A stretch of 64,000 bases of DNA. Source: an uncultured Lentisphaerales bacterium (GTDB taxonomy: Bacteria > Verrucomicrobiota > Lentisphaeria > JABSQK01 > UBA12247). The stretch spans positions 128,001 through 192,000 of the forward strand of contig CALSSJ010000005.1 of the NCBI GenBank assembly GCA_943788985.1, written 5' to 3'. Each line of letters opens with the position of its first letter. Positions within the stretch are counted from its first letter, which is position 1. A program made the position numbers and the translations under genes. The notes under the pieces are model-generated. The model had not been told where the DNA came from. It did not search any database and was given only the letters and a program-made list of their open reading frames with translations. This document shows, piece after piece, positions 1-64,000 of this stretch.

Positions 1-405
1 GGCAAGGCTAACTTCACCGTGGCCGCGATTCCGGACCTCACCCTGCCGCCCGGTCGCCTGCGGTTGATGACCATTCGCTCGCATGATCAGTACAACACCA
101 CGATCTACGGAAACGATGACCGCTATCGTGGGATCAAGGGGCAGCGCACCGTGATCTTGCTCAATGTTGCGGACATCGCAAACCGTGAGATGGCGGCTAG
201 CGACGCGGTCACGATTACCAGCTTCGGGCCCGACGGGAGAGAGCGCCAAGTGACTGGCTTTACGATTGTCCCGTATGACATCCCCGAAGGCTGCGCTGCT
301 GCCTATTTTCCGGAGGCAAATCCTCTAGTTGCGATTGACAGCGTCGCCGCTGGCAGCAACACGCCGGTCTCCAAGCTGATCGAGATCGAGATCTCGAGAG
401 GCTGA
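1..405 (+). CDS. FdhF/YdeP-family molybdopterin oxidoreductase, C-terminal part (5' truncated by window)
   Basis: Motifs LMTIRSHDQYNTTIYG, DRYRGI and AAAYFPEANPLV are typical of the YdeP/FdhF molybdopterin dinucleotide-binding domain. Confidence 0.85.
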   Translation, partial: GKANFTVAAIPDLTLPPGRLRLMTIRSHDQYNTTIYGNDDRYRGIKGQRTVILLNVADIANREMAASDAVTITSFGPDGRERQVTGFTIVPYDIPEGCAAAYFPEANPLVAIDSVAAGSNTPVSKLIEIEISRG

Positions 406-479
406 CCAGCCTGGATCCTAGCGGCTCTCTTCGCCCGGAGGGAATGCCTGGATTGAGGTTGCTCCTCAGCGTCGAAAGA

Positions 480-1322
480 CTAACCCAGGGCTGCGTACAA
501 CGCCGCCCGCATGGCAGCGACCGGGGCTTCCCGCTGTGTCCAGAGCTCGAAGCTGCGCACGCCCTGGTATAACAGCATTTCCTTGCCATCGGCTGTCTCC
601 CAGCCGCGCTCGCGGGCAGCGAGTAGAAGTGGGGTAGGGCGATAAATCATGTCGAGCAATCGGCCATTCTCTGGCAAGACCTCGAGCGGGATCGCGCTGG
701 GATCCTCTGGCTTTAAGCCCATGCTGGAACTCTGGACCACGACGCCTGCAGCAGACAACGCAGTGCGTACAGCATGATTATCCGCGCGGTCGATGACCTG
801 GATGCTCGCCTCGGTTTGCGAACTCCGCAAGACCTCGGCCAAGGCCTCGGCCCTGGCTTGCGTGCGGTTAATTAGGGTGATTTGGGCAGCGCCCGCGGCA
901 GCATAGTGACATGCTGTGGCCCGGGCGGCACCGCCAGTGCCCCAGAACAGAATGTGCGCGCCAGCAGCCGGGACCCCGAATGCCTCGCGAATAGAGCGCT
1001 CCAAGCCGTAGCCATCTGTCGACCAGCCGTACAGTTTGCCGTTGTCGTTCAGGACGGTGTTCACGCTCTGGGCGAGCCGGGCGGGAGGATCGATCTCGTC
1101 GAGGAGCGGGAGCATCGCAGCTTTATGTGGGACGGTGATGTTCCAGCCGCGAAAGTCGTCTGCGACAAGTTGTCGGATGCCGTTCTCGAATTCGCCGGGA
1201 TCCAGGGGGAGAAGCTTATACGAGGCGTCAATGCCAAGCGAATCGAAGCCAGCTCCCTGCATTTGTGGGGACACAGAGTGAGTGACGGGCCAGCCGAGTA
1301 CGCCAAATTTTTGCTGGCTCAT
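480..1322 (-). CDS. aroE: Shikimate dehydrogenase
   Basis: GWPVTHSVSP, GWNITVPHK, SVNT, STDGYG, GTGGAAR and DGKEMLLYQG motifs. Confidence 0.95.
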   Translation of the reverse strand: MSQQKFGVLGWPVTHSVSPQMQGAGFDSLGIDASYKLLPLDPGEFENGIRQLVADDFRGWNITVPHKAAMLPLLDEIDPPARLAQSVNTVLNDNGKLYGWSTDGYGLERSIREAFGVPAAGAHILFWGTGGAARATACHYAAAGAAQITLINRTQARAEALAEVLRSSQTEASIQVIDRADNHAVRTALSAAGVVVQSSSMGLKPEDPSAIPLEVLPENGRLLDMIYRPTPLLLAARERGWETADGKEMLLYQGVRSFELWTQREAPVAAMRAALYAALG

Positions 1323-2359
1323 TCCGGGGCCTGTCTAAATACCAGGCGCATTCCGTCCATATTGCCCTCGCGGTAGGAGCGGTCGAGCCGGACCTGCAGA
1401 TACTTCATGGTCTGGTTTTCCAGCAGTTCCTCTTCACTGAGAATGAGCGCGGTCAGAGCACCGCCGAATACCGCGCCGGTATCAACATTGACGGAGATGA
1501 CATCGGAAAGTGACCGCTCGAAGCAGGTGCGCTCGGGCCAGTCAGTATGATGGTGCCCATGCGGCTGCGGGCTGATGAATTTCACAAACGGGCGGGCAAG
1601 GCTGGCGTTGTAGTTGCCAATGTCTTCCCAGAATTGGCCCAAGTAGAGGGTGGGTGTGTGGCCGTGCACCAGGATGAAATCACCGAAGCGTGTATCGGGT
1701 TCGACCCGATTCCAGAGGTGGAGCGCGTCCGGACTGACGCGGCTGTTGCGGTGACAGGCGTGATAGGCGTCAAACGTAGTCAGGCCAAGCTGCCGCTCAA
1801 TGGAAATATCCGGTGGATCATAGCTGCGCGCCCGTGCCTTCTGGTACAAGCCTGCGTGGGTAAAGGCAAAGTTTACTGCCTGCTCACCCTCACCAATCGA
1901 GTCTTGGTGGGCGTAGCTCATGCGTTGGAAAAAGTCTAGATACTGGTCCTCGAGGACGAAGTCCTCTGCCTTAAAGGGCCGTTGGCGAATGCGATCAAGA
2001 AACAGCTTTTGGGCGACCTGCGGGTGGCGGTCGAAGGAGACTATGCTGGTCTGGCCACCGTTGCCGTTGAACCAGACGTTTCCGTACTGTTCGAGGATGT
2101 CGGTCTGATTGACGAAATGCAGCAGCATATCGTCGTGGTTTCCGGCGATGAACACTGTGGGCCATTCTTCTTCGGCCGCGAGCAGGATATCAATGACTTC
2201 GCGGCTGGATGGGCCGTAGTCGATATAATCGCCGAGAAAGACCAGCTTGCTCTGTTCACCCCGGTCGAAGTCGAACGACCGGATATGTTGAAAGAGTAGG
2301 CGCAACGGATCTGACATCCCGTGAATGTCACCGATAACCCAGACGCATTTATTACCCAT
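1319..2359 (-). CDS. Calcineurin-like/PPP-family metallophosphoesterase (Ser/Thr phosphatase-like)
   Basis: GDIHG, GDYIDYG, GNHD, HGHTP and VDTGAVFGG motifs. Stop overlaps the aroE start (ATGA). Start chosen at MGNK. Confidence 0.85.
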   Translation of the reverse strand: MGNKCVWVIGDIHGMSDPLRLLFQHIRSFDFDRGEQSKLVFLGDYIDYGPSSREVIDILLAAEEEWPTVFIAGNHDDMLLHFVNQTDILEQYGNVWFNGNGGQTSIVSFDRHPQVAQKLFLDRIRQRPFKAEDFVLEDQYLDFFQRMSYAHQDSIGEGEQAVNFAFTHAGLYQKARARSYDPPDISIERQLGLTTFDAYHACHRNSRVSPDALHLWNRVEPDTRFGDFILVHGHTPTLYLGQFWEDIGNYNASLARPFVKFISPQPHGHHHTDWPERTCFERSLSDVISVNVDTGAVFGGALTALILSEEELLENQTMKYLQVRLDRSYREGNMDGMRLVFRQAPE

Positions 2360-2538
2360 CGCATTCGTCCCGCGGGCTGAGATTGCACCGGTAAACTGCG
2401 AACAATGCCGTGTCGCGCCCATTTGGCGATCGACCGTTGCCGTGGATTTAGTCTCTGAATCTGATTAAGGTGGTGATTTTCAGACTTCAGGGGCGTCATG
2501 AAGCCACTTTTTAATTACTGCCGGGACGTGCGATCGTC

Positions 2539-3902
2539 TTGAAGTCGGACAAACAGAACCAGATTGGGAACTGCCTGCAGCGACGGCTGCTCGTGTATGC
2601 CGCGCTATCGCTCAGCATCGGCGGAGTTGTGCTGGCGTCTGTCGCAGCGTACCCCCCATACCGGCAGATTCGCACTGCGAATACGACTGCCTTGGTCTTT
2701 GCGGCGAACAGCTGCGCGGTGGCCATCGGCGAGTACCTGAGCCAGCTGCCGGCCGTGTCCGGGCTGATTACCACGCAGACCAAGGCTCGTGAGAAGCTGG
2801 AGGATTATAAAGCGATCAGCGTGACAGTTCATGTCGCCGCCAGTGCGCGCACCAAGACCAGTGTGGGCATCCATGTTTCGGTCACCGACACAAGAATCGG
2901 AATGACGACCGAGCAGTAGGCGAGAGTCTTCGACCCCTTCAAACAGGCAGATAGCGCCACCACCCGCAAGTATCACGGAACCGGCCTTGGACTCAGCATC
3001 TTTACACAAGGCGTACGTCTGCTGGATGGCGACCTCTGGGGCGAAAGGGAGCTTAGCGTGGGGGGTATTTTCATGTGAACTCCACTGGCGAGATTGGCAA
3101 AGAGCGTGTTGCCGAACAGGAGGAGCCCGCTCGACCGGCGGCGGCGCCGCTGGGCAAGTCCCGTGGGGCCCGCATTTTCGCCGCGGAGGACTTCGAAGCC
3201 AACCAGAAACTGCTCAGCCTTCTGCTGAATTGGATGGGGCATGAGGTCACCATTGCTAGCGACGGTGAAGAAGCCGTGGCGCTCGCTAAGGCAGGCGGCT
3301 TTGACCTGTTCTTGATGGACGTGCAGATGCCCAAGCTCGATGGCTTACGCGCCGCCGGTCAGATTCGGGAGTTCGAGGCTGAGACCGGGCAGCATATCCT
3401 GATTTTCGCCATGACAGCCCATGCGCTAGCTGGCGATCGCGAGAAATGCATCGACGCAGGGATGGACGAGTATGTGGGTAAGCCGATCCAGCGCAAGCAA
3501 TTGGAGAGGCTCATCGCCTAATACGCTGGTCTATGCACTGCGGAAGAGGCTGCGGCTCCAGCTTTCGACCAGGTGGGATTTCTCGAAGTGATCGGCGGGC
3601 GGATGGGCGTGGCAGCAGAACTGCAGTCTGTGTGGCAGCAGGAAGCCCGATCGCTCGTGGGGTGCCTTGAGGCGGCGCTGGCCAGCGGGAATGCGACTGA
3701 TGTCGTGTTCGCCGCTCACCGGGTGAAAAGCGCGCTCAGTGTCTTTCGAACTGCTGCAACAGATGTGGCTGCGAAGATGGAGCAGCGCGCACGCGTGGGG
3801 AGGCTGGGCGCCGCTGCTGCCCTGATGGACAAGCTGTTCACCTCCAGCAAGGAGTGTGAGCAGGCGATGGTCGACATGCTCAGTCCGGATACTGGTAACT
3901 GA
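2539..3902 (+). pseudogene. Degraded hybrid sensor histidine kinase (TM remnant, HATPase C-terminus, REC, Hpt)
   Basis: Reads [39 protein letters not shown] with an in-frame TAG at 2917-2919. A frameshift near 3065 leads to the REC domain (LMDVQMP, 3075-3521). An in-frame TAA then leads to Hpt (AAHRVKSA, to 3902). The HisKA domain is missing. Confidence 0.8.
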
Positions 3903-3903
3903 C

Positions 3904-4782
3904 CTACGTCGCCGGAGGCCGCTCGCGAGAATCACTCCAGACGCCGTAGCAGATACCTAGGGCGATAATCACAACGGATGGCCAAAATGCCCGGCTGGGT
4001 ACTTCGGCGAGAAACAGATAGGCCCAGATTGAAGCGAAGAACACCTGCCCGAGATTACTCAGCGAGACCAGTTGACTGCCCACGTGTCGCAACGCTCGGT
4101 TCAGGCCTGAGTGGCCTAGCGCGGTAGGGAAAATTCCCAAGCAAAGGACCAGCCCGATCTGGTGCCCATCAAGCGGAGGCATAATTCGCTCGAACAGCAA
4201 CGCGCAGAGCAGGCAAACCAGGCCGCTGACTAGATAAAGTGGGGGCATGTAAAGCCAGAGACTCGGCAATTCTCGGTTGCGCCGTCCGGCGATCAGGTAC
4301 CCGCACAACCCCAACATCGATGCCAGCGCCAGCAGGTCCCCAGGCAGGTACTCGGGATTCATGTTGAAGTCCCCGGCCCCCACGAGCAGCACGCCTGCGA
4401 TCGCCACCAGGGTCGAGATCCACTCGTTGCGTGTCACGCGCTCCTTGATCGTCAAATGCAGCATCAACGGCATCGCCAACGGAGCCAGATTCACGATCAA
4501 CACCCCATTCGCCGCGGGCGTCTTTCTCGCGGCCACAATCCACAACATCATATGGCCGGCGAACAACACGCCGGGCATCACACTGCGCTGAAGAGCCGGC
4601 TTCCAGTCCTGTCGGGGCAATTTTTGCAGCGCACCGACAAAGAGCGGGAGTAAGATGAGCGCGCCTAGGAATGAGCGGGTCGAGGCCAGCAGCAGCGGCG
4701 GCCATTCGCTAGCCTTGATGAAGATGACTGCGGTCGAGCAGTTGATCACTGCGAACAGCAGCAGCAGGTAATGTCGGGTCAC
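3904..4782 (-). CDS. EamA/DMT-family transporter
   Basis: About 10 hydrophobic helices in two repeats. GDLLAL and GIFPTALGH..N.ALR motifs. Confidence 0.85.
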   Translation of the reverse strand: MTRHYLLLLFAVINCSTAVIFIKASEWPPLLLASTRSFLGALILLPLFVGALQKLPRQDWKPALQRSVMPGVLFAGHMMLWIVAARKTPAANGVLIVNLAPLAMPLMLHLTIKERVTRNEWISTLVAIAGVLLVGAGDFNMNPEYLPGDLLALASMLGLCGYLIAGRRNRELPSLWLYMPPLYLVSGLVCLLCALLFERIMPPLDGHQIGLVLCLGIFPTALGHSGLNRALRHVGSQLVSLSNLGQVFFASIWAYLFLAEVPSRAFWPSVVIIALGICYGVWSDSRERPPAT

Positions 4783-5603
4783 GCAGGGACCAATTCCTTG
4801 CTAGCTTGGGCGAGAGCCTCAGCGATCTCCTCCGCGGGTTTTGCGGAGTTCGCAACCAGCCGGCCGATGAATCCACCCGCTGGCAGGTCGAAGCTTGCGG
4901 CCAATACCTCCGGCATCTCGGCCACGCGCCCGCTGGGCGGGGTGCCCCCTACCCGCTTGATCTCGGTGGCAAGGGTCTCCTGCAGTGAGTCGGGCCAACC
5001 GATCGCATAGATCGTCTGCAGCACCGGAAATCGGAACGCGCGGGGTGTGTCGGCCGGCAGTGCCTGCGGATCCCAGACCACCTGCGTCGCTCCCCGCTGA
5101 ATCTCCACGTGGCTCTCAAACCGATCGAATGCGAACGCCTCGCCACTGCCAAGGCGACCTGCGTGCACGGTCTCGATCAACAACAGGCGGCCCTCCGGGT
5201 GAACCTGCCAGCTTTGTCGTTGCGCCGCGCGGGTGGCGCTATGCAGGACCAGCGGCGGCATCTGCGAAATCACCGTGGCACCCTCTGCTACGGTCCCGGT
5301 GGTTTGCCAGGACACTGTCGCGTCTTCCTGCGTGCAGCGATAGGCGCGGCCGTGAGACTGGCCGCTCAGGAGCAGGGCGGCCGACTGTTCGCAGCGGACG
5401 TCTAGCGAGACATCGTCGCCCTGCACCAAGCCTCCGCCGTAGGATGAGACCATCACATGGCAGAGGCCGTCGTGTCGTGGATTCAGCAGCCTGAGTGGGT
5501 TCACACTGCGCCAGGAGGTAATGCGGGACTGCCCGCGAGTGAAAGCGACCGTCAGGTGAGACTGCCGGTCATGGGTGGACAATGCGCACTCCGCAATACA
5601 CAA
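4779..5603 (-). CDS. ureD: Urease accessory protein UreD/UreH family (start uncertain)
   Basis: PLRLLNP, SSYGGGLVQGD and GRLGSGEAFAF motifs. Confidence 0.8.
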   Translation of the reverse strand: MCIAECALSTHDRQSHLTVAFTRGQSRITSWRSVNPLRLLNPRHDGLCHVMVSSYGGGLVQGDDVSLDVRCEQSAALLLSGQSHGRAYRCTQEDATVSWQTTGTVAEGATVISQMPPLVLHSATRAAQRQSWQVHPEGRLLLIETVHAGRLGSGEAFAFDRFESHVEIQRGATQVVWDPQALPADTPRAFRFPVLQTIYAIGWPDSLQETLATEIKRVGGTPPSGRVAEMPEVLAASFDLPAGGFIGRLVANSAKPAEEIAEALAQASKELVPA

Positions 5604-6006
5604 TCACCAGCGCCAGCACAAAGCTGACCTGGCCCAGAATCATAGCAAGCTTGCGGTAGAGACCGGGATCTTCGCCAGCACGCACCAGCGCGCCCAACTT
5701 GGGGCCGATGTACCAGTCATGCAGGGCGGACGCGACCAACAGCAAAGTCACCAGCCCCATCTTGGCATGAATCCATGGTGATTTCATGTGCCCCCCTGTC
5801 ACAGCCAAGTACACACCGGTGCCAATGGCGACTAGCAGCGCAGCCCAGCCGATCACGCGAAACCGCCCAGCGGTCTTGCGCAGCAAGTCAGAGCGAGTGG
5901 CCGGGTCTTCACCCTTTAGTCCAGGAATAAGGGCAAAGGCAATAAAAGCAGATCCGCCGACCCAGATGATGGCGGCGAGAACATGGAGAAAGACGATCAA
6001 TTGCAT
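5569..6006 (-). CDS. CopD/DUF4149-like 4-TM membrane protein
   Basis: FLHVLAAIIWVGG start, K..LV..LL...ALHD..IGP motif, four TM helices. Confidence 0.7.
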   Translation of the reverse strand: MQLIVFLHVLAAIIWVGGSAFIAFALIPGLKGEDPATRSDLLRKTAGRFRVIGWAALLVAIGTGVYLAVTGGHMKSPWIHAKMGLVTLLLVASALHDWYIGPKLGALVRAGEDPGLYRKLAMILGQVSFVLALVIVYCGVRIVHP

Positions 6007-6545
6007 GTAGCGGTCCTGAGAGGTGGTGAGTATTGCTCGCGCAACCTACGCCATCTCGTGACGATCCCAAGCTCCAAGCTTGCCACGAGGCTCAGGAATG
6101 GCCGCAAAACCCCATTATTTCCCCATTCCTGATTGCAGGGCCATGGTGGGGTGACAATCATAATGCGGTTGCCAATTACGAGAAGCTTGCTGGCGAGGGC
6201 TACACCGTCGGTGCCAAGACCTTCCGCTTCTTCGCCTTAGACTAGCAGTCTGTCGAAGCGAGAAATCGTATCGATTTCGTGCAGATTTCAGACCTTGAAG
6301 GGCGCATGAGGTCTTTATGTAACCGAAATCGCTAGAAAAATGCACAAATGGAGACGGTTTTGCAGCCGGAGCGGCTAAGTCTGACAGGCTGCTAAGATTA
6401 TCAATGTCAGCCGGGAACATTGGCGCCCTACCCAGGTCGAACTGGCACGTTCGGGGCTGGCAGTTGCCACGCACAAGTTGCGCGGTGCTTCGAGCCCGGT
6501 ACGGTAGCGCCCGTTAAAACATACCAACCCCTTCGAGACCCTTCC

Positions 6546-7190
6546 ATGACGTCATTCAAACGCTCCGCACTGTTCGTCGCTATTGCCTCACTCAGCTGTC
6601 TCCTTGGCTTGGCCGCACCCGCAGAACCTGCCGCTGAAGTTGGCCCTGATAAGCACGGTGATGGCATCTATGCAGAGTTTGTCACCGATGCTGGCACCAT
6701 GTTGCTGCGCCTGCACTACGACAAGGTGCCCATGACCGTGATCAACTTTATCTCGCTCGCCGAAGGCACGGGCCTTGCCACGACCCGCCAGGGGCGTTTC
6801 TACGACGGGCTTACGTTTCACCGCTGCATCTCAAACTTCATGATTCAGGGCGGCTGCCCAGACGGACGCGGCACTGGTGGACCTGGCTACAAGTTTGCCG
6901 ACGAGTTTCATCCGGACTTGCAGCATGATGGCCCGGGCGTATTGGCGATGGCTAACTCGGGTCGAGCCACCAACGGAAGCCAGTTCTATATCACCCACAA
7001 GGCAACCGGCCACTTGAACAACAGGCACACGGTATTTGGTCGGATCGTGACCGGTCAGAACGTGGTCAACACGGTGACGAAGGGCACCAAGATCAAGAAG
7101 GTGAATATCCTCCGCGTGGGCGATGCCGCCAAGGCATTCAAAACGGACGGCGATGCCTTCAAAGCCGCGAAAGCTGCGGCTAAAAAATAA
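6546..7190 (+). CDS. Exported cyclophilin-type peptidyl-prolyl isomerase
   Basis: Signal peptide. FYDGLTFHR, FMIQGG, LAMANSG, TNGSQFYIT and HTVFG motifs. Confidence 0.95.
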   Translation: MTSFKRSALFVAIASLSCLLGLAAPAEPAAEVGPDKHGDGIYAEFVTDAGTMLLRLHYDKVPMTVINFISLAEGTGLATTRQGRFYDGLTFHRCISNFMIQGGCPDGRGTGGPGYKFADEFHPDLQHDGPGVLAMANSGRATNGSQFYITHKATGHLNNRHTVFGRIVTGQNVVNTVTKGTKIKKVNILRVGDAAKAFKTDGDAFKAAKAAAKK

Positions 7191-7203
7191 AGCATCGCTG
7201 CGG

Positions 7204-7788
7204 CTAATCTGCGGGCAGCTCGAACCAGAGTTGCTGGGCGCGGTGGTCGCACAGCTCACTGCACTGCTGTGTAGGGTGTAAGCGCGGGCCTATCAGGCAG
7301 TGATCCAGGGCGATCAGCGGCAGCCGGGCAGGCCAGGTGAAGTTGAGCCCGTCGCCAATGAGCGAGTAGGCGTGCTGATAGCCTTTGGCAACCATTTGGC
7401 CGGAGTGGGCGCTGCGCGGGGTATTGAAGTCGCCCAGCACGAGGTCGAGTGCTTGGCGTGCATGGCGCTGGATATCGCGCAGTTCGCCGCGGACTACCAG
7501 AAGCATCGTGCGCAGCCGCAGGACTCGACGGTTTGCGAAGCCCGCAGCGCCAATGTCCTCGGTCACCTCCGAAAGCAGAAGCAGGTCTGTATCCCAATCT
7601 GTGGTTTGTTTGACAACCGCGGTCTTGCCTTGCTGAAGCCACAAGACGTTCCAGTGCAAGGCCGATAGCCCGTGGGGGGGAGATGGGGCTGCGGCTAGCC
7701 GGGAATTAGAAAGCAGGAAGATTGCCAGCGGTAGCATTGCAGAGATCGCAAATCCTACTGCATAGAGCCAGTGTTTTTCCCGCAGCAA
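7204..7788 (-). CDS. Endonuclease/exonuclease/phosphatase-family protein (short, possibly internally deleted)
   Basis: N-terminal TM, HWNV, LSE, LGDFNTP, TWP..LP..ALDH and DHR motifs. Confidence 0.7.
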   Translation of the reverse strand: MLREKHWLYAVGFAISAMLPLAIFLLSNSRLAAAPSPPHGLSALHWNVLWLQQGKTAVVKQTTDWDTDLLLLSEVTEDIGAAGFANRRVLRLRTMLLVVRGELRDIQRHARQALDLVLGDFNTPRSAHSGQMVAKGYQHAYSLIGDGLNFTWPARLPLIALDHCLIGPRLHPTQQCSELCDHRAQQLWFELPAD

Positions 7789-7923
7789 AGGTCAACGCTA
7801 TCAGGATCTGCAATGCCGGTCAGGAACCAGCGATCACTGACCAGCTGGCAGACTGTCCAGACTTGCAAGGGCATGGCAGTAAGCGCTGTATATTTTCCAG
7901 GGAGATCCGGGGTGGCGGTGCGC

Positions 7924-9171
7924 TCAATCTTCGCTCACGTGCGGCAGGCGCTCAATGGGAGTCGGACTGCTGGTGTCGGTACGCTGGACCTCGCTGAATC
8001 GCGAGAAACAGATCCGCGAAATGCACTGGTGAAAGTTCTCGTGCCCGCTCAGGATATCGATCTCGACGCGCATCAGCAAAACGGGCAAGTCACAACGATC
8101 TAGCTTTGGAAAGCGCACGGCGTCTTTCTCGGTGGTGAGCACCAGTTCGGCACCTTTCTCGATGCCGTTGTTGATGCAGTCTATGATCTCCTGCTGCGTG
8201 TAACGGTGATGGTCCGCATGCCGCTCGAGATAGACCAGGGTGGCGCCAAAGCGCTTTAGAAACCGCTCGAAGCTCTCCGGGGCGGCAATGCCGCAGATGG
8301 AGGCGATCTTCTTGCCCTTGAGATAGTTGAGGGCCAGGACTTCCTGCGTGTAGACGTTTCGCAGGTACTGCGGTTTATGGCTGCACTCGATGATTTCGGC
8401 GTGGTGGTTGTGCCGCTTGATGAACTCTTTCAGGTGGCGCAGGTGCGCTCCGCCGTTGGACTTGGTCAGGAAAATGAAGTCCGCGCGCCGGAGGTTCTTG
8501 ATTGGCTCGCGTAGGAGTCCGCGCGGCAGGAGGTGGTGGTTGTCGAACGGGCGCGTGGAATCGACCAGCATGATGTTTAGGCTGGGCTTGAGCGGCAGAT
8601 ACTGAAAGCCGTCATCAAGAATCAGGGTATCCACGCCAAACTCGCTGATCGCGTAGCGGCCGCATTTGACGCGGTCCTTGTCGACGAGCACGATCACGTC
8701 CTTGAGATTGCTCGCAAGCATGTACGGCTCGTCGCCAGCAAGATCTGAGTTGAGCAGCAGCCGACGTCCGTCCGAGACGACACGTGGCGGCACGTCGCTG
8801 GCGCGCCGGAACAGCTTGTCCGTGATCTTCTCGAGAAACGTGCGGTTGCTCTTGCTGCGATAGCCGCGACTCAGAATGGCGACTTTGCGGCCGTTGTGGG
8901 TCAGAGCACGGGAGAATACTTCCACCACTGGCGTTTTGCCGGTGCCGCCCACGGTGAGATTGCCGATGCTGACTACGAGGCAGCCCAGGGTCCGATGCCG
9001 AAAGAGACCCTGCCGGTACAGCGTCAGGCGCAGTTGCACGGCAAAACGGTAGACACGGCTGAGGCAGAAGAGCGCCGCTTTCGCTGCGGTGTCCGCAGGG
9101 GAATGACGGCGTTCTTGCATCAGGTCGGTGACGTAGGTCTCGACCTGTTCGTTAAACGGGCGTTTCGCCAT
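7924..9171 (-). CDS. lpxK: Tetraacyldisaccharide 4'-kinase
   Basis: [39 protein letters not shown] and TTEKDAVR motifs. Confidence 0.95.
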
Positions 9172-9303
9172 GAAAAGTTCCGGGGGGCGCAGCAGCGTGG
9201 GGCCGGTACTATGAGTTGGATGGTCGTGTTCGCAATGCGTGAATTTCGCGCATGCGCGTACGTTTTCGCATCTTTGACCACTATTATGATCCAGGGAAGC
9301 GGA

Positions 9304-10926
9304 ATGATCTCAGCGAGCGATCTGACCATGCGCTACGGCAAGCGCGTGCTATTCGAAAAGGTAAATTGTGTATTTAAGCCGGAGTGCCGCTATGGCCTGA
9401 TCGGCGCGAACGGGTCTGGAAAGTCCACGTTCATGAAGATTCTTACCGGCCAGGAAGAAGCAACCGCCGGTGAGGTGATGATTGAGAAGGACTGTAGTCT
9501 CGGCTATCTCCGGCAGGATCATTATGAATTTGACGATGAAACTGTGCTCAACACTGTGTTTATGGGTGATAAGGCGCTCTGGAGCATCCATAAGCAGCTG
9601 GATGATCTTTATGCGAAAGGCGACCTGACCGACGAAGAAAGCCACCTTTGCGGTGAGTTAGAGCTGGCCTATCAAGAGGCGGACGGTTACTCGATGGAGG
9701 CTAATGCAGCTAAGCTGCTGAACGGCCTCGGGATTAGCGATGAGTTTTATTACGAGCCCCTTAGTTCCTTGACCGGCGGCTTCAAGCTGCGCGTGTTGCT
9801 GGCGCAGGTGTTGTTCGGCGATCCTGATATCCTGCTAATGGACGAGCCTACTAACCATCTCGACATGGCCAGCATCGACTGGTTGGTCAACTTTCTGTCC
9901 CGCCGGCGCGGTACCGTGGTGCTGATCTCCCATGACCGCCATTTCCTGAACAGCGTATGTACTAACATTGCCGATCTCGACTATCAGTCGATTCGGATGT
10001 TTCCCGGAAATTATGATGATTTCATGACTGCGGACGCGATGGTAAAAGAGCGTGCGCAGAAGGAAAACAAGAAGATGGAGAAGCGGATTACTGAGCTCAA
10101 AGAGTTCATCAACCGCTTCAGCGCCAATGCAAGTAAGGCCAAGCAGGCGACCTCGCGCCAGAAGGAACTCAACCGTATTGAGCTGAATGAGATTGCTCCG
10201 AGCTCGCGCATCTCACCCTACATTCGTTTCGAGCCGGAGACGCCGCTCGGGGATCGCGTGATTGAGCTTGAGGGCATCAGCAAAGCCTATGACACCACGC
10301 TGTTCAAGAACTTCACCGCCAGCATCACGAGCGAAGATAAAATCGCGATCATTGGTAAAAACGGCGCTGGCAAAACCACGCTGCTGCGCATCATGCTCGG
10401 CGAGCTGGCGCCGGATTCTGGCAAGGCGATTCTGGGTGAGACCGTGCAGGTGAACGATTTCCCGCAGGACAACACCAGCCTCCTTGCTGGTGACGAGAAG
10501 GCCATCGACTGGCTGACCCAGTGGAATCCTGGTGATGAGGGAATCACCGATAATGAGCTTCGTTCTGCGATGGGGCGCATGTTGTTCCGCGGGGATGATG
10601 TATTCAAGCCTATCAGCGTGCTGAGCGGTGGCGAGCGCGCGCGTCTGGTGATTGCCAGAATGCTGCTGCAGGGCGGAAACCTGCTGGCGCTTGATGAGCC
10701 CACAAACCATTTGGACCTGGAGAGCATTGAGGCGGTGAATTACGCCCTTTCGCTGGTCGAGACCACGGCAATCTTCGTCAGCCACGACCGCGAGTTCGTG
10801 CGAAGTATTGCCACCCGGATCATCCTGATCGAGGACGGCGAGATTATCGACTACCCTGGGACGCTGGACGAGTTTGAAGATTGGCAGAAGCGGCAGAAGC
10901 GTCAGGACAAGAAGGAGCGCAAGTAG
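9304..10926 (+). CDS. ABC-F family ATPase (YbiT-like)
   Basis: Two ABC domains (GANGSGKST, GKNGAGKTT, LSGGE, DEPTNHLD twice), no TM segments, FSANASKAKQATSR linker. Confidence 0.92.
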   Translation: MISASDLTMRYGKRVLFEKVNCVFKPECRYGLIGANGSGKSTFMKILTGQEEATAGEVMIEKDCSLGYLRQDHYEFDDETVLNTVFMGDKALWSIHKQLDDLYAKGDLTDEESHLCGELELAYQEADGYSMEANAAKLLNGLGISDEFYYEPLSSLTGGFKLRVLLAQVLFGDPDILLMDEPTNHLDMASIDWLVNFLSRRRGTVVLISHDRHFLNSVCTNIADLDYQSIRMFPGNYDDFMTADAMVKERAQKENKKMEKRITELKEFINRFSANASKAKQATSRQKELNRIELNEIAPSSRISPYIRFEPETPLGDRVIELEGISKAYDTTLFKNFTASITSEDKIAIIGKNGAGKTTLLRIMLGELAPDSGKAILGETVQVNDFPQDNTSLLAGDEKAIDWLTQWNPGDEGITDNELRSAMGRMLFRGDDVFKPISVLSGGERARLVIARMLLQGGNLLALDEPTNHLDLESIEAVNYALSLVETTAIFVSHDREFVRSIATRIILIEDGEIIDYPGTLDEFEDWQKRQKRQDKKERK

Positions 10927-10933
10927 TCCTGCC

Positions 10934-12193
10934 ATGACCGCGTGCCCGCCGGATCTCGCCCCAGAGAGCCGGTGGGCTGCGCGCAGACTGGATGTGGCCC
11001 TGCTGATCGCCGGTCTGCTGCTGTGTCTGTTTTTCACGGAGCATCGCGTGCATGGCGATGGCGCAATCCGTTTTGACTCGGTACAGGCGATTCTGCGGGG
11101 AACGATACCCGACGGAAAATACTCCTTGATCGGGCCATTGGGCGCGCTGCCATTGGTGGTTCTCGGAACGCTTGCGGAAAACCCGTATGCTGTCGCGGGC
11201 CTGTACAACTTTGCGGTGTTCGCAATTGCCCTGTTCGTGTTATGGTTTGAGCTGGGGCATGTGCTGCCTGACTCAGTGCGTCGCCGCACGCTGCTGTTGC
11301 TGGTCGCCGGATCGATGTTCGCGGCACATCAGCGCGAGTTCTACGGCGAGGTGTTTACCGCGGTTCTGCTTGCCGTCGGCAGCGTCCGGCTGGTGCGCCG
11401 GTGCGATCTCAGCGGCTGGCTGTTGATTGGTCTCGGCATTGCCAACACACCGCCGACCATCGTCGCTGGCGGCCTGCTCGCGCTGGTGCTGTGCCGCCAA
11501 CGAAAGAGCTGGCTGCCTTTGCTGGGCCCCGCGCTGCCGCTGGTGCTGATTCTGGCTGAAGCGTGGATCCGCCGCGGCTCCCCATTCGCGCTTGGCTACT
11601 CCGGCGATGCCGGGATGGTCACGGTGCTGCCATATTCCGGCAAGACAGGGTTCAGCTATCCATTTATTCTCGGCGTGGTTTCGATCCTGTTTTCAGTGGG
11701 AAAGGGGCTGCTTTTTTATGTGCCGGGACTCTTTCTGGGTGCTGCGAACTCCGCAAAACCACAGACGCGAGACCTGTGGCAACTATGGCTTGCCTTTACG
11801 ATCGGGCTGGTGGTGATTTACGCGAAATGGTGGTCCTGGTATGGTGGTTGGTTTTGGGGGCCGCGCTTCTTTCTCTTTGCCTGTTTTCCTGCTTCTCTGG
11901 CGTTGGCCTGTGAGCTGGACCGGCGGAAACTTCTTGCGGCGTTCGCAACCGTACTTTCGGTCTGGGTTTGCTTCTGTGGTGCGGTGTTTGGGCAGATGAA
12001 TGCTGGACCGCTCAGCGAAGTTGACGTGGCCTGGGAGTTCCTTACTTGGTACGTGCCAGAGAACAGCGCCATTCTGCAGCCGTTGGTCGATCCATGGCCG
12101 GTTGGTCTAAATGCCGTGCCATGGGCCCTGTTCAGTTTGGTGGTTGTCGCCCGTCTCCTGATTCCGGTGTTTCGTGAAGATTCTCGCGCTTGA
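10934..12193 (+). CDS. Multi-pass membrane protein, GT-C-like glycosyltransferase candidate
   Basis: Many TM helices and a WWSWYGGWFWGPRF motif. Overlaps the downstream glycosyltransferase. Confidence 0.55.
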   Translation: MTACPPDLAPESRWAARRLDVALLIAGLLLCLFFTEHRVHGDGAIRFDSVQAILRGTIPDGKYSLIGPLGALPLVVLGTLAENPYAVAGLYNFAVFAIALFVLWFELGHVLPDSVRRRTLLLLVAGSMFAAHQREFYGEVFTAVLLAVGSVRLVRRCDLSGWLLIGLGIANTPPTIVAGGLLALVLCRQRKSWLPLLGPALPLVLILAEAWIRRGSPFALGYSGDAGMVTVLPYSGKTGFSYPFILGVVSILFSVGKGLLFYVPGLFLGAANSAKPQTRDLWQLWLAFTIGLVVIYAKWWSWYGGWFWGPRFFLFACFPASLALACELDRRKLLAAFATVLSVWVCFCGAVFGQMNAGPLSEVDVAWEFLTWYVPENSAILQPLVDPWPVGLNAVPWALFSLVVVARLLIPVFREDSRA

Positions 12194-13259
12194 GCCTTTT
12201 TATGGGGGCAGCCACCGCGCATTTTTGCGTCAGTGGCAACAGCACAGCTGTCACGACTTCACGCTGCTGACCCTGCCTGACAGAAACTGGAAGTGGCGAA
12301 TGCGTCACGCGGCCCTCACGTTTGCCGCGCAATTGCGAGAGCGCACCGAGACCTGGGATGTGATTTGGTGTTCCGACATGCTCGATGTGGCCAGCTTCCG
12401 CGGGCTACTTCCCTGCGAACTTCGCAAGTTGCCCGTAGTTCTCTATTTTCACGAGAATCAACTGACCTATCCGGATCGTACGGCGAGACCGCGCGATCAT
12501 CACTTTGCCTACACCAACATTATCAGTGCGATCTCCGCAGATGCCGTCTGGTTCAATAGCGAATATCACCGCAGCAGCTTCTATGAGGCCGCAGAGGCGT
12601 TTCTCCGGCGCATGCCGGATCATGCGCATCTGGAAGAGTTGCGGAGTTCGCAACAACGTTCGGCGGTGCATCCACCGGGGATTGATTCGGTGCCCGCGCG
12701 AGTATCGGTGCGAAACGGGCCGTTACGGATTTTGTGGAACGCGCGCTGGGAGCATGACAAGAATCCTGAGACGTTTTTCGCCGCGCTGCGCCTGTTGCAC
12801 GAGACGGGTACGGCGTTCGAGGTGGATGTGTTGGGGGAACAGTACGCCAAGCAGCCAGCGGTGTTTGCGGAGTTCGCAACAGACCACGTCGAGCATGTGA
12901 ACCGTTGGGGGCATCAGGACAGTCGTGCGGATTACGCCGAGGCGCTGCGGGAGGCCGATGTGGTGGCATCCACCGCTTACCACGAATTCTTTGGGATCGC
13001 GGTACTGGAAGCGGTCGCGGCTGGGGCCTGGCCGCTGGTGCCGGAGCGCCTGGCCTATCCTGAGACGCTGGCGCGCTGGCCAGCGGAGAGTCGAGATCGC
13101 GTATTTCACGATGGGAGCGCTGCGGATCTGTGCGCGAAGCTGGAGGCCTGGAAGCGCCCGGAATGGGTGCCGGACCCCGGGGAAATCCTCAGTCCTTATT
13201 ACTGGCAGGCCACAGCTGGGAAGATGGACCAGGCGCTGGCCCAGAACGAAAATCTGTGA
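12174..13259 (+). CDS. DUF3524-domain GT4-type glycosyltransferase (GTDC1/QTMAN homologue)
   Basis: LEPFYGGSH, WKWRMR, YFHENQLTYP, RWEHDKNP and HEFFGIAVLEA motifs. Confidence 0.85.
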   Translation: MKILALEPFYGGSHRAFLRQWQQHSCHDFTLLTLPDRNWKWRMRHAALTFAAQLRERTETWDVIWCSDMLDVASFRGLLPCELRKLPVVLYFHENQLTYPDRTARPRDHHFAYTNIISAISADAVWFNSEYHRSSFYEAAEAFLRRMPDHAHLEELRSSQQRSAVHPPGIDSVPARVSVRNGPLRILWNARWEHDKNPETFFAALRLLHETGTAFEVDVLGEQYAKQPAVFAEFATDHVEHVNRWGHQDSRADYAEALREADVVASTAYHEFFGIAVLEAVAAGAWPLVPERLAYPETLARWPAESRDRVFHDGSAADLCAKLEAWKRPEWVPDPGEILSPYYWQATAGKMDQALAQNENL

Positions 13260-13393
13260 ATCTGTAGATATTTTTGGAAAGAGACTAAACCCCACGCGGT
13301 TTAGGGGCGTACAAGCGGCAAGCAAATGTTTCTAACCCCGACCCCACAGCTCCCTTGTTCATCTCTTACGGAACCACTCATCAGGAGAACATC

Positions 13394-14386
13394 ATGAAAT
13401 CCTTCACCGCACTTCTTCTCACTCTCATTCTCGCCATCTCCGTCCAGGCACAACGCCCCGGCGGTCCTGGTGGTGGCGATCGCCCGGAGCCAAGCCCCGA
13501 GCAACAGGCTCTAATCGACCAGATCCGCCAGATCAAGGCCGACATTCACGCCGCACTGATCGCCGCAAGCACTGAGTATGCCGACCTGGCAGCTCTCGAA
13601 AGCCCGACGTTCGAAGATCGCCGCCGGATGGCTGAACTGCGCCACGAATTGGTCCCGACTGAGGCGATTGAGCTGACTGAAACCCTGCGTGACCTGACCG
13701 GGCAGCTGAACGACCTGCGTCCTGAACGTCCACCACGTCCAGACCGCCCCGAACGTCCCGAACTGACCGAAGAGCAGTTGGCTGCGATCGAGGCTCACAA
13801 GGCCGCTGTTAAGGCTGCCCATGACGCCCTGAATGACATCTTGGTGGCTGCCGATGCTACAGGCCGCTACGCTGCGTTGCTGGCTGTCGAAGAGCCAACC
13901 CGTGCAGAGCGCCAGGAATTGAATGAGCTGCGTCGCCAGTTGATCGAAGGTTCTGATGAAGCGCAGACGCAGATCGACGCCATCAAGGCATTGAACGAGC
14001 AGTTCCGTACCGACAATCCAGACCTGCGCCCCAGCCCGCGCCGTGTGGCTCGCCATCTGCGGCATGAAGTTCGCCAAGACATTGCTGAAGTGCGCGATCT
14101 GAACGACCAGTTGAACGCGCTGCTGGCAGCTGACTCTGTGGAGTACGCAGAGCTGATCGCCAAGGAAGACAAGACTCCTGAAGATCGTGAGCGTATCGGC
14201 GAATTACGTGCCGAGTTGATCGCGGCAAACGAAGATGCACAGGCTGTGGCCGACCAGATTCAGGATGCTCGCCAGGAAGTTCGCCAGGATGTGCGCCGCT
14301 TGCGGCACGTCCGTGATCACGTCAATGGCCCGCGTCCCGGTCCCGTTGATCGTACCGATGATGGCGACACAGGCGGTACTGAGTAA
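13394..14386 (+). CDS. Secreted all-helical protein with three internal repeats
   Basis: AGGAG RBS, signal peptide (..SVQA), three repeats of Y(A/E)xL....PT.E(D/R)R....ELR..L, followed by a terminator. Confidence 0.8.
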   Translation: MKSFTALLLTLILAISVQAQRPGGPGGGDRPEPSPEQQALIDQIRQIKADIHAALIAASTEYADLAALESPTFEDRRRMAELRHELVPTEAIELTETLRDLTGQLNDLRPERPPRPDRPERPELTEEQLAAIEAHKAAVKAAHDALNDILVAADATGRYAALLAVEEPTRAERQELNELRRQLIEGSDEAQTQIDAIKALNEQFRTDNPDLRPSPRRVARHLRHEVRQDIAEVRDLNDQLNALLAADSVEYAELIAKEDKTPEDRERIGELRAELIAANEDAQAVADQIQDARQEVRQDVRRLRHVRDHVNGPRPGPVDRTDDGDTGGTE

Positions 14387-14403
14387 CACTTAGCCGCCGT
14401 AAT

Positions 14404-14442
14404 AAGGGCTTTGCTGAGACTTCGGTCTTGGCAAAGCCCTTT
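14404..14442 (+). terminator. Rho-independent terminator
   Basis: AAGGGCTTTGCTGAGAC-TTCG-GTCTTGGCAAAGCCCTTT hairpin right after the 14386 stop. Confidence 0.8.
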
Positions 14443-14461
14443 CTTGCGTCAAATTCCCTGC

Positions 14462-17026
14462 ATGATACGACGCATTCTTTTCCGCAGAGACTGTCTCTGC
14501 ATTTTGATGATTTCCGCCTGCTGGCTCCCAGCGGCGGATCTTTACGTTTCCGCCAGCGGTAGCGCGACTGCGCCTTATGACTCCGTGGCAACAGCGGTCA
14601 CGACCATTCAGGCCGGTATTGACGCCGCGCAGTCCGGCGACACCATTCACATCATCCCCGGGCTTTATCGCGAAACTCTGACAGTCGCGGGCAAGGCACT
14701 TACCCTCGAAGGCGATGGCATTGCGCAGACGCGGCTGGATGCGAACTTCGCAGGATCGGCACTTGCGATTTCCGCAAACGCGTCGGTCACGCTGCGAGGC
14801 CTGACCATCAGTGGTGGCCTGGCAACACTTGGCGGCGGAATCTCGGTCGTAGACGCTGGGCTCACTGCCAGCAACGTGCGCATCACGGCCTGTCGAGCCG
14901 GGCGCGGAGGGGGGCTCTACGCGAACAACGCAATTGTGTCTGTAAACGACTCGGTCATCGATGGCTGTGATGGCTACATCTCAGAGTCGGGGGCTGGAAA
15001 GGGCGGGGCGATCTACGTGCTCTACTCGCCTGCCGGGATCCCAGCAAGTTTTGCGAACTGTGCAATTCATGGCAATCGGGCCGTATATGGCGTCGTGCGC
15101 GCCTGGGCCTCAGAGGCCGTGTTTCGGCAGTGCCAGTTTTTTGAGAACCGCGCAGAGTCGGACATCATTGAATTGCAGTCGGCGAGTCATGTGGACTTTG
15201 TCGACTGCTTAATTCACTCGAACCAGTCCCTTTCTCGGAGCTGTCTGGCTATCTACAACGAGAGTACCAGCGAGCTTGCCTATTGCACTATCACCGAGAA
15301 TGAGTCGCTGGGGGATGAGTCCGTGGTTTACGTAGATGTGTGGTCTTCGTTCTCATGCTATAACAGTGCGCTGCAGCGCAATTCGCCCGACAGGCTGGAG
15401 GTGCCATCCACCGCCGTATTCGCTGGCTCGGCGCTGTCCACGGCACCTGCTGGGTTCAGAATTATATCTATCGCCGAGGCGTTCTCGAGCAGCAGTGAGG
15501 GCGCATACTTCCTTGCGAACACCGCAGCTGCGCCCACTGAGTTTATCGGCCTCGGCGTGAGTGCAGGGCCTTCTTATGTGGTCGCTGAGAACGTCCGGCG
15601 CTGCTTTGCTGCGGAAGAAACTCCGGCAGCGGTGTTAAACGCGGGCTACGGCTATCCATTCGGTATCTTGGGGAGCCTGAAGGTGGCAACTCTGCCGGAA
15701 TGGACGGCGACAGGAACAGGCCAGCCGTCTCGCTGGTATATGCTTGAGGAATCGGCAACGATGGATTTTTCCGCGTTCAGCAGTCGGACGATTGGCCCGC
15801 TTACGGCGGTAAGCAGCGCTGTCGGGATTCCAGAGCCGACGGAGGCCGGACTGTTGCTACAACGGCTGCGCAGCTCCGCGCCGCTGGGGAACAGCGTGGC
15901 GATCCAGCTGGAAGATAATGCGCAGGCAGCAGTGGTGGGCGTTCGCGTGGACCTACTCGCCGCGGATGGAACGGAGTGGTATGGCGCCGGCGTTTCAGAT
16001 GCGCAGGGCCAGGCAATCATGCAGAATGTGCCGGATGGATCGTACACGGTCCTGGCGGGAAGCGTGAGCGCCGACTACGTCTCCACCTTTTTGGGCAATG
16101 CAGGCGCGGTGGGGGCGGCGACTACTTTTGACCTGCGCAGTGGCTCACGTGCGACTGGCACCATCACGCTGGCCGGCGGCAACCGCATCGAGGGCCACGC
16201 GCGCATTGCGGGGACCGCGACTTTTCTGCCAGATGTAGCGGTGGTCATTTACGATAGCTCAGATACGCCAGTGAAGAGCGCGGTGACAGACGCGGTTGGC
16301 AACTACTCGATCGGGGGGTTACCCAACGGTACGTATCGTGCGCTCGGCCAGAACTCACCCGCATACTCAGATTCCTACTACTTTAATCAGGCGGACCTGG
16401 CCAGCGCAAACGGTGTGGCTGTTTCGGGTAGCTCGACAGTGAATAGCGTGAATCTGAATCTTGGAGCCAAGCTGGCGATCACCGGCGAGGTGACACTGCC
16501 TGACCAGGGAAACCTGTTTCAGATTACCGTGGTGTTGTACGATGCGTCGACGTTTGAAGAGCGGTCCTTTACATTCTGTGATTCGCTCGGGCAGTACACG
16601 CTGTATGCGAGCCCCGGCACGTATATTGTCTCTGCCGGAGAGGGATCTTCCTATGTCGTGACCTACAGCGCCTCGCTCACGGTCACGAGTCAGCCGGTTA
16701 CGGGTCAGGATTTCATCCTGTCGCAGGGCGGCACCATCTCTGGACGGATCACAGACTCATCGGCCGTCCCGTTGAGCGGTATCTACGTGGACATCTACGA
16801 AACGGACGGGACAACCTATGTGACTTCGGCGCTGACCGGCGCGAACGGTACCTATACTACGCCGGAGCTTGGCGCAGGCGACTATTTTGTGCTTGCCTAC
16901 GGAGATCCAAGCTATACGAATTTGTGGTATCCGGGGACGTCGAACCCCACGTCAGCCACCACAGTTGGCGTCGTCGCCGGGCAGGATACGCCCAACATCA
17001 ACATCGCTATTTCGCTCGCCCGGTAG
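14462..17026 (+). CDS. Secreted protein: parallel beta-helix (pectin-lyase-like) plus carboxypeptidase-regulatory-like repeats
   Basis: LYVSASGSATAPY..TIQAGIDAAQSGDTI..G.Y.E start, GGG repeats, repeated T...G.Y....L..G.Y.V modules. Confidence 0.75.
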   Translation: MIRRILFRRDCLCILMISACWLPAADLYVSASGSATAPYDSVATAVTTIQAGIDAAQSGDTIHIIPGLYRETLTVAGKALTLEGDGIAQTRLDANFAGSALAISANASVTLRGLTISGGLATLGGGISVVDAGLTASNVRITACRAGRGGGLYANNAIVSVNDSVIDGCDGYISESGAGKGGAIYVLYSPAGIPASFANCAIHGNRAVYGVVRAWASEAVFRQCQFFENRAESDIIELQSASHVDFVDCLIHSNQSLSRSCLAIYNESTSELAYCTITENESLGDESVVYVDVWSSFSCYNSALQRNSPDRLEVPSTAVFAGSALSTAPAGFRIISIAEAFSSSSEGAYFLANTAAAPTEFIGLGVSAGPSYVVAENVRRCFAAEETPAAVLNAGYGYPFGILGSLKVATLPEWTATGTGQPSRWYMLEESATMDFSAFSSRTIGPLTAVSSAVGIPEPTEAGLLLQRLRSSAPLGNSVAIQLEDNAQAAVVGVRVDLLAADGTEWYGAGVSDAQGQAIMQNVPDGSYTVLAGSVSADYVSTFLGNAGAVGAATTFDLRSGSRATGTITLAGGNRIEGHARIAGTATFLPDVAVVIYDSSDTPVKSAVTDAVGNYSIGGLPNGTYRALGQNSPAYSDSYYFNQADLASANGVAVSGSSTVNSVNLNLGAKLAITGEVTLPDQGNLFQITVVLYDASTFEERSFTFCDSLGQYTLYASPGTYIVSAGEGSSYVVTYSASLTVTSQPVTGQDFILSQGGTISGRITDSSAVPLSGIYVDIYETDGTTYVTSALTGANGTYTTPELGAGDYFVLAYGDPSYTNLWYPGTSNPTSATTVGVVAGQDTPNINIAISLAR

Positions 17027-17039
17027 GGAGCCGCAGCTT

Positions 17040-18032
17040 ATGTATCGCCTTTCTTCTCTTTCTCAGTTGCCGGATGTCGGGCTATCGCGCTGTGCGATCA
17101 CCTGCGGGGTCTTCGATGGCGTCCATGTGGGACATCAGTCTATTCTGAAGCAGCTGCACGAATGCGCCACGGAAACCGATGCGTTCCCGGTGGCAGTGAC
17201 GTTCGACCCACACCCACGCGCGGTGCTGCGACCGGAGGCAGCACCGCGACTGTTGTTCTCGATCGACCATCGGCTAGATTTTCTAGAGGACGAGGGGGTG
17301 AAGGCGGCGGTGACCCTGCGTTTTGACCGCGAGCTCTGCGCGCTTTCTGCTGCGGAGTTCGCAAATCAAGTGTTGGGCCCGGCCGGGCTGGAGATCGCTG
17401 CGATTTGCGTGGGGGACAGCTGGCGGTTTGGCGCCAAGGCATCGGGGACTGTCGCAGACCTCCGGCGCTTCTTTCCGGCCGCCAAGGTGGTGGGCGTCTC
17501 AGAAACTGAGCTGACGGACGCCGTGGTCAGCAGCACCAGAATTCGCGCAGCGGTGCAGGCCGGTGACCTGCCGCAGGCAGAACAGCTGCTGGGGCGGACT
17601 TTTTCCGTGCGTGGCACGGTCGTGCGGGGGAAGGGGCTCGGGCGGACGCTGTTGGGCTGTGCCACGGCAAATTTGCACCTGACCGATTACGTAAGCCCGC
17701 CAAAGGGGATCTACGCTTGCGAGGCGTCGCTGTTCCCGGAAGATGGGAGGCGAGAACATGCGGAGAGGCACGCCGCAGCGGTGTACATCGGGCATGCGCC
17801 AACAGTATCAGCAGGGCAGCCTTTGACGCTCGAGGCACATCTGTTTGATTTCTCCGAGGACATTTACGACCGTACGATCGAAGTAAAGTTCTTGAAACGA
17901 CTACGGAATGACGAACGTTTTGACAGCCTCGAGACGTTGCGCGCACAAATTCAGCGCGATCTGCTTGAGGCGCGCCAGGTCCTGCATAGAGCAGGTGTAT
18001 GTAGCCGACCACTGACCGCGGAGTTGCCATGA
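17040..18032 (+). CDS. ribF: Bifunctional riboflavin kinase/FAD synthetase
   Basis: GVFDGVHVGH, TFDPHP, VSSTRIR, GRTLLG.ATAN and EAHLFDF motifs. Confidence 0.95.
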   Translation: MYRLSSLSQLPDVGLSRCAITCGVFDGVHVGHQSILKQLHECATETDAFPVAVTFDPHPRAVLRPEAAPRLLFSIDHRLDFLEDEGVKAAVTLRFDRELCALSAAEFANQVLGPAGLEIAAICVGDSWRFGAKASGTVADLRRFFPAAKVVGVSETELTDAVVSSTRIRAAVQAGDLPQAEQLLGRTFSVRGTVVRGKGLGRTLLGCATANLHLTDYVSPPKGIYACEASLFPEDGRREHAERHAAAVYIGHAPTVSAGQPLTLEAHLFDFSEDIYDRTIEVKFLKRLRNDERFDSLETLRAQIQRDLLEARQVLHRAGVCSRPLTAELP

Positions 18033-18940
18033 AGATCCAATGTCCACATTGTGAAGTTGTGATCGAGACGCCCTTGAGAACCTTTGGGCAGAAGATCCGC
18101 TGCGCAAACTGCCAGGGAGTGACCCTTGTTCCGCTGCTGCGGGTAGCGCCCACGGTGGTGATTCACAAGTACGTGATCAAGTCGAAACTACGCGAGTCTC
18201 CATTTGGGGCGCGCTTTCTGGCAAGACATCTTGAACATGGCTATGACCTGGAACTCACGATCTTTCCAGATGACATCGCCAAGCTACCAGGCTTCTCGAA
18301 CTCTTTCGGCGCGATCTCCAAGCGAGTGGCGGCTCTTGAGCATCAGAACCTGATGCGCTCCGCGGGACTCGGGAGCGACGATGAGATTTTCTATTGCCTT
18401 TGCGAGCATGTGGACGGTGAAAATCTGCGGGCGCACTTGGATTCCTGCGGGCCACTGGCACATGTGGCGGCGGTGAATCTCTGCCGGAGCGTCGCTGTCG
18501 TGCTGCAGTACGTGCAGGAAGAGATTGGAGAGTGCCACGGTAATGTGAAGCCAGCAAACATCATGGTGGATACGGATGGTGTCGCGAAGCTGAGCGGATT
18601 GGCCACCTCAATCTACTCCAGGAGGCATGGGGGAGATGACGTCGTCGGTACGCCATACTACGTGAGTCCTGAGACACTGCTGGGGCAGCCGCTGGATTTA
18701 CGGAGTGATATTTTTAGCCTTGGCTGCACGCTTTATCACTGCATTACGGGCGTGCCACCCTACCGCGGTGGAAGTCCGAGGGATGTTGCGCATCGGCGGC
18801 TTACCGAAACTCCTACTCCGATTTCCGAGTTGGCACCTGGCGTGCCAGAAGAGACGCTGTGGGTGATTGAGCGAATGATGGCCCGCAGCCTTGCGGACCG
18901 CTATTCGGACTACAGGTCCCTGCTGGCTGATCTGGTCTAG
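18029..18940 (+). CDS. Zinc-ribbon Ser/Thr kinase-like protein with degenerate catalytic motifs (pseudokinase)
   Basis: CPHC..CANC ribbon. HGNVKPANI, GTPYYVSPE and SDIFSLG motifs present, but no VAIK lysine, HRD or DFG. Confidence 0.8.
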   Translation: MKIQCPHCEVVIETPLRTFGQKIRCANCQGVTLVPLLRVAPTVVIHKYVIKSKLRESPFGARFLARHLEHGYDLELTIFPDDIAKLPGFSNSFGAISKRVAALEHQNLMRSAGLGSDDEIFYCLCEHVDGENLRAHLDSCGPLAHVAAVNLCRSVAVVLQYVQEEIGECHGNVKPANIMVDTDGVAKLSGLATSIYSRRHGGDDVVGTPYYVSPETLLGQPLDLRSDIFSLGCTLYHCITGVPPYRGGSPRDVAHRRLTETPTPISELAPGVPEETLWVIERMMARSLADRYSDYRSLLADLV

Positions 18941-19095
18941 TCAGGGTCCCCGTGCTCTTCGTCTTGTTTTTGGACGAGACCCCTGCGGAGTTGTCACAAA
19001 GTCAATGCGTCATCCTGCTTGCAAGTCGCGAGTCCTAAGACAGGCAAAGACACCGAACAGTCTCCGCTTCAGTTGGTGCTACCACAGCGTGACGT

Positions 19096-19389
19096 TCAGA
19101 TGCCTGCTCTCGCCTTTGCTGCTGAGAAGGCGACGTAGAATGCGAGGGCAATGGGCAGACCGAGCATCACACCAGCGGCCACGATGAACGGCAGGCCAAT
19201 GGTGGCTGAACTGCTGCCATAGGAGATCACCGTATTTTTCCCGGAGTCGGAACTCAGCCCAATGCGGTTGCCCGCGATGGTGATGGTCCAGTCATACTTT
19301 CCAGCGCTCCTGGGGAACTCGCTGCTGGCGAATGCAGAAAGGCAACCAAGAACGACCCAGACAAGCGCCCAGCTCCGAAGCCGGGGCAC
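19096..19389 (-). CDS. Small exported/membrane protein
   Basis: Signal peptide and C-terminal TM. Start abuts the ftsH stop. Confidence 0.55.
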   Translation of the reverse strand: MPRLRSWALVWVVLGCLSAFASSEFPRSAGKYDWTITIAGNRIGLSSDSGKNTVISYGSSSATIGLPFIVAAGVMLGLPIALAFYVAFSAAKARAGI

Positions 19390-21395
19390 TATGCTTCGTC
19401 TGCTGGCGGCTTGGCTGCGGTCTCTGCAGACTCTGTGGCCGCGATTGCTTCTGGCTCTGGCTCTGGCTCTGCCTCTACGCTGTCTTCTGATTCGCTGGAA
19501 CTCATGCGCCTGTCTATCTGCCCCTTGCTCTGCAAACCAAGCAGCTCACGGATCGCTATTACGTCCATGGTCTCGTTTTGGAGGAGGGCTTTGCCGAGTG
19601 CTTCAAGTTGGTCGCGATGATCGGACAGGAGTTTTCTGGCGCGCAAGGCGACGCTGTCGACGATGGCTTTGATCTCAATATCGATCTCTCGTGCGGTAGC
19701 CTCGCTAAGCTCACTTTTGCGTCCCATGTCCCGACCGACAAAAACTGGCTGCTCGCCGGAATCATAGGCAAGCATGCCCATCTTATCGCTCATGCCAAAC
19801 TGGCAGACCATGCGCCGGGCGAGCTGGGTGGCTTGCCGAATATCCATGGCAGCCCCGCTCGTGATCTCGTTGAAAATGAGCTGTTCGGCAAAGCGTCCGC
19901 CCATCAGCACGGTCAGCTCATCAATCATTTCCGAGCGGGTCTGGGTGTACTTGTCGCGCTCCGGGAAATGGATGGTGGCACCGAGAAAGGAGTTGCCTCT
20001 GGGGATGATGGTAACTTTGTGCAGTGGCGTGGCATGCTCGCAATAGAGGCAAAGCAGCGCATGTCCGGCTTCATGGTAGGCTGTGACTTCCCGATCTCGC
20101 TCATCTACCTCACGGCTGCGGCGCTCCTTGCCCCAACAGACTTTGTCACGGGCTTCCTCAAAATCACTCATCGCCACAGCCTCTTTGTTCTGGCGGGCAG
20201 CCAGCAGCGCTGCTTCGTTGATAATGTTTGCCAGGTCGGCACCGCTGAATCCCGGGGTGCCGCGTGCCACGACAGGGAGATCCACGGTATCACTCATTTT
20301 TATCTTCTTGGAGTGTACCTTGAGAATGCCCAGGCGTCCTTTTACATCCGGAAGGTCGACATTGATCTGACGATCGAAGCGGCCGGGGCGCAACAGAGCG
20401 GGATCAAGTACATCTGGTCGGTTGGTGGCAGCAACAACAATGACCCCGGTGTTGTTCTCGAAACCGTCCATTTCCACGAGCAGGGCGTTGAGCGTCTGTT
20501 CGCGCTCGTCGTGGCCACCGCCCATGCCGCTGAACCGAGAACGGCCGACAGCGTCAATCTCGTCGATAAAGATGATGCATGGCGCATTCTTTTTTGCTTG
20601 TTCGAACATGTCACGGACGCGGCTGGCGCCGACACCGACGAACATTTCGACGAAATCCGAGCCGCTGATGCTGAAGAAGGGGACCTCAGCTTCGCCAGCG
20701 ATGGCGCGGGCTAGCAGGGTTTTGCCGGTCCCCGGGGGGCCCACCATCAGCACGCCGCGGGGCAAGCGGCCGCCTAGCTTGTGGAATTTTGCCGGATCTT
20801 GCAGGTACTCGGCGATCTCTGAGACGTCTTCGAGGGCTTCTTCGATGCCGGCGACGTCGCTAAAAGTGACGCGCTCTGCGGTCTGATTTAGCTTGGCCCG
20901 GCTCTTACCGAACTGCATGGCACCTTTTCCTGCGCGATTTAGCTGCTTACTAAAGAACCACCAGGCGATGATGATGAGCAAGACAAAGGGCAGGCTCGAA
21001 AGGAAGATCTTGACGAGCGTATTGCCTTGGGTCACGGGCGTCCATTGGACGCCTGATTCCGTAAGCAGAGCATCGAAGCGTTCACTCCAAATTAGCTCTG
21101 CTTGGAATTTGATGCCTTCAGCTGCGCCCTTCTCGAGGTACTCGCCCTCGGCAATTAGTTTTCCCTCAGTGGGGTCTTTGAGGAGAGTGACTTCCTTGAT
21201 CTCATCCTTTACCAAGCGCCGCTCGAATTCGGACTGGCCTATACTTTCTGCTTTTCCTTGACGATTGGTTAGGAAAATTACAAAGGCAAACAAAGCGATA
21301 AAGCCGATGATATAGATGAAGAAGCCAGGAACGGCAGAGCCGGGGCGGTTCTCGCTGCGGCGACGTGATTCGCCGCGTTTGTTATTGTCGTCCAT
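19389..21395 (-). CDS. ftsH: ATP-dependent zinc metalloprotease FtsH
   Basis: Two TM helices, [24 protein letters not shown] and HEAGH motifs. Confidence 0.98.
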
Positions 21396-21412
21396 GCGTG
21401 GGATCCGGTGAG

Positions 21413-21919
21413 CTATTCGGGACGTAAGAGAAGGAATACCATCACAATCACAACTACGGTGAGTAGGAGGGCAATGATGAGAAACACTTTGTTGGCGAGG
21501 GGACTTGCCTTCTTGTGAGTCTTGTGATTGGCGTTGAGGTTGGACAATTCGGTGATGCCCATCGCCGGGTTTGTTTCAAGTGAAATATTAGTTCTGGTTT
21601 CAACGACACGAGCTTCCGTGGAGTTCGGGTTGTCGAGCATGAGTTCGACTTCACCCACCTGGAGAACATCACTGTGCTTGAGTTCGTGCTCGCCGGTAAA
21701 GCGTGCTCCATTGACTCTAGTACCGTTTGAGCTCCCGAGATCGACGACTTTGTACTCGCCGTCGTTGTAGTGAATTTCGGCATGGCTTGAGGAGATGGTA
21801 GAGTCGGGGATGCAAATGTCCGCGGCTTCGACCCTTCCAATCGTGTACATGCGTTCTCTCAATTCAAAGGACTGCCCGCGCAGTTCTTTGGAAAGTACAA
21901 CGAATTTGGCTTGTGGCAT
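21413..21919 (-). CDS. FHA-domain protein with C-terminal TM anchor
   Basis: IGR..ADI....ISSSHA...DLGSSNGTRVNG is the FHA signature. Confidence 0.9.
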   Translation of the reverse strand: MPQAKFVVLSKELRGQSFELRERMYTIGRVEAADICIPDSTISSSHAEIHYNDGEYKVVDLGSSNGTRVNGARFTGEHELKHSDVLQVGEVELMLDNPNSTEARVVETRTNISLETNPAMGITELSNLNANHKTHKKASPLANKVFLIIALLLTVVVIVMVFLLLRPE

Positions 21920-22112
21920 AAGATCCTGCGTGGTTATCTAAATGCATCGCGTGCATGGTTGCGCGCATACACGCATCGAATTGACAAACGGCTACTATAC
22001 GATCAGACACCTTATCGTCAAGATTGGTTCCGCTCTACCGTGCCACGTGTGCGTAGATGGAGTAGGGTACTAGGCAGGAGAAGCGAGGATTAGAGGCGAG
22101 TATCGGAGGCAG

Positions 22113-24215
22113 ATGGAGACTGATGTAGATCGGCTGAGGCGCGCGTGCACGTGGCGCCTGCTGCTTTTGGCAGGTGTATTTTCGCTGGTGCCTTTGATGC
22201 TCGCCGGGCGGCTATGGTCGATCCAGGTGACGCAAACTGCTACCTACAAGGCGCAGATTTCGAAGCAGACCTTCCGGCGGATTCGGCTGGCGCCGGTGCG
22301 TGGCAGAATCTTCGCCGCTGATGGCGCACTGCTCGCTGATAACGAGCCTAGCCATGATGCGTACCTGCACGTGCACGAGATGCGGCAGCGCCCAGTCAGT
22401 TCCTACCGAGCCACGAGGGATCATCTGCGTGAGGTGCGGTCACAGCTTGAGCGGACAGTGGGCCGAGCGGTGGCGGTGACCGACACGCAACTACTGGCCG
22501 CGATCGGGACGCGCTCTAGCGGCGAACTGACGTTTTATCGTACGCTTTCTCCGGAAAATGTGGCGCGATTGCGGCAATCTGGGCTGCCGGACGGGTTTCG
22601 CATTGCGCGCCAGCTGGGAGCTGTCACACTGGTGTGTTCACTGACTGAATGTCGCGTGCCGGGCAAAGGCGCGAGGCAGGCGACAGCAGACTACATATAC
22701 GCGACGGTGCAGGATATAGGCAGTCTGATTGAACGAGTCCCGACTGTGGGAATTCGTGAGATAACGAGGCACATGCGGGTACGGCCCGCGCTGCGGTTGC
22801 CGATTTTTCGCAATTTGGTGGACCATGAGCTGGCTGTGCTCCAAGAGCAGATGCCGGGGATCGCTGGGCTGGACTTGAATACTGGGCTGGGGCGCGTGTA
22901 TCCAGAGCGAGATCTTGCGAGTCATCTGCTGGGATGGGTCGGGCGACGAGACCCCGCCACCGAGAGCGAGCGAAATGAATTTAATTACTGGCTGCCGGAG
23001 TTGCATGGCCGAGCGGGCCTGGAAGCGGCGTTCGATGATCAGCTTGGCGGTCAGGGCGGGATGGAGTTTGTGAAGGTAGATAGTACGGGCTTCTTCTACG
23101 AATCTGTGGGCAAGGATCCAGCCCAGCGGGGCGCAGATTTGCATCTGACGATCGACAGCCGCGCGCAGCGCATTGCGCAGTCGCAGTTGTCTGGGCTTCG
23201 TGGCGCTTTGGTGGCGATGGATGTCGATTCGGGAGCGGTGCTCGCATGTGTCTCCGCGCCTGGTTTTGACCTGATGGGGCTGCAGAGGGAATCAGGGTAT
23301 GGCGAGATATTGGCCGCACCAGGCACGCCGCTACGCAACCGGGCCGTTCATGCGGATTACGCTCCAGGCTCGATCGTGAAGCCGCTGGTGGCGCTCTGCG
23401 CTCTCGATCATGGAGTCATCGACCCCGCGACGGAGTTTCCTTGTCCAGGGTACTATGCGTTTGGGGATGGCAGCAGGATCAGCTGTGCGGTGAAGAGCGG
23501 GCATGGATCATTGACGGTGAGTCAGGCACTCGAACGCTCGTGTAACCCGTTCTTTATCGAAACCGGTCTGAAATTAGGGGTAGACCGGCTCGAGGCAACG
23601 ATGCGGGAAGCGAATATCGGAGAGCTCCCTGGCCTTGAGGTCTCGCGCCGCTGGTCGCGGGGGCGCCGGCCGTCGCGCACGGCGTTGAAACGCCAGCTTG
23701 ATCGCAACTGGCGCGCCTTTGATACGGCGCTGGTCTCGATGGGGCAGGGCTTTATTAATATCAGCCCTCTGCAGGCCACCGTGGTCACAGCGGCTATTGC
23801 TAACGGTGGCCACGTTCTCAAACCCCGGCTGGTCGAGGCGCTCAGGGATGACAAGGGACCGATTGAGATTTGGCCGCGACAGTTCACCGGCAAGATCGAT
23901 GCGGCACCCGAACATTTTGCCCTGATTCGCGAGGCGATGAGGAGTGTGGTTGTGGGAGCGGCCGCGACAGCGCCCAGCGCGCGATCGGAGATTGTGCAGA
24001 TCGCTGGGAAGACCGGTACGGCTGAGATCGGGCCTCGGGATGCGCGACGTAAGAATACGTGGTTTACCTGCTTTGCGCCGTACGACCGGCCGCGCTACGC
24101 GGTGACGGTGCTGGTAGAGGATGGGCAGTCTGGCGGGGGAACGGCGGCACCGATTGCGCGCAAGTTTTTAGAGGAGTTTCTGCAGCTTCAGAGAGCTGAG
24201 CTCGCGGCAGATTGA
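22113..24215 (+). CDS. mrdA: Class B penicillin-binding protein 2
   Basis: N-terminal TM, RGRI, PGSIVK (SxxK), SCN and KTGTAE motifs. Confidence 0.9.
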   Translation: METDVDRLRRACTWRLLLLAGVFSLVPLMLAGRLWSIQVTQTATYKAQISKQTFRRIRLAPVRGRIFAADGALLADNEPSHDAYLHVHEMRQRPVSSYRATRDHLREVRSQLERTVGRAVAVTDTQLLAAIGTRSSGELTFYRTLSPENVARLRQSGLPDGFRIARQLGAVTLVCSLTECRVPGKGARQATADYIYATVQDIGSLIERVPTVGIREITRHMRVRPALRLPIFRNLVDHELAVLQEQMPGIAGLDLNTGLGRVYPERDLASHLLGWVGRRDPATESERNEFNYWLPELHGRAGLEAAFDDQLGGQGGMEFVKVDSTGFFYESVGKDPAQRGADLHLTIDSRAQRIAQSQLSGLRGALVAMDVDSGAVLACVSAPGFDLMGLQRESGYGEILAAPGTPLRNRAVHADYAPGSIVKPLVALCALDHGVIDPATEFPCPGYYAFGDGSRISCAVKSGHGSLTVSQALERSCNPFFIETGLKLGVDRLEATMREANIGELPGLEVSRRWSRGRRPSRTALKRQLDRNWRAFDTALVSMGQGFINISPLQATVVTAAIANGGHVLKPRLVEALRDDKGPIEIWPRQFTGKIDAAPEHFALIREAMRSVVVGAAATAPSARSEIVQIAGKTGTAEIGPRDARRKNTWFTCFAPYDRPRYAVTVLVEDGQSGGGTAAPIARKFLEEFLQLQRAELAAD

Positions 24216-24235
24216 ACAGGCTCAGGGATTTCCCT

Positions 24236-24483
24236 CGTCTTCGTCCTCGAAAGGGACAGTTGTCGCCGTGTCCACGACTCCTCGGCGGGCCAGATGGAAG
24301 ATAGAGGTGGGCGATTCTAGGTTGCCACGCCGTCAACCTCCCGCGTCGAACTCTCTCCTCAACCCAATCTGATACGAGGTGCGTAGGAGGATGGGGGCGA
24401 GGTCGATCGGTACCGTTTCCATTTTCCGGGCCGTGCGGATGATCCTCGCTCAGGCGCAGTTCCCGGATCAAGATCGCTGAGGC
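24236..24483. repeat. Dispersed ~240 bp repeat, copy A
   Basis: Shares blocks with 39057-39286, such as CTCTCTCCTCAACCCRATCYGATACGAGGTGYGTAGGAGGA, CCGGGCCGTGCGGA and GATCAAGATC. Confidence 0.8.
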
Positions 24484-24578
24484 TTGGCCGCCAGAGCTCA
24501 GACGTCCCTGCGTAAACCCGACCGTTCCTTTGCCAGGAAATAGACACTGATTTGCGAGCAGTCCTTTTTCGGAGTCGT

Positions 24579-24684
24579 GAATGTCCAACATCCAACAAGG
24601 AATTTACAATGTCCAAGACATGGAATACCTACTCGACGCTCTTCATTTGACAAGTGGAAATTCCTTGTTGGCTGTTGGACAATT
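24579..24684. repeat. ~105 bp palindromic REPIN/MITE-like element, copy 1
   Basis: Left arm GAATGTCCAACATCCAACAAGGAATTT, right arm AAATTCCTTGTTGGCTGTTGGACA. Confidence 0.8.
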
Positions 24685-24755
24685 ACTTGGGACAACGGTC
24701 TGAGTTCTGGGCCGCAGAAATGCACGGCAACTCAACGCCTGGAGGAAAGGCGGCC

Positions 24756-25730
24756 TCAGTCGGGAACCTTGCGGCAATTCTCCCCGATTTCTTTGAGGTT
24801 CGCAGAGAAAAGTTGGCTTCCTGATTGGAGTCGGTCCGCAGCTTTGCGCCGAATCACCAGCAGTTCCGTCACCTCGTTGTAGCGCACTGTAGCTGTGCGC
24901 GGGACACCAAGAAGCAGCGAAATCTCGCCAAAATAATCCTAGGGGCCGAGTTCGCAGATCGTTTCTTCTTCCTCGTCACTGCCAGCCACGACGCGGACGG
25001 AGCCATTTTTGATCACGTATAAATCTCTGCTGTTATCGCCCTTTCGCACCACCTATTCGTCCTCTTCCAAGACCATGGTCTCGACGAAGGGGATGGTGAC
25101 ACGTAATCGCTCCGGATGCAAGTCTCGAAAGATCGGGGTCCTGGCGAGTAACCGAAAGCACTCCCGAACGAAGCCGATAATCATGAACAGAACCACAATC
25201 AGGACGATCTGGTCCATGTAGTACTCAGGGACATTCCCGCGAGCAGGGAAGATGTATTGATCCAGCGCTGTCGCCGCGAGGATCAAGCTGCAGAACGTGA
25301 TCACTGCCAGCAACCCCAGTACCTAAAGGCGACGTAGGGGCAAGGGTAAAGCTGCCAGTGCGCGGGCGAATAGATCGGAACCTGGGATATCAAAGCTAGT
25401 ACGCTTTTTCCGGGGGTGTGGGGCATCGGCATTTTCTGGATCAGACGCCAAAAAGCCGGCAGCCCACAGCCGCTTGACCATTGTAATGAGGCACTGCAGG
25501 ATCAACGTTCGGCGGTGAATTAGATACTGTTGGCAGATGCTTTCCACCGAGTTCTCACCGGTGCAGAGGCCCCAGAGATTGCGCTCCTGTTCCGACATGA
25601 TGACCACGTCCGGAAGATCGTCATGCAGTAGCAGGTAGCTTGCCTGAGGCTCGTCGCGTCCTCGACCCACGATGCGGACGCCATCGATTGGGCGAGGTCA
25701 GAAGGTCTACGGATTGAACAACTCTTGCAT
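24756..25730 (-). pseudogene. PqqD/RRE-like + membrane + cyclic-nucleotide-binding domain protein, inactivated by nonsense codons
   Basis: One frame with five in-frame stops. Contains LWGLCTGENSVESI (PqqD-like) and VRKGD..DLYVIKNGSVRV..ELGP*DYFGEISLL..PRTATV (cNMP-binding). Confidence 0.75.
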
Positions 25731-25793
25731 CTAGGGTGCGTCGAAGCCAGCGGGCAACGGAAGTGGTTGAGGGTGCAAGAGCCCGGTCACAAT

Positions 25794-26543
25794 CTACTCT
25801 TCCTTTCGCGTGGAAGGCTCCAGTTTTTTATGCTCGCCATGCCAGAAGTCATAGCCTCCGGTGCCTTTTCCGCCCATGTAGTTGGGCCAGCTCTGGCGCG
25901 TCTCGACGGCTCCGTTCACGAACAGGAAAAGCGCTTGGTCGCCGATATGTCGAGCGTAGGGCAAGCCAAGTGCTGGTTGCGTGCCGAGCGCATCGGCAAA
26001 CGTAGCACCGGTCATGCTGAAGCCAGAGACCGTGGTGTCATACGCGAAATCATGGAAAAAATTTCCGCCAGCAGCGTCTGCCAACAGGACCGTGGCGGAA
26101 GGGTCGAGCAGACCTTGGTATTGCATTTGGTAGAACTGATCGTACTTCCCCTGCCATTCATTGGTCAGTTTGCTGGAAATGTGCTGATTGATGCCATAGG
26201 TGCTTCCCCGCCAAAAGGCCTCCGCTTCCTGGCTAGAGTCATGGGATACAAGGTTCTGTGAAGGGCAGGCGAAGGCGCCTGCCGGGGCCACTCTTTGATC
26301 CACTGTCAGGCCATCCATGGCCGCAACCGCATTGACCCAGCCATCTTCCCACGGGGGCAAGCCCTCGTAGGTTCTCGAATACAGGTTTAAACCCTTATGG
26401 AGCTGTCGAAGATTATCCTGACACGCGGCAATCTGACCGTGCGCAGTCACTTTGATGATCGTCGGGAGAAACAGGGAGCCGATTGACAGTAGCACCGTGA
26501 CCACGATCACCAGCTCAATAAGGTTAAACCTGCGTCTGCTCAT
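25794..26543 (-). CDS. Prepilin-type N-terminal methylation protein (DUF1559/H-X9-DG-like)
   Basis: RRFNLIELVIV, C..NLRQ, F.CPS and RH......FVNGAVE motifs. Confidence 0.85.
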   Translation of the reverse strand: MSRRRFNLIELVIVVTVLLSIGSLFLPTIIKVTAHGQIAACQDNLRQLHKGLNLYSRTYEGLPPWEDGWVNAVAAMDGLTVDQRVAPAGAFACPSQNLVSHDSSQEAEAFWRGSTYGINQHISSKLTNEWQGKYDQFYQMQYQGLLDPSATVLLADAAGGNFFHDFAYDTTVSGFSMTGATFADALGTQPALGLPYARHIGDQALFLFVNGAVETRQSWPNYMGGKGTGGYDFWHGEHKKLEPSTRKEE

Positions 26544-26995
26544 TCAGCATTTTCCGGAAGATAGTCCGCCCAGGAATTTGGCGTCTCGAAAAGTCGAAGC
26601 CGCGCGATCTTCAAGGACCGCGGAATGACCCCATTGAGCTGCTCATAGCACCAACAGGCGATATTCTCTGCGGTGGGAATGAAGGGCACCACAACGACCC
26701 GAAACTCTTCATCGCACGATTCGTAGAAGGCTCGCATCGTGGTATCCGACTCGGCCAGCATGAACCCGTGGTCCAGCACATCGTGAATGTGCTTGGTGAG
26801 CGCAGTTTTCAGGTCGCCGAAGTCATGCACCATGCCTTCTGAACTATCCCCCTGCGTGGCAATCACAGCCCCGCGCACGGTCAGCTCAAGCCGGTAGCGA
26901 TGGCCATGAGGATTTCGACACTTACTCTTGTGATTGGGCACACGGTGTCCCATGTCCCACTCGATAATTCTGGTGATTTGTGTAGTTCCGTTCAT
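26540..26995 (-). CDS. queD: 6-carboxytetrahydropterin synthase
   Basis: GHR..H..KCRNPHGHRY, DFGDLK, LDH, PTAENIA and L.ETP motifs. Confidence 0.9.
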   Translation of the reverse strand: MNGTTQITRIIEWDMGHRVPNHKSKCRNPHGHRYRLELTVRGAVIATQGDSSEGMVHDFGDLKTALTKHIHDVLDHGFMLAESDTTMRAFYESCDEEFRVVVVPFIPTAENIACWCYEQLNGVIPRSLKIARLRLFETPNSWADYLPENAE

Positions 26996-27094
26996 CAGTC
27001 CCGCACATTGCGTTTGAAGAATGTCGTACCCTACGCGGCAAGCCGCCGTTCGCAAGACCGGACCATCAACCTGTCGATCCTGAATGTCGCCAAG

Positions 27095-27436
27095 CTAAAG
27101 CACGTAAGCTTGTGGCCGGAGCTGGTTGGGACTCATCCACGTCCTCTGGCCGTTGCGCATCAGATCACGCACACCGCCGATGTGCAGGCCAATCACCTCC
27201 ACATCCGGCTTCTCGTCTCGCTGAAGCAGAAACTCACCGCCAGGTCCGACCACATAGCTGCCACCATTGTGTCGGCTGGTATCGTTTACCAACTCGATAA
27301 ACATCTGGTTCCCCGCGGCACGACATTGTTTGAATCGCTCGCTATGAGCTCAGATTACATCACACTCAAGGTCTTGGGTTTCCCCAGCCATCGGGCAGAC
27401 CACAAGTTCCGCCCCGAACTGCTTTACTCCCCTTGT
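27095..27436 (-). pseudogene. Carbon-nitrogen hydrolase (nitrilase family) C-terminal remnant
   Basis: Reads GAELVVCP..*..RAAGNQMFI..N..GGSYVVGPGG..RPQAY with an internal TGA and no N-terminus. Confidence 0.6.
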
Positions 27437-27718
27437 TTGAGCGTTCGACCGATTGTTTCCCCCAGTCCGAGGGAGCGGTGCGCTCCTTGGTCGCTAAAGT
27501 TGTGACCTTCCAACGTTAGACGTACACCCTTGCAGAGGGACTGTTTCGCTTCGCGGGGCTGCCTGTGGCGGTCTCTCGTTCCGAGCGCCGCCATTAAAAA
27601 CTGAATGGCTCGAAACGAGGCTGCGGTGTGGCTCATAGTGGTTCACTCGGTGCATTGTGTTGAGTCTGTCCCTGCTCGGGTGCGTGCCGCTTCGCCTGCT
27701 TAGCTGGCTTGCGGACAT

Positions 27719-27734
27719 TGGCATTCGACCTGCT
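27719..27734 (+). promoter_or_regulatory. Candidate sigma54 (-24/-12) promoter
   Basis: TGGCATTCGACCTGCT has GG-N10-GC spacing and lies about 46 bp upstream of the 27781 ATG. Confidence 0.4.
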
Positions 27735-27780
27735 TGGTACTGGTGCACAGTTTTTTAGAACCAACCGGAGAGGCCCAGAG

Positions 27781-27921
27781 ATGGACAAGCCAAGCAACCA
27801 GAAACCGCAACTGATCAGGCTCGAAGACCTGCTACCCAAGGCAAATGTCAAGGGCAGCGGATCTGGCGGCGTGATTTTCGGGGCTGAGCGCAAGCAGCGC
27901 GATCAGTCCACCAACAAGTAA
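27781..27921 (+). CDS. 46-aa small protein (LIRLEDLLPKANVKGS motif)
   Basis: GGAGAGG RBS. The stop lies 16 bp before the large pilin-adhesin gene. Confidence 0.6.
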   Translation: MDKPSNQKPQLIRLEDLLPKANVKGSGSGGVIFGAERKQRDQSTNK

Positions 27922-27937
27922 CCCCAAGAGAGAGACC

Positions 27938-30900
27938 ATGAACTCCTTAAAACGAAATTACTTTAGCATGACCGAAATCGTGCTGGCGCTAATCGTCGTT
28001 GTCGCAGGCATCGTCGTGATCATGGGCCTGATGCCCGTGGGCATGAAGGCGCACAGCGAGGCAATGGCACAATCAAATGCGGCAGATTCCGCTGAACAGT
28101 TCCTCCACTATGTGCGCAGTGAAGTGCGGGCAGACTGGGCCTTCATCAATGCGTTCCCCGACAGCAAGCCAGGTCCGAATGACGGACCACTGCTTGACGG
28201 CGGAGTTGGCGTAGCCGCAGCGTCTGCCGCGGATATGATTTGGAGCAGTGACGACCTGCTGCCTGGTGCAGCTGCTAAGATCAGCTTCAGCGCCATGAAC
28301 CTAGACGATGACTGGGATCCTGAATTTCACACCTCAGGCGTATTCCGTGTGCAGCAAATGACGGGCGAGAAGGTGGACTTCAGTGCCGGAATGCTGGCTT
28401 GGAAGACAGGCGCTGCCTACAATGACGACGCCGATGAGGCGATGAGCTTCTTCATCAATGTCGAGGTGAGTTGGCCCATTACGGTCGATTATGCAGCACG
28501 CGATCAGGCGATGTTCATGATCGAAGTGTTCAAGCCGCAACGCACGGACATGGCCCAGTTTACTGGTGGAAAGATCTGTACCATGATTGATCTGGCTGCG
28601 GGGACCTCAATCGAGGGCCAGGGCGTGATCGACGAAGCGTTGATTGTGACTGCCTCGACCGCAACCGGTGTAGCCCTCCTGCAGGGTCAGGAACCGTTCC
28701 TGTTTACCGCGCCCAACAGCGGCAACAGCACCGAAACAGGCTGTGGGAATGCCGCCACCTTCGGCGATGCCTCCGAATCAGAGGCAAACCGAGCCAATGA
28801 CTTTACCTTTTCCTTTGCCAATAGCGGTACGGTCAGTCTCTTTTCCATGCGTATGCTTGACTACGGTGACTACAACCCCGCAGGTGCGACCTCGCACGGT
28901 GTTAGTCTCGTGGCCTACGACGCGTCTGGGACAATCGTGGACAAATCCACGCTGAGCTACACATCCTCTGCTGACTTGCTGCCGGGTGACGGCGGTGGCG
29001 CCCCAGGCGATCTGCAGATCGCGGGGGATGCCTGTAGCGCTGCTCCCGGTGATCCAGGAAACTACACCTTTGTCGTCGCTGGTGCTGGCATTGCCAGCGC
29101 TTCGCTGGAGTTCAGCCACAATGGTGACGCCAGCTACCAGGTCTCCGATCCAGCGATCGCCTTTGCCGATATCTGCTTTACGCTGGAATCCACGAGCGAG
29201 GACGATCCGGACGATCCGGACGATCCTGATGTCGACGACACCTACGTCGTTGGCTTTGTTGAGGCCAGATCGGCCGGAGGCGAGGGTGTTGGCAGTGCTT
29301 CCTTCGCACTTGAAGTCCGCAGCCTTAGAAATGGAAATGGTGGCGTAGCTGCAGCAGCAGCCCCTGGCTCTGACATCAGCGTTGACTATGTTGTGACTGG
29401 TACCGCAACTGCGGGCCTTGACTACACCCTGGCAGCAGGAACTGTGGCTGTACCTTTGCTCGGCTCAGCAATTACCGCCCTGATCATCGACGACACGCTC
29501 GTTGAGGAGAGTGAGACGATTGTCGTGACCTTGACCAACCCGGCCAATGCAGATCTTGGCGAAATCCCCACGCACACCCACACCATCTTGGATGACGACT
29601 CCGATGATCCCGAAGCCGAGCTTCCAACGGTGTCCTTCCTGGTGTCTGCATCTGCCAATGCCGAATCCGTGACCAACCCGATCTTGACCGTGGTGCTTTC
29701 CGCAGCCTCGACCGACGCCGTCACCGTGGGCTACAGCCATACAGGTGGTACCGCAACCGCGGGGGGCGACTTCACCATGGCTAGCAGCGGGGTCTCTGCC
29801 GCATCCGTGGGCGCGATCAGCTTTGCTCCTGGCGAGACCACGATGTTCATACCGCTCACGATCATCGATGACCTTGATATTGAAGAAGATGAGACCATCC
29901 AGATCACCCTGGTGTCACCGGTTAATGCCACCTTGGGGACTACTCCGGTGCACACCTACGGCGTCTTGGATAACGATAATTGTACCGACGTACTTGGTGG
30001 TGGTGATCTGAACATCAACCCAGCCAACAGCGATGGGAACATTTTCAGCTATACAACCGACAGCGGTAACACCGACATGATCGACATGAAGGACTACTTC
30101 CATGCAAATGGAAACACCAACATGAGCTACAGTGGTCCTGCCTCACAGGTGCAGGTCATGGTAAAAGCAACCGGACGGACCATGACCATCAATGGCGAAA
30201 GTGTTACGCTTGACACCAACAAGCGCTACACGTTCTCTGGAGACATGACCATAAACTTGCGTAATACCAAGCCCAGTCCCAGAAGCTGGGGGGCAGCGCA
30301 TGGGCATTGGTGGATTTCGCTCACCGGCGCAGATATCTGCTACACGTCGGCTGATGCTCCAGCACCGGCGTATCCTGATATCAGCTTCACTGCGGCAGCT
30401 GCCAACGGTGCCGAATCTGCCGGCTCGGCGAACATTCAAGTTGAACTGAGCAGTGTGCAGGGAAAAGCTGTTCAGGTGGACTATACGGTGACAGGCACAG
30501 CGACCGGAAGCGGCGTAGACTACAGCTTACAGAGTGGAACCCTGTTTCTGCCTGCGGGTACTCTGACTGCCTCGCTGTCTCTGCCAATCGTGAATGATGC
30601 AGCCGAGGAATCTGCCGAAACAGTCGTGCTTACGCTGTCCAATCCAGTGGAAACGTTCCTAGGGACAAACGCAGTGCTCACCTTCACCATCGAAGATGAC
30701 GACGGTGTGGCACCACCTATACCGCCTACAGTGCCCATTGGATCAACTGTGGCTGGTGAAGTGAACCTGAACTATGGGAGCAACGCTGCGGTGGCGTTCA
30801 CCATGGTGACTCCCACAGGGACCATCACCCAGTCTACGTTGAAGTCTGGTGGTGGAGGCTACAGCTACAATGGTTCCGCTTCCTCCGTTACCTTCCGGCC

Positions 30901-31093
30901 ACGGAGTGCAGATCGGACATTGACGATTGATGGCGCTGCCACCAATCTCAGTACCAGTACGACCTACACCATCACTGGCGACCTGACGGTGAACCTGCAC
31001 AACACCGACGGGTCCAGTAAGTGGAAAACCAACAGGTCGCGTTGGTATATCGACCTCAGCGGCACCGGGCTCTCGATTATGCCCACGCCCTGA
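27938..31093 (+). CDS. Type IV pilin-like N-terminus fused to Calx-beta and other beta-rich domains (adhesin candidate)
   Basis: FSMTEIVLAL..GLMPVG pilin helix, three Calx-beta-like modules (V.Y.V.GTAT.G.DY..I.DD...E..ET...L..P), and two copies of an unnamed ~110-aa domain. Confidence 0.8.
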   Translation: MNSLKRNYFSMTEIVLALIVVVAGIVVIMGLMPVGMKAHSEAMAQSNAADSAEQFLHYVRSEVRADWAFINAFPDSKPGPNDGPLLDGGVGVAAASAADMIWSSDDLLPGAAAKISFSAMNLDDDWDPEFHTSGVFRVQQMTGEKVDFSAGMLAWKTGAAYNDDADEAMSFFINVEVSWPITVDYAARDQAMFMIEVFKPQRTDMAQFTGGKICTMIDLAAGTSIEGQGVIDEALIVTASTATGVALLQGQEPFLFTAPNSGNSTETGCGNAATFGDASESEANRANDFTFSFANSGTVSLFSMRMLDYGDYNPAGATSHGVSLVAYDASGTIVDKSTLSYTSSADLLPGDGGGAPGDLQIAGDACSAAPGDPGNYTFVVAGAGIASASLEFSHNGDASYQVSDPAIAFADICFTLESTSEDDPDDPDDPDVDDTYVVGFVEARSAGGEGVGSASFALEVRSLRNGNGGVAAAAAPGSDISVDYVVTGTATAGLDYTLAAGTVAVPLLGSAITALIIDDTLVEESETIVVTLTNPANADLGEIPTHTHTILDDDSDDPEAELPTVSFLVSASANAESVTNPILTVVLSAASTDAVTVGYSHTGGTATAGGDFTMASSGVSAASVGAISFAPGETTMFIPLTIIDDLDIEEDETIQITLVSPVNATLGTTPVHTYGVLDNDNCTDVLGGGDLNINPANSDGNIFSYTTDSGNTDMIDMKDYFHANGNTNMSYSGPASQVQVMVKATGRTMTINGESVTLDTNKRYTFSGDMTINLRNTKPSPRSWGAAHGHWWISLTGADICYTSADAPAPAYPDISFTAAAANGAESAGSANIQVELSSVQGKAVQVDYTVTGTATGSGVDYSLQSGTLFLPAGTLTASLSLPIVNDAAEESAETVVLTLSNPVETFLGTNAVLTFTIEDDDGVAPPIPPTVPIGSTVAGEVNLNYGSNAAVAFTMVTPTGTITQSTLKSGGGGYSYNGSASSVTFRPRSADRTLTIDGAATNLSTSTTYTITGDLTVNLHNTDGSSKWKTNRSRWYIDLSGTGLSIMPTP

Positions 31094-31106
31094 CCCGCCC
31101 TGAACC

Positions 31107-31136
31107 GGCTGACCGGGGGAATCTTCCCGGTCAGCC
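31107..31136 (+). terminator. Intergenic hairpin (terminator/stabiliser)
   Basis: GGCTGACCGGG-GGAATCTT-CCCGGTCAGCC. Confidence 0.6.
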
Positions 31137-31160
31137 AAACTTTAACCAAGGAGAAAAGAC

Positions 31161-31442
31161 ATGAATAAGTTCATCCTGATAGCACTGCTCACCATCAGCC
31201 CCCTGCTGGCTGCCGAGTTGATACTGGTTGGCACAGTTAGCAACGACGGTGGCTACGTGATCAGCATTGAGGACACAGACGTTTCGATCAGCGCAGATGT
31301 GGCTTCGGCTGCCAATCTCGCAGATTGGGTGGGACAATCGGTCTCAGCCACCACCGAAAGTTCGGTGGCAGTGGCCGATGGCGCCAGAGTCATTACCGTG
31401 ACGGCCATCACCGCCATCGAGAAGAGTGTAGAGGAGGAGTAA
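31161..31442 (+). CDS. Small secreted protein
   Basis: AAGGAG RBS, signal peptide, followed by a terminator. Confidence 0.7.
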   Translation: MNKFILIALLTISPLLAAELILVGTVSNDGGYVISIEDTDVSISADVASAANLADWVGQSVSATTESSVAVADGARVITVTAITAIEKSVEEE

Positions 31443-31458
31443 CTCTGCCTCTCTCGCC

Positions 31459-31491
31459 AAGGCCGACCGGGTTCTCCCGGTCGGCCTTTTT
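31459..31491 (+). terminator. Rho-independent terminator
   Basis: AAGGCCGACCGGG-TTCT-CCCGGTCGGCCTTTTT. Confidence 0.85.
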
Positions 31492-31584
31492 GTGTTTATC
31501 CCACGAAATTCGAGTAGACAAGTTGCAGACCGGCGGATAATTGCCAGACTGTAGCGTACCCAAGCTGCACCGAGCACCGCACCG

Positions 31585-32571
31585 ATGACGCATCCCCATT
31601 TTCCCCACGCCCCCCTCGTTCTCCTCCTGGCCCTGCTAACTTTTGCCGCGACGGCTAACTCAGGATTCACCATTCATTCTGCCAAGATAGCCGGGCGCAC
31701 CTACGTCTACGTCGCTGACGTGGCCCGCTACTACGGCTTTCAAGCTGGCATGCGCGGCGAGACCGCAGTCCTGCGCAACGACCAGCGCACCATCGAATTT
31801 ACCAACAACAGTCGCAAAGCCTATTTCGACGGCGTGCTCGTCACCCTGATGTTCGCGCCGCGCATGCACAAGGGAACCTTGACGCTGAGTCATCAGGACT
31901 TTCGGTACTTCGTCGACCCCGTGCTGCGCCCCTGGGGCATTGGCAAGAAGCCAGTGCGCCGCATCGTCCTGGATGTCGGCCATGGCGGTCAGGACGACGG
32001 TGCCAAAGGCACCAAGTTGCTCGAGAAGAACATTAACTTGATGCTTGCTCGCCGGGTGAAATCCATGCTCGAGCAGTACCGCTACGAAGTTCTGCTTACC
32101 CGTAAAGATGACAGCTTCCCCTCGCTCGACGCGCGCACCAAAATGGCCAAGGCTAAGGGCGCTGATCTCTTCATTTCCATTCACAACAACAGCGCGACCG
32201 TGAAAACCGTGAACGGGATCGAGACCTTTCTGGTAACGCCGCAATACGGCGCTTCCATTCACAAGAACGACGTTGAGAAGACCAAAGTCGCCGGTAACGC
32301 TAACGACGCCTACAACGGCCTTCTTGCTTACAGCATTCACCGCCGGCTCATCAGCTACACCAAAGCCAACGACCGTGGCGTGAAGTACCGGCGCTTCAAA
32401 GTCCTACGGGATGCCCATTGCCCCGCCGTCCTGCTCGAAACCGGCTTCCTGAGTAACCGCAAAGAAGAGGCACTGCTGGCGAACGAGGGGTATCAGAACA
32501 AGCTGGCCCGGGCCATCACCCACGGCATTGTCGAGTTTCACCGCGGCATTACCGTTGGGCCCGGCGAGTGA
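31585..32571 (+). CDS. N-acetylmuramoyl-L-alanine amidase (Amidase_3)
   Basis: Signal peptide. LDVGHGG, EK..NL, FISIH.N and AVLLETGFLSN motifs. Confidence 0.92.
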   Translation: MTHPHFPHAPLVLLLALLTFAATANSGFTIHSAKIAGRTYVYVADVARYYGFQAGMRGETAVLRNDQRTIEFTNNSRKAYFDGVLVTLMFAPRMHKGTLTLSHQDFRYFVDPVLRPWGIGKKPVRRIVLDVGHGGQDDGAKGTKLLEKNINLMLARRVKSMLEQYRYEVLLTRKDDSFPSLDARTKMAKAKGADLFISIHNNSATVKTVNGIETFLVTPQYGASIHKNDVEKTKVAGNANDAYNGLLAYSIHRRLISYTKANDRGVKYRRFKVLRDAHCPAVLLETGFLSNRKEEALLANEGYQNKLARAITHGIVEFHRGITVGPGE

Positions 32572-32577
32572 TGGTTT

Positions 32578-32680
32578 GAATATCCGATCGCCAACAGTGA
32601 ATGTCCAATGGCCAAGTCCTGAGCGGGCTCGGCTGTCTTTATTGGGTAATTGGAAATTCCATGTTCGCTGTTGGACATTC
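32578..32680. repeat. ~105 bp palindromic REPIN/MITE-like element, copy 2 (diverged)
   Basis: GAATATCCGATCGCCAACAGTGAATGTCCAATGGCCAAG...TTGGAAATTCCATGTTCGCTGTTGGACATTC, between convergent genes. Confidence 0.7.
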
Positions 32681-32684
32681 TCTC

Positions 32685-33947
32685 TTATTCCGCTAATGCC
32701 TCCACCAGCGGCGCAGTCAGCTGATTGATGTCGCCTGCCCCCAGACTCAAAATCACATCGCCCGGATTTGCGAACTCCGCAATTTCTGCGGCCAGAGCCC
32801 GCCAATGTTTGGTCGCTAGGCAAGCCTGTGGGCCGATTCCGGCCACCAGCGCCTCGACGCCGCCGAGATGCGTGTCATCCATCCAGGCGGCGAAGGTCGG
32901 CAGCACATAAACTCGATCTGCTGCCGCTAACAGCGTTGCGAACTCCGCACCATAGCGTCGCACCCGCTCCCACCGGTGCGGCTCGAAGACCACAATCAAG
33001 CGCCCGCTGTAATCGCCCATGGCTTCTAGGGCCGCTTTTACCTCGACCGGGTGATGCGCGTAATCCTCGATGAAAGTCACGGCTCCCTGAAAACGCAGAC
33101 ACAAGCGCCGGTCTACACCTGGAAAGGTTTGCAGCGCCGAGTCGATCGCTGAGTCCGCAAAACCCAGCTGGGTGAGTGCGGACTTCGCAAGAACGGCGTT
33201 GTAGCGATTATGACGACCCGGAATCGCGACCTCAGTTTCTGCGGACTCCGCAATCAGAATCGGATTGCGATGCGTCTGTGCGATCTCCGCAAGCTCTGGG
33301 CAATCGGGCAGCACGAGCGAGTTGCTTCTGGTTGCGAACTCCGCAAACGCCGCGCGGAGTTTATCGACTGTGCCTACGCTCCAGCAGTGGTCATCGTCCA
33401 TATTGCCGATGATGCCTACGGTGCAGGTCATGTGCGTGAGCGTCGCATCACTCTCGTCCACCTCGCAGATCAATAGCGAGCCGTCTCCGGCCGCAGCGCT
33501 GGGATGATTCGGCACGCTGCCGCCGATGAGGTAGCCAGGAGAGGCTGGCGACACCGCCTGCGCAACGTGGGCCAGCATGGCGGTGATGGTGGTCTTGCCG
33601 TGTGAGCCGGCGACGGCAATCACGCGATCATAGCGTCCTGCGATCTGCGCCAGAAACTCGCCACGGCGGATAGACGGAATGCCCGCGGCTGCGGCGGCCA
33701 GGCGCTCAGGATTGTCTTCTGGTACAGCGGAAGAGTAGATGACTAAGTCGCTGTGCAGGGGCAGGGCCCCGGCCCGGTGACCGATGGTGAGTTGGGCTCC
33801 GAGGCCAGCCAGTTCTTTTGCGGCAGTGCTGGGCACGAGATCACTGCCGCTTACCGAAACGCCAGCCTCGAGTGCGATGCGGCCAAGGCCGGACATGCCA
33901 ACGCCACCGAGCCCGATGAAGTGAAGATTGCGCCAGGGAAGCTGCAT
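32685..33947 (-). CDS. murC: UDP-N-acetylmuramate-L-alanine ligase
   Basis: HFIGLGGVGMSG, GSHGKTT, EVDESD, DYAHHP, FEPHR and GAGDI motifs. Confidence 0.93.
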   Translation of the reverse strand: MQLPWRNLHFIGLGGVGMSGLGRIALEAGVSVSGSDLVPSTAAKELAGLGAQLTIGHRAGALPLHSDLVIYSSAVPEDNPERLAAAAAGIPSIRRGEFLAQIAGRYDRVIAVAGSHGKTTITAMLAHVAQAVSPASPGYLIGGSVPNHPSAAAGDGSLLICEVDESDATLTHMTCTVGIIGNMDDDHCWSVGTVDKLRAAFAEFATRSNSLVLPDCPELAEIAQTHRNPILIAESAETEVAIPGRHNRYNAVLAKSALTQLGFADSAIDSALQTFPGVDRRLCLRFQGAVTFIEDYAHHPVEVKAALEAMGDYSGRLIVVFEPHRWERVRRYGAEFATLLAAADRVYVLPTFAAWMDDTHLGGVEALVAGIGPQACLATKHWRALAAEIAEFANPGDVILSLGAGDINQLTAPLVEALAE

Positions 33948-35254
33948 CAGTCGCGGCTGTGTGTATTGGGGGCAGCTATCGTGTGCTCAGTTCCCTGCAG
34001 TTTGTACTGGAGGAGAACGCGATCCTGGATGCGAAACTTCTCCTCCTCTGAGATGCCAAGTTCGGTAGCCATCGCTGTCAGGCTGGTTGCGTCACTGTCT
34101 GACATATCTCCATCCGAAAGGAGGCGCAGGGCCTCGGCTTCGAAGGTGGCCACCTGCACAAGGGATGGTACGTCCAGCTCCTTGCGAATCGCCTCTTCGA
34201 TGACGCGTGCGCGTCCTGGCTCGATGCGCAAACGCTCGGCGCGGCGGATCAGGTCTCGACGTTCGCCTGGGGAGATAATGTTGTCCAGCAGGGCGAAGCG
34301 CAGAATGTCGGAAAACATATCTTCTCGTTCCTCCTCGGCAGTGGTCTCGGCGTAGACGCGCGCAGAGACCCGAGGCTGCAATTGAGCTAGCACCCGCAGG
34401 ACGGCTGCGGCCGATCGCGGCCGATCCTCGGGGCGCCGCTGCGTCAGCCGATCCACCAGCTGCAGATAGGGAAGCGGCAAGCGGCCGCTTGCTGCCATGG
34501 TGGACCGCCATGGTGCAACTTCGAGCGAATCGTACGCCTCGCTTAGGGATGAGACCCCGCCGATGTCGTAAGGGCGCTCGCCGACTACCAGCTCAAACAT
34601 GAGGATGCCGGCCGCGTAAAGGTCTGCGCGTTGGTCTACGGGCTGGCCGCTGATCATCTGCTCCGGGGCCATGTAGTTGGGGGTCCCCGCCGGAATGGAC
34701 TCAGCGGCGAGAGTTTCTACCGCGATGCCAAAGTCGCTGAGCTGCAGGTGACCGTTGGCATCGAACAGGACATTGGCCGGTTTTACATCGCGATGCACGA
34801 CCCGTGCGCGATGGGCGCTGGCCAGTGCGCCGAAGATCTGCTGTGACCATTCAAGGATCCGGTCGCCCGCAATCGGGCCGGCACCCATTCGATCCTGTAG
34901 GCTGCCTCCGGGAAGGTAGGCCATGATTACGGCGCACTGGTCGTCAGCCTCAACCACGTCGAAGACGGTCGCAAGATTGGGGTGGTCCAGCTGTGCCGCA
35001 ACTCTGGCTTCGAGCAGGAGATCCTCGAAGCCTTGCCCGGACATAGGCTTGAGACACTTGATCGCGACAGCTCGTCCCAAGCGCAGGTCACGTGCCTGGT
35101 AGACGATGCCAAAGGCCCCTGAACCTAGGATGCGTTGGATCTCATAGCGGGCCCCGACTAACTCGCGTACGGCTGGAAAGGGGCCGGTCTGTTCGGCACC
35201 CGAGCCCTGCGTGCGATCCTTGGCTAGCTTCCTTCTGCGCGCACGCCTGAACAT
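33947..35254 (-). CDS. Hanks-type Ser/Thr protein kinase with duplicated helical C-terminal domain
   Basis: LGSGAFG, VAIK, HRDVKPAN, DFG and YMAPE motifs. The C-terminus has D..IS..E...L...A..L.I twice. Confidence 0.92.
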   Translation of the reverse strand: MFRRARRRKLAKDRTQGSGAEQTGPFPAVRELVGARYEIQRILGSGAFGIVYQARDLRLGRAVAIKCLKPMSGQGFEDLLLEARVAAQLDHPNLATVFDVVEADDQCAVIMAYLPGGSLQDRMGAGPIAGDRILEWSQQIFGALASAHRARVVHRDVKPANVLFDANGHLQLSDFGIAVETLAAESIPAGTPNYMAPEQMISGQPVDQRADLYAAGILMFELVVGERPYDIGGVSSLSEAYDSLEVAPWRSTMAASGRLPLPYLQLVDRLTQRRPEDRPRSAAAVLRVLAQLQPRVSARVYAETTAEEEREDMFSDILRFALLDNIISPGERRDLIRRAERLRIEPGRARVIEEAIRKELDVPSLVQVATFEAEALRLLSDGDMSDSDATSLTAMATELGISEEEKFRIQDRVLLQYKLQGTEHTIAAPNTHSRD

Positions 35255-35271
35255 TGCGGTCTTCCTTGCGC

Positions 35272-36996
35272 TTAGCGCATCAACTCGGTGACCTTGTCCT
35301 TGAGAATCCGATTTTCGATCTCAAGCCTTGTCAGCCGCGCTGCATCACTCTTCTTGGCTTCGACGGCTTTTTCAAGCTCTGTATTCTTCTCTTTCAGGTC
35401 CGCGAACGTCTTCTGATCCAAGCCAGCGAGCCCCTGAAGCTTCTTGGTCAGGATTCCCGCGCGAGCTTTGAACTCAGCTGCTTCCTTTCTGGCCGCGAGG
35501 AATGCTGCTGGCGGCACTTTCTGGGCACTCGCTAGCTTGGCTTCAAGCGCCATCTTCTGGTCAAGATACTCTTTGGCCGCGGCCTCGTGGCCCTTGGCTT
35601 TGACGCTGAGAGTGCGGTACTGATCGACCACTGCCTTCAGCTTTCCGTTTGCTGTAGCCAGCTCTTTGCGCATCGCTGGGATCTGCTTTGCCTGAGCACT
35701 GGTCTCCTTCAGGGCTTCCGCGCGTTGCTCAGCCTCGGCTAGTTTTCCCTTAAGTGCTTCACTGCCTTTCGTGAGCTTCACTTTCTCAACGATCAGCTCC
35801 TGCAATTTCCCCTGGAGGACGCCATTTCTGCTGGCAGCCTTGTCGAGGTCAAGTTGGAGCGAGCGAATGCCAGCTTCGCCGTGGGTTTGAGCCTCGGTCT
35901 GCGCGGTCTGCATTTCGGCATTTTCTTTGGTGAGAGCCAGGACTTCGCGCTGTAGTCTCTCATCCTGTTCCTTCATGGCGTCACGGCCGCTCTGGAGCGT
36001 GGCGATTTGCCGCTGCGCGTCCAGGACTTCGCGCTGCAATCGCTCATTCTCTTCCTTCATGGCGTCACGGCCGCTCTGGAGCGTGGCGATTTGCCGCTGC
36101 GCGTCCAGGACTTCGCGCTGCAATCGCTCATTCTGTTCCTTCATGGCGTCACGACCGCTCTGGAGCGTGGCGATTTGCCGCTGCGCGTCCAATAAGCTCC
36201 GCTCTCCCGCTGCCAGCTTCTCGACTTCCCGGCTATCGACCGGCCGCTGGCCAGGCTGGAGCGCATCGGGCAGTGGGTGGGCGCGAAGAGAATCCGCAAG
36301 ATCCCGGGGGGGCTGGGGGCTGGCCCCAGCGGCCATTGCCATTGCCCCGGTGGGGGCCACGGCTTGAGCCTGCGCGGGTGCTTTATTGCGCAACGTTGGT
36401 ATTCGCATTGTCAGCGACCCGGTGTCAGTCGGCCGCTCGAGCGATGAGCGTTGCTTGGGCGATACTGCAGACTGGGAGCCCGGGGCGTCGACGAGCTCGC
36501 CCTGAACCAGCGCGTACGGTAAGCCGGGCGAGTTGGGGAGAACCTTCTTGTTCTCTGGCTCTTCACCTGTCGTCCGGGGGCCGGTTCGGATCTTTGGTTT
36601 AGTGACGACTGGGGTGCTGCTCGGTGTTCGTGGCGACGGTGCTACCGCCTTCGTTGTGTGATCGGCTGGCTGAAGGGTGGGGGCCGACTGCCGCGGGAGC
36701 ACTGGGGGCTTCGGCGGCGCGGGAGCCGTCTTGCCTGGCGGCGCCTTCCGCATGCGCAGGGATTTCTTCTGCGGGGGCGGCGGCGGAGCCTGGCTCTCTA
36801 CCGGAGGAGGCTCGCCCGCTGTATCGATGGGTTCGGTGAGCTTAGGAGTCGGCGGCTTGGCCTTGGCACCCAGTTTGGCCTTGGCACCCGGTTTGGTCTT
36901 GGTACCACGCATGAGCGATCGAGTTGGCTTTTTGCCGCTCTTGGACTTAGACGATCCCAGTCGGATGGGCCGCTTCTTCTTAGGCTCCTCAGCCAT
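35272..36996 (-). CDS. Lys/Pro-rich disordered N-terminus plus long coiled-coil protein
   Basis: ATG overlaps the fucI stop (TGATG). Heptad-rich C-terminal half containing a 28-aa tandem repeat. Confidence 0.75.
   Translation of the reverse strand: MAEEPKKKRPIRLGSSKSKSGKKPTRSLMRGTKTKPGAKAKLGAKAKPPTPKLTEPIDTAGEPPPVESQAPPPPPQKKSLRMRKAPPGKTAPAPPKPPVLPRQSAPTLQPADHTTKAVAPSPRTPSSTPVVTKPKIRTGPRTTGEEPENKKVLPNSPGLPYALVQGELVDAPGSQSAVSPKQRSSLERPTDTGSLTMRIPTLRNKAPAQAQAVAPTGAMAMAAGASPQPPRDLADSLRAHPLPDALQPGQRPVDSREVEKLAAGERSLLDAQRQIATLQSGRDAMKEQNERLQREVLDAQRQIATLQSGRDAMKEENERLQREVLDAQRQIATLQSGRDAMKEQDERLQREVLALTKENAEMQTAQTEAQTHGEAGIRSLQLDLDKAASRNGVLQGKLQELIVEKVKLTKGSEALKGKLAEAEQRAEALKETSAQAKQIPAMRKELATANGKLKAVVDQYRTLSVKAKGHEAAAKEYLDQKMALEAKLASAQKVPPAAFLAARKEAAEFKARAGILTKKLQGLAGLDQKTFADLKEKNTELEKAVEAKKSDAARLTRLEIENRILKDKVTELMR
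35937..36191. repeat. Three near-identical 84-bp tandem repeats (28 aa)
   Basis: CCAGGACTTCGCGC recurs at 35937, 36021 and 36105. The unit encodes LDAQRQIATLQSGRDAMKEQNERLQREV. Confidence 0.95.
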
Positions 36997-38835
36997 CAGG
37001 CGTATACCGGTCCCAGATGTTCGCAAGCGCGAAAATCGTCGCCACCAAATCGATCCCACATGCTCGGACGGAAGATTTCCTCGTCCGCGATATTGTGGAA
37101 GTCTACCGGGATTCGCAGCATGGCGTTGATGGTGATGAGGTCGGCACCGATCAGACCGAATGAATTAGCATCATGATTCGGTCCCATGGCAGACATGTAC
37201 TCGAACGAGGTCATGCCGTATGGCGCCCAGTAGCTCTCGGGCCAAGTCGGGTTCGTGACCTCGGAAATCTTGTCCTCGACCTCAGTGGGCAACGACACCG
37301 TTTCGCCCTCCACAATAGAGACGCTGAGCTTCTGCCCAACGGTGTTGTAGCGGTATGCTGTCATGGGGACTCCGCCGGGTGTTCGATAATGGCTGGAGAG
37401 GCCATCGCCTGGAAAATATTCGAGGATAGCTGCCATGTAATGGGTGCCGCCACAGGCGGCGTCGATCAGCCTCTGCTGCAATTCCTTATCGCCACGAATC
37501 GCGCGTGATACCTCGTGCGGCGCTAAATCGTGGTCTGGGGCGACGAGGCCGATCACGTCGACCGCGAAGTCCAGCGATGCGGCACCGGAGTTTCGCTTAT
37601 CGATCAGGCCGCGAGGCACCAACGCCTCGACATCAACACCGGTCACTTTCTGGATGCTTTCCGGTGTCCAGTTCGTGCGAATGTCGGCGAACAACTGCGG
37701 CAGGCCTGTGAGCAGCTGGGCGACCAGCATGCCGAGCGCATTTTTGCAGTCGTTCTCGGTGGCCACGACGTAGGGCTCGCGCGGGCCATCCCAGTCAAAT
37801 GAGGTCGTGAGAATAGACTCGGTCAGGTCAAAGTTCGGATACAGATCCGTCCACTGGCGTTGGCCTTGGGTGCCAGCTGCGATGGCGTTGTAGCCCTGCG
37901 CATGTTCGACGTCAGCGGTGAAGCCCTGCGCCTTACCGACTGCCGGGTCGGCAAGCCGTGGATTACCCACCATCATGTCCCGGACAATGAGTGTCATCTT
38001 GATCGACTCGGCGAGCAGGTCGTCGTCGCACTTCGGGCCGTTGTCGTTGAACGTGAACTCGAAGCTTTTCTTGAACCAGGCGAAGGCGCGGTCAAACTCT
38101 TCGTGGTCGTAGAGGTTGTGGTCGATGCGCCCGCGAATGGCCACCATGTCGACAAATACCGAGCCCATGCCGAAGTATTTCAGCAGCACGTTACGGACGA
38201 CATCGCTGCCGATGATTCCCATGGATACGCCGCCGACACTTAAGTAGTTCTTACCGCGCATTTCGGAGACTGCTGCGGCGCAACGGGTAAACCGCTGCAG
38301 CCGCTCAGCGACGAATGGTGCCAGTTCGCCTTCTTCGCCTTCGAGATCTGGGTTATAGATCTTGAAGATCGGACGTTCCTTCTCATCCATTGCCGCGCAG
38401 AATGCCTGCAACCAGACAGCGCCGGGGCGATCTGTCTGATTCAAGCCATACGCAGCCTGGTGCCATTCTGTGCTGCCAATGCCTTGGCATGCGGACATCA
38501 GCTCGTCGCTGTAGGCCCAAGAGCGGCTGATCCAGATGTTTGCGGACACGCCTTCGCGTAAGTAGTGCTCCTGTGCCAGGGCCCCAGTCCGGGCGCCATA
38601 GACAATCTCTGGCGGTGTTACCAGGCGAATCGGCGTGCCATCGGGAAGCTGCACATCCTTCAACAGGTTGTACACCGCGTTCGACCAACTGCCAGGTGCC
38701 TTCGACGTTGCCTTCATAGGCACCAGTCCGCCCGTCAACGACTGGCGTGAGGGCGATGGTAGGAACATGTCCGACAAGACGACGGGAAGATGATTGGAAG
38801 GAGCGGACCGAGGAGGCCAGAGCAGAGAAGTCCAT
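36996..38835 (-). CDS. fucI: L-fucose isomerase (frameshift near 38680, probably a sequencing error)
   Basis: N-terminal PTIALTPVVDGR is in one frame. RPGAVWL, SMGIIGS, GTQGQRQWTD, ATEND, FADIRT and MGPNH are in the next frame. Confidence 0.88.
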
Positions 38836-39056
38836 GAAAGCAGCTCTTTAGATAAAGGGAATTTAAGGGGTTCAAGCGCTAAAAACAATGCCAGCAAATT
38901 TCAGGACCGCAATCGCAAAAAGTGCCAAATATCTCCGAGGCGACTGCGGCAGCCAGCGGGGGCGTTGGCGTGGCCGGGAGTCAGGAAGCTGTCGATCCTG
39001 TTCGGTGGGGGCAGGGATACCGATCCGGCGGAAATCCCCGCGGTACCAATCTTCAA

Positions 39057-39286
39057 CGTTTTCGTCAGCAAAGGGGGCAACTTTCGCGGTGTACACGACT
39101 CTTTCGGGGGGCCCAGGTGGACGATAGGGGTGGGCGATTCCATGGGACCACGCCTTCAATCTCTCTCCTCAACCCGATCCGATACGAGGTGTGTAGGAGG
39201 ACGAGCGGTAGCGGTTCCATTTTTCGGCCGGGCCGTGCGGAAAATCATTGCCCAGGCGGAGTGCCCCGATCAAGATCCTTTGCGGC
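39057..39286. repeat. Dispersed ~240 bp repeat, copy B
   Basis: Homologous to 24236-24483, same orientation. Confidence 0.8.
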
Positions 39287-39580
39287 AGGAAACTCAAGGC
39301 GAGCGCAGAGCGCTTGCAACTCACCGTGGATGCTCAGTCGCTTCCCCGCCGCGACTTCGCGCCTGCGAGAATGCAGACGGCACGCCTTGTAACGTTACAG
39401 TGATTGGCGAGGAAACGTAGGATCTCCTTGTTCGCTTTCCCCGTCCACGGGCAGGGCTGCGAGCCGGAGCTTAAGGGCGTCGCCATGACACCCAGCAAAC
39501 TCCGTGCGCTTTGCGCCCGCCTGAACATGGGATAAAAGCTCAATTCCTTGTTCAGTCAGACGCAGGTGCGCAGTGGTCAC
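39245..39580 (-). CDS. DUF167/YggU-family protein (frameshifted in G runs)
   Basis: [28 protein letters not shown]......V.I..G.KSR. Coupled to the leuS stop. End approximate. Confidence 0.75.
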
Positions 39581-42267
39581 GTGGCGACGATGTTCACCAG
39601 GCGGCCAGGAACGCAAATCACCTTCCGTACGGTCAGGCCAGCGATCGCAGCTTGCACGTCCTCATGAGCCAGCGCCGTTTCCTCCATGGTCTTGGCATCG
39701 GCAGTCGGCGGCAAGACGATACGCGCCTTGGGTTTGCCCTTGATCTGGACCAGAATCTCCACCTCGTCCACGGCAGCCAGGGACTCGTCGAACACTGGCC
39801 AAGGCTCGTAGGCCAAGGTATCTGGATTGCCCAGGCGCTGCCAGATTTCTTCGGCCAGGTGAGGCGCGAACGGCGAGACCAGCTTTAGAAAATCCACCAT
39901 CACCTCACGGTTCAACTGCTCCGCGCCAGAGAAAGCGTTGACAAAGATCATCAGCTGGCTGATGCCAGTATTGAAGTCCATCGACTCGATGTCCTTGGTC
40001 ACCTTCCGGATGGTCTGGTGCAGAACGCGTTGCTGCTCACGCGTTGCGGGCTGGTCATTCAGATGCGCGTGACAGGTCCCTTCGATTGCGATAAACAACC
40101 GCCAGACGCGCTGCAAGAACCGATTGACCCCAGCCAGGCTCTCCGTATTCCACGGCTTCGCCGCCTGTAGCGGGCCCATGAACATCTCGTAAAGACGCAA
40201 TGTATCGGCACCGAACTCGTCGACCACGTCGTCGGGATTGACCACATTCTTGAGCGTCTTACTCATCTTCGCCACGATCTGCTTGAGCTGCTGGCCAGTT
40301 TCGATGTGGAAGTAGTTGTTGTCGCGCGTTTCGACCAGATCAGACGCCACTTTGGAGCCGACCGAATCTTCGTAGGCGTGAGCCAGAATCATGCCCTGAT
40401 TGAACAGCTTCTGGAATGGCTCATCGGTACTGACGTGGCCCAGGTCAAACAAGACTTTATGCCAGAACCGTGAATACAGCAGATGCAGCACCGCGTGCTC
40501 CGCGCCGCCGACATACAGGTCTACCGGCATCCAGTACTTCTCGACCTCCGCATCCCAGGCTGCGCTATCATTTTTCGGGTCCATGTAGCGCAGGTAGTAC
40601 CAGCAGGAGCCAGCCCATTGCGGCATGGTGTTGGTCTCGCGGCGGCCCTTGCGCCCGGTTGCCGGATCTACGACGTCGAGCCAGTCGCCGGAATTTGCCA
40701 ACGGGGATTCGCCACCTTCACCCGGGATGTACTCTTGCAGGTCTGGCAAGGTGAGTGGCAGATCGTCTACGTCTACCAGCGAGATCTCGCCGTCTTCCCA
40801 GTGAATGATCGGGAACGGCTCGCCCCAGTACCGCTGCCGGCTGAACAGCCAGTCTCGCAGTTTGTAGTTCACCGTCGCTTCGCCCAAGCCCCGAGCCCCC
40901 AGCCAGTCGATGACCGTGGCGATGCCATCGGCCTTTGACTTGCCGTTGATATCTAGGCCTTCTGCATCATTCGCCGACGAAATATAGACCCCATCCGCGG
41001 TCCAGCAGGCCGCGCCAGTCAGCACCTGGTTGCGGAGTTCGCAATCCTCGGTATCTGGCATCATGATGCAGCGAATCGGCAGCTTGAACATCTTGGCAAA
41101 CTCGAAGTCACGTGAGTCATGCGCCGGAACGGCCATGATGGCCCCAGTGCCGTAGTCCATCAGTACGTAGTCCGCGACCCAGATCGGGATGCGCTCGCCG
41201 TCGACCGGGTTGATCGCGTACGAGCCAGTGAAGACGCCGCTTTTTTCTTGCGCCAGCTCGGTGCGGTCCAGATCAGACTTCAACGCCGCGGCGCTGCAAT
41301 AGGCAGTGACCGCCTCCGCTTGCTCGTCGCTGGTGAGTGTGGCCAGCGACGGATGTTCCGGCGCCACGACCATGTACGTGGCCCCGAACAGCGTGTCGGG
41401 CCGAGTCGTGTAGACGCGCAGCTTGCCGTCGCCCTCCGCGAGCGCAAAGTCCACCTCCGCGCCCGTGCTACGGCCAATCCAGTTGCGCTGCATGTCTTTG
41501 ATGCCTGCCGGCCAGTCGACTGATTGCAGGCCAGCCAACAGCCGTTCTGCGTAATGCGGAATCCGCAACATCCACTGCTTGAGAAAGCGACGCTCGACTT
41601 CTTTGCTGCCGCATTTCTCGTGCGAGCCATCGTTCTGCACTTCTTCGTTGGCGCAGACCGTCCGACATTGACGGCACCACCAAACTTGGGCATCATCATA
41701 ATACGCGAGCCGGTGTTCGCCGCGATAGTCGCGCACGGCTTCGGCGCCTTGCGCCTCGACTTCGGCCGGTATCGGCAGCTCCTGGATCGGGCGGCCGCGC
41801 TGCGCGTCGGCATCAAACCAGGTGCTGTACAGCTGGGTAAAGATCCACTGGGTCCACTTCAAGTAGTCTGGCTGCGTCGTGTTTACCTCGCGATCCCAGT
41901 CATAGGAGAAGCCCAGTGCCTGGATCTGCCGGCGGAACGTATCGCAGTTCTTCTTGGTGGTGATGGCCGGGTGGGTCCCGGTCTGGATCGCGTATTGCTC
42001 GGCTGGCAGGCCGAACGCGTCCCAGCCCATTGGGTGCAGGACGTTGTAGCCGCGCATCCGTTTATAGCGGCACCAGATATCGGTGGCGGTGTAGCCTTCC
42101 GGATGGCCGACATGCAGGCCCGCGCCGCTTGGGTACGGAAACATGTCCAGGACGTAGAGCTTCTCTTTTCCATGATCGACATCAGCCTTAAAGGTCTTAT
42201 TCTGCACCCAGAACTGCTGCCATTTTGGCTCAATGTCGGCCGGGGAATATCGTCCCTTGCTGCTCAT
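39577..42267 (-). CDS. leuS: Leucine-tRNA ligase
   Basis: [26 protein letters not shown] and KMSK motifs. Confidence 0.98.
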
Positions 42268-42407
42268 CTGCGTCTCTCCATCTATCCTAAACTAGCACAA
42301 GTACTCTACCGCGAGCGAGTCACGAGCATGGCGCAGTGAATTCGCACCCGCTGCAAAGGCGATTATGCTACTGCTTGAGCCATCAGACGAAGCGGGAAGA
42401 AGATCAG

Positions 42408-43217
42408 GTGAGTGAAGCTAAAATCCATTCTACAGCCGTAATTTCGGCAGAAGCGCAGATAGATCCCACGGTCTCAATCGGCCCGTATTCGGTCGTGGAA
42501 GGTCCAGTTCAGCTGGCGGCGGGCTGTGTCGTTGGTCCGCATTGCTACCTTTCCGGGCATACCCTGATCGGTGAGAATACCCAGATTTTCAAAGGGGCAT
42601 CGGTGGGCGACGTGCCTCAGGATCACAGTTTTGCCTCCGGGACGGTCAGCTACACGGAGATCGGTGCGAACTGCGCAATTCGCGAGTACGTGACCATTCA
42701 CCGGGCGGCAGACGAGGGCGGTCGCACCGTGATCGGGGACCACTGCATGATCATGGCCTGCACCCATGTCGCCCACAACTGCCTGCTCGCAGACCACGTC
42801 AACGTGGCCAATAACGTGATTTTGGCCGGGCACATCGAGGTGGGCCCCCGGGCCTTCATCAGTGGAGCCGTGGTGATGCAGCAGTTCGTGCGCGTTGGCA
42901 CGCTGGCCATGGTCGGCGCCCAGGCGCGGATCCCCAAAGACATCCCGCCCTACTGCATGATCGGCAAGGGCAGCGTAGTCTCCGGGGCCAACGTGATCGG
43001 TCTTAAGCGCGCCGAGATTGGCCCCAGCGCGCGCAAAGCCATTCGCAGTGCGCTGCGCCAGATCTACTTCAGTGCCGACACCCTACCGACCCAGGCCGTA
43101 GAGCAGGTTGCCGCGGAGTTCGCAGACTGCCCAGAAGTACAGGTGTTGGTCGAATTTATTCGCAGCGCCAAGCGCGGGACGATGGCGGCAAGACGAGGGC
43201 CGCGGGACGACGCGTGA
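42408..43217 (+). CDS. lpxA: UDP-N-acetylglucosamine acyltransferase
   Basis: Hexapeptide repeats, PQD, IREYVTIHR, HVAHNC, LAGH and DIPPY motifs. Confidence 0.9.
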   Translation: MSEAKIHSTAVISAEAQIDPTVSIGPYSVVEGPVQLAAGCVVGPHCYLSGHTLIGENTQIFKGASVGDVPQDHSFASGTVSYTEIGANCAIREYVTIHRAADEGGRTVIGDHCMIMACTHVAHNCLLADHVNVANNVILAGHIEVGPRAFISGAVVMQQFVRVGTLAMVGAQARIPKDIPPYCMIGKGSVVSGANVIGLKRAEIGPSARKAIRSALRQIYFSADTLPTQAVEQVAAEFADCPEVQVLVEFIRSAKRGTMAARRGPRDDA

Positions 43218-44263
43218 CCGCGGAGTCACACAAGGCCAGGTTGATCCTTGAGGCAAAGCAGCAAGGCTTCGAGCTGGCTCGTGTTGCGGACCCCGCGCTC
43301 CTGCCCATTCACCAAGAGACGCTAGATCGCTGGCTTGCCGCCGGGATGCATGGCGAGATGCACTACCTGAACAAACGTGCGAACTCCGCAATCGGCCTCG
43401 ACGCCATCCTGCCCGGCACTCAAAGTGTGCTAGTGCTGGGGGCTAACTATTTCCACGGCGAGCCTGATCCGCCTACTGAGACCAGCGGCCGAGTCAGCGA
43501 ATACGCGCGGACGCGTGACTACCACAAAAGCATAAAGGCCCGGCTCAAGCGCATGGACCGGATCGTGCAGGAACTCGGCGGGGCCAGCCGCTATTATGTG
43601 GACACCGGCCCGGTTTTCGAACGAGGATTTGCGGAGTCCGCAGGACTCGGCTATGTGGGCAAGAATACGTGCGTGATCACGCAGGAGTTTGGCTCTTGGG
43701 TGTTTCTGGCCGTGATGTTTCTCACCCTCGAGCTGCCCGCAGACCAAAACGCCCTCAAGCTCTCTTGCGGCAGCTGTCGGCGCTGCCTGGACATCTGCCC
43801 GACTCAGGCCATCGGTGAGGATCTGACTGTGGACGCGCGCCGCTGCATCTCCTATCTTACGATTGAGTCTCGAGGCCCGATCCCGCTGGAATTGCGCGAG
43901 GGAATGGGCGAATGGGTGTTCGGCTGTGACCTGTGCCAGGACGTCTGCCCGCACAATCATCGTGCGAACCTCGCAGCTACCCCAGATTTCTCTACGCCGC
44001 GGCTGCCTTCCCAGGTGCCGCTGCGCAGCATCCTCGAGATTGCCGATGATGCAGAATTCCTGGCTCGTTTTGCCGGGACACCGCTGATGCGGGCCAAGCG
44101 CGTAGGGCTGTTGCGAAACGCCTGTGTCGCTGCTGGCAATTCTGGAGACGCGTCGCTGATTCCGCTATTGTCGGAGGTGGCTGAAAGGGAGGGAGACCTT
44201 GTGGCCGAGCATGCCTTGTGGGCGATCGCGCAATTGAGTAGCCGGAGTGGCGATCTGCGCTAG
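43214..44263 (+). CDS. queG: Epoxyqueuosine reductase
   Basis: DYH, VDTGP..ER, GKN, CGSCRRCLDICPT, CISYLTIE and GCDLCQDVCP motifs. Confidence 0.95.
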   Translation: MTAESHKARLILEAKQQGFELARVADPALLPIHQETLDRWLAAGMHGEMHYLNKRANSAIGLDAILPGTQSVLVLGANYFHGEPDPPTETSGRVSEYARTRDYHKSIKARLKRMDRIVQELGGASRYYVDTGPVFERGFAESAGLGYVGKNTCVITQEFGSWVFLAVMFLTLELPADQNALKLSCGSCRRCLDICPTQAIGEDLTVDARRCISYLTIESRGPIPLELREGMGEWVFGCDLCQDVCPHNHRANLAATPDFSTPRLPSQVPLRSILEIADDAEFLARFAGTPLMRAKRVGLLRNACVAAGNSGDASLIPLLSEVAEREGDLVAEHALWAIAQLSSRSGDLR

Positions 44264-44350
44264 TGTCAGCGACTTATTGGCCGACTCAAGACTTGTTCAG
44301 GATGGTACACCTCATGCAGTGCTCAGTGTACAACCGCACAGAGCTAAACC

Positions 44351-45022
44351 GTGGCTGATTCATTTCGCTTCTCGCCGGGTGCCAGGCGCATCCCTCAGCA
44401 GACCAGCGCCGAGCTAAAAGACCTTGGGCTCGCGGTTCTGATCGAGCTAGACACCGGTGCCCATGAGCGCGCTGGCGAGCTACTCAAAAAATACCTGGAC
44501 GCGCGCGGGGATCCCAATCTCAAGGCGCCGAATGTGCAGGCGATGTCGCTGTTGCACTACTGCTCGCTTGAGGGAATGATCACTCAAGTGACCCAACTCC
44601 TCCGGGCCAACGCCTCGCTCGGCGCCCGTGACCGGCGGGGCATGACCGCCTTGCATGCGGCGACTGTGGGGCAGCACAATGACGTTGCTGAACTCCTGTT
44701 GCTCGCAGGGGTGAAAGCCGATACTGCTTCGCTAACTGGCCTTACCGCCATGCATTTGGCCGCCGTGGACGGGAGTGAGACCATCATCAAGATGCTCCTC
44801 GACGTCGGGGCAAATACCAACGTGCAAAACTACCTGGGCTGGACGCCGTTGCACTGCGCCATCTCCATGGACCAGCTCGACCTGCTGCCCATTTTGCTGA
44901 AGGGTGGGGCGAAACCAGATATCGCGGACAAGGCAGGGCGCCTTCCATTCGAATCCACCACCAGTGATGCGTCCCGCCAGCGCCTGGTGGAAATCCTCGA
45001 GCCTCTTGGCATCTCGCTGTGA
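44351..45022 (+). CDS. Ankyrin-repeat protein
   Basis: G.TALH.A, G.TAMH.A and GWTPLH repeats. Confidence 0.9.
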   Translation: MADSFRFSPGARRIPQQTSAELKDLGLAVLIELDTGAHERAGELLKKYLDARGDPNLKAPNVQAMSLLHYCSLEGMITQVTQLLRANASLGARDRRGMTALHAATVGQHNDVAELLLLAGVKADTASLTGLTAMHLAAVDGSETIIKMLLDVGANTNVQNYLGWTPLHCAISMDQLDLLPILLKGGAKPDIADKAGRLPFESTTSDASRQRLVEILEPLGISL

Positions 45023-45630
45023 TCGAAAGTAGCGACCCCACTCGCAATCGGCAGCTCGCTTTCTTCAAGGAGATAGACGCGGTCAAGCTGATTCAACGGC
45101 AGACCGTACTGATGGATGGCAGCCGCCGCGAAAATGACGCAGAGCATTCCTGGCATCTGGCGATCATGGTCTGGCTCCTTGCGGAGTCCGCAGGCCAGAA
45201 ACTGGATCTCGCCCGGATGATGCAGATGGCGCTCATCCATGACATCGTCGAGATCGACGCTGGCGACACCTTTTGCTACGACGAAGAGGGCCGCAAGACC
45301 CAGTATGCGCGGGAGTGCAAAGCCGCCGACCGTATCTACGCGATCCTACCAGAGCAGCAGGGCAGCCGCCTGCGCGAGCTCTGGGATGAGTTTGAAGCGC
45401 GCGAGACGCCAGAAAGCAAGTTCGTGGCCGCCGTCGACCGCATGCAGCCGCTGTTACATAATCTCTGCACCGACGGGCAGGCCTGGCGGAAACATGGCGT
45501 GAAACGTGAGCAGGTCCTGGAACGAAACGCGCCGATTGCCGATGCTCTGCCCGATTGGTGGGAGGAAATTCAGGCCTGGCTCAAACCCACATTTGACGAG
45601 CTGGAGCGAGAAAGTGAGCCAGAAAGCTGA
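45019..45630 (+). CDS. HD-domain phosphohydrolase (HD_3)
   Basis: RENDAEHSWH, HDIVEIDAGD, LWDEFE and DRMQP motifs. Confidence 0.9.
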   Translation: MIESSDPTRNRQLAFFKEIDAVKLIQRQTVLMDGSRRENDAEHSWHLAIMVWLLAESAGQKLDLARMMQMALIHDIVEIDAGDTFCYDEEGRKTQYARECKAADRIYAILPEQQGSRLRELWDEFEARETPESKFVAAVDRMQPLLHNLCTDGQAWRKHGVKREQVLERNAPIADALPDWWEEIQAWLKPTFDELERESEPES

Positions 45631-45744
45631 GACGCGCCTCCCGCCAAAGACGCCCGCCAAAACCGGTCTCACCGGAGAATAAGTGGCGGTGCGCAGAACC
45701 TACGATAGCTTTCGAGTACCATCGACCGCCTTGGAATCATCATC

Positions 45745-46578
45745 ATGCCCGCACGACCTGTAGCAAAGAAGCGCCCATCGCGCAGAGCCATGGTCTGGAG
45801 ATTCGCTCTCTGGGGCATGATCCTAGTCTTGGTCGTTGGGACCGTGATCGGCTCGCTTTACGCTGCCCGACATACCTTCTTCCGGGGCAATCCACGGTTT
45901 ATTCTTGAGCATGTCGAAGTAGATATTTCCCCGACCGGAGGGGTGCGCGAAGAAGATGTCCGGAACGCGCTCTCGACCAAGATTGGCCTCGATAACCTCT
46001 ATGGGCGCTCCCTGAAATCATTGCGCCTGGAGCTGCTGGAAAAATTGCCGATTCGCGAAGCAGAGATTCGTCGGGTGGTTCCCAATCGTTTGAAGGTCAA
46101 AGTGTATGGCCGGAACCCGGTCGCGCGCTTGCCCGGGGGCTTTGCCTTGCTGGACGCGGAAGCTGTCGTCCTGCCATATTATGAGAGCCCGCGGGTTACC
46201 GACCTGCCCGCGATTACGGGAATTCGCGGCCTCAAATCATTCTCGCCAAGGGACTCGATGAAGGATAACCGGTTGTTGGTCAAGGCCCTCTATTTTTTGC
46301 AATGTCACGATGAGATGGGAGCTGGCTTGGGGATTGAGGTCGACTTTATCAAACTCGAGCCAGCTTTGAGCCAGCTGCATGTCTATGTCCGCGAAAATAC
46401 GCGGCTGAAGATTCGGCAGCACGCCGTAATCCGGCTGCCCGATCGCAATATCGAGGAGCAATACGGAAAGGCGCTGGAGATCCTGCGGCTGCGCTCCGAG
46501 AAGGGCCTCGCATCCGCTGATATCGATGCGACCTATCGCCGTCGAATCCCCGTCCGCAAGACACGCCAGGAAATCTGA
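45745..46578 (+). CDS. ftsQ: FtsQ/DivIB-like POTRA cell-division protein
   Basis: Basic N-terminus, single TM, POTRA-like I..A.IRR..PNRL.V.V..R.P.A and LP.ITG. Confidence 0.7.
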   Translation: MPARPVAKKRPSRRAMVWRFALWGMILVLVVGTVIGSLYAARHTFFRGNPRFILEHVEVDISPTGGVREEDVRNALSTKIGLDNLYGRSLKSLRLELLEKLPIREAEIRRVVPNRLKVKVYGRNPVARLPGGFALLDAEAVVLPYYESPRVTDLPAITGIRGLKSFSPRDSMKDNRLLVKALYFLQCHDEMGAGLGIEVDFIKLEPALSQLHVYVRENTRLKIRQHAVIRLPDRNIEEQYGKALEILRLRSEKGLASADIDATYRRRIPVRKTRQEI

Positions 46579-46832
46579 TACGGATGCGGCGACAAATCGC
46601 AGGGCAATCTGACGACTTGGATTTTGAATGCTGTGGTGGGGCGGCTCTCAGCAAGTCTCTGCTGGCATCGTCGGCTGAGGCCATAATGCCACAGCGCCAA
46701 AAGACTGTTGCCCAGTGGGGTTAGTTTTGGTCTTGCTGTACTCAGATATGACTCGCCGACACTGCCCCGTAATACTCAAATCATAGCAATCAGATGCACT
46801 GCTATTTATCGCCGCATCATTAGGAGCCCAAC

Positions 46833-47222
46833 TTGTATACCAAAACCGTCCGTGAGTTCACCACCGCCTGCCAACCCGACCTGCCCACGACCCCAACTCC
46901 ACTGAGCACCGACGGCGTCGCCTTTATCCGCCAGATGGTCATTGACGAGCTGGACGAACTGGCCGAAGCCGAGACCCCAGTAGACCAGGCCGACGCCTTG
47001 GTCGATGCCATCTACTACATTTGCGACTGCGCCGTGCGCCATGGCATGAACCTGGATCCGCTGTTCAGGATCGTGCACCAGGCCAACATGGGGAAAGTTG
47101 TCGACGGCCGCGTCTTGCGTCGAGAAGACGGCAAGATCATGAAGCCCGCAAATTGGCAGCCGCCCGAGCCGCAAATCCTGGCCGAGATGCAGCGCCAGAG
47201 CGAGCATGGCTCCTTCAGCTGA
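46833..47222 (+). CDS. NTP pyrophosphohydrolase (MazG-like/PRA-PH family)
   Basis: ELDEL, DALVD..Y, VH.ANM.K and REDGKIMKP..W..P motifs. AGGAG RBS. Confidence 0.85.
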   Translation: MYTKTVREFTTACQPDLPTTPTPLSTDGVAFIRQMVIDELDELAEAETPVDQADALVDAIYYICDCAVRHGMNLDPLFRIVHQANMGKVVDGRVLRREDGKIMKPANWQPPEPQILAEMQRQSEHGSFS

Positions 47223-48371
47223 GCAAGCTGTTCCCGCCTCTCCCGCAAAACCCTCGCCACCGCGGCAGCTGTTACGCGTCTGCGTCTACAGCCTGCTGTT
47301 CGTTCTTTGCCTTTTTGGCGGAGGCGTCTTCTACCTGCTGCACAGCCATCCGGCGCCACGCGAGTATGCCGTATGCGGGAGCTCCGAACGCCTCGGTGCA
47401 GATCTGGGCCGCGCCCGGGCGCGATCACTGCGTTTACTGCAGTGGCTCTACGTCAAGCCCGTGGTCTGTCTCGGGGATGAAAACCTGTTCCAGACCCGTA
47501 GCGCTGCTGTCAGCAAAATGCTCGATACCTTGCCCAAGCGATACGCCACGGAGCTGACTGCGTTTGCGAACTCCGCAAACGTGAAGTTGCACGAGTTTTT
47601 CTACGCCAACTGCCTGCTGGACATGGGCAACGCCCGCGGTGGTTGCAGAAGCGCCGTCGTCGCGAGCGATGAAAAGTTGCTGCATGCGCACAATCTAGAT
47701 TGGCAGAACCTCGGGGCTTGGGGAAATGATCGACCGTCATCCTGCGTCGTACTCCCGCCGGGGAGCGCTTCAAAACGGTTTCAGTCGAGTTCCCGGGCAT
47801 GGTGGGCGCGCTGGATCTTATCAATGAGCATGGCATTGCGCTGTCCTTCAACCAATTGGGCTTTGGCCGCGCCGTTCCCACTGAGCCGGTCTTTATCACC
47901 ATGTGCCGCATCGCCGAGCACTGCCGAACCTTCGCCGAGGCCGAAGCAGAGATTCTCACTTGTCCATCAGGAATGCCTTTTCTGCTGACGCTCTCGTCTG
48001 CGAGCGAGCAGCGTGCTGCAGTTTTCGAGCGTCAGCGGAGTGAGATTGTGCGGCGCGATCTTGCCGACGGCTGGGTGGCCGCCTGCAACCTCGCGCAGGG
48101 TGCGGATCGTGGCGAGACCGTACTCGACCAACAAATGGCCAGCGTCACGCCCAAGAACGCGAAGGAGTTGATTGCCGTGCTCGGCGATGCACGAGTCTTG
48201 ATGGATTCGAACATCTACAGCGTGATCTTCGATCACACCGGAAACCGGCTCTTGCTCGCCCCCGCGCTACGCCTGCCGCGCAGACCACCTTTCAGGATTA
48301 GATCCTGTTTCCTCGCCGAGATTGCAGCCTGGGGGAGCTCAGTGATCTGCAGATTTCCCAGGGTAAGATAG
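47206..48371 (+). CDS. C45-family Ntn-hydrolase/acyltransferase (frameshifted near 47720)
   Basis: TM, GCRS, HAHNLDW, FPGMVGALD.INEHG..S.N motifs. End uncertain. Confidence 0.7.
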
Positions 48372-48402
48372 GAGGCTAGGGACTTTATTGGGGGCAGGCG
48401 GG

Positions 48403-48764
48403 AAGTTTGAAGGGAGAAGTTTGAAGTGTGAAAGGGCAGGCAGTCGCCTGCTGAATCGAAGCCCTGAATCCGCCAATTCTCTTAATCCTGTCGAGCCTGT
48501 TTATCCCGTCTAAAACACATCACGGGCAGGAAGCCAGCAGGGAGTAAGATTCTTGGCTGGATTAACAGGATCTACAGGATCCAATCTTGTCTAACTCCCG
48601 CAGGCTGAGAAACTGGGGAGGGGAGCTCGGTTGTGGGATGGCTCCAATTGACGCGCAAGCAGAAGACTGGTGTGCGAATCACGCTTTCCCTCCGGGAAAG
48701 TTTGAAGGGAGACTTCATTTTCTCCCTTCAAACTTCAAACTTCAAACTTCAAACTTCTCCCTTC
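48403..48764. repeat. Mosaic of 7-mer (CTTCAAA) and 9-mer (ACAGGAT-like) tandem/inverted repeats
   Basis: (CTTCAAA)x4 at 48726-48753 with complementary AAGTTTGAAGGGAGA at 48403 and 48698. AATCCTGT/ACAGGAT units at 48483-48590. Confidence 0.75.
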
Positions 48765-48832
48765 CTCGGCGCGCTCTCTGTACCACGCTTCTCCCCAGGA
48801 TACAGATTCGGACTCTCTCCCACTGAGGCCGG

Positions 48833-49636
48833 TCAGTTTCCCTGTTGCATCAGGGCATCCATCCCTGCGACCGGCGGGTTGTTGCGCGTCCAAAGAGGCC
48901 CGTAACTGCCGTAATCGAACTTGATGACATGACCGTCAGACATCAGCACGGGAGCTACGCCGTTGCCGCCGTGAAAGGAGACGCCATTCTGATTCCAGCC
49001 CCACCCAGACAGGTTGAAGATGGGGTCGGTCAGCAAGGGAATCGAAGTGTACCCATCCCAGCCATTGACTCGGTCGAACGTAGGATAGATGATGATCTGC
49101 CTCACCCGCCGCCGAAGAGACCAATGCGGTGGCGTGAACCCTTGATAGGAGCCGCCGTGTGACGTGCTCGTTGTTGGGCCCCAGGAAGCTGCGGCTGATT
49201 CAGGGATCGTGATGGCCGGACAAAAATACAGGTCCTCGTTTTCTCCGAGGTAGGGGGCCAAATAGCCCCCATCCGATCCGCGCCCGTGATAGGGGCCCCG
49301 ATACCTGTATGCGCCGAAATTTCCTTCGGTTAGGTTCTCAAGCATGCTCTTGTAGGTCTGGCTGGGGAGCCAACTCGTTCCGATGTGATCATCGTAGTCA
49401 GCCGCGTAGAATTCGATCAAAAGGCCATACTGTTTCAGGTTGTTCATGCAATCGGTCATTCTCGCAGAATCTCTGGCCTTGGCGAGGGCTGGCAGGAGCA
49501 GGGAGGCTAGGATGGCAATGATCAGGATCACGACTAATAGCTCGATCAAGGTAAAGGGCCAGGCTGCCCTGGTTGGCAGGGGGCCTCGAATGCCAAACCG
49601 GTTCTGGGCTGGGAGATGCGTGTGATGTGGCGTCAC
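48833..49636 (-). CDS. Prepilin-type N-terminal methylation protein (DUF1559, H-X9-DG)
   Basis: [27 protein letters not shown]....CMNNLKQ, FCPA and H......V..SDGHV motifs. Confidence 0.9.
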
Positions 49637-50135
49637 TTAAAACCTCATGAACGGCCATAGATTGCGAAAAATTCCCAGCCAACGCGGGAGCCAAGTTTTG
49701 GCTCGGAGAGAACAGGACTGTAGTCGTGGACTGGTGATCGGGTAGCATATAGCGGCTAGATCATTACTACAAGCGGCTACACAGAAGTCATAAGGCTACT
49801 TGGGTGTTTGAGTTTGAGGGTGGGGCCAGTCAGGAATAGTCATTTGCATCGGCTCCCGTCAGGTCCCTATTTTATTCCTCGGAGGGAAGAGGAGATAAGG
49901 GGAGCGTGCTGGGGGAGCGGATATTTCTAAGGGAGAGAAGGAGGATGGCTGGGAGCGCGGCCCGGCTGGCATCTTCGCGCCGTGCAGGGCAGGGAGAAGG
50001 AGAATTTTGCCACAGAGAGAGCACAGAGGGCACCGAGGAAACGAAGGGGAAAGAGGAGGAGTGCCTCGACAGTGGTAGGTAAGGCGAATGATGGTAGCCT
50101 TCCACGAGCCAGAATAATCGCAACTCAGAGTGCCC

Positions 50136-51356
50136 ATGCCAGTCTCCCCATCGCCTAAGCTTGCTGAGCGCTCCTTTGGCGCATTCGTCGGGACTCAATT
50201 CCTGGGTGCGTTCAACGACAACATTTTTAAGCAGCTAATCCTGCTGCTGGCGCTCTCACATGGCGATATCCAGGGCTATGCGATGATCGTCTTCGCGCTG
50301 CCGTTTATCTGCTTCTCGGGCTATGCGGGGCAGTTGTCGGAGAAATACTCGAAGACCGCGATCATGCGGGCGTCGAAGATTGCCGAGATGGTGATCATGG
50401 GGATAGCCGCGTACGGATTCTACACCCAAAGCATCAGCTTCCTGTTGATCAGCCTCTTCTTTATGGGGGCGCAATCGACCTATTTCAGCCCGGCAAAGTT
50501 TGGTGTCATCCCAGAGCTCGTGCAGGACAAAGTGTTAGTTGCGGCCAATGGCGTGGTGCAAATGACCAGCTTTGGGGCGATCATTCTGGGAACGGCTTCG
50601 GCCGGCTTTCTGAAGGCCAATCTTGACGGGCAGTTGGGCTATGCGGGGCTGTGTTGCGTGGGGATCTCAGTGCTTGGGATCATCGCGGTCTGGATCATCG
50701 TACCGCGTCCGGCCAACCTGCCAGATCAAAAATTCGCGATGAACCCGTTTTCACGGGTCACGTTCACGCTCAAGGAAATCGCGAAAGACCGGCCGCTGCT
50801 GTTGGCGGTCATCGCCAATGCCTTCTTCTATTTCTCTGGCTCACTAGTGATTCAGATTGTTAATAGCTATGGCATCAACCTTTTGAAGCTCAATGAGTTG
50901 CAGGTATCGATGCTGCTGGTGACCTTGACTGGCGGGATCATGGCCGGGTGCCTTTTATCCGCGGTTATGCAAAAGCGATTGGGAGCTAAGTGGACGATTT
51001 TCTGGGGCGCGGTGGGGGCGGCTGTGATGCAAGGGGCGCTGGTCTTTCATACGATGCCACTCGGCGGAATCCGGGTGTTGCTGGGGCTGGCGGGTCTTTT
51101 CTCCGGCATTTACTTCGTGCCGATCGCGGCCTTTCTGCAGTCTCGCCCGGCGCTTGGCAGCAAGGGCGAGGTGCTGGCGGCAGCTGGCGTTTGCAGTTGG
51201 GTGGGAATTCTCTGCTCGGGGATCATTTGGCAAGTCTATGTGGGCCTGAGTATTGAGGCGAACTGGGGCTGGCTGCTACTGGCCGGCGGCTTGGTGGTGC
51301 TGCTGGTTACGCTGTTTCCCCGGCTTCGCGACCTTGAGATTCGCGATGAGCGCTAG
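50136..51356 (+). CDS. MFS transporter, LplT/Aas-type
   Basis: TQFLGAFNDNIFK and FSPAKFGVIPE motifs, about 12 TM helices. Confidence 0.85.
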   Translation: MPVSPSPKLAERSFGAFVGTQFLGAFNDNIFKQLILLLALSHGDIQGYAMIVFALPFICFSGYAGQLSEKYSKTAIMRASKIAEMVIMGIAAYGFYTQSISFLLISLFFMGAQSTYFSPAKFGVIPELVQDKVLVAANGVVQMTSFGAIILGTASAGFLKANLDGQLGYAGLCCVGISVLGIIAVWIIVPRPANLPDQKFAMNPFSRVTFTLKEIAKDRPLLLAVIANAFFYFSGSLVIQIVNSYGINLLKLNELQVSMLLVTLTGGIMAGCLLSAVMQKRLGAKWTIFWGAVGAAVMQGALVFHTMPLGGIRVLLGLAGLFSGIYFVPIAAFLQSRPALGSKGEVLAAAGVCSWVGILCSGIIWQVYVGLSIEANWGWLLLAGGLVVLLVTLFPRLRDLEIRDER

Positions 51357-51421
51357 CTGGCCGAAAAGTAAAATTCGATTAATGTAACCTACCGCTATAT
51401 TTGGAAGAGGACAACAGAACG

Positions 51422-53188
51422 ATGCATCTAGCGAACAGACTGGTACTCTGTACCTTGTTCTTGACAGGCCTACACGTTATGGCAAAACCGAAGGCATTGA
51501 TGATCGCGGGTGGTTGCTGCCACGACTATGCCAACCAGAAAGACATCATCCCTGATATCCTGCGGAAAAACGGTCTCGATTTTGACTGGACGTCTATGGT
51601 GGAGAGCAAGAGCAGGGACCACAAAAACAGCGTGTATGAGAGCCCTGACTGGATTGACGGGTACAATCTCGTCGTCCATAACGAGTGCTATGGCGGGATA
51701 AAGGACGATGCGTTTGTGGAGGCCATCGCGAAAGCGCACGGCGACAGCGGCGTACCTGCCCTGATCGTGCACTGCAGCCTCCACAGCTACCGGAATGCGA
51801 AAACCAACGAGTGGCGCAAATTTGTCGGCGTTACCTCGATGCGCCATGAGGCGCGTTATCCGCTAGAGGTAACACCCGTGACGAAAGACCACGCGGCGAT
51901 TGTAGGATTTCCCGACACTTGGCAGACGCCAAACGGCGAGCTCTACATCATTGAGAAAGTCTGGGACCATACGATTCCACTCGCTCAGGCCTATGGAAAA
52001 GAGACCAAGAAGAACCATGTGGTGATCTGGGCAAACACCTACGGAAAAGCGCGTATCTTCGGCACGAGTCTTGGCCATCACAATGAAACCATGCTAGATC
52101 CGGAATACGGGAAGTTTCTGGCCACGGGGGCCAAATGGGCGATGGGCAGCGATGCTGGAACGAAGGAGACTAAAATGACTATACCTCCCAGCTACCTTAC
52201 GTACAACAACCTTCCCATGGGGACGGCTGAAAAGCCCTTGGTCATGCGCACGTTTGTCCGCAATCCCGGCTTAGATAAGGAACTCGTGCTGCCGAATCAC
52301 TCGAGCGGACATCCCTCTCCCAAATACAGCCCGGGCAGTGGCCGCGAATCCAGCGGCAGTTATAGACTGCTGAATGGGATTCCAGCGGCCATCGCCGTCA
52401 ATGCGGGCCCCGCCTTATCCTACGCGTGGGATACCACGGAATGCCGCCTTTTGTATGGCTGGGCCAACGGCTTCCTCGACATGACAAACTATTGGGGCGA
52501 GAAGGAAAGCGGACGTCGCCGAAGCTACGGCTATACGCCATACCTCAAGGGATTTTTGTTCTACAAGGCGCAGGGCCAACACCCGATCTCTGTTAACGGC
52601 AAATCGGTCGCCCGATTCGGTGCCCCCAGGTATGTGGGCTACAGCCTCAAGAACGGACACCCCGTCTTTGACTTCAAAGCTGGAAATCACGAGCTGTCGA
52701 TTGCCGTGAAACCAGGTAAAGCAGCCCAAACGATCGAGCTAACCATCCTAGAAAAGTCTGGGGCAAAGCTAGCATTCGGCTCACCCAAAACACCGGTCGA
52801 GATCGTCGCGCACAAACCGGGGACGCTCACCGTCCTGATTCGGCCCAATGCTGGTGAGCAACACGATGGCTACAGGACGGAGGCGCTGAAGATCGACAAC
52901 GCGACGGTAGCAACCGGCGAGAAGCTATTCTCGAATCTCGGCTGCATTGCCTGTCACACCACGGACGGCGGCAACAACCACGGCCCGACCCTCAAAGGTC
53001 TTTTTGGCGCTAACCGCTCATTTGTCGAAGGTGGCTCGGCCAAGGTCGATGCTGCTTATCTGCGAGAGTCCATCGAGAATCCACACGCCAAGACCGTTGC
53101 CGGATATCCGAAAGGCATGATGCCACCGTATGAGCTTGAGGCGGCGGCCTACGACTCCCTGATCCTCTTTATCAAGCAACTGCGGTAA
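51422..53188 (+). CDS. Secreted ThuA-like domain + cytochrome c protein
   Basis: GGCCHDY, HNEC and GTSLGH (ThuA-like). C-terminal GCIACH..GP..YLRESI..P heme-binding domain. Confidence 0.8.
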   Translation: MHLANRLVLCTLFLTGLHVMAKPKALMIAGGCCHDYANQKDIIPDILRKNGLDFDWTSMVESKSRDHKNSVYESPDWIDGYNLVVHNECYGGIKDDAFVEAIAKAHGDSGVPALIVHCSLHSYRNAKTNEWRKFVGVTSMRHEARYPLEVTPVTKDHAAIVGFPDTWQTPNGELYIIEKVWDHTIPLAQAYGKETKKNHVVIWANTYGKARIFGTSLGHHNETMLDPEYGKFLATGAKWAMGSDAGTKETKMTIPPSYLTYNNLPMGTAEKPLVMRTFVRNPGLDKELVLPNHSSGHPSPKYSPGSGRESSGSYRLLNGIPAAIAVNAGPALSYAWDTTECRLLYGWANGFLDMTNYWGEKESGRRRSYGYTPYLKGFLFYKAQGQHPISVNGKSVARFGAPRYVGYSLKNGHPVFDFKAGNHELSIAVKPGKAAQTIELTILEKSGAKLAFGSPKTPVEIVAHKPGTLTVLIRPNAGEQHDGYRTEALKIDNATVATGEKLFSNLGCIACHTTDGGNNHGPTLKGLFGANRSFVEGGSAKVDAAYLRESIENPHAKTVAGYPKGMMPPYELEAAAYDSLILFIKQLR

Positions 53189-53198
53189 GGTCTGCGCC

Positions 53199-56123
53199 AT
53201 GAAATCTACTTTTCAGAACTTTTCTTTCGCGCTCGCGCTCATCACTCACGTGCTTAGCCAGCTGGCATTTGCTGGCAGTTACAACCTGGACGATGTCGTA
53301 TTTCCCGCTGACATGCCCCCGGAAATCGGCGATCTGGCATTTGCTGCCGATGGCACCTTGTACGCAGCCTTGCGCCGTGGCGACATCGTGGTCGCCACCC
53401 CCACCAAAGATCCAACGGCGTTTCAGTGGCGCGTGTTTGCCACCGGCCATCACAACATCCTTGGTCTGGAAGTCGTCAAGCCGGGGCACCTGGTGGTCAG
53501 CCAGATGGCCGAACTGACCGAAGTGATCGATACTGATGGTGATGGCGTCGCCGATCGCTACAACAATCTCTCCACGGCTTGGGGCGTGAGCGGAAACTAT
53601 CATGAGACCAACGCGCTTTGTCCGGATGGGGACGGCGGCTACTACATTGCCGTTGGTACCGCCTCGCATAACGGCCCTACGTTCGACACGCCGCGCGGCG
53701 ACTACTCCACGGCGGGGCGCCGCGGTCGCAATTTTTCAGCCGTGAAATACAAGGGCTGGGTGCTTCACTATGCCAAAGACGGTACGGTGACCCCGCATTG
53801 CAGTGGCTTCCGCATGCACAACGGCATCGCCCGAACTACCGACGGTATGATTTGGTGTGGCGATAACCAAGGCGACTGGCGCGGTGCTTCCCCGCTCTAT
53901 TGGTGTCGCGAGGGCTCCTTCTCCGGGCATCCGGCCAGTCTAGTCTGGGACCCGCGATTCAAAGATTTCGGCACGCCCATCTATTGGCCGCGCAAGCTGC
54001 TCGACGACCTGCACAATGAGCCAGCAATCATGATGGCGCACGGCGAGATGCGCTCCTGTGGTGAACCCATGCAGATCACCACCGACAATTTCGGTCCCTT
54101 CAAAGGCCAAATGCTGATCCCCGATGAGAATAGCCCCCGGATCATGCGGGTCATGCTTGAAACCGTCGATGGGGCCTGGCAAGGGGCCAACGTCCTGTTT
54201 CACACCGGCGGCCTGCGCCCGTCCGGGGAACCGTATGGCGATGTCACCGGACGGAAAAACCCTGTACTATGGCGAAACTGCTCGCGGCTGGCAGAAACCA
54301 AATGAAGGCATTCACCGCCTCCACTACACGGGTACCGTTCCATTCGAAGTTCTGGACTGTAAACTCACCACCGGTGGCTTTGCCGTGAGCTTTACCCAGC
54401 CCATCCAAGAGCCCAGCAAGCTTGCTAGCCAGTTAACCGTCAGAAGCTTTCGCTACGAGTACGGCTATCACTATGGCTCCAAGCAGAAAAGCGTTCGGGA
54501 GCATGCGGTAACCGCCGTATCGGGCAACGGTCCCTACGAATTCACAGTCGCCGACCTGCAACCCGGTCGCGTCTACGAGCTCACCTTCGCCAACGTCCTC
54601 GCTGCCGACGGGTCAACAATTGGCAACCCCAAGGTCACCTACACCATGAATCGCCTGAAACGGCCACCTGCCCAAAACAGAGCCACGATCAAGCAATCAG
54701 ACAACGGTCTCAAAGTGTTTATCAACGGCGAATTCTTCACCGAGTACTTTCTGAGGGGCTTCACCAATCCCATCCTCTGGCCCATTCAAGCACCAGGTGA
54801 CATCCGTATGACGCGCAATTGGCCCATCATTGCGGACACCGCTGGCGAGCAACACGACCACCCGCATCACAAAGGGCTCTTCGTCGGGCACCAGAACCTG
54901 AACGGCGTGGACTTCTGGCACGAGGGCAAGGGCATCAATGGCAGGATGAATCACACCCGCTTGATCGAAACGCGTTCAGGCGAAGACCGCGCGCTGATCA
55001 AGACCCTCAATACTTGGACCACAGACGCGGGAAAGACCGTGGCCGCTGACACCCGCACCCTAACGTTTTGGGGCGACGAAAGCGCTCGCTACATTGACCT
55101 CGAGATCAATATCCACGCCACCCACGAAGATCTGCTCTTCCACGAAATGAAGGACAGCTTCGTGGGATTTCGCAGCCATCCGCACCTGCGCGTAACAGCC
55201 AAGCCAAAGGCCGGCGTCACAGAAGTGTGACGGCCACGTCGTCAACAGCGAGGGGGTTACCGGCAAGGCGGTCTGGGGCAAGCGGGCCGACTGGGTTCAT
55301 TATCATGGCCAAGTCGAAGGAAAAGATGCTGGCTACGCCTTCATGAGCCATCCCGGAAACCCATCCGCTGCTGGTCAGAAATCCTGGTGGCATGCGCGCG
55401 GACTACGGCCTGATCTCCGCGAACCCGTTCGCCCCCGAAAAGTTTCAGGGCGACGGCGACCATACGATCGCCAAAGGCGACAGCCTGCAGCTGCGCTATC
55501 GCTTCGTCTTTCATCGCGGACCTGCGGACTCCGCAAATATCGCCGAAGCATTCGCTGCATACACCACAGAAAGTGCCCACCCGACCGCCGACATGCCTGG
55601 CCATCCCGGATATCCTGGTGCCTACGGCAACCCAAAGCCCAAGGGTGTCCAAGCCCAAAAGAAACAGCGTCGTTCCGCTCCCCAGCTTGGCGGCGGCACC
55701 ATCACCAAGGCTGGTCGTTCTGTAAGCGGCAAGCAGGCAAAGAGGCCTAAGATTCTTGCCAACGGCCTGGTCGAAGGCACCAAAATATTTGGGGACCGCG
55801 CCTACACATTCACGGTCGTCCCCGAATCCGCACGCGGTGCCGACTACTTACAGACCTTCAACAACGACAAGAAGGGCGCCAACGCCCACTACGAGCTGAC
55901 GCTTAGCGCGCCAGCAGAGCTGCTGGTGCTCATGGACACACGCGCCGAGGCTCACGTTCCCTGGCTCAAAGACGGCTTCGAGAAAACCAACGAAATCGTT
56001 CAGACCGACGCCGATTTTCGATTTCGCGTCTACCGCAAGCGCGTGAATCCCGGCGCCGTGACACTTGGCCCACAAAAAGGCTTCAGCTTCTACGGCGTTG
56101 CCGCGATCAAGCAAAAGGACTGA
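53199..56123 (+). CDS. PVC-type sugar-dehydrogenase-like beta-propeller fused to a DUF6807/PmoA-like domain (three apparent +1 frameshifts)
   Basis: DTDGDGVAD, SGFR..NG and DNQGDW motifs, then DHPHHKGL..H and WHARDYGL..ANPF. Frames rejoin at about 54226, 55228 and 55400. Confidence 0.7.
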
Positions 56124-56535
56124 GGCCCGGACATCATCCTCACGAGAAACCAGCGATCTGTACCTGTCCAGGCTTGCGATGGGCAAGCTCGGATTTCATG
56201 TCTGCACTCGCTGTAGCTACTGGGATCTCTTGGCTAAGCTAATCTTACAAAGCAGCCGAGGAATCCGTCCTGCCCGCAGCCGAGGGAGCCGCGCACCAAC
56301 TTGCTTACCGGGTAAATGACTGCGGAGGTGATCCTTACGACATGTTTGGGACAGGCAGCTTCAAGAACAGCAGTTCGCAAACGCCTTTTGCGGCCAGGCT
56401 GGCAATTTACGTGACCTCCCCAGCCAGCTTCTTGGGGCGCTGGGTCTTGCGGACCGCGCAGGCCACGTCTACCGTGCCCCTCGCTGAAATCCAGGTGCCG
56501 CAGTCCCGCGGCTCGCCCCCCCCTCAAGAAGGTGC

Positions 56536-57446
56536 ATGATATTGCATCCTAGAAACTATCTCCTCTTACTCGCCGGAGCCTGCTGCTTGTGGACCGGATG
56601 CTTGCAACCTCGACACGACGTTGCTGACGCAAGACTAGAGGCGTACCCGGCGCTTCAAAATCTGCTGCTCGTGACCGGGGGGGTCTATTCCGGGGGCCAG
56701 CCAGATGGCGATGGGGCATTCGCTCAGCTTTCCCAGCTCGGCGTGAAAACGATCGTGAGCGTCGATGGGGCAACGCCCGATGTGGCGGCCGCTCGCAGGC
56801 ATGGTCTGGACTATGTTCATATTCCGATCGGGTATGATGGCGTCGCCGAAGAAGCCGGACTATCGCTGGCGCGGCTGGTTCGGGACCGGGGCGGTCCGTT
56901 CTATATCCACTGTCACCATGGCCAGCACCGGGCCCCGGTCGCCGCAGCCATTGCTTGTCTTGCGGCTGGCGATGTCGATGGCAGCGGGGCGCTCAAGATT
57001 CTCGAGCGCGCGGGGACAAGCCGAGAGTATGCCGGGCTTTTGGCGCGATGTGGAGAACTATCAGGTGCCAGCTAAGGATGCTGAGCTTCCGGCACTGGTT
57101 GAGGTAGCCACGGTCGAATCTCTCGCTGCCGCGATGGCAAAAAATAGACCGTGCGTATGACAACGTAAAGCTGTGCCGTAAGGCCAACTGGGGGACGCCC
57201 TACGAGCATCCAGATTTAAATCCCGCACAAGAGGCGTTGCTGGTGAAGGAGGGCCTGCGTGAATCCGCCCGCAATCTTGCGGGTGAATACGGGGATGAAT
57301 TCAAAAGATGGCTTACTGAAGGGGAGTTCCTTGCCCAAGAGTTTGAGGATTCACTCAAGGCAGACAGCGCTGAGGATGAGATCTCTCGGAAATTCCAAGC
57401 GTTGCAGAAATCTTGCCGACAGTGCCACGATAAGCACCGGAACTAA
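56536..57446 (+). CDS. Exported phosphatase-like (CX5R) domain + cytochrome c (two apparent +1 frameshifts)
   Basis: YSGGQP, HCHHGQHR and C-terminal SCRQCH motifs. Extra bases in T and A runs near 57040 and 57145. Confidence 0.7.
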
Positions 57447-57594
57447 TTGCCCGTGCCCTTGCAACCGAGCTCCCCCAGCATCTCAGCCCGCGAAAGCTAG
57501 AGGGGATTAACTGGATCAACAGGATGAAGGGACTGGGCGGATTGCAGGCCTCTTTTATCCGCTGAATTCGAGCAACGTACGTCGGGAAAAATAT

Positions 57595-57670
57595 GACAAG
57601 AAGATTTTTGGGGCAAGAAAAATGGCAGGTCGGCGGTACCACCTATTCTTGTCGTCTAAATCTTCTTGTC
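57595..57670. repeat. Intergenic imperfect inverted repeat
   Basis: GACAAGAAGATTT...AAATCTTCTTGTC. Confidence 0.6.
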
Positions 57671-57786
57671 TAATCTTGGTCATCCTGTCTTTTCGCTCGA
57701 GACGGCAGTGCCATGATGCAAAATTGACCGCGACATAAAGCTTCTGGCAAGCTGCCCAAGGTCCAAAGTCGCAAAAGAAAATAACC

Positions 57787-58915
57787 TTATCCGTGAGCAG
57801 CCAATTTAGGAGGTGCGCGACGTCGGCGTTTGCGGGGTGGGCGGACTTCGTCACGAAGAAAGACCTTGGCCACAAATGGCGAGGTCATGGCCTGGAGGAG
57901 GGCGCTGTATTGGAGCTGAAAGCGGACTTCGGTGCCGACAGTCAGGTGGGCTTGGGCGCACTCCACAATGAGGTGGTCGCTGCTGGCGCCGTGGATCTCT
58001 ACGCCTGGTGGCGGCTCGAGGCCGAGCGGGTCGCAGTCTTGGCAGCCGATCGCGAGGATGCTGCGCCAGACGGGTGCCTCGGTCGGCGACCTTGGCCTTG
58101 GTCCCCAAGGCCGTCTGTGCCAGCGCGCCCCAGGGCTTCGAGGGTTTCTGCTTCAATTCGATAACCTCGGCGACCAGCGTGATGGCATCTGTGTACAGCC
58201 CGTCGAGCGGGCAGCGGTGAAGGGTCTCGCAGCCCAACAGGATGGACTCTCCGAGGCGTAGGTCGTTGACGCGTCCGCAGTCCTGGCCGCTGAATGCCCA
58301 ATTGAGATTCGCGGAGTTTCCGCCGGATATGGTGGCAAGACGCCGTCCGAAGGTAGATTCGATGGTGCAAGTGAGGGCTGATAGCTGCGCCATATTGCTA
58401 GCGTCCGGGGAGGTGCCGCTGTGGCAAGCGAGGTTTGTGCCGATGCCTTGCAAGGTGAGCCCTGGCAGCTCCATGACCGCGTGTACGACGCTCGGCAGAT
58501 CAGTGGGCATGATTCCTTCTCGTAGATCGCCCAACTCGACCATTAGGATGACGCCGTGTGACCGGTTAGCCTGTACAGCCGCCTGCGATAGGAGTCTGAG
58601 GACGGAAAGCTCGGTGTTGAAGCTGATATCCGCTGAGGCAATGACGCGTTCGACCTGGCTAGGCATGGGCGAGCGAATCAGCGCGATCGAGCCAGCCATG
58701 CCAGCCTTGCGGAGGGCCTCGATGTTCTCGATCCGGGAATCGCCCAATGAGCCGATGCCCGCAGCCAGAAGCTGACGGGCGATGTGGGGGGAACCCAAGG
58801 TGGCCTTGGTCACCCCCTGTGACTTCGATGCCGCGCGTGGCGAGTCGCCCCACCAGCGTGGATGCGTTGTGACCAATTTTTTCGCAGATCGATCTCAATC
58901 CGAGGCGCGGGTCAT
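57787..58915 (-). CDS. Alanine/ornithine racemase-family PLP enzyme (several apparent +1 frameshifts)
   Basis: PR.EIDL.KI.HN, GVTK, GDSR, MVELGDLREG, GTNLAC, SGGNS, LRLGE and GASSDH motifs. End approximate. Confidence 0.8.
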
Positions 58916-60108
58916 TCCTGCCTCTGCGATACCCTCTCTGCCAGCTCAGGGAATGCAGACAGCACCATGTTTACCAGATGATCCTGTGACCGCGTGAGCG
59001 CGTCGGTCACGGGGATTCTGAGTTCGCGCTCGTAGCGGGTGATCGCGGCAGTCACTTCCGCGTCACTCATGTTTTCATGGTTCAGGGTGAGGCCAATCAC
59101 GCGCGTCTTGGCGAAGGTCTGGATGAGGTTGATCTCGCTGGCGGGAGTGGGCATTGGCATCGTCTCGAAATCGCAGCGGTGGGCACGGGCCGGCGCATGC
59201 TGCAGGATCACTGCGTGGGGAGAGCTGCCACGCAGAATGAAGCTCGAGGTGGAATAGGCCGGATGGCTTAGCGCGCCTTGCCCTTCGATCACGATGACGT
59301 CCGGAGCCTCGCCTTCATAGGCCTCCATGATTGTCGCCTCCAACTCGCCGGCGCAGAACTGGGAGGGGACGGCATCCAGCGCCAGTCCGTAGCGTGCGCC
59401 TTGGATCAGGCCGGTTTGTCCGGTCCCGACCATGACGGTCTTGATGCCGTTGGCATTGAGGGCGCGGGTGAGCGCCGTGCAGGTGGTCCGTTTGCCAATG
59501 GCACAATCGGTGCCGAGGACCGCAAGTCGCGGGCAGGCCATCGTTGTCAAACTGCCGCTAAAAACCCGCAAGTCCTTGGTGGCGCGAGGCCTGCGGACGT
59601 CGATGATCGTCGTATTGTGGGCGCTGCTTGCGGCAGCAAACTCCGGGTCGTCATTGAGGAATTCATGCAGTCCGTTGACGATACTCATGCCTTGTTTGAT
59701 TGCTTTGAGCATGAGCGTGCGCTCCTGTGCAGAGAGCATGCCGCTGGCTGGTGCTTTGCCGAAGATGAAGTAGTCCGGAATACTGCCGGCCTGCTTCAAG
59801 GCGGCGTTAAGGTCGGCACAGATCGGGATGGCTTGTTCGATATTATCCAGCACCATGCCAGCATCCAGCCCGGCCTTAGTGCTGTCGATGACGGATAGAA
59901 TTCGGTACTTTTCCGAATGACGCACGAGTCCGTTCGCGGTTTTGCCATCTAGCGCGCCAAATTCGGCTTCGCAGTACACGATGGCGGTGGCCGTGGTGCT
60001 TCTCTGGCGAGGCGGCTTGGGCGGGGCGAGCGTGGCTCGATCTGATGGGGGGGCGGAAACAGTTTCCAATAGTGCGTGCGAAGGCACACAGGCCTGACGG
60101 ACTGGCAT
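58912..60108 (-). CDS. DUF1611-family protein
   Basis: GKTANGL, NGLH.FL, GTDCAIGKRTT, TGQTG and EGQGAL.HP motifs. AGGAG RBS. Confidence 0.9.
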   Translation of the reverse strand: MPVRQACVPSHALLETVSAPPSDRATLAPPKPPRQRSTTATAIVYCEAEFGALDGKTANGLVRHSEKYRILSVIDSTKAGLDAGMVLDNIEQAIPICADLNAALKQAGSIPDYFIFGKAPASGMLSAQERTLMLKAIKQGMSIVNGLHEFLNDDPEFAAASSAHNTTIIDVRRPRATKDLRVFSGSLTTMACPRLAVLGTDCAIGKRTTCTALTRALNANGIKTVMVGTGQTGLIQGARYGLALDAVPSQFCAGELEATIMEAYEGEAPDVIVIEGQGALSHPAYSTSSFILRGSSPHAVILQHAPARAHRCDFETMPMPTPASEINLIQTFAKTRVIGLTLNHENMSDAEVTAAITRYERELRIPVTDALTRSQDHLVNMVLSAFPELAERVSQRQE

Positions 60109-60376
60109 AACGACTCCTAGAGTAAAACTCAGAGGAGGCGACAGGATCGTGCCGGCCAAAATGGCCAAGAGTCAACGAGCAGTCCCCGCTAAGATGGAAT
60201 TGAACGGATATTATAACATACCCGGTTTATTGGGATGTTCCTGTCGCGCTTGGCTTTTCGCTCAGGCTTGATTCTCTCGATGCGCTGGTTGTCTCTTGAT
60301 TTTATAATGTTACCAGGGGTGACTTTTATTTATTTCAGGCGGTGTCTGTCGCAGGCCATGTCGTTGCAAATTGCAT

Positions 60377-60709
60377 TCAATCGGCTATGCTGGGGTGGGC
60401 TTCGAGCGGGTACCGGCGTAGCCCGAACTCGGTTTCGATGGTAGACGCGCCATCTCGCAGCACGGCCGCTTGCCAGCCCAAGGATAGCTCGCCCTCGTGC
60501 AGGTCCCAGTCGGCGCTGGCGGTAGTGGTAATGGACTCGCGCCAGGCAATTCCGGCTCGGTCGACTTGCTGTTCCCTCGCGAGCTCTTGGGTGAGAGTGC
60601 GAGTGATGGCGGTGCATTGGGCCAGTACCGGGGACACTAAACCGGTCGCCGCCGACCTGATGGCAATGACGGTGAGGACTTCGGGAAGTGTGAACCCGCG
60701 GCGTTTCAT
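60377..60709 (-). CDS. Short prepilin-type protein (possibly truncated)
   Basis: MKRRGFTLPEVL start. Confidence 0.55.
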   Translation of the reverse strand: MKRRGFTLPEVLTVIAIRSAATGLVSPVLAQCTAITRTLTQELAREQQVDRAGIAWRESITTTASADWDLHEGELSLGWQAAVLRDGASTIETEFGLRRYPLEAHPSIAD

Positions 60710-60963
60710 CGCGACACCATAACCTCGGCCAGCACCGGTGTGGACTCCGCAATTTGCAAGTTCGCGACTCCGGGTGCGAACGCCATCGTCGGCGTAAGCG
60801 GGTCACCAGGCCGGATTGGTGTGGCCTCAAATTCGTATTTCAGCAGGGCACGAAGTTCGCTCCCGCGAATGGCGAGCGCTGCCCCGTGCGCTAAGCCTGC
60901 AAGAAGCACGCCGAGTACACCGACGGCAAATACCAGCTCAAGGATGGAAAATCTACGCCGCAT
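60706..60963 (-). CDS. Short prepilin-type protein (possibly truncated)
   Basis: MRRRFSILELVFAVGVLG start. ATGA overlap with the next gene. Confidence 0.55.
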   Translation of the reverse strand: MRRRFSILELVFAVGVLGVLLAGLAHGAALAIRGSELRALLKYEFEATPIRPGDPLTPTMAFAPGVANLQIAESTPVLAEVMVSR

Positions 60964-61054
60964 GTGGTCTCAGATAGGGGCCCAGAGCTCTGAGATTCCT
61001 GTGCGCATCTGGGCCTTTTTTCTTCCACATGAGATGCTCTGATTTGCGGGTTGC

Positions 61055-61160
61055 GAATATCCAACAGCCAACAAGGAATTGCCACTGCCCAAGGCGTGGA
61101 GGACGTGCTGAATAGTCTCTATTTGGCTATTGGATATTTCTTGTTGGCTGTTGTTTATTC
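61055..61160. repeat. ~105 bp palindromic REPIN/MITE-like element, copy 3
   Basis: GAATATCCAACAGCCAACAAGGAATT...TTGGATATTTCTTGTTGGCTGTTGTTTATTC. Confidence 0.8.
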
Positions 61161-61307
61161 TGCCTTTTCCAAGCTGTGGTCAGCGTGCCCGTCATCCGCA
61201 GGCGGTCAAGGCAGTGCCGTGCGGGATCGCGTGCGCGGCCTTGCGTACGGCCAAAGTGTCGCTAGGTTTGGGATGGTATTTTCCTTACTTTTTAGGCGAG
61301 CCGCACC

Positions 61308-62729
61308 GTGCGATTCCTTTTCTTTTTGCTTGTCGCAGCCACCGCCTGCGCTGATTTCGCCGGCTTGGCGCCGGACGGGCTTATTTACGCGTCTAATCGT
61401 AGTAATAGCTTTCAGATCTGGCAAACTGACCTGAATCAGGATGCGCAGTTGACGCATCTGGAGGGCGATATCGCCTGGGCACCGCGGCTCTCACCGCATG
61501 GTGATGTGCTGGTATACTACCGGAGCGCGAAGGGCGCTGGGCCGAATAATTTCGAAAGCTGTGAACTGTGGCGCCACAGTCTGATCAGCCACCATGACCG
61601 GGCGCTGATTCCCCGTCGTAAGTATGGCTGGAAAGCGCACTCCGGGGCGCAGTGGTCTCCCGATGGCAAGTCGCTGGTAATGGCCGCTAAGACCACGAAG
61701 GAAGATGCCTGGCAGCTTTTCGTGACCGATGGTGAGGGAAATTATCCGCGCAAGTTGACGCGCGGCGAGCGCCAGTTTCACGATCCCTGCTGGTCACCCG
61801 ATGGCAGGCAGATCGCCTATGTTGCGTTTCCCAAAGGATACGAAGGCATCGACCCCCGTCGCTTCGAAATCCACATTGCGAACGCCTCAGGCAAGGACGA
61901 AGTACGAGTTACCTACGATGCGCTGCGTGATCATCATCCGGCCTGGAGCCCAGACGGCACTCTGATTGCCTACGAATCTCAGATCAATAAGACGGTGGGC
62001 ACCAAGGGAAGCTGGGCGATTCGGGTCATTGGCACGGATGGCACCGGAAACCGATCTATCGTTGAAGATGCTCATTTTAACAGCAGCCCGCGCTGGTCAG
62101 TGGACGGGAGCGTGGTGTTTTTTCACCGCTCGCGCAATGTGAACGCGGACGAAGTGCACATCTGGGGGATTGGGCAAGACGGCAGCAGGTTGCGCCGCGT
62201 GATTTACAGCAATGCCTACAGCAACATGATGGTGGACATTGTGACCCCGCAAGCGGGCGAGTCTGAGGAAGAGTACGTCTGGCCCAAGACGACAGTGCCC
62301 GTCGAGAAGCGAGAACTTGCTGAGTTGAGCAAAGTCCTTAGTGAGGAAGACGCCGCTGAGCAGCTCGTTGCGGAGTCCGCAATTCCAGCTGCCGTAGTCC
62401 AAGAGCCGACCGAGTTGCCAGACATCGATGAGCCGGCACTGGCGGCAGTACCTGTGGTACAGGCTATGCCTGAGATGCAAGAACTCATTCCCGAGCCCGA
62501 GCCCGTGCCGGAGCCAATCCGAAAGTTCGAGCGCATCGAGAAGGGCAAGGAGGTGCCAGAGCCAGAACCCGTCCCAGTGCCCAAGCTGCAGGCGACTCCA
62601 ATTGAAACGCCGAGCGCGCCAGCGATCCAAGATGCTGAGCTTGAACAGATGCTCGAGCAGGCACTGGATGGAACTTTGGAAGGCGACTTCCCGGATGAAC
62701 CAGAAGGTTCACATCCGAAAGTAGATTGA
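61308..62729 (+). CDS. TolB-like (PD40) beta-propeller with Glu/Pro-rich tail
   Basis: Signal peptide, repeated P.WSPDG..IAY motifs. Confidence 0.85.
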   Translation: MRFLFFLLVAATACADFAGLAPDGLIYASNRSNSFQIWQTDLNQDAQLTHLEGDIAWAPRLSPHGDVLVYYRSAKGAGPNNFESCELWRHSLISHHDRALIPRRKYGWKAHSGAQWSPDGKSLVMAAKTTKEDAWQLFVTDGEGNYPRKLTRGERQFHDPCWSPDGRQIAYVAFPKGYEGIDPRRFEIHIANASGKDEVRVTYDALRDHHPAWSPDGTLIAYESQINKTVGTKGSWAIRVIGTDGTGNRSIVEDAHFNSSPRWSVDGSVVFFHRSRNVNADEVHIWGIGQDGSRLRRVIYSNAYSNMMVDIVTPQAGESEEEYVWPKTTVPVEKRELAELSKVLSEEDAAEQLVAESAIPAAVVQEPTELPDIDEPALAAVPVVQAMPEMQELIPEPEPVPEPIRKFERIEKGKEVPEPEPVPVPKLQATPIETPSAPAIQDAELEQMLEQALDGTLEGDFPDEPEGSHPKVD

Positions 62730-63565
62730 TGACAACCGCTGCGCGGTCGGTCAGTATTCTTGGCTGTGGCTGGCTGGGGACCGCCTTAGGGGCCACACTC
62801 GCAGCCGATGGCTGGCAGGTAAGGGGCTCGACGATGCATTTGGATCGCTTTGACGCCCTCCGCGCGCACCACATTGACCCTGTCCAATTGATTGTCGACG
62901 CCGCTGGGGTCTGGCCCGCGTGCGACGCATTCTGGCAAAGTAACGCGCTGATTATCAGCATTCCGCCGGGACGGCGAACGGATGCAGTCGTCGGCTTTGC
63001 AGATCGGATCCGCGCAGTCTGTCGGGCGTGGTCTGCCCCCCCGGAGCAGGTGATTCTGCTGAGCTCTACCTCGGTCTACGCGGCGACTAACCGGCCCGTG
63101 AGCGAGGGCGAGATCAACCCAAGCCATGTTCGGCTCAAGCCTTCCGGGCGCGCCCTGCTCGAGGCTGAAGCCGTGATTGCCGACGCAGCAGCGCATGCGA
63201 CGATTCTGCGGCTTGCGGGGCTAATCGGCCCGGACCGTCACCCTGGACGGTTTCTGGCGGGGAAGAAAAACGTGGCTGGCGGCGACGTGCCGGTGAACCT
63301 TGTCCACCGTCGCGATTGCGTCGCAATCATCACCCAGATCCTCGCAGAATCGCATAAAGGTGAAGTGTTCAACGTAGTTGCAGATGCACATCCGACTCGG
63401 CGAGAGTATTATGTGCGTGCTGCAGAGCGACTAGGGCTACCGCCCCCATCCTTTGCAAACTCTGAAAATGAATCCTGGAAAATAGTGAGAAATGATAAAC
63501 TTAAGCAAGCGCTGTCCTACAGCTTCCGCGTACCGGATCCTGCTTCTTGTCTGTCTGACGAGTAG
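62726..63565 (+). CDS. NAD-dependent epimerase/SDR (YeeZ-like)
   Basis: LGCGWLG, SSTSVY, LRLAGLIGP.R.P and VNLVH..D motifs. Confidence 0.88.
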   Translation: MMTTAARSVSILGCGWLGTALGATLAADGWQVRGSTMHLDRFDALRAHHIDPVQLIVDAAGVWPACDAFWQSNALIISIPPGRRTDAVVGFADRIRAVCRAWSAPPEQVILLSSTSVYAATNRPVSEGEINPSHVRLKPSGRALLEAEAVIADAAAHATILRLAGLIGPDRHPGRFLAGKKNVAGGDVPVNLVHRRDCVAIITQILAESHKGEVFNVVADAHPTRREYYVRAAERLGLPPPSFANSENESWKIVRNDKLKQALSYSFRVPDPASCLSDE

Positions 63566-64000
63566 CGTGGGGCTTGTGGCGCAAATCCCGCAGAAGGGCA
63601 ACACCGCCTACACTCTGGATACGATGCACAAGCACCTGCAGGAGGCCGAAGAGGGGACCTGGTACGTGCGGATCAGCGACGTGGTGGAGAATCGCGACAT
63701 CTTTGACTTTCGTGGCGACACGCCTGCGATTCCTGCGTCGAACCAGAAGTTGGTGACTGCTGTCGCCGCGCTGATGACGCTGGGACCCGCGCATCGGGCG
63801 AGGACTGAAGTGTACGCCACAGGGCCAATTGAGGACGGGACGCTGCATGGCGACCTGCTGTTTCGTGGGTTTGGCGGGGTTCACTTCACGGGCCGTTATC
63901 CGCGGAGTGCTACGCCCAAGGAGAAGAACGACCGGCTTCGCCTCCAAGCGCAACGCATGATTCGGGCACTGCACGATGCCGGAATTCGCCGGGTGGATGG
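63492..64000 (+). CDS. dacB: D-Ala-D-Ala carboxypeptidase/endopeptidase PBP4 (3' truncated by window)
   Basis: Translated by hand: signal-like segment, PASNQKLVTA.AAL..LG and G.L.GDL..RG.G motifs. Start uncertain. Confidence 0.8.
   Translation, partial: MINLSKRCPTASAYRILLLVCLTSSVGLVAQIPQKGNTAYTLDTMHKHLQEAEEGTWYVRISDVVENRDIFDFRGDTPAIPASNQKLVTAVAALMTLGPAHRARTEVYATGPIEDGTLHGDLLFRGFGGVHFTGRYPRSATPKEKNDRLRLQAQRMIRALHDAGIRRVD

Follow-up and report, generated by a model that had tools for sequence, protein, structure and literature searches.

TTGCG-N5-CGCAA, an undescribed bipartite palindrome of Lentisphaeria genomes comparable to cyanobacterial HIP1 and DNA-uptake sequences

This study confirmed that a sequence-specific, DNA-level word, TTGCG-N5-CGCAA, is hyper-abundant in a marine Lentisphaeria genome (G000, a 4.58-Mb MAG, 83.6% complete), where it forms a counterpart, not previously described, of the DNA-uptake sequences and of HIP1 in cyanobacteria. 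The four- to five-base arms are strict, and the five-base centre depends on the lineage. As the first-pass annotation had supposed, the signal is new to the literature covered by our text searches, which gave no paper with the motif in a relevant context and no prior description of TTGCG-N5-CGCAA.

The motif was matched as the 13-mer TGCGRASTYCGCA, with the centre RASTY, and in its full bipartite form of 15 bp. In the window, namely the whole 64-kb stretch of DNA analyzed, TGCGRASTYCGCA occurred exactly 20 times, against a mean of 0.02 and a maximum of 1 in 100 dinucleotide-preserving shuffles, and 34 times with at most one mismatch, against 0.44 expected. All 20 exact and all 12 one-mismatch copies reported earlier were recovered at their positions, and two more, at 7534 and 9085, had been missed. 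The duplex TGCGGAGTTCGCA/TGCGAACTCCGCA makes up 12 of the 20 exact copies, as had been noted, and the flanks extend the palindrome (T before 12/20, A after 16/20). Every exact copy lies inside a called ORF, with 16 in an Ala-x-x-Ala phase, two read as CELR and two as LRSSQ. Among the gene names proposed, aroE, ribF, murC, leuS and queG were confirmed by NCBIfam, whereas "ureD" was not, its ORF (4779-5603) matching no family. The sites are listed below without strand; signs in brackets refer to the genes.

168..180, TGCG-N5-CGCA with centre GACAT (TTGCGGACATCGCAA), 5'-open ORF 1-405 (+), A-D-I-A phase
817..829, exact RASTY site, aroE (-), read LRSSQ
4842..4854, exact site, unnamed 274-aa ORF (-), read ANSA
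5583..5595, arms-only site, centre CACTC
7534..7546, arms-only site, centre AAGCC
9085..9097, arms-only site, ABC-F ATPase gene (+), read CGVR
11212..11224, arms-only site, unnamed 419-aa ORF (+)
11743..11755, exact site, unnamed 419-aa ORF (+), read ANSA
11935..11947, arms-only site, unnamed 419-aa ORF (+), read AAFA
12414..12426, exact site, GT4-like glycosyltransferase gene (+), read CELR; first base polymorphic, T>G in contigs of runs X17 and X19
12527..12539, GAGAT-centre variant (TGCGATCTCCGCA), GT4-like glycosyltransferase gene (+), A-I-S-A phase
12640..12652, exact site, GT4-like glycosyltransferase gene (+), read LRSSQ
12866..12878, exact site, GT4-like glycosyltransferase gene (+), read AEFA
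14740..14752, exact site, 871-aa beta-helix protein gene (+), read ANFA
14764..14776, arms-only site (TTGCGATTTCCGCAA), 871-aa beta-helix protein gene (+)
15514..15526, arms-only site, 871-aa beta-helix protein gene (+)
17351..17363, exact site, ribF (+), read AEFA
32769..32781, exact site, murC (-), read AEFA; other residues in relatives, without indel
32937..32949, exact site, murC (-), read AEFA
33177..33189, exact site, murC (-), read AKSA
33240..33252, exact site, murC (-), read AESA
33279..33291, GAGAT-centre variant, murC (-), read AEIA
33333..33345, exact site, murC (-), read AEFA
35267..35279, arms-only site, gene junction, outside called genes
41031..41043, exact site, leuS (-), read CELR
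41555..41567, arms-only site, leuS (-), read LRIPH
42665..42677, arms-only site, lpxA (+)
43112..43124, near-cognate with one arm mismatch (CGCGGAGTTCGCA), lpxA
43378..43390, exact site, queG (+), read ANSA
43630..43642, exact site, queG (+), read AESA
43963..43975, arms-only site, queG (+)
45180..45192, exact site, HD-type 5'-deoxynucleotidase-like gene (+), read AESA
47565..47577, exact site, 260-aa C45-like ORF (+), read ANSA
55523..55535, exact site, unnamed 243-aa ORF (+), read ADSA
56448..56460, arms-only site, no called gene
60739..60751, near-cognate with one arm mismatch (TGTGGACTCCGCA)
62369..62381, exact site, TolB-like beta-propeller gene (+), read AESA

Over the whole of G000, 850 copies of TGCGRASTYCGCA were counted (11.9 per 64 kb), and its coding DNA holds 747, compared with 13.6 after synonymous-codon and 0.5 after whole-codon shuffling (20 shuffles each). 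A codon-preserving null and the rest of the genome had been set beforehand as checks; both gave an excess, and the proposal of a genome-wide DNA-level signal stands, with an over-representation of about 76- to 1500-fold depending on the null. The spacing is specific as well: G000 has 1749 copies of TGCG-N5-CGCA but 143-183 for spacings N1-4 and N6-9, and 594 copies of TTGCG-N5-CGCAA but 5-11 (about 8) for N3, N4 and N6-N8. Sites are present on all 48 contigs, in all frames and likewise in non-coding DNA, at 0.195 per kb in coding and 0.137 per kb in non-coding sequence, and are distributed evenly along genes.

Concerning the architecture, the consensus in G000 is TTGCGGAGTTCGCAA, with the preferred centre R-A-S-T-Y. 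The unit first proposed was the 13-mer with this centre; the conserved unit is instead bipartite TTGCG-N5-CGCAA, and the centre is a lineage "dialect". Single arm changes to the consensus 15-mer, itself present in 216 copies, leave at most 8 copies each, whereas centre changes reach 22-97. Only TTGCG, CTGCG and GTGCG are enriched as arms among all 5-N5-5 inverted repeats, and the observed/expected ratio falls from 76 at no arm mismatch to 5.3 at one, 1.2 at two and 1.0 at three or more. Including near-cognates, the excess amounts to roughly 2000 sites in G000, and conservation ends at 15 bp, with nothing further out. The sites are clustered, since the CV of the gaps is 1.38 compared with 1.075 under random placement, and they track local GC and DNA residency, not position. 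The motif overrides codon and amino-acid preferences, distorting the proteome and changing residues: AEFA occurs 187 times in the G000 proteome and the reversed AFEA 21 times, CELR 72 times and RLEC 4 times, and LRSSQ 40 times and QSSRL once.

The sites were written into resident DNA via point substitution, without insertion. In murC, comparison with 29 orthologues revealed no insertion at any of the six sites, and none shares an alignment column with any relative's site; the orthologue alignment that had been suggested as a check shows birth in place by substitution, with relatives carrying other residues at the site at 32769. In a related genus, arm conservation across species far exceeds the background, and the centre is subject to drift. 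Among the 25 pairings of a G025 site with one of three congeneric species (75.9% overall identity) that aligned gap-free, one further pairing having a gap, all eight arm bases were retained in 12, compared with 8395 of 63,912 control windows (13.1%); base by base, the arms were 82.5% identical, the centre 69.6% and the flanks 77.0%. Such conservation fits function and drive alike. The population data had no power: all of the 21 SNPs in a 21-kb region fell outside sites, and of about 40 variant places listed in 20 kb one was inside a site.

The motif had been suggested to be specific to this lineage; it is instead patchy across the class, being strongly enriched in 22 of 151 genomes (about one in seven) from 13 of 26 families. 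Copy numbers in such genomes run from hundreds to thousands. In the GC-rich relative G032, GASTC is the favoured centre, found at 25 of the 53 sites in 400 kb. In 200 kb of G025, whose GC content is 0.40, 34 sites have the N5 spacing, compared with 1-6 for other spacings, the centre is near background and there is an extra outer T/A, and in an AT-poor genus with 469-712 copies the centre is free. In G000, the first 86 kb of one contig (C12), which holds sulfatase, fucosidase and glycoside-hydrolase genes together with a DDE transposase, carries one site where about 33 are expected; this sulfatase island was apparently acquired recently. One Mu-like phage contig bears the motif.

Several known systems resemble the motif. 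HIP1 (GCGATCGC) and the alternate HIPs are also GC-rich palindromes, hyper-abundant within genes in all frames, which distort codon and peptide usage and are lineage-wide yet patchy, with variant words; the available part of Xu 2018 (PMC5861425) likewise reports HIP1 sites conserved between related genomes above control. HIP1 is, however, a contiguous 8-mer of another phylum, whereas the present motif is a 15-bp bipartite 5-N5-5 word with a variable centre, for which no cognate methyltransferase was found in G000 among the methylase families searched. The DUS of Neisseriaceae and the USS of Pasteurellaceae share with it hundreds to thousands of mostly intragenic copies in preferred frames and both orientations, "dialects" among related lineages, a graded near-cognate excess and scarcity in acquired DNA. 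DUS and USS are asymmetric words, and USS spacing is more even. The present motif, in contrast, is palindromic and bipartite, lacks enrichment in intergenic DNA or terminator pairs, has clustered sites, unlike the even USS, and does not co-vary with the machinery. The 13-16-bp palindromes of matS/MatP, SBS/SlmA, NBS/Noc and parS/ParB also consist of two half-sites, implying a symmetric dimer. Those sites number in the tens, are often region-confined and do not reshape the proteome, while the motif has 594-1749 sites on all contigs.

Based on this evidence, and by analogy with the DUS, the USS and, from recent work, HIP1, we tentatively favour, at somewhat less than even chance, a tag for own DNA that a symmetric dimer would recognise in duplex form during uptake or recombination. 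Two copies of one half-site whose centres lie about 10 bp, roughly a helical turn, apart and a self-complementary centre are the expected product of a homodimer, and a two-fold symmetric protein of this kind would read duplex DNA. The many intragenic sites, the graded near-cognate excess and the near-absence from the island suggest slow accumulation in long-resident DNA, which would be driven by drive or weak selection favouring the word. Binding, import or recombination would favour fragments carrying the word, and word-creating variants would therefore spread through the population. In the accessible portions of two reports on HIP1, the word increases transformation efficiency (bioRxiv 10.1101/2024.09.10.611283), and pilus and competence genes correlate with its abundance (PMC13756078). 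Of the machinery, PilT, PilM and DprA are present in G000. Against an uptake tag, a palindrome read by a dimer suits a nucleoid or repair protein equally, and the known uptake words are asymmetric. Competence and pilus genes, moreover, are near-universal in the class and do not co-vary with the motif: PilT was found in 41/41 relatives, PilM in 146/151 class genomes and ComEC in 39/41 relatives, ComEC not being found in the 83.6% complete G000. No candidate reader protein or receptor was found in this analysis.

A homodimeric nucleoid-organising or chromosome-structuring protein, binding TTGCG-N5-CGCAA chromosome-wide with weak selection keeping each site, is rather unlikely. The half-site pair one helical turn apart, the arm conservation between species and the sites on every contig would suit it, and the available text of Xu et al. 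2018 (PMC5861425) argues for selection on HIP1 and a role in chromosome structure. Nevertheless, about 600 to 1750 sites plus near-cognates, roughly 2000 in excess, would have to be maintained, and weak selection on thousands of sites that cost residues is hard to sustain. The matS, SlmA, Noc and parS organisers have tens of sites. Further, the sites are clustered and follow GC and residency rather than position, site turnover between congeners exceeds one half, and no candidate protein was found. A self-marker for a Chi-like or defence nuclease/recombination system, by which the word protects or favours own DNA independently of uptake, is unlikely: it would explain a self-DNA signature missing from the island and present in a temperate-type phage, but a system of this kind was not identified. 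The Chi and KOPS words are short, asymmetric and strongly skewed between strands, and asymmetric centres here are oriented 112:95 and 95:122 relative to local GC skew (odds ratio 1.5). A Chi-like component is nonetheless suggested for HIP1 in the available part of the preprint (10.1101/2024.09.10.611283). Quite unlikely is a HIP-type origin, in which a methyltransferase marks the word and biased mismatch repair turns near-cognates into cognates (Elhai's model). The graded excess of one- and two-mismatch neighbours suits such a ratchet, the phage word is expected if any resident DNA is acted on, and alternate HIPs are tied to cognate methylases in the accessible part of Elhai 2015 (PMC4390886). 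However, G000, at 83.6% completeness, yielded no match to PF01555, PF02086 or Vsr (PF03852), its sole PF02384 (HsdM) locus is broken over several frames with an internal stop, and the single intact methylase found among the families searched, a C5 methylase adjoining an HNH nuclease gene, has no match at E<=1e-15 in the five f3, one f8 and eight f9 genomes searched, most of them motif-rich, and only matches of at most 37% identity in 10 other relatives, including motif-rich G032. Eight to ten specified bases around a free centre would also be an unusual Type II methylase site. The methylation/repair option raised at first is weakened by the missing orthologue and by the failure to find Vsr in G000.

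An RNA or ssDNA hairpin, with a 5-bp stem UUGCG/CGCAA and a 5-base loop, is highly improbable. The palindrome yields an identical stem in both orientations, and the earlier argument that occurrence in both orientations speaks against mRNA is invalid, because either transcript has the same arms; the strict arms and free centre of G025 even resemble stem and loop. Arm-sequence enrichment and the centre disfavour the hairpin instead. Total 5-N5-5 inverted repeats number 6996, compared with 5982-6797 at other spacings, and no other such repeat is enriched, indicating that structure alone is not selected, with no compensatory arm variants. The self-complementary centre of G000 and G032 (A6/T8, R5/Y9) would leave a 1-base loop; the sites in non-coding DNA and the even spread along genes also count against it. 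The chance that copies or footprints of a miniature mobile element (REP, MITE or RPE type) were inserted in genes is practically negligible, despite the high copy number and palindromic form: nothing is conserved past 15 bp, the G025 congener pairings were gap-free but for one, and the murC alignments contradict insertion, as the residues flanking all six sites align with the 29 orthologues.

The DNA of the uncultured Lentisphaerales bacterium (G000) carries a bipartite, sequence-specific word, TTGCG-N5-CGCAA, that operates on the level of the DNA. It is the redefined core of the 13-base palindrome TGCGRASTYCGCA (arms TGCG and CGCA, centre RASTY), for which the first-pass annotation had given 20 exact copies in the window; all of these positions were confirmed, while dinucleotide-preserving shuffles gave a mean of 0.02, and 34 matches vs 0.44 expected were obtained when one mismatch was allowed. 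All 20 copies lie within called genes (phases 16/2/2), as had been claimed, and among the gene names assigned to them aroE, ribF, murC, leuS and queG stood, whereas ureD was not confirmed. The proposed enrichment also extends outside the window, since the assembly (4,582,059 bases in 48 contigs; completeness of 83.6% and contamination of 1.49%, and therefore a MAG), in which the window occupies C5:128001-192000, contains 850 copies, an average of 11.9 per 64 kb, and its commonest 10-mers and 12-mers are pieces of the palindrome.

Using our own crude gene caller, which yielded 3502 genes covering 83.6% of the genome and probably an underestimate, 747 copies were placed in coding and 103 in non-coding DNA (0.195 vs 0.137 per kb). 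The coding copies are read as Ala-x-x-Ala in 515 cases, as C-(E/G)-(L/V)-R in 114 and as L-R-(S/T)-(S/P)-Q in 118. Shuffling of synonymous codons within genes left 13.6 copies (range 7–20) of the 747 observed, and shuffling of whole codons left 0.5, in agreement with the earlier view that the constraint is on DNA. The proteins of G000 are altered by the palindrome, as revealed by counts of the encoded peptides against their reversed forms: AEFA 187 vs AFEA 21, CELR 72 vs RLEC 4, and LRSSQ 40 vs QSSRL 1.

The consensus of the TGCGRASTYCGCA copies in G000, oriented by the central base, is T(68%)-TGCG-G(78%)/A-A-G-T-T(63%)/C-CGCA-A(62%), with no information outside 15 bp and with the two orientations about equal (433:416). 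With x=5, TGCG-Nx-CGCA has 1749 copies, compared with 143–183 for each other x from 1 to 9, and the centres at x=5 are GAGTT (424), GAGTC (239), AAGTT (109), GAGAT (100) and GACTT (78), followed by a long tail. The consensus 15-mer has 216 copies; any single substitution in its arms is represented by at most 8 copies, substitutions in the centre by 22–97, and those of the outermost T and A by 12–41. Scoring the ten arm positions of TTGCG-N5-CGCAA, with other spacings as the expectation, gave a landscape graded by arm mismatch, with an excess of roughly 2000 sites in G000.

Sites in G000 by number of arm mismatches (observed vs expected; ratio)
0 mismatches: 594 vs ~8; 76-fold
1 mismatch: 1081 vs ~205; 5.3-fold
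2 mismatches: 3255 vs ~2720; 1.2-fold
3 or more mismatches: 1.0

When every 5-N5-5 inverted repeat in G000 was counted, TTGCG stood out (594 vs 8.5), as did CTGCG and GTGCG, which differ from it in the outer base; no others did, and the class as a whole was not enriched. Therefore, the signal is sequence-specific and not a generic hairpin.

The word is created by substitution, its arms being kept and its centre depending on the lineage. In murC of G000, which has six sites, an alignment with 29 orthologues at 34–49% identity placed none of the six (0/6) at an insertion, and none was shared at the same alignment column; the relatives carry related but different residues there, such as FRTFA where G000 has FAEFA, in keeping with an origin by substitution. 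Conservation between species was evaluated in genus g18, which is not the lineage of G000, by comparing three stretches of G025 with the syntenic DNA of its congeners G028 and G034 after removal of blastn matches with ≥90% identity, namely rRNA operon copies. In the 69,767 bases aligned, which have 75.9% identity, all eight arm bases were retained in 12 of 25 site-by-species comparisons, vs 8395 of 63,912 control 13-base windows (13.1%; binomial p=2.6e-5, which overstates the evidence because the two congeners are not independent). Identity per base was highest in the arms (82.5%), followed by the flanks (77.0%) and the centre (69.6%), and the sites retained in all three species differ in their centres (e.g. 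GATTC, AATTC and GAAAA). More than half of the g18 sites are species-specific, and turnover is therefore substantial. The metagenome relatives available for an analysis of gain and loss consisted of one contig with 99.90% identity and otherwise proteins with at most 46%; this contig has 21 SNPs, with 0 in 15 sites vs 0.2 expected, a comparison of no power.

A genome-collection scan with the 15-mer gave, among the 80 loci listed of at least 109, repeated matches only in Lentisphaeria/Lentisphaerae/Victivallales MAGs (16) and in two Verrucomicrobiota MAGs (5), the other listed loci being single matches in unrelated taxa. G000 is the sole member of its family among the genomes compared, and the RASTY pattern underestimated the distribution of the motif: TTGCG-N5-CGCAA, counted in 41 relatives with the reversed word as control, shows a wider spread.

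Copies of TTGCG-N5-CGCAA and of the reversed control word
G000: 594 copies; control 9
Family f3: 56–103 copies; control 3–8
G017: 185 copies; control 0
Genus g15: 216–390 copies; control 0–2
Genus g18: 469–712 copies; control 4–6
G032: 75 copies; control 1

Among these 41 relatives, the sister genus g21 and families f2, f4, f5, f6, f7, f10 and f11 were at or near the control level. In an even draw of 151 genomes of the class with at least 85% completeness, 22 genomes in 13 of 26 families were strongly enriched (≥40 copies and ≥5x control) and three further were borderline, while almost all members of the large families f6 (37 genomes), f7 (40) and f11 (20) were at the control level. The arms are constant across G000, G032 and G025 while the centre varies: RASTY in G000; GASTC in 25 of 53 N5 sites of G032 (GC 0.68, 400 kb; 1–16 sites at other spacings); and background composition in the 34 N5 sites of G025 (GC 0.40, 200 kb; 1–6 at other spacings), which are extended by an outer T/A to TTTGCG...CGCAAA. 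No sites above control were found in 200 kb sampled from another relative, G020.

Of 60 viral contigs with the 15-mer, 59 had a single copy, as chance gives. The enriched one (L222; IMGVR_UViG_3300022555_000207, bases 1–14602, GC 0.60) has 6 sites in 14.6 kb, in the G000-type dialect and at host-like density, inside the Mu-type portal, large terminase and neighbouring genes. Its Mu portal with Mu F domain, large terminase and patatin-like gene mark it as a contig of a Mu-like phage, possibly linked to a Lentisphaeria host.

Along G000, sites are present on 48 of 48 contigs and are clustered, with a CV of the gaps of 1.38 vs 1.075 under random placement and 335 gaps below 300 bp vs 201 expected. 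No preferred short-range distance was found genome-wide except multiples of 3, which is the codon phase; because there is no further period, the 113/226-bp spacing of sites 12414, 12527, 12640 and 12866 in a glycosyltransferase gene, four sites in three frames, was rejected as a signal and attributed to chance. Density depends on local GC, climbing from 1.2 sites per 10 kb where GC is 54–56% to 7.0 where it is 60–62%, and positions are evenly spread along the length of genes. The orientation of asymmetric centres in G000 shows a weak association with local GC skew (112:95 and 95:122, p=0.04) and none with gene strand (p=0.14). The 78 non-coding TTGCG-N5-CGCAA sites are scattered and gave no lead to an autoregulated promoter with clustered sites.

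The word is rare in a region that was apparently acquired. This region, 86 kb at the start of contig C12 (C12:1-86000, outside the window), contains one TGCG-N5-CGCA site vs ~33 expected, at a GC of 0.544–0.567, and encodes at least 8 sulfatases, alpha-L-fucosidases, GH20, GH95 and rhamnosidase enzymes, sialate esterases and one DDE transposase, with nearly all genes on one strand. It resembles a lower-GC island for glycan utilisation, which may have been recently acquired for the use of sulfated glycans. Motif density thus distinguishes long-resident from recently acquired DNA.

The search for a reader or cognate enzyme covered pilus, competence and methyltransferase genes.

Loci in the search for the reader
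C31:127427-129121 (L153:1405-3102), G000: 565-aa protein conserved across the order; a C-terminal ComEA-type HHH_3 domain is the sole recognisable part, and the N-terminal 480 residues match no family
L290:234-5050 (G011) and L291:1910-6811 (G017): second ComEC paralogue, 944–1054 aa, with DUF4131 and Competence domains and ~350 C-terminal residues without a Pfam match where the lactamase domain is expected; an unannotated gene of 662–682 aa lies directly upstream
C17:79194-81275 (L142:1194-3275), G000: 383-aa C5 methyltransferase, followed by a 225-aa HNH endonuclease ORF, probably a restriction-modification pair
C36:36244-38483, G000: the single PF02384 locus, two tandem Type I HsdM-like stretches over several frames with one internal TGA; a restriction-modification locus in decay, or an effect of assembly errors

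PilT, PilM, DprA and the ComEA-type HhH domain of the 565-aa protein were found in G000; ComEC was not found in this assembly of 83.6% completeness. Among the pilus and competence genes profiled, no receptor candidate co-varied with the motif: PilT is present in all 41 relatives, rich or poor, PilM in 146 of 151 class genomes and ComEC in 39 of the 41 searched, and the 565-aa protein is distributed according to phylogeny within the order and not according to the motif. The second ComEC paralogue was also rejected, as it occurs only in the motif-rich G005, G011, G013 and G017 and was not found in G000 or the other rich genomes searched. The C5 enzyme, the only intact DNA methyltransferase found in G000, had no match at E≤1e-15 in 14 genomes of f3, f8 and f9, and its matches in 10 other relatives, one of which is the motif-rich G032, have at most 37% identity. 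The contrasts within the class, namely g15 and g18 as rich against g21, and f1 and f3 as rich against f2, f4 and f5, are useful for finding the reader.

Strict arms with a free or dialect centre predict a dimeric reader of duplex DNA. Such a reader would be a two-fold symmetric protein, because ~10 bp separate the half-site centres and the preferred centre (A6/T8, R5/Y9) is a palindrome in its own right, and the word might accumulate slowly via drive or weak selection. By analogy with DUS, USS and recent HIP1 work (bioRxiv 10.1101/2024.09.10.611283; PMC13756078; both as excerpts), our tentative first choice is that the word serves as a self tag during DNA uptake or recombination. It is possible, and more speculative, that the word is a new type of self-recognition word, a bipartite palindrome read by a symmetric uptake or recombination receptor whose specificity has drifted into dialects. 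As in DUS and USS systems, there are hundreds to thousands of copies (here 850/1749) over composition- and codon-aware nulls, an origin by substitution in unrelated genes, several frames and both orientations, and dialects among related lineages, here with constant arms and a RASTY, GASTC or free centre. DUS and USS are asymmetric, non-palindromic words, whereas the arms of the Lentisphaeria word form an exact inverted repeat. Characteristic of DUS and USS systems are also an encoded uptake apparatus (type IV pilus, ComEA, ComEC, DprA) and a specific receptor through which DNA with the word is preferentially taken up or transformed. The word also resembles HIP1 and the alternate HIPs, as a GC-rich palindrome hyper-abundant in coding and non-coding DNA, being longer and bipartite here. 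What HIP1 does has been under debate for three decades. According to the available part of Xu 2018 (PMC5861425), HIP1 sites are conserved between related genomes above control motifs, comparable with the 12 of 25 vs 13.1% in g18, and have a periodic spacing of 10–90 kb along the chromosome.

A set of nucleoid-protein sites, in line with the chromosome-structure role that the same partial source (Xu 2018, PMC5861425) proposes for HIP1, is ranked second and appears unlikely. The matS, SBS, NBS and parS sets comprise tens of regionally organised sites, in contrast to the 594–1749 sites on all 48 contigs here. A self-marker for a nuclease or for recombination, third in rank, is still less probable. 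Methylation-linked repair, ranked fourth, is improbable: in the model of Elhai 2015 (PMC4390886, excerpts), alternate HIPs are accompanied by a methyltransferase that recognises the word or its core, but no methyltransferase of this kind was found among the families searched in the incomplete G000 genome, where PF01555, PF02086 and Vsr were not found at 83.6% completeness, the HsdM locus is broken, and the C5 methylase has no orthologue in the motif-rich relatives searched. A hairpin signal, which the inverted-repeat arms could form, is very unlikely given that 5-N5-5 repeats are not enriched as a class. Footprints of mobile elements rank last and are hardly credible; REP, MITE and RPE repeats are inserted copies with sequence conserved beyond the core, whereas here nothing is conserved past 15 bp and no murC site lies at an insertion. 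Chi- and KOPS-type words show strong strand or replication skew, unlike the 433:416 overall and the 112:95 and 95:122 vs local GC skew found here.

No description of TTGCG-N5-CGCAA or of a Lentisphaeria iterated or uptake word was found in the literature searched, most subscription journals being outside its scope, and pieces of the motif appeared, among the papers listed, only in eukaryotic primers or constructs. The accessible sections of Elhai 2015 (PMC4390886) mention no name beginning with Lentisphaer or Verrucomicrob. The bipartite core with its dialects, the class-wide profile and the between-species conservation test are new here, as are the motif-free island and the negative findings for methylases and competence genes. 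DUS, USS and HIP1 are among the few cases of a DNA-level process visibly rewriting proteins, and the Lentisphaeria word is a structurally different example from another phylum. Since it reaches 469–712 copies in a genus with complete genomes, among them G025 and G028, HIP1-like function and molecular drive would, if this reading is true, be testable outside cyanobacteria and the classical competent pathogens. Possible uses are binning, phage-host assignment and the design of DNA for genetics in PVC bacteria.

Several minor observations were also made. In G009, the reversed word AACGC-N5-GCGTT reaches 94 copies, spread over many contigs, vs 0–25 in the other genomes searched, mostly as the 15-mer AACGCCTTCAGCGTT; because several copies are at contig ends, this may belong to a longer dispersed repeat and not be a comparable word. 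In 200 kb of G025 (G025:C1, L259-L268), the 14-mers CTAATCTCGGTCGT and AACCATGAGCTGCA occur 18 and 17 times, respectively, counting both strands, which suggests a separate dispersed repeat family. Contigs of four metagenome runs over window positions 1–20000 had one variant in a site among ~40 variant places listed, 15 further places being outside the list, with no power and no polarity; this only in-site variant listed, 12414 T>G, is the first base of copy 12414–12426, which is T in the window and G in the contig of run X17 and at the contig end of run X19. Window positions 10000–18000 are nearly unchanged (0.80–0.99 of sampled 31-mers) in 20 metagenome runs from 9 studies of marine, estuary and plankton sources, and therefore the organism is widespread with low diversity.
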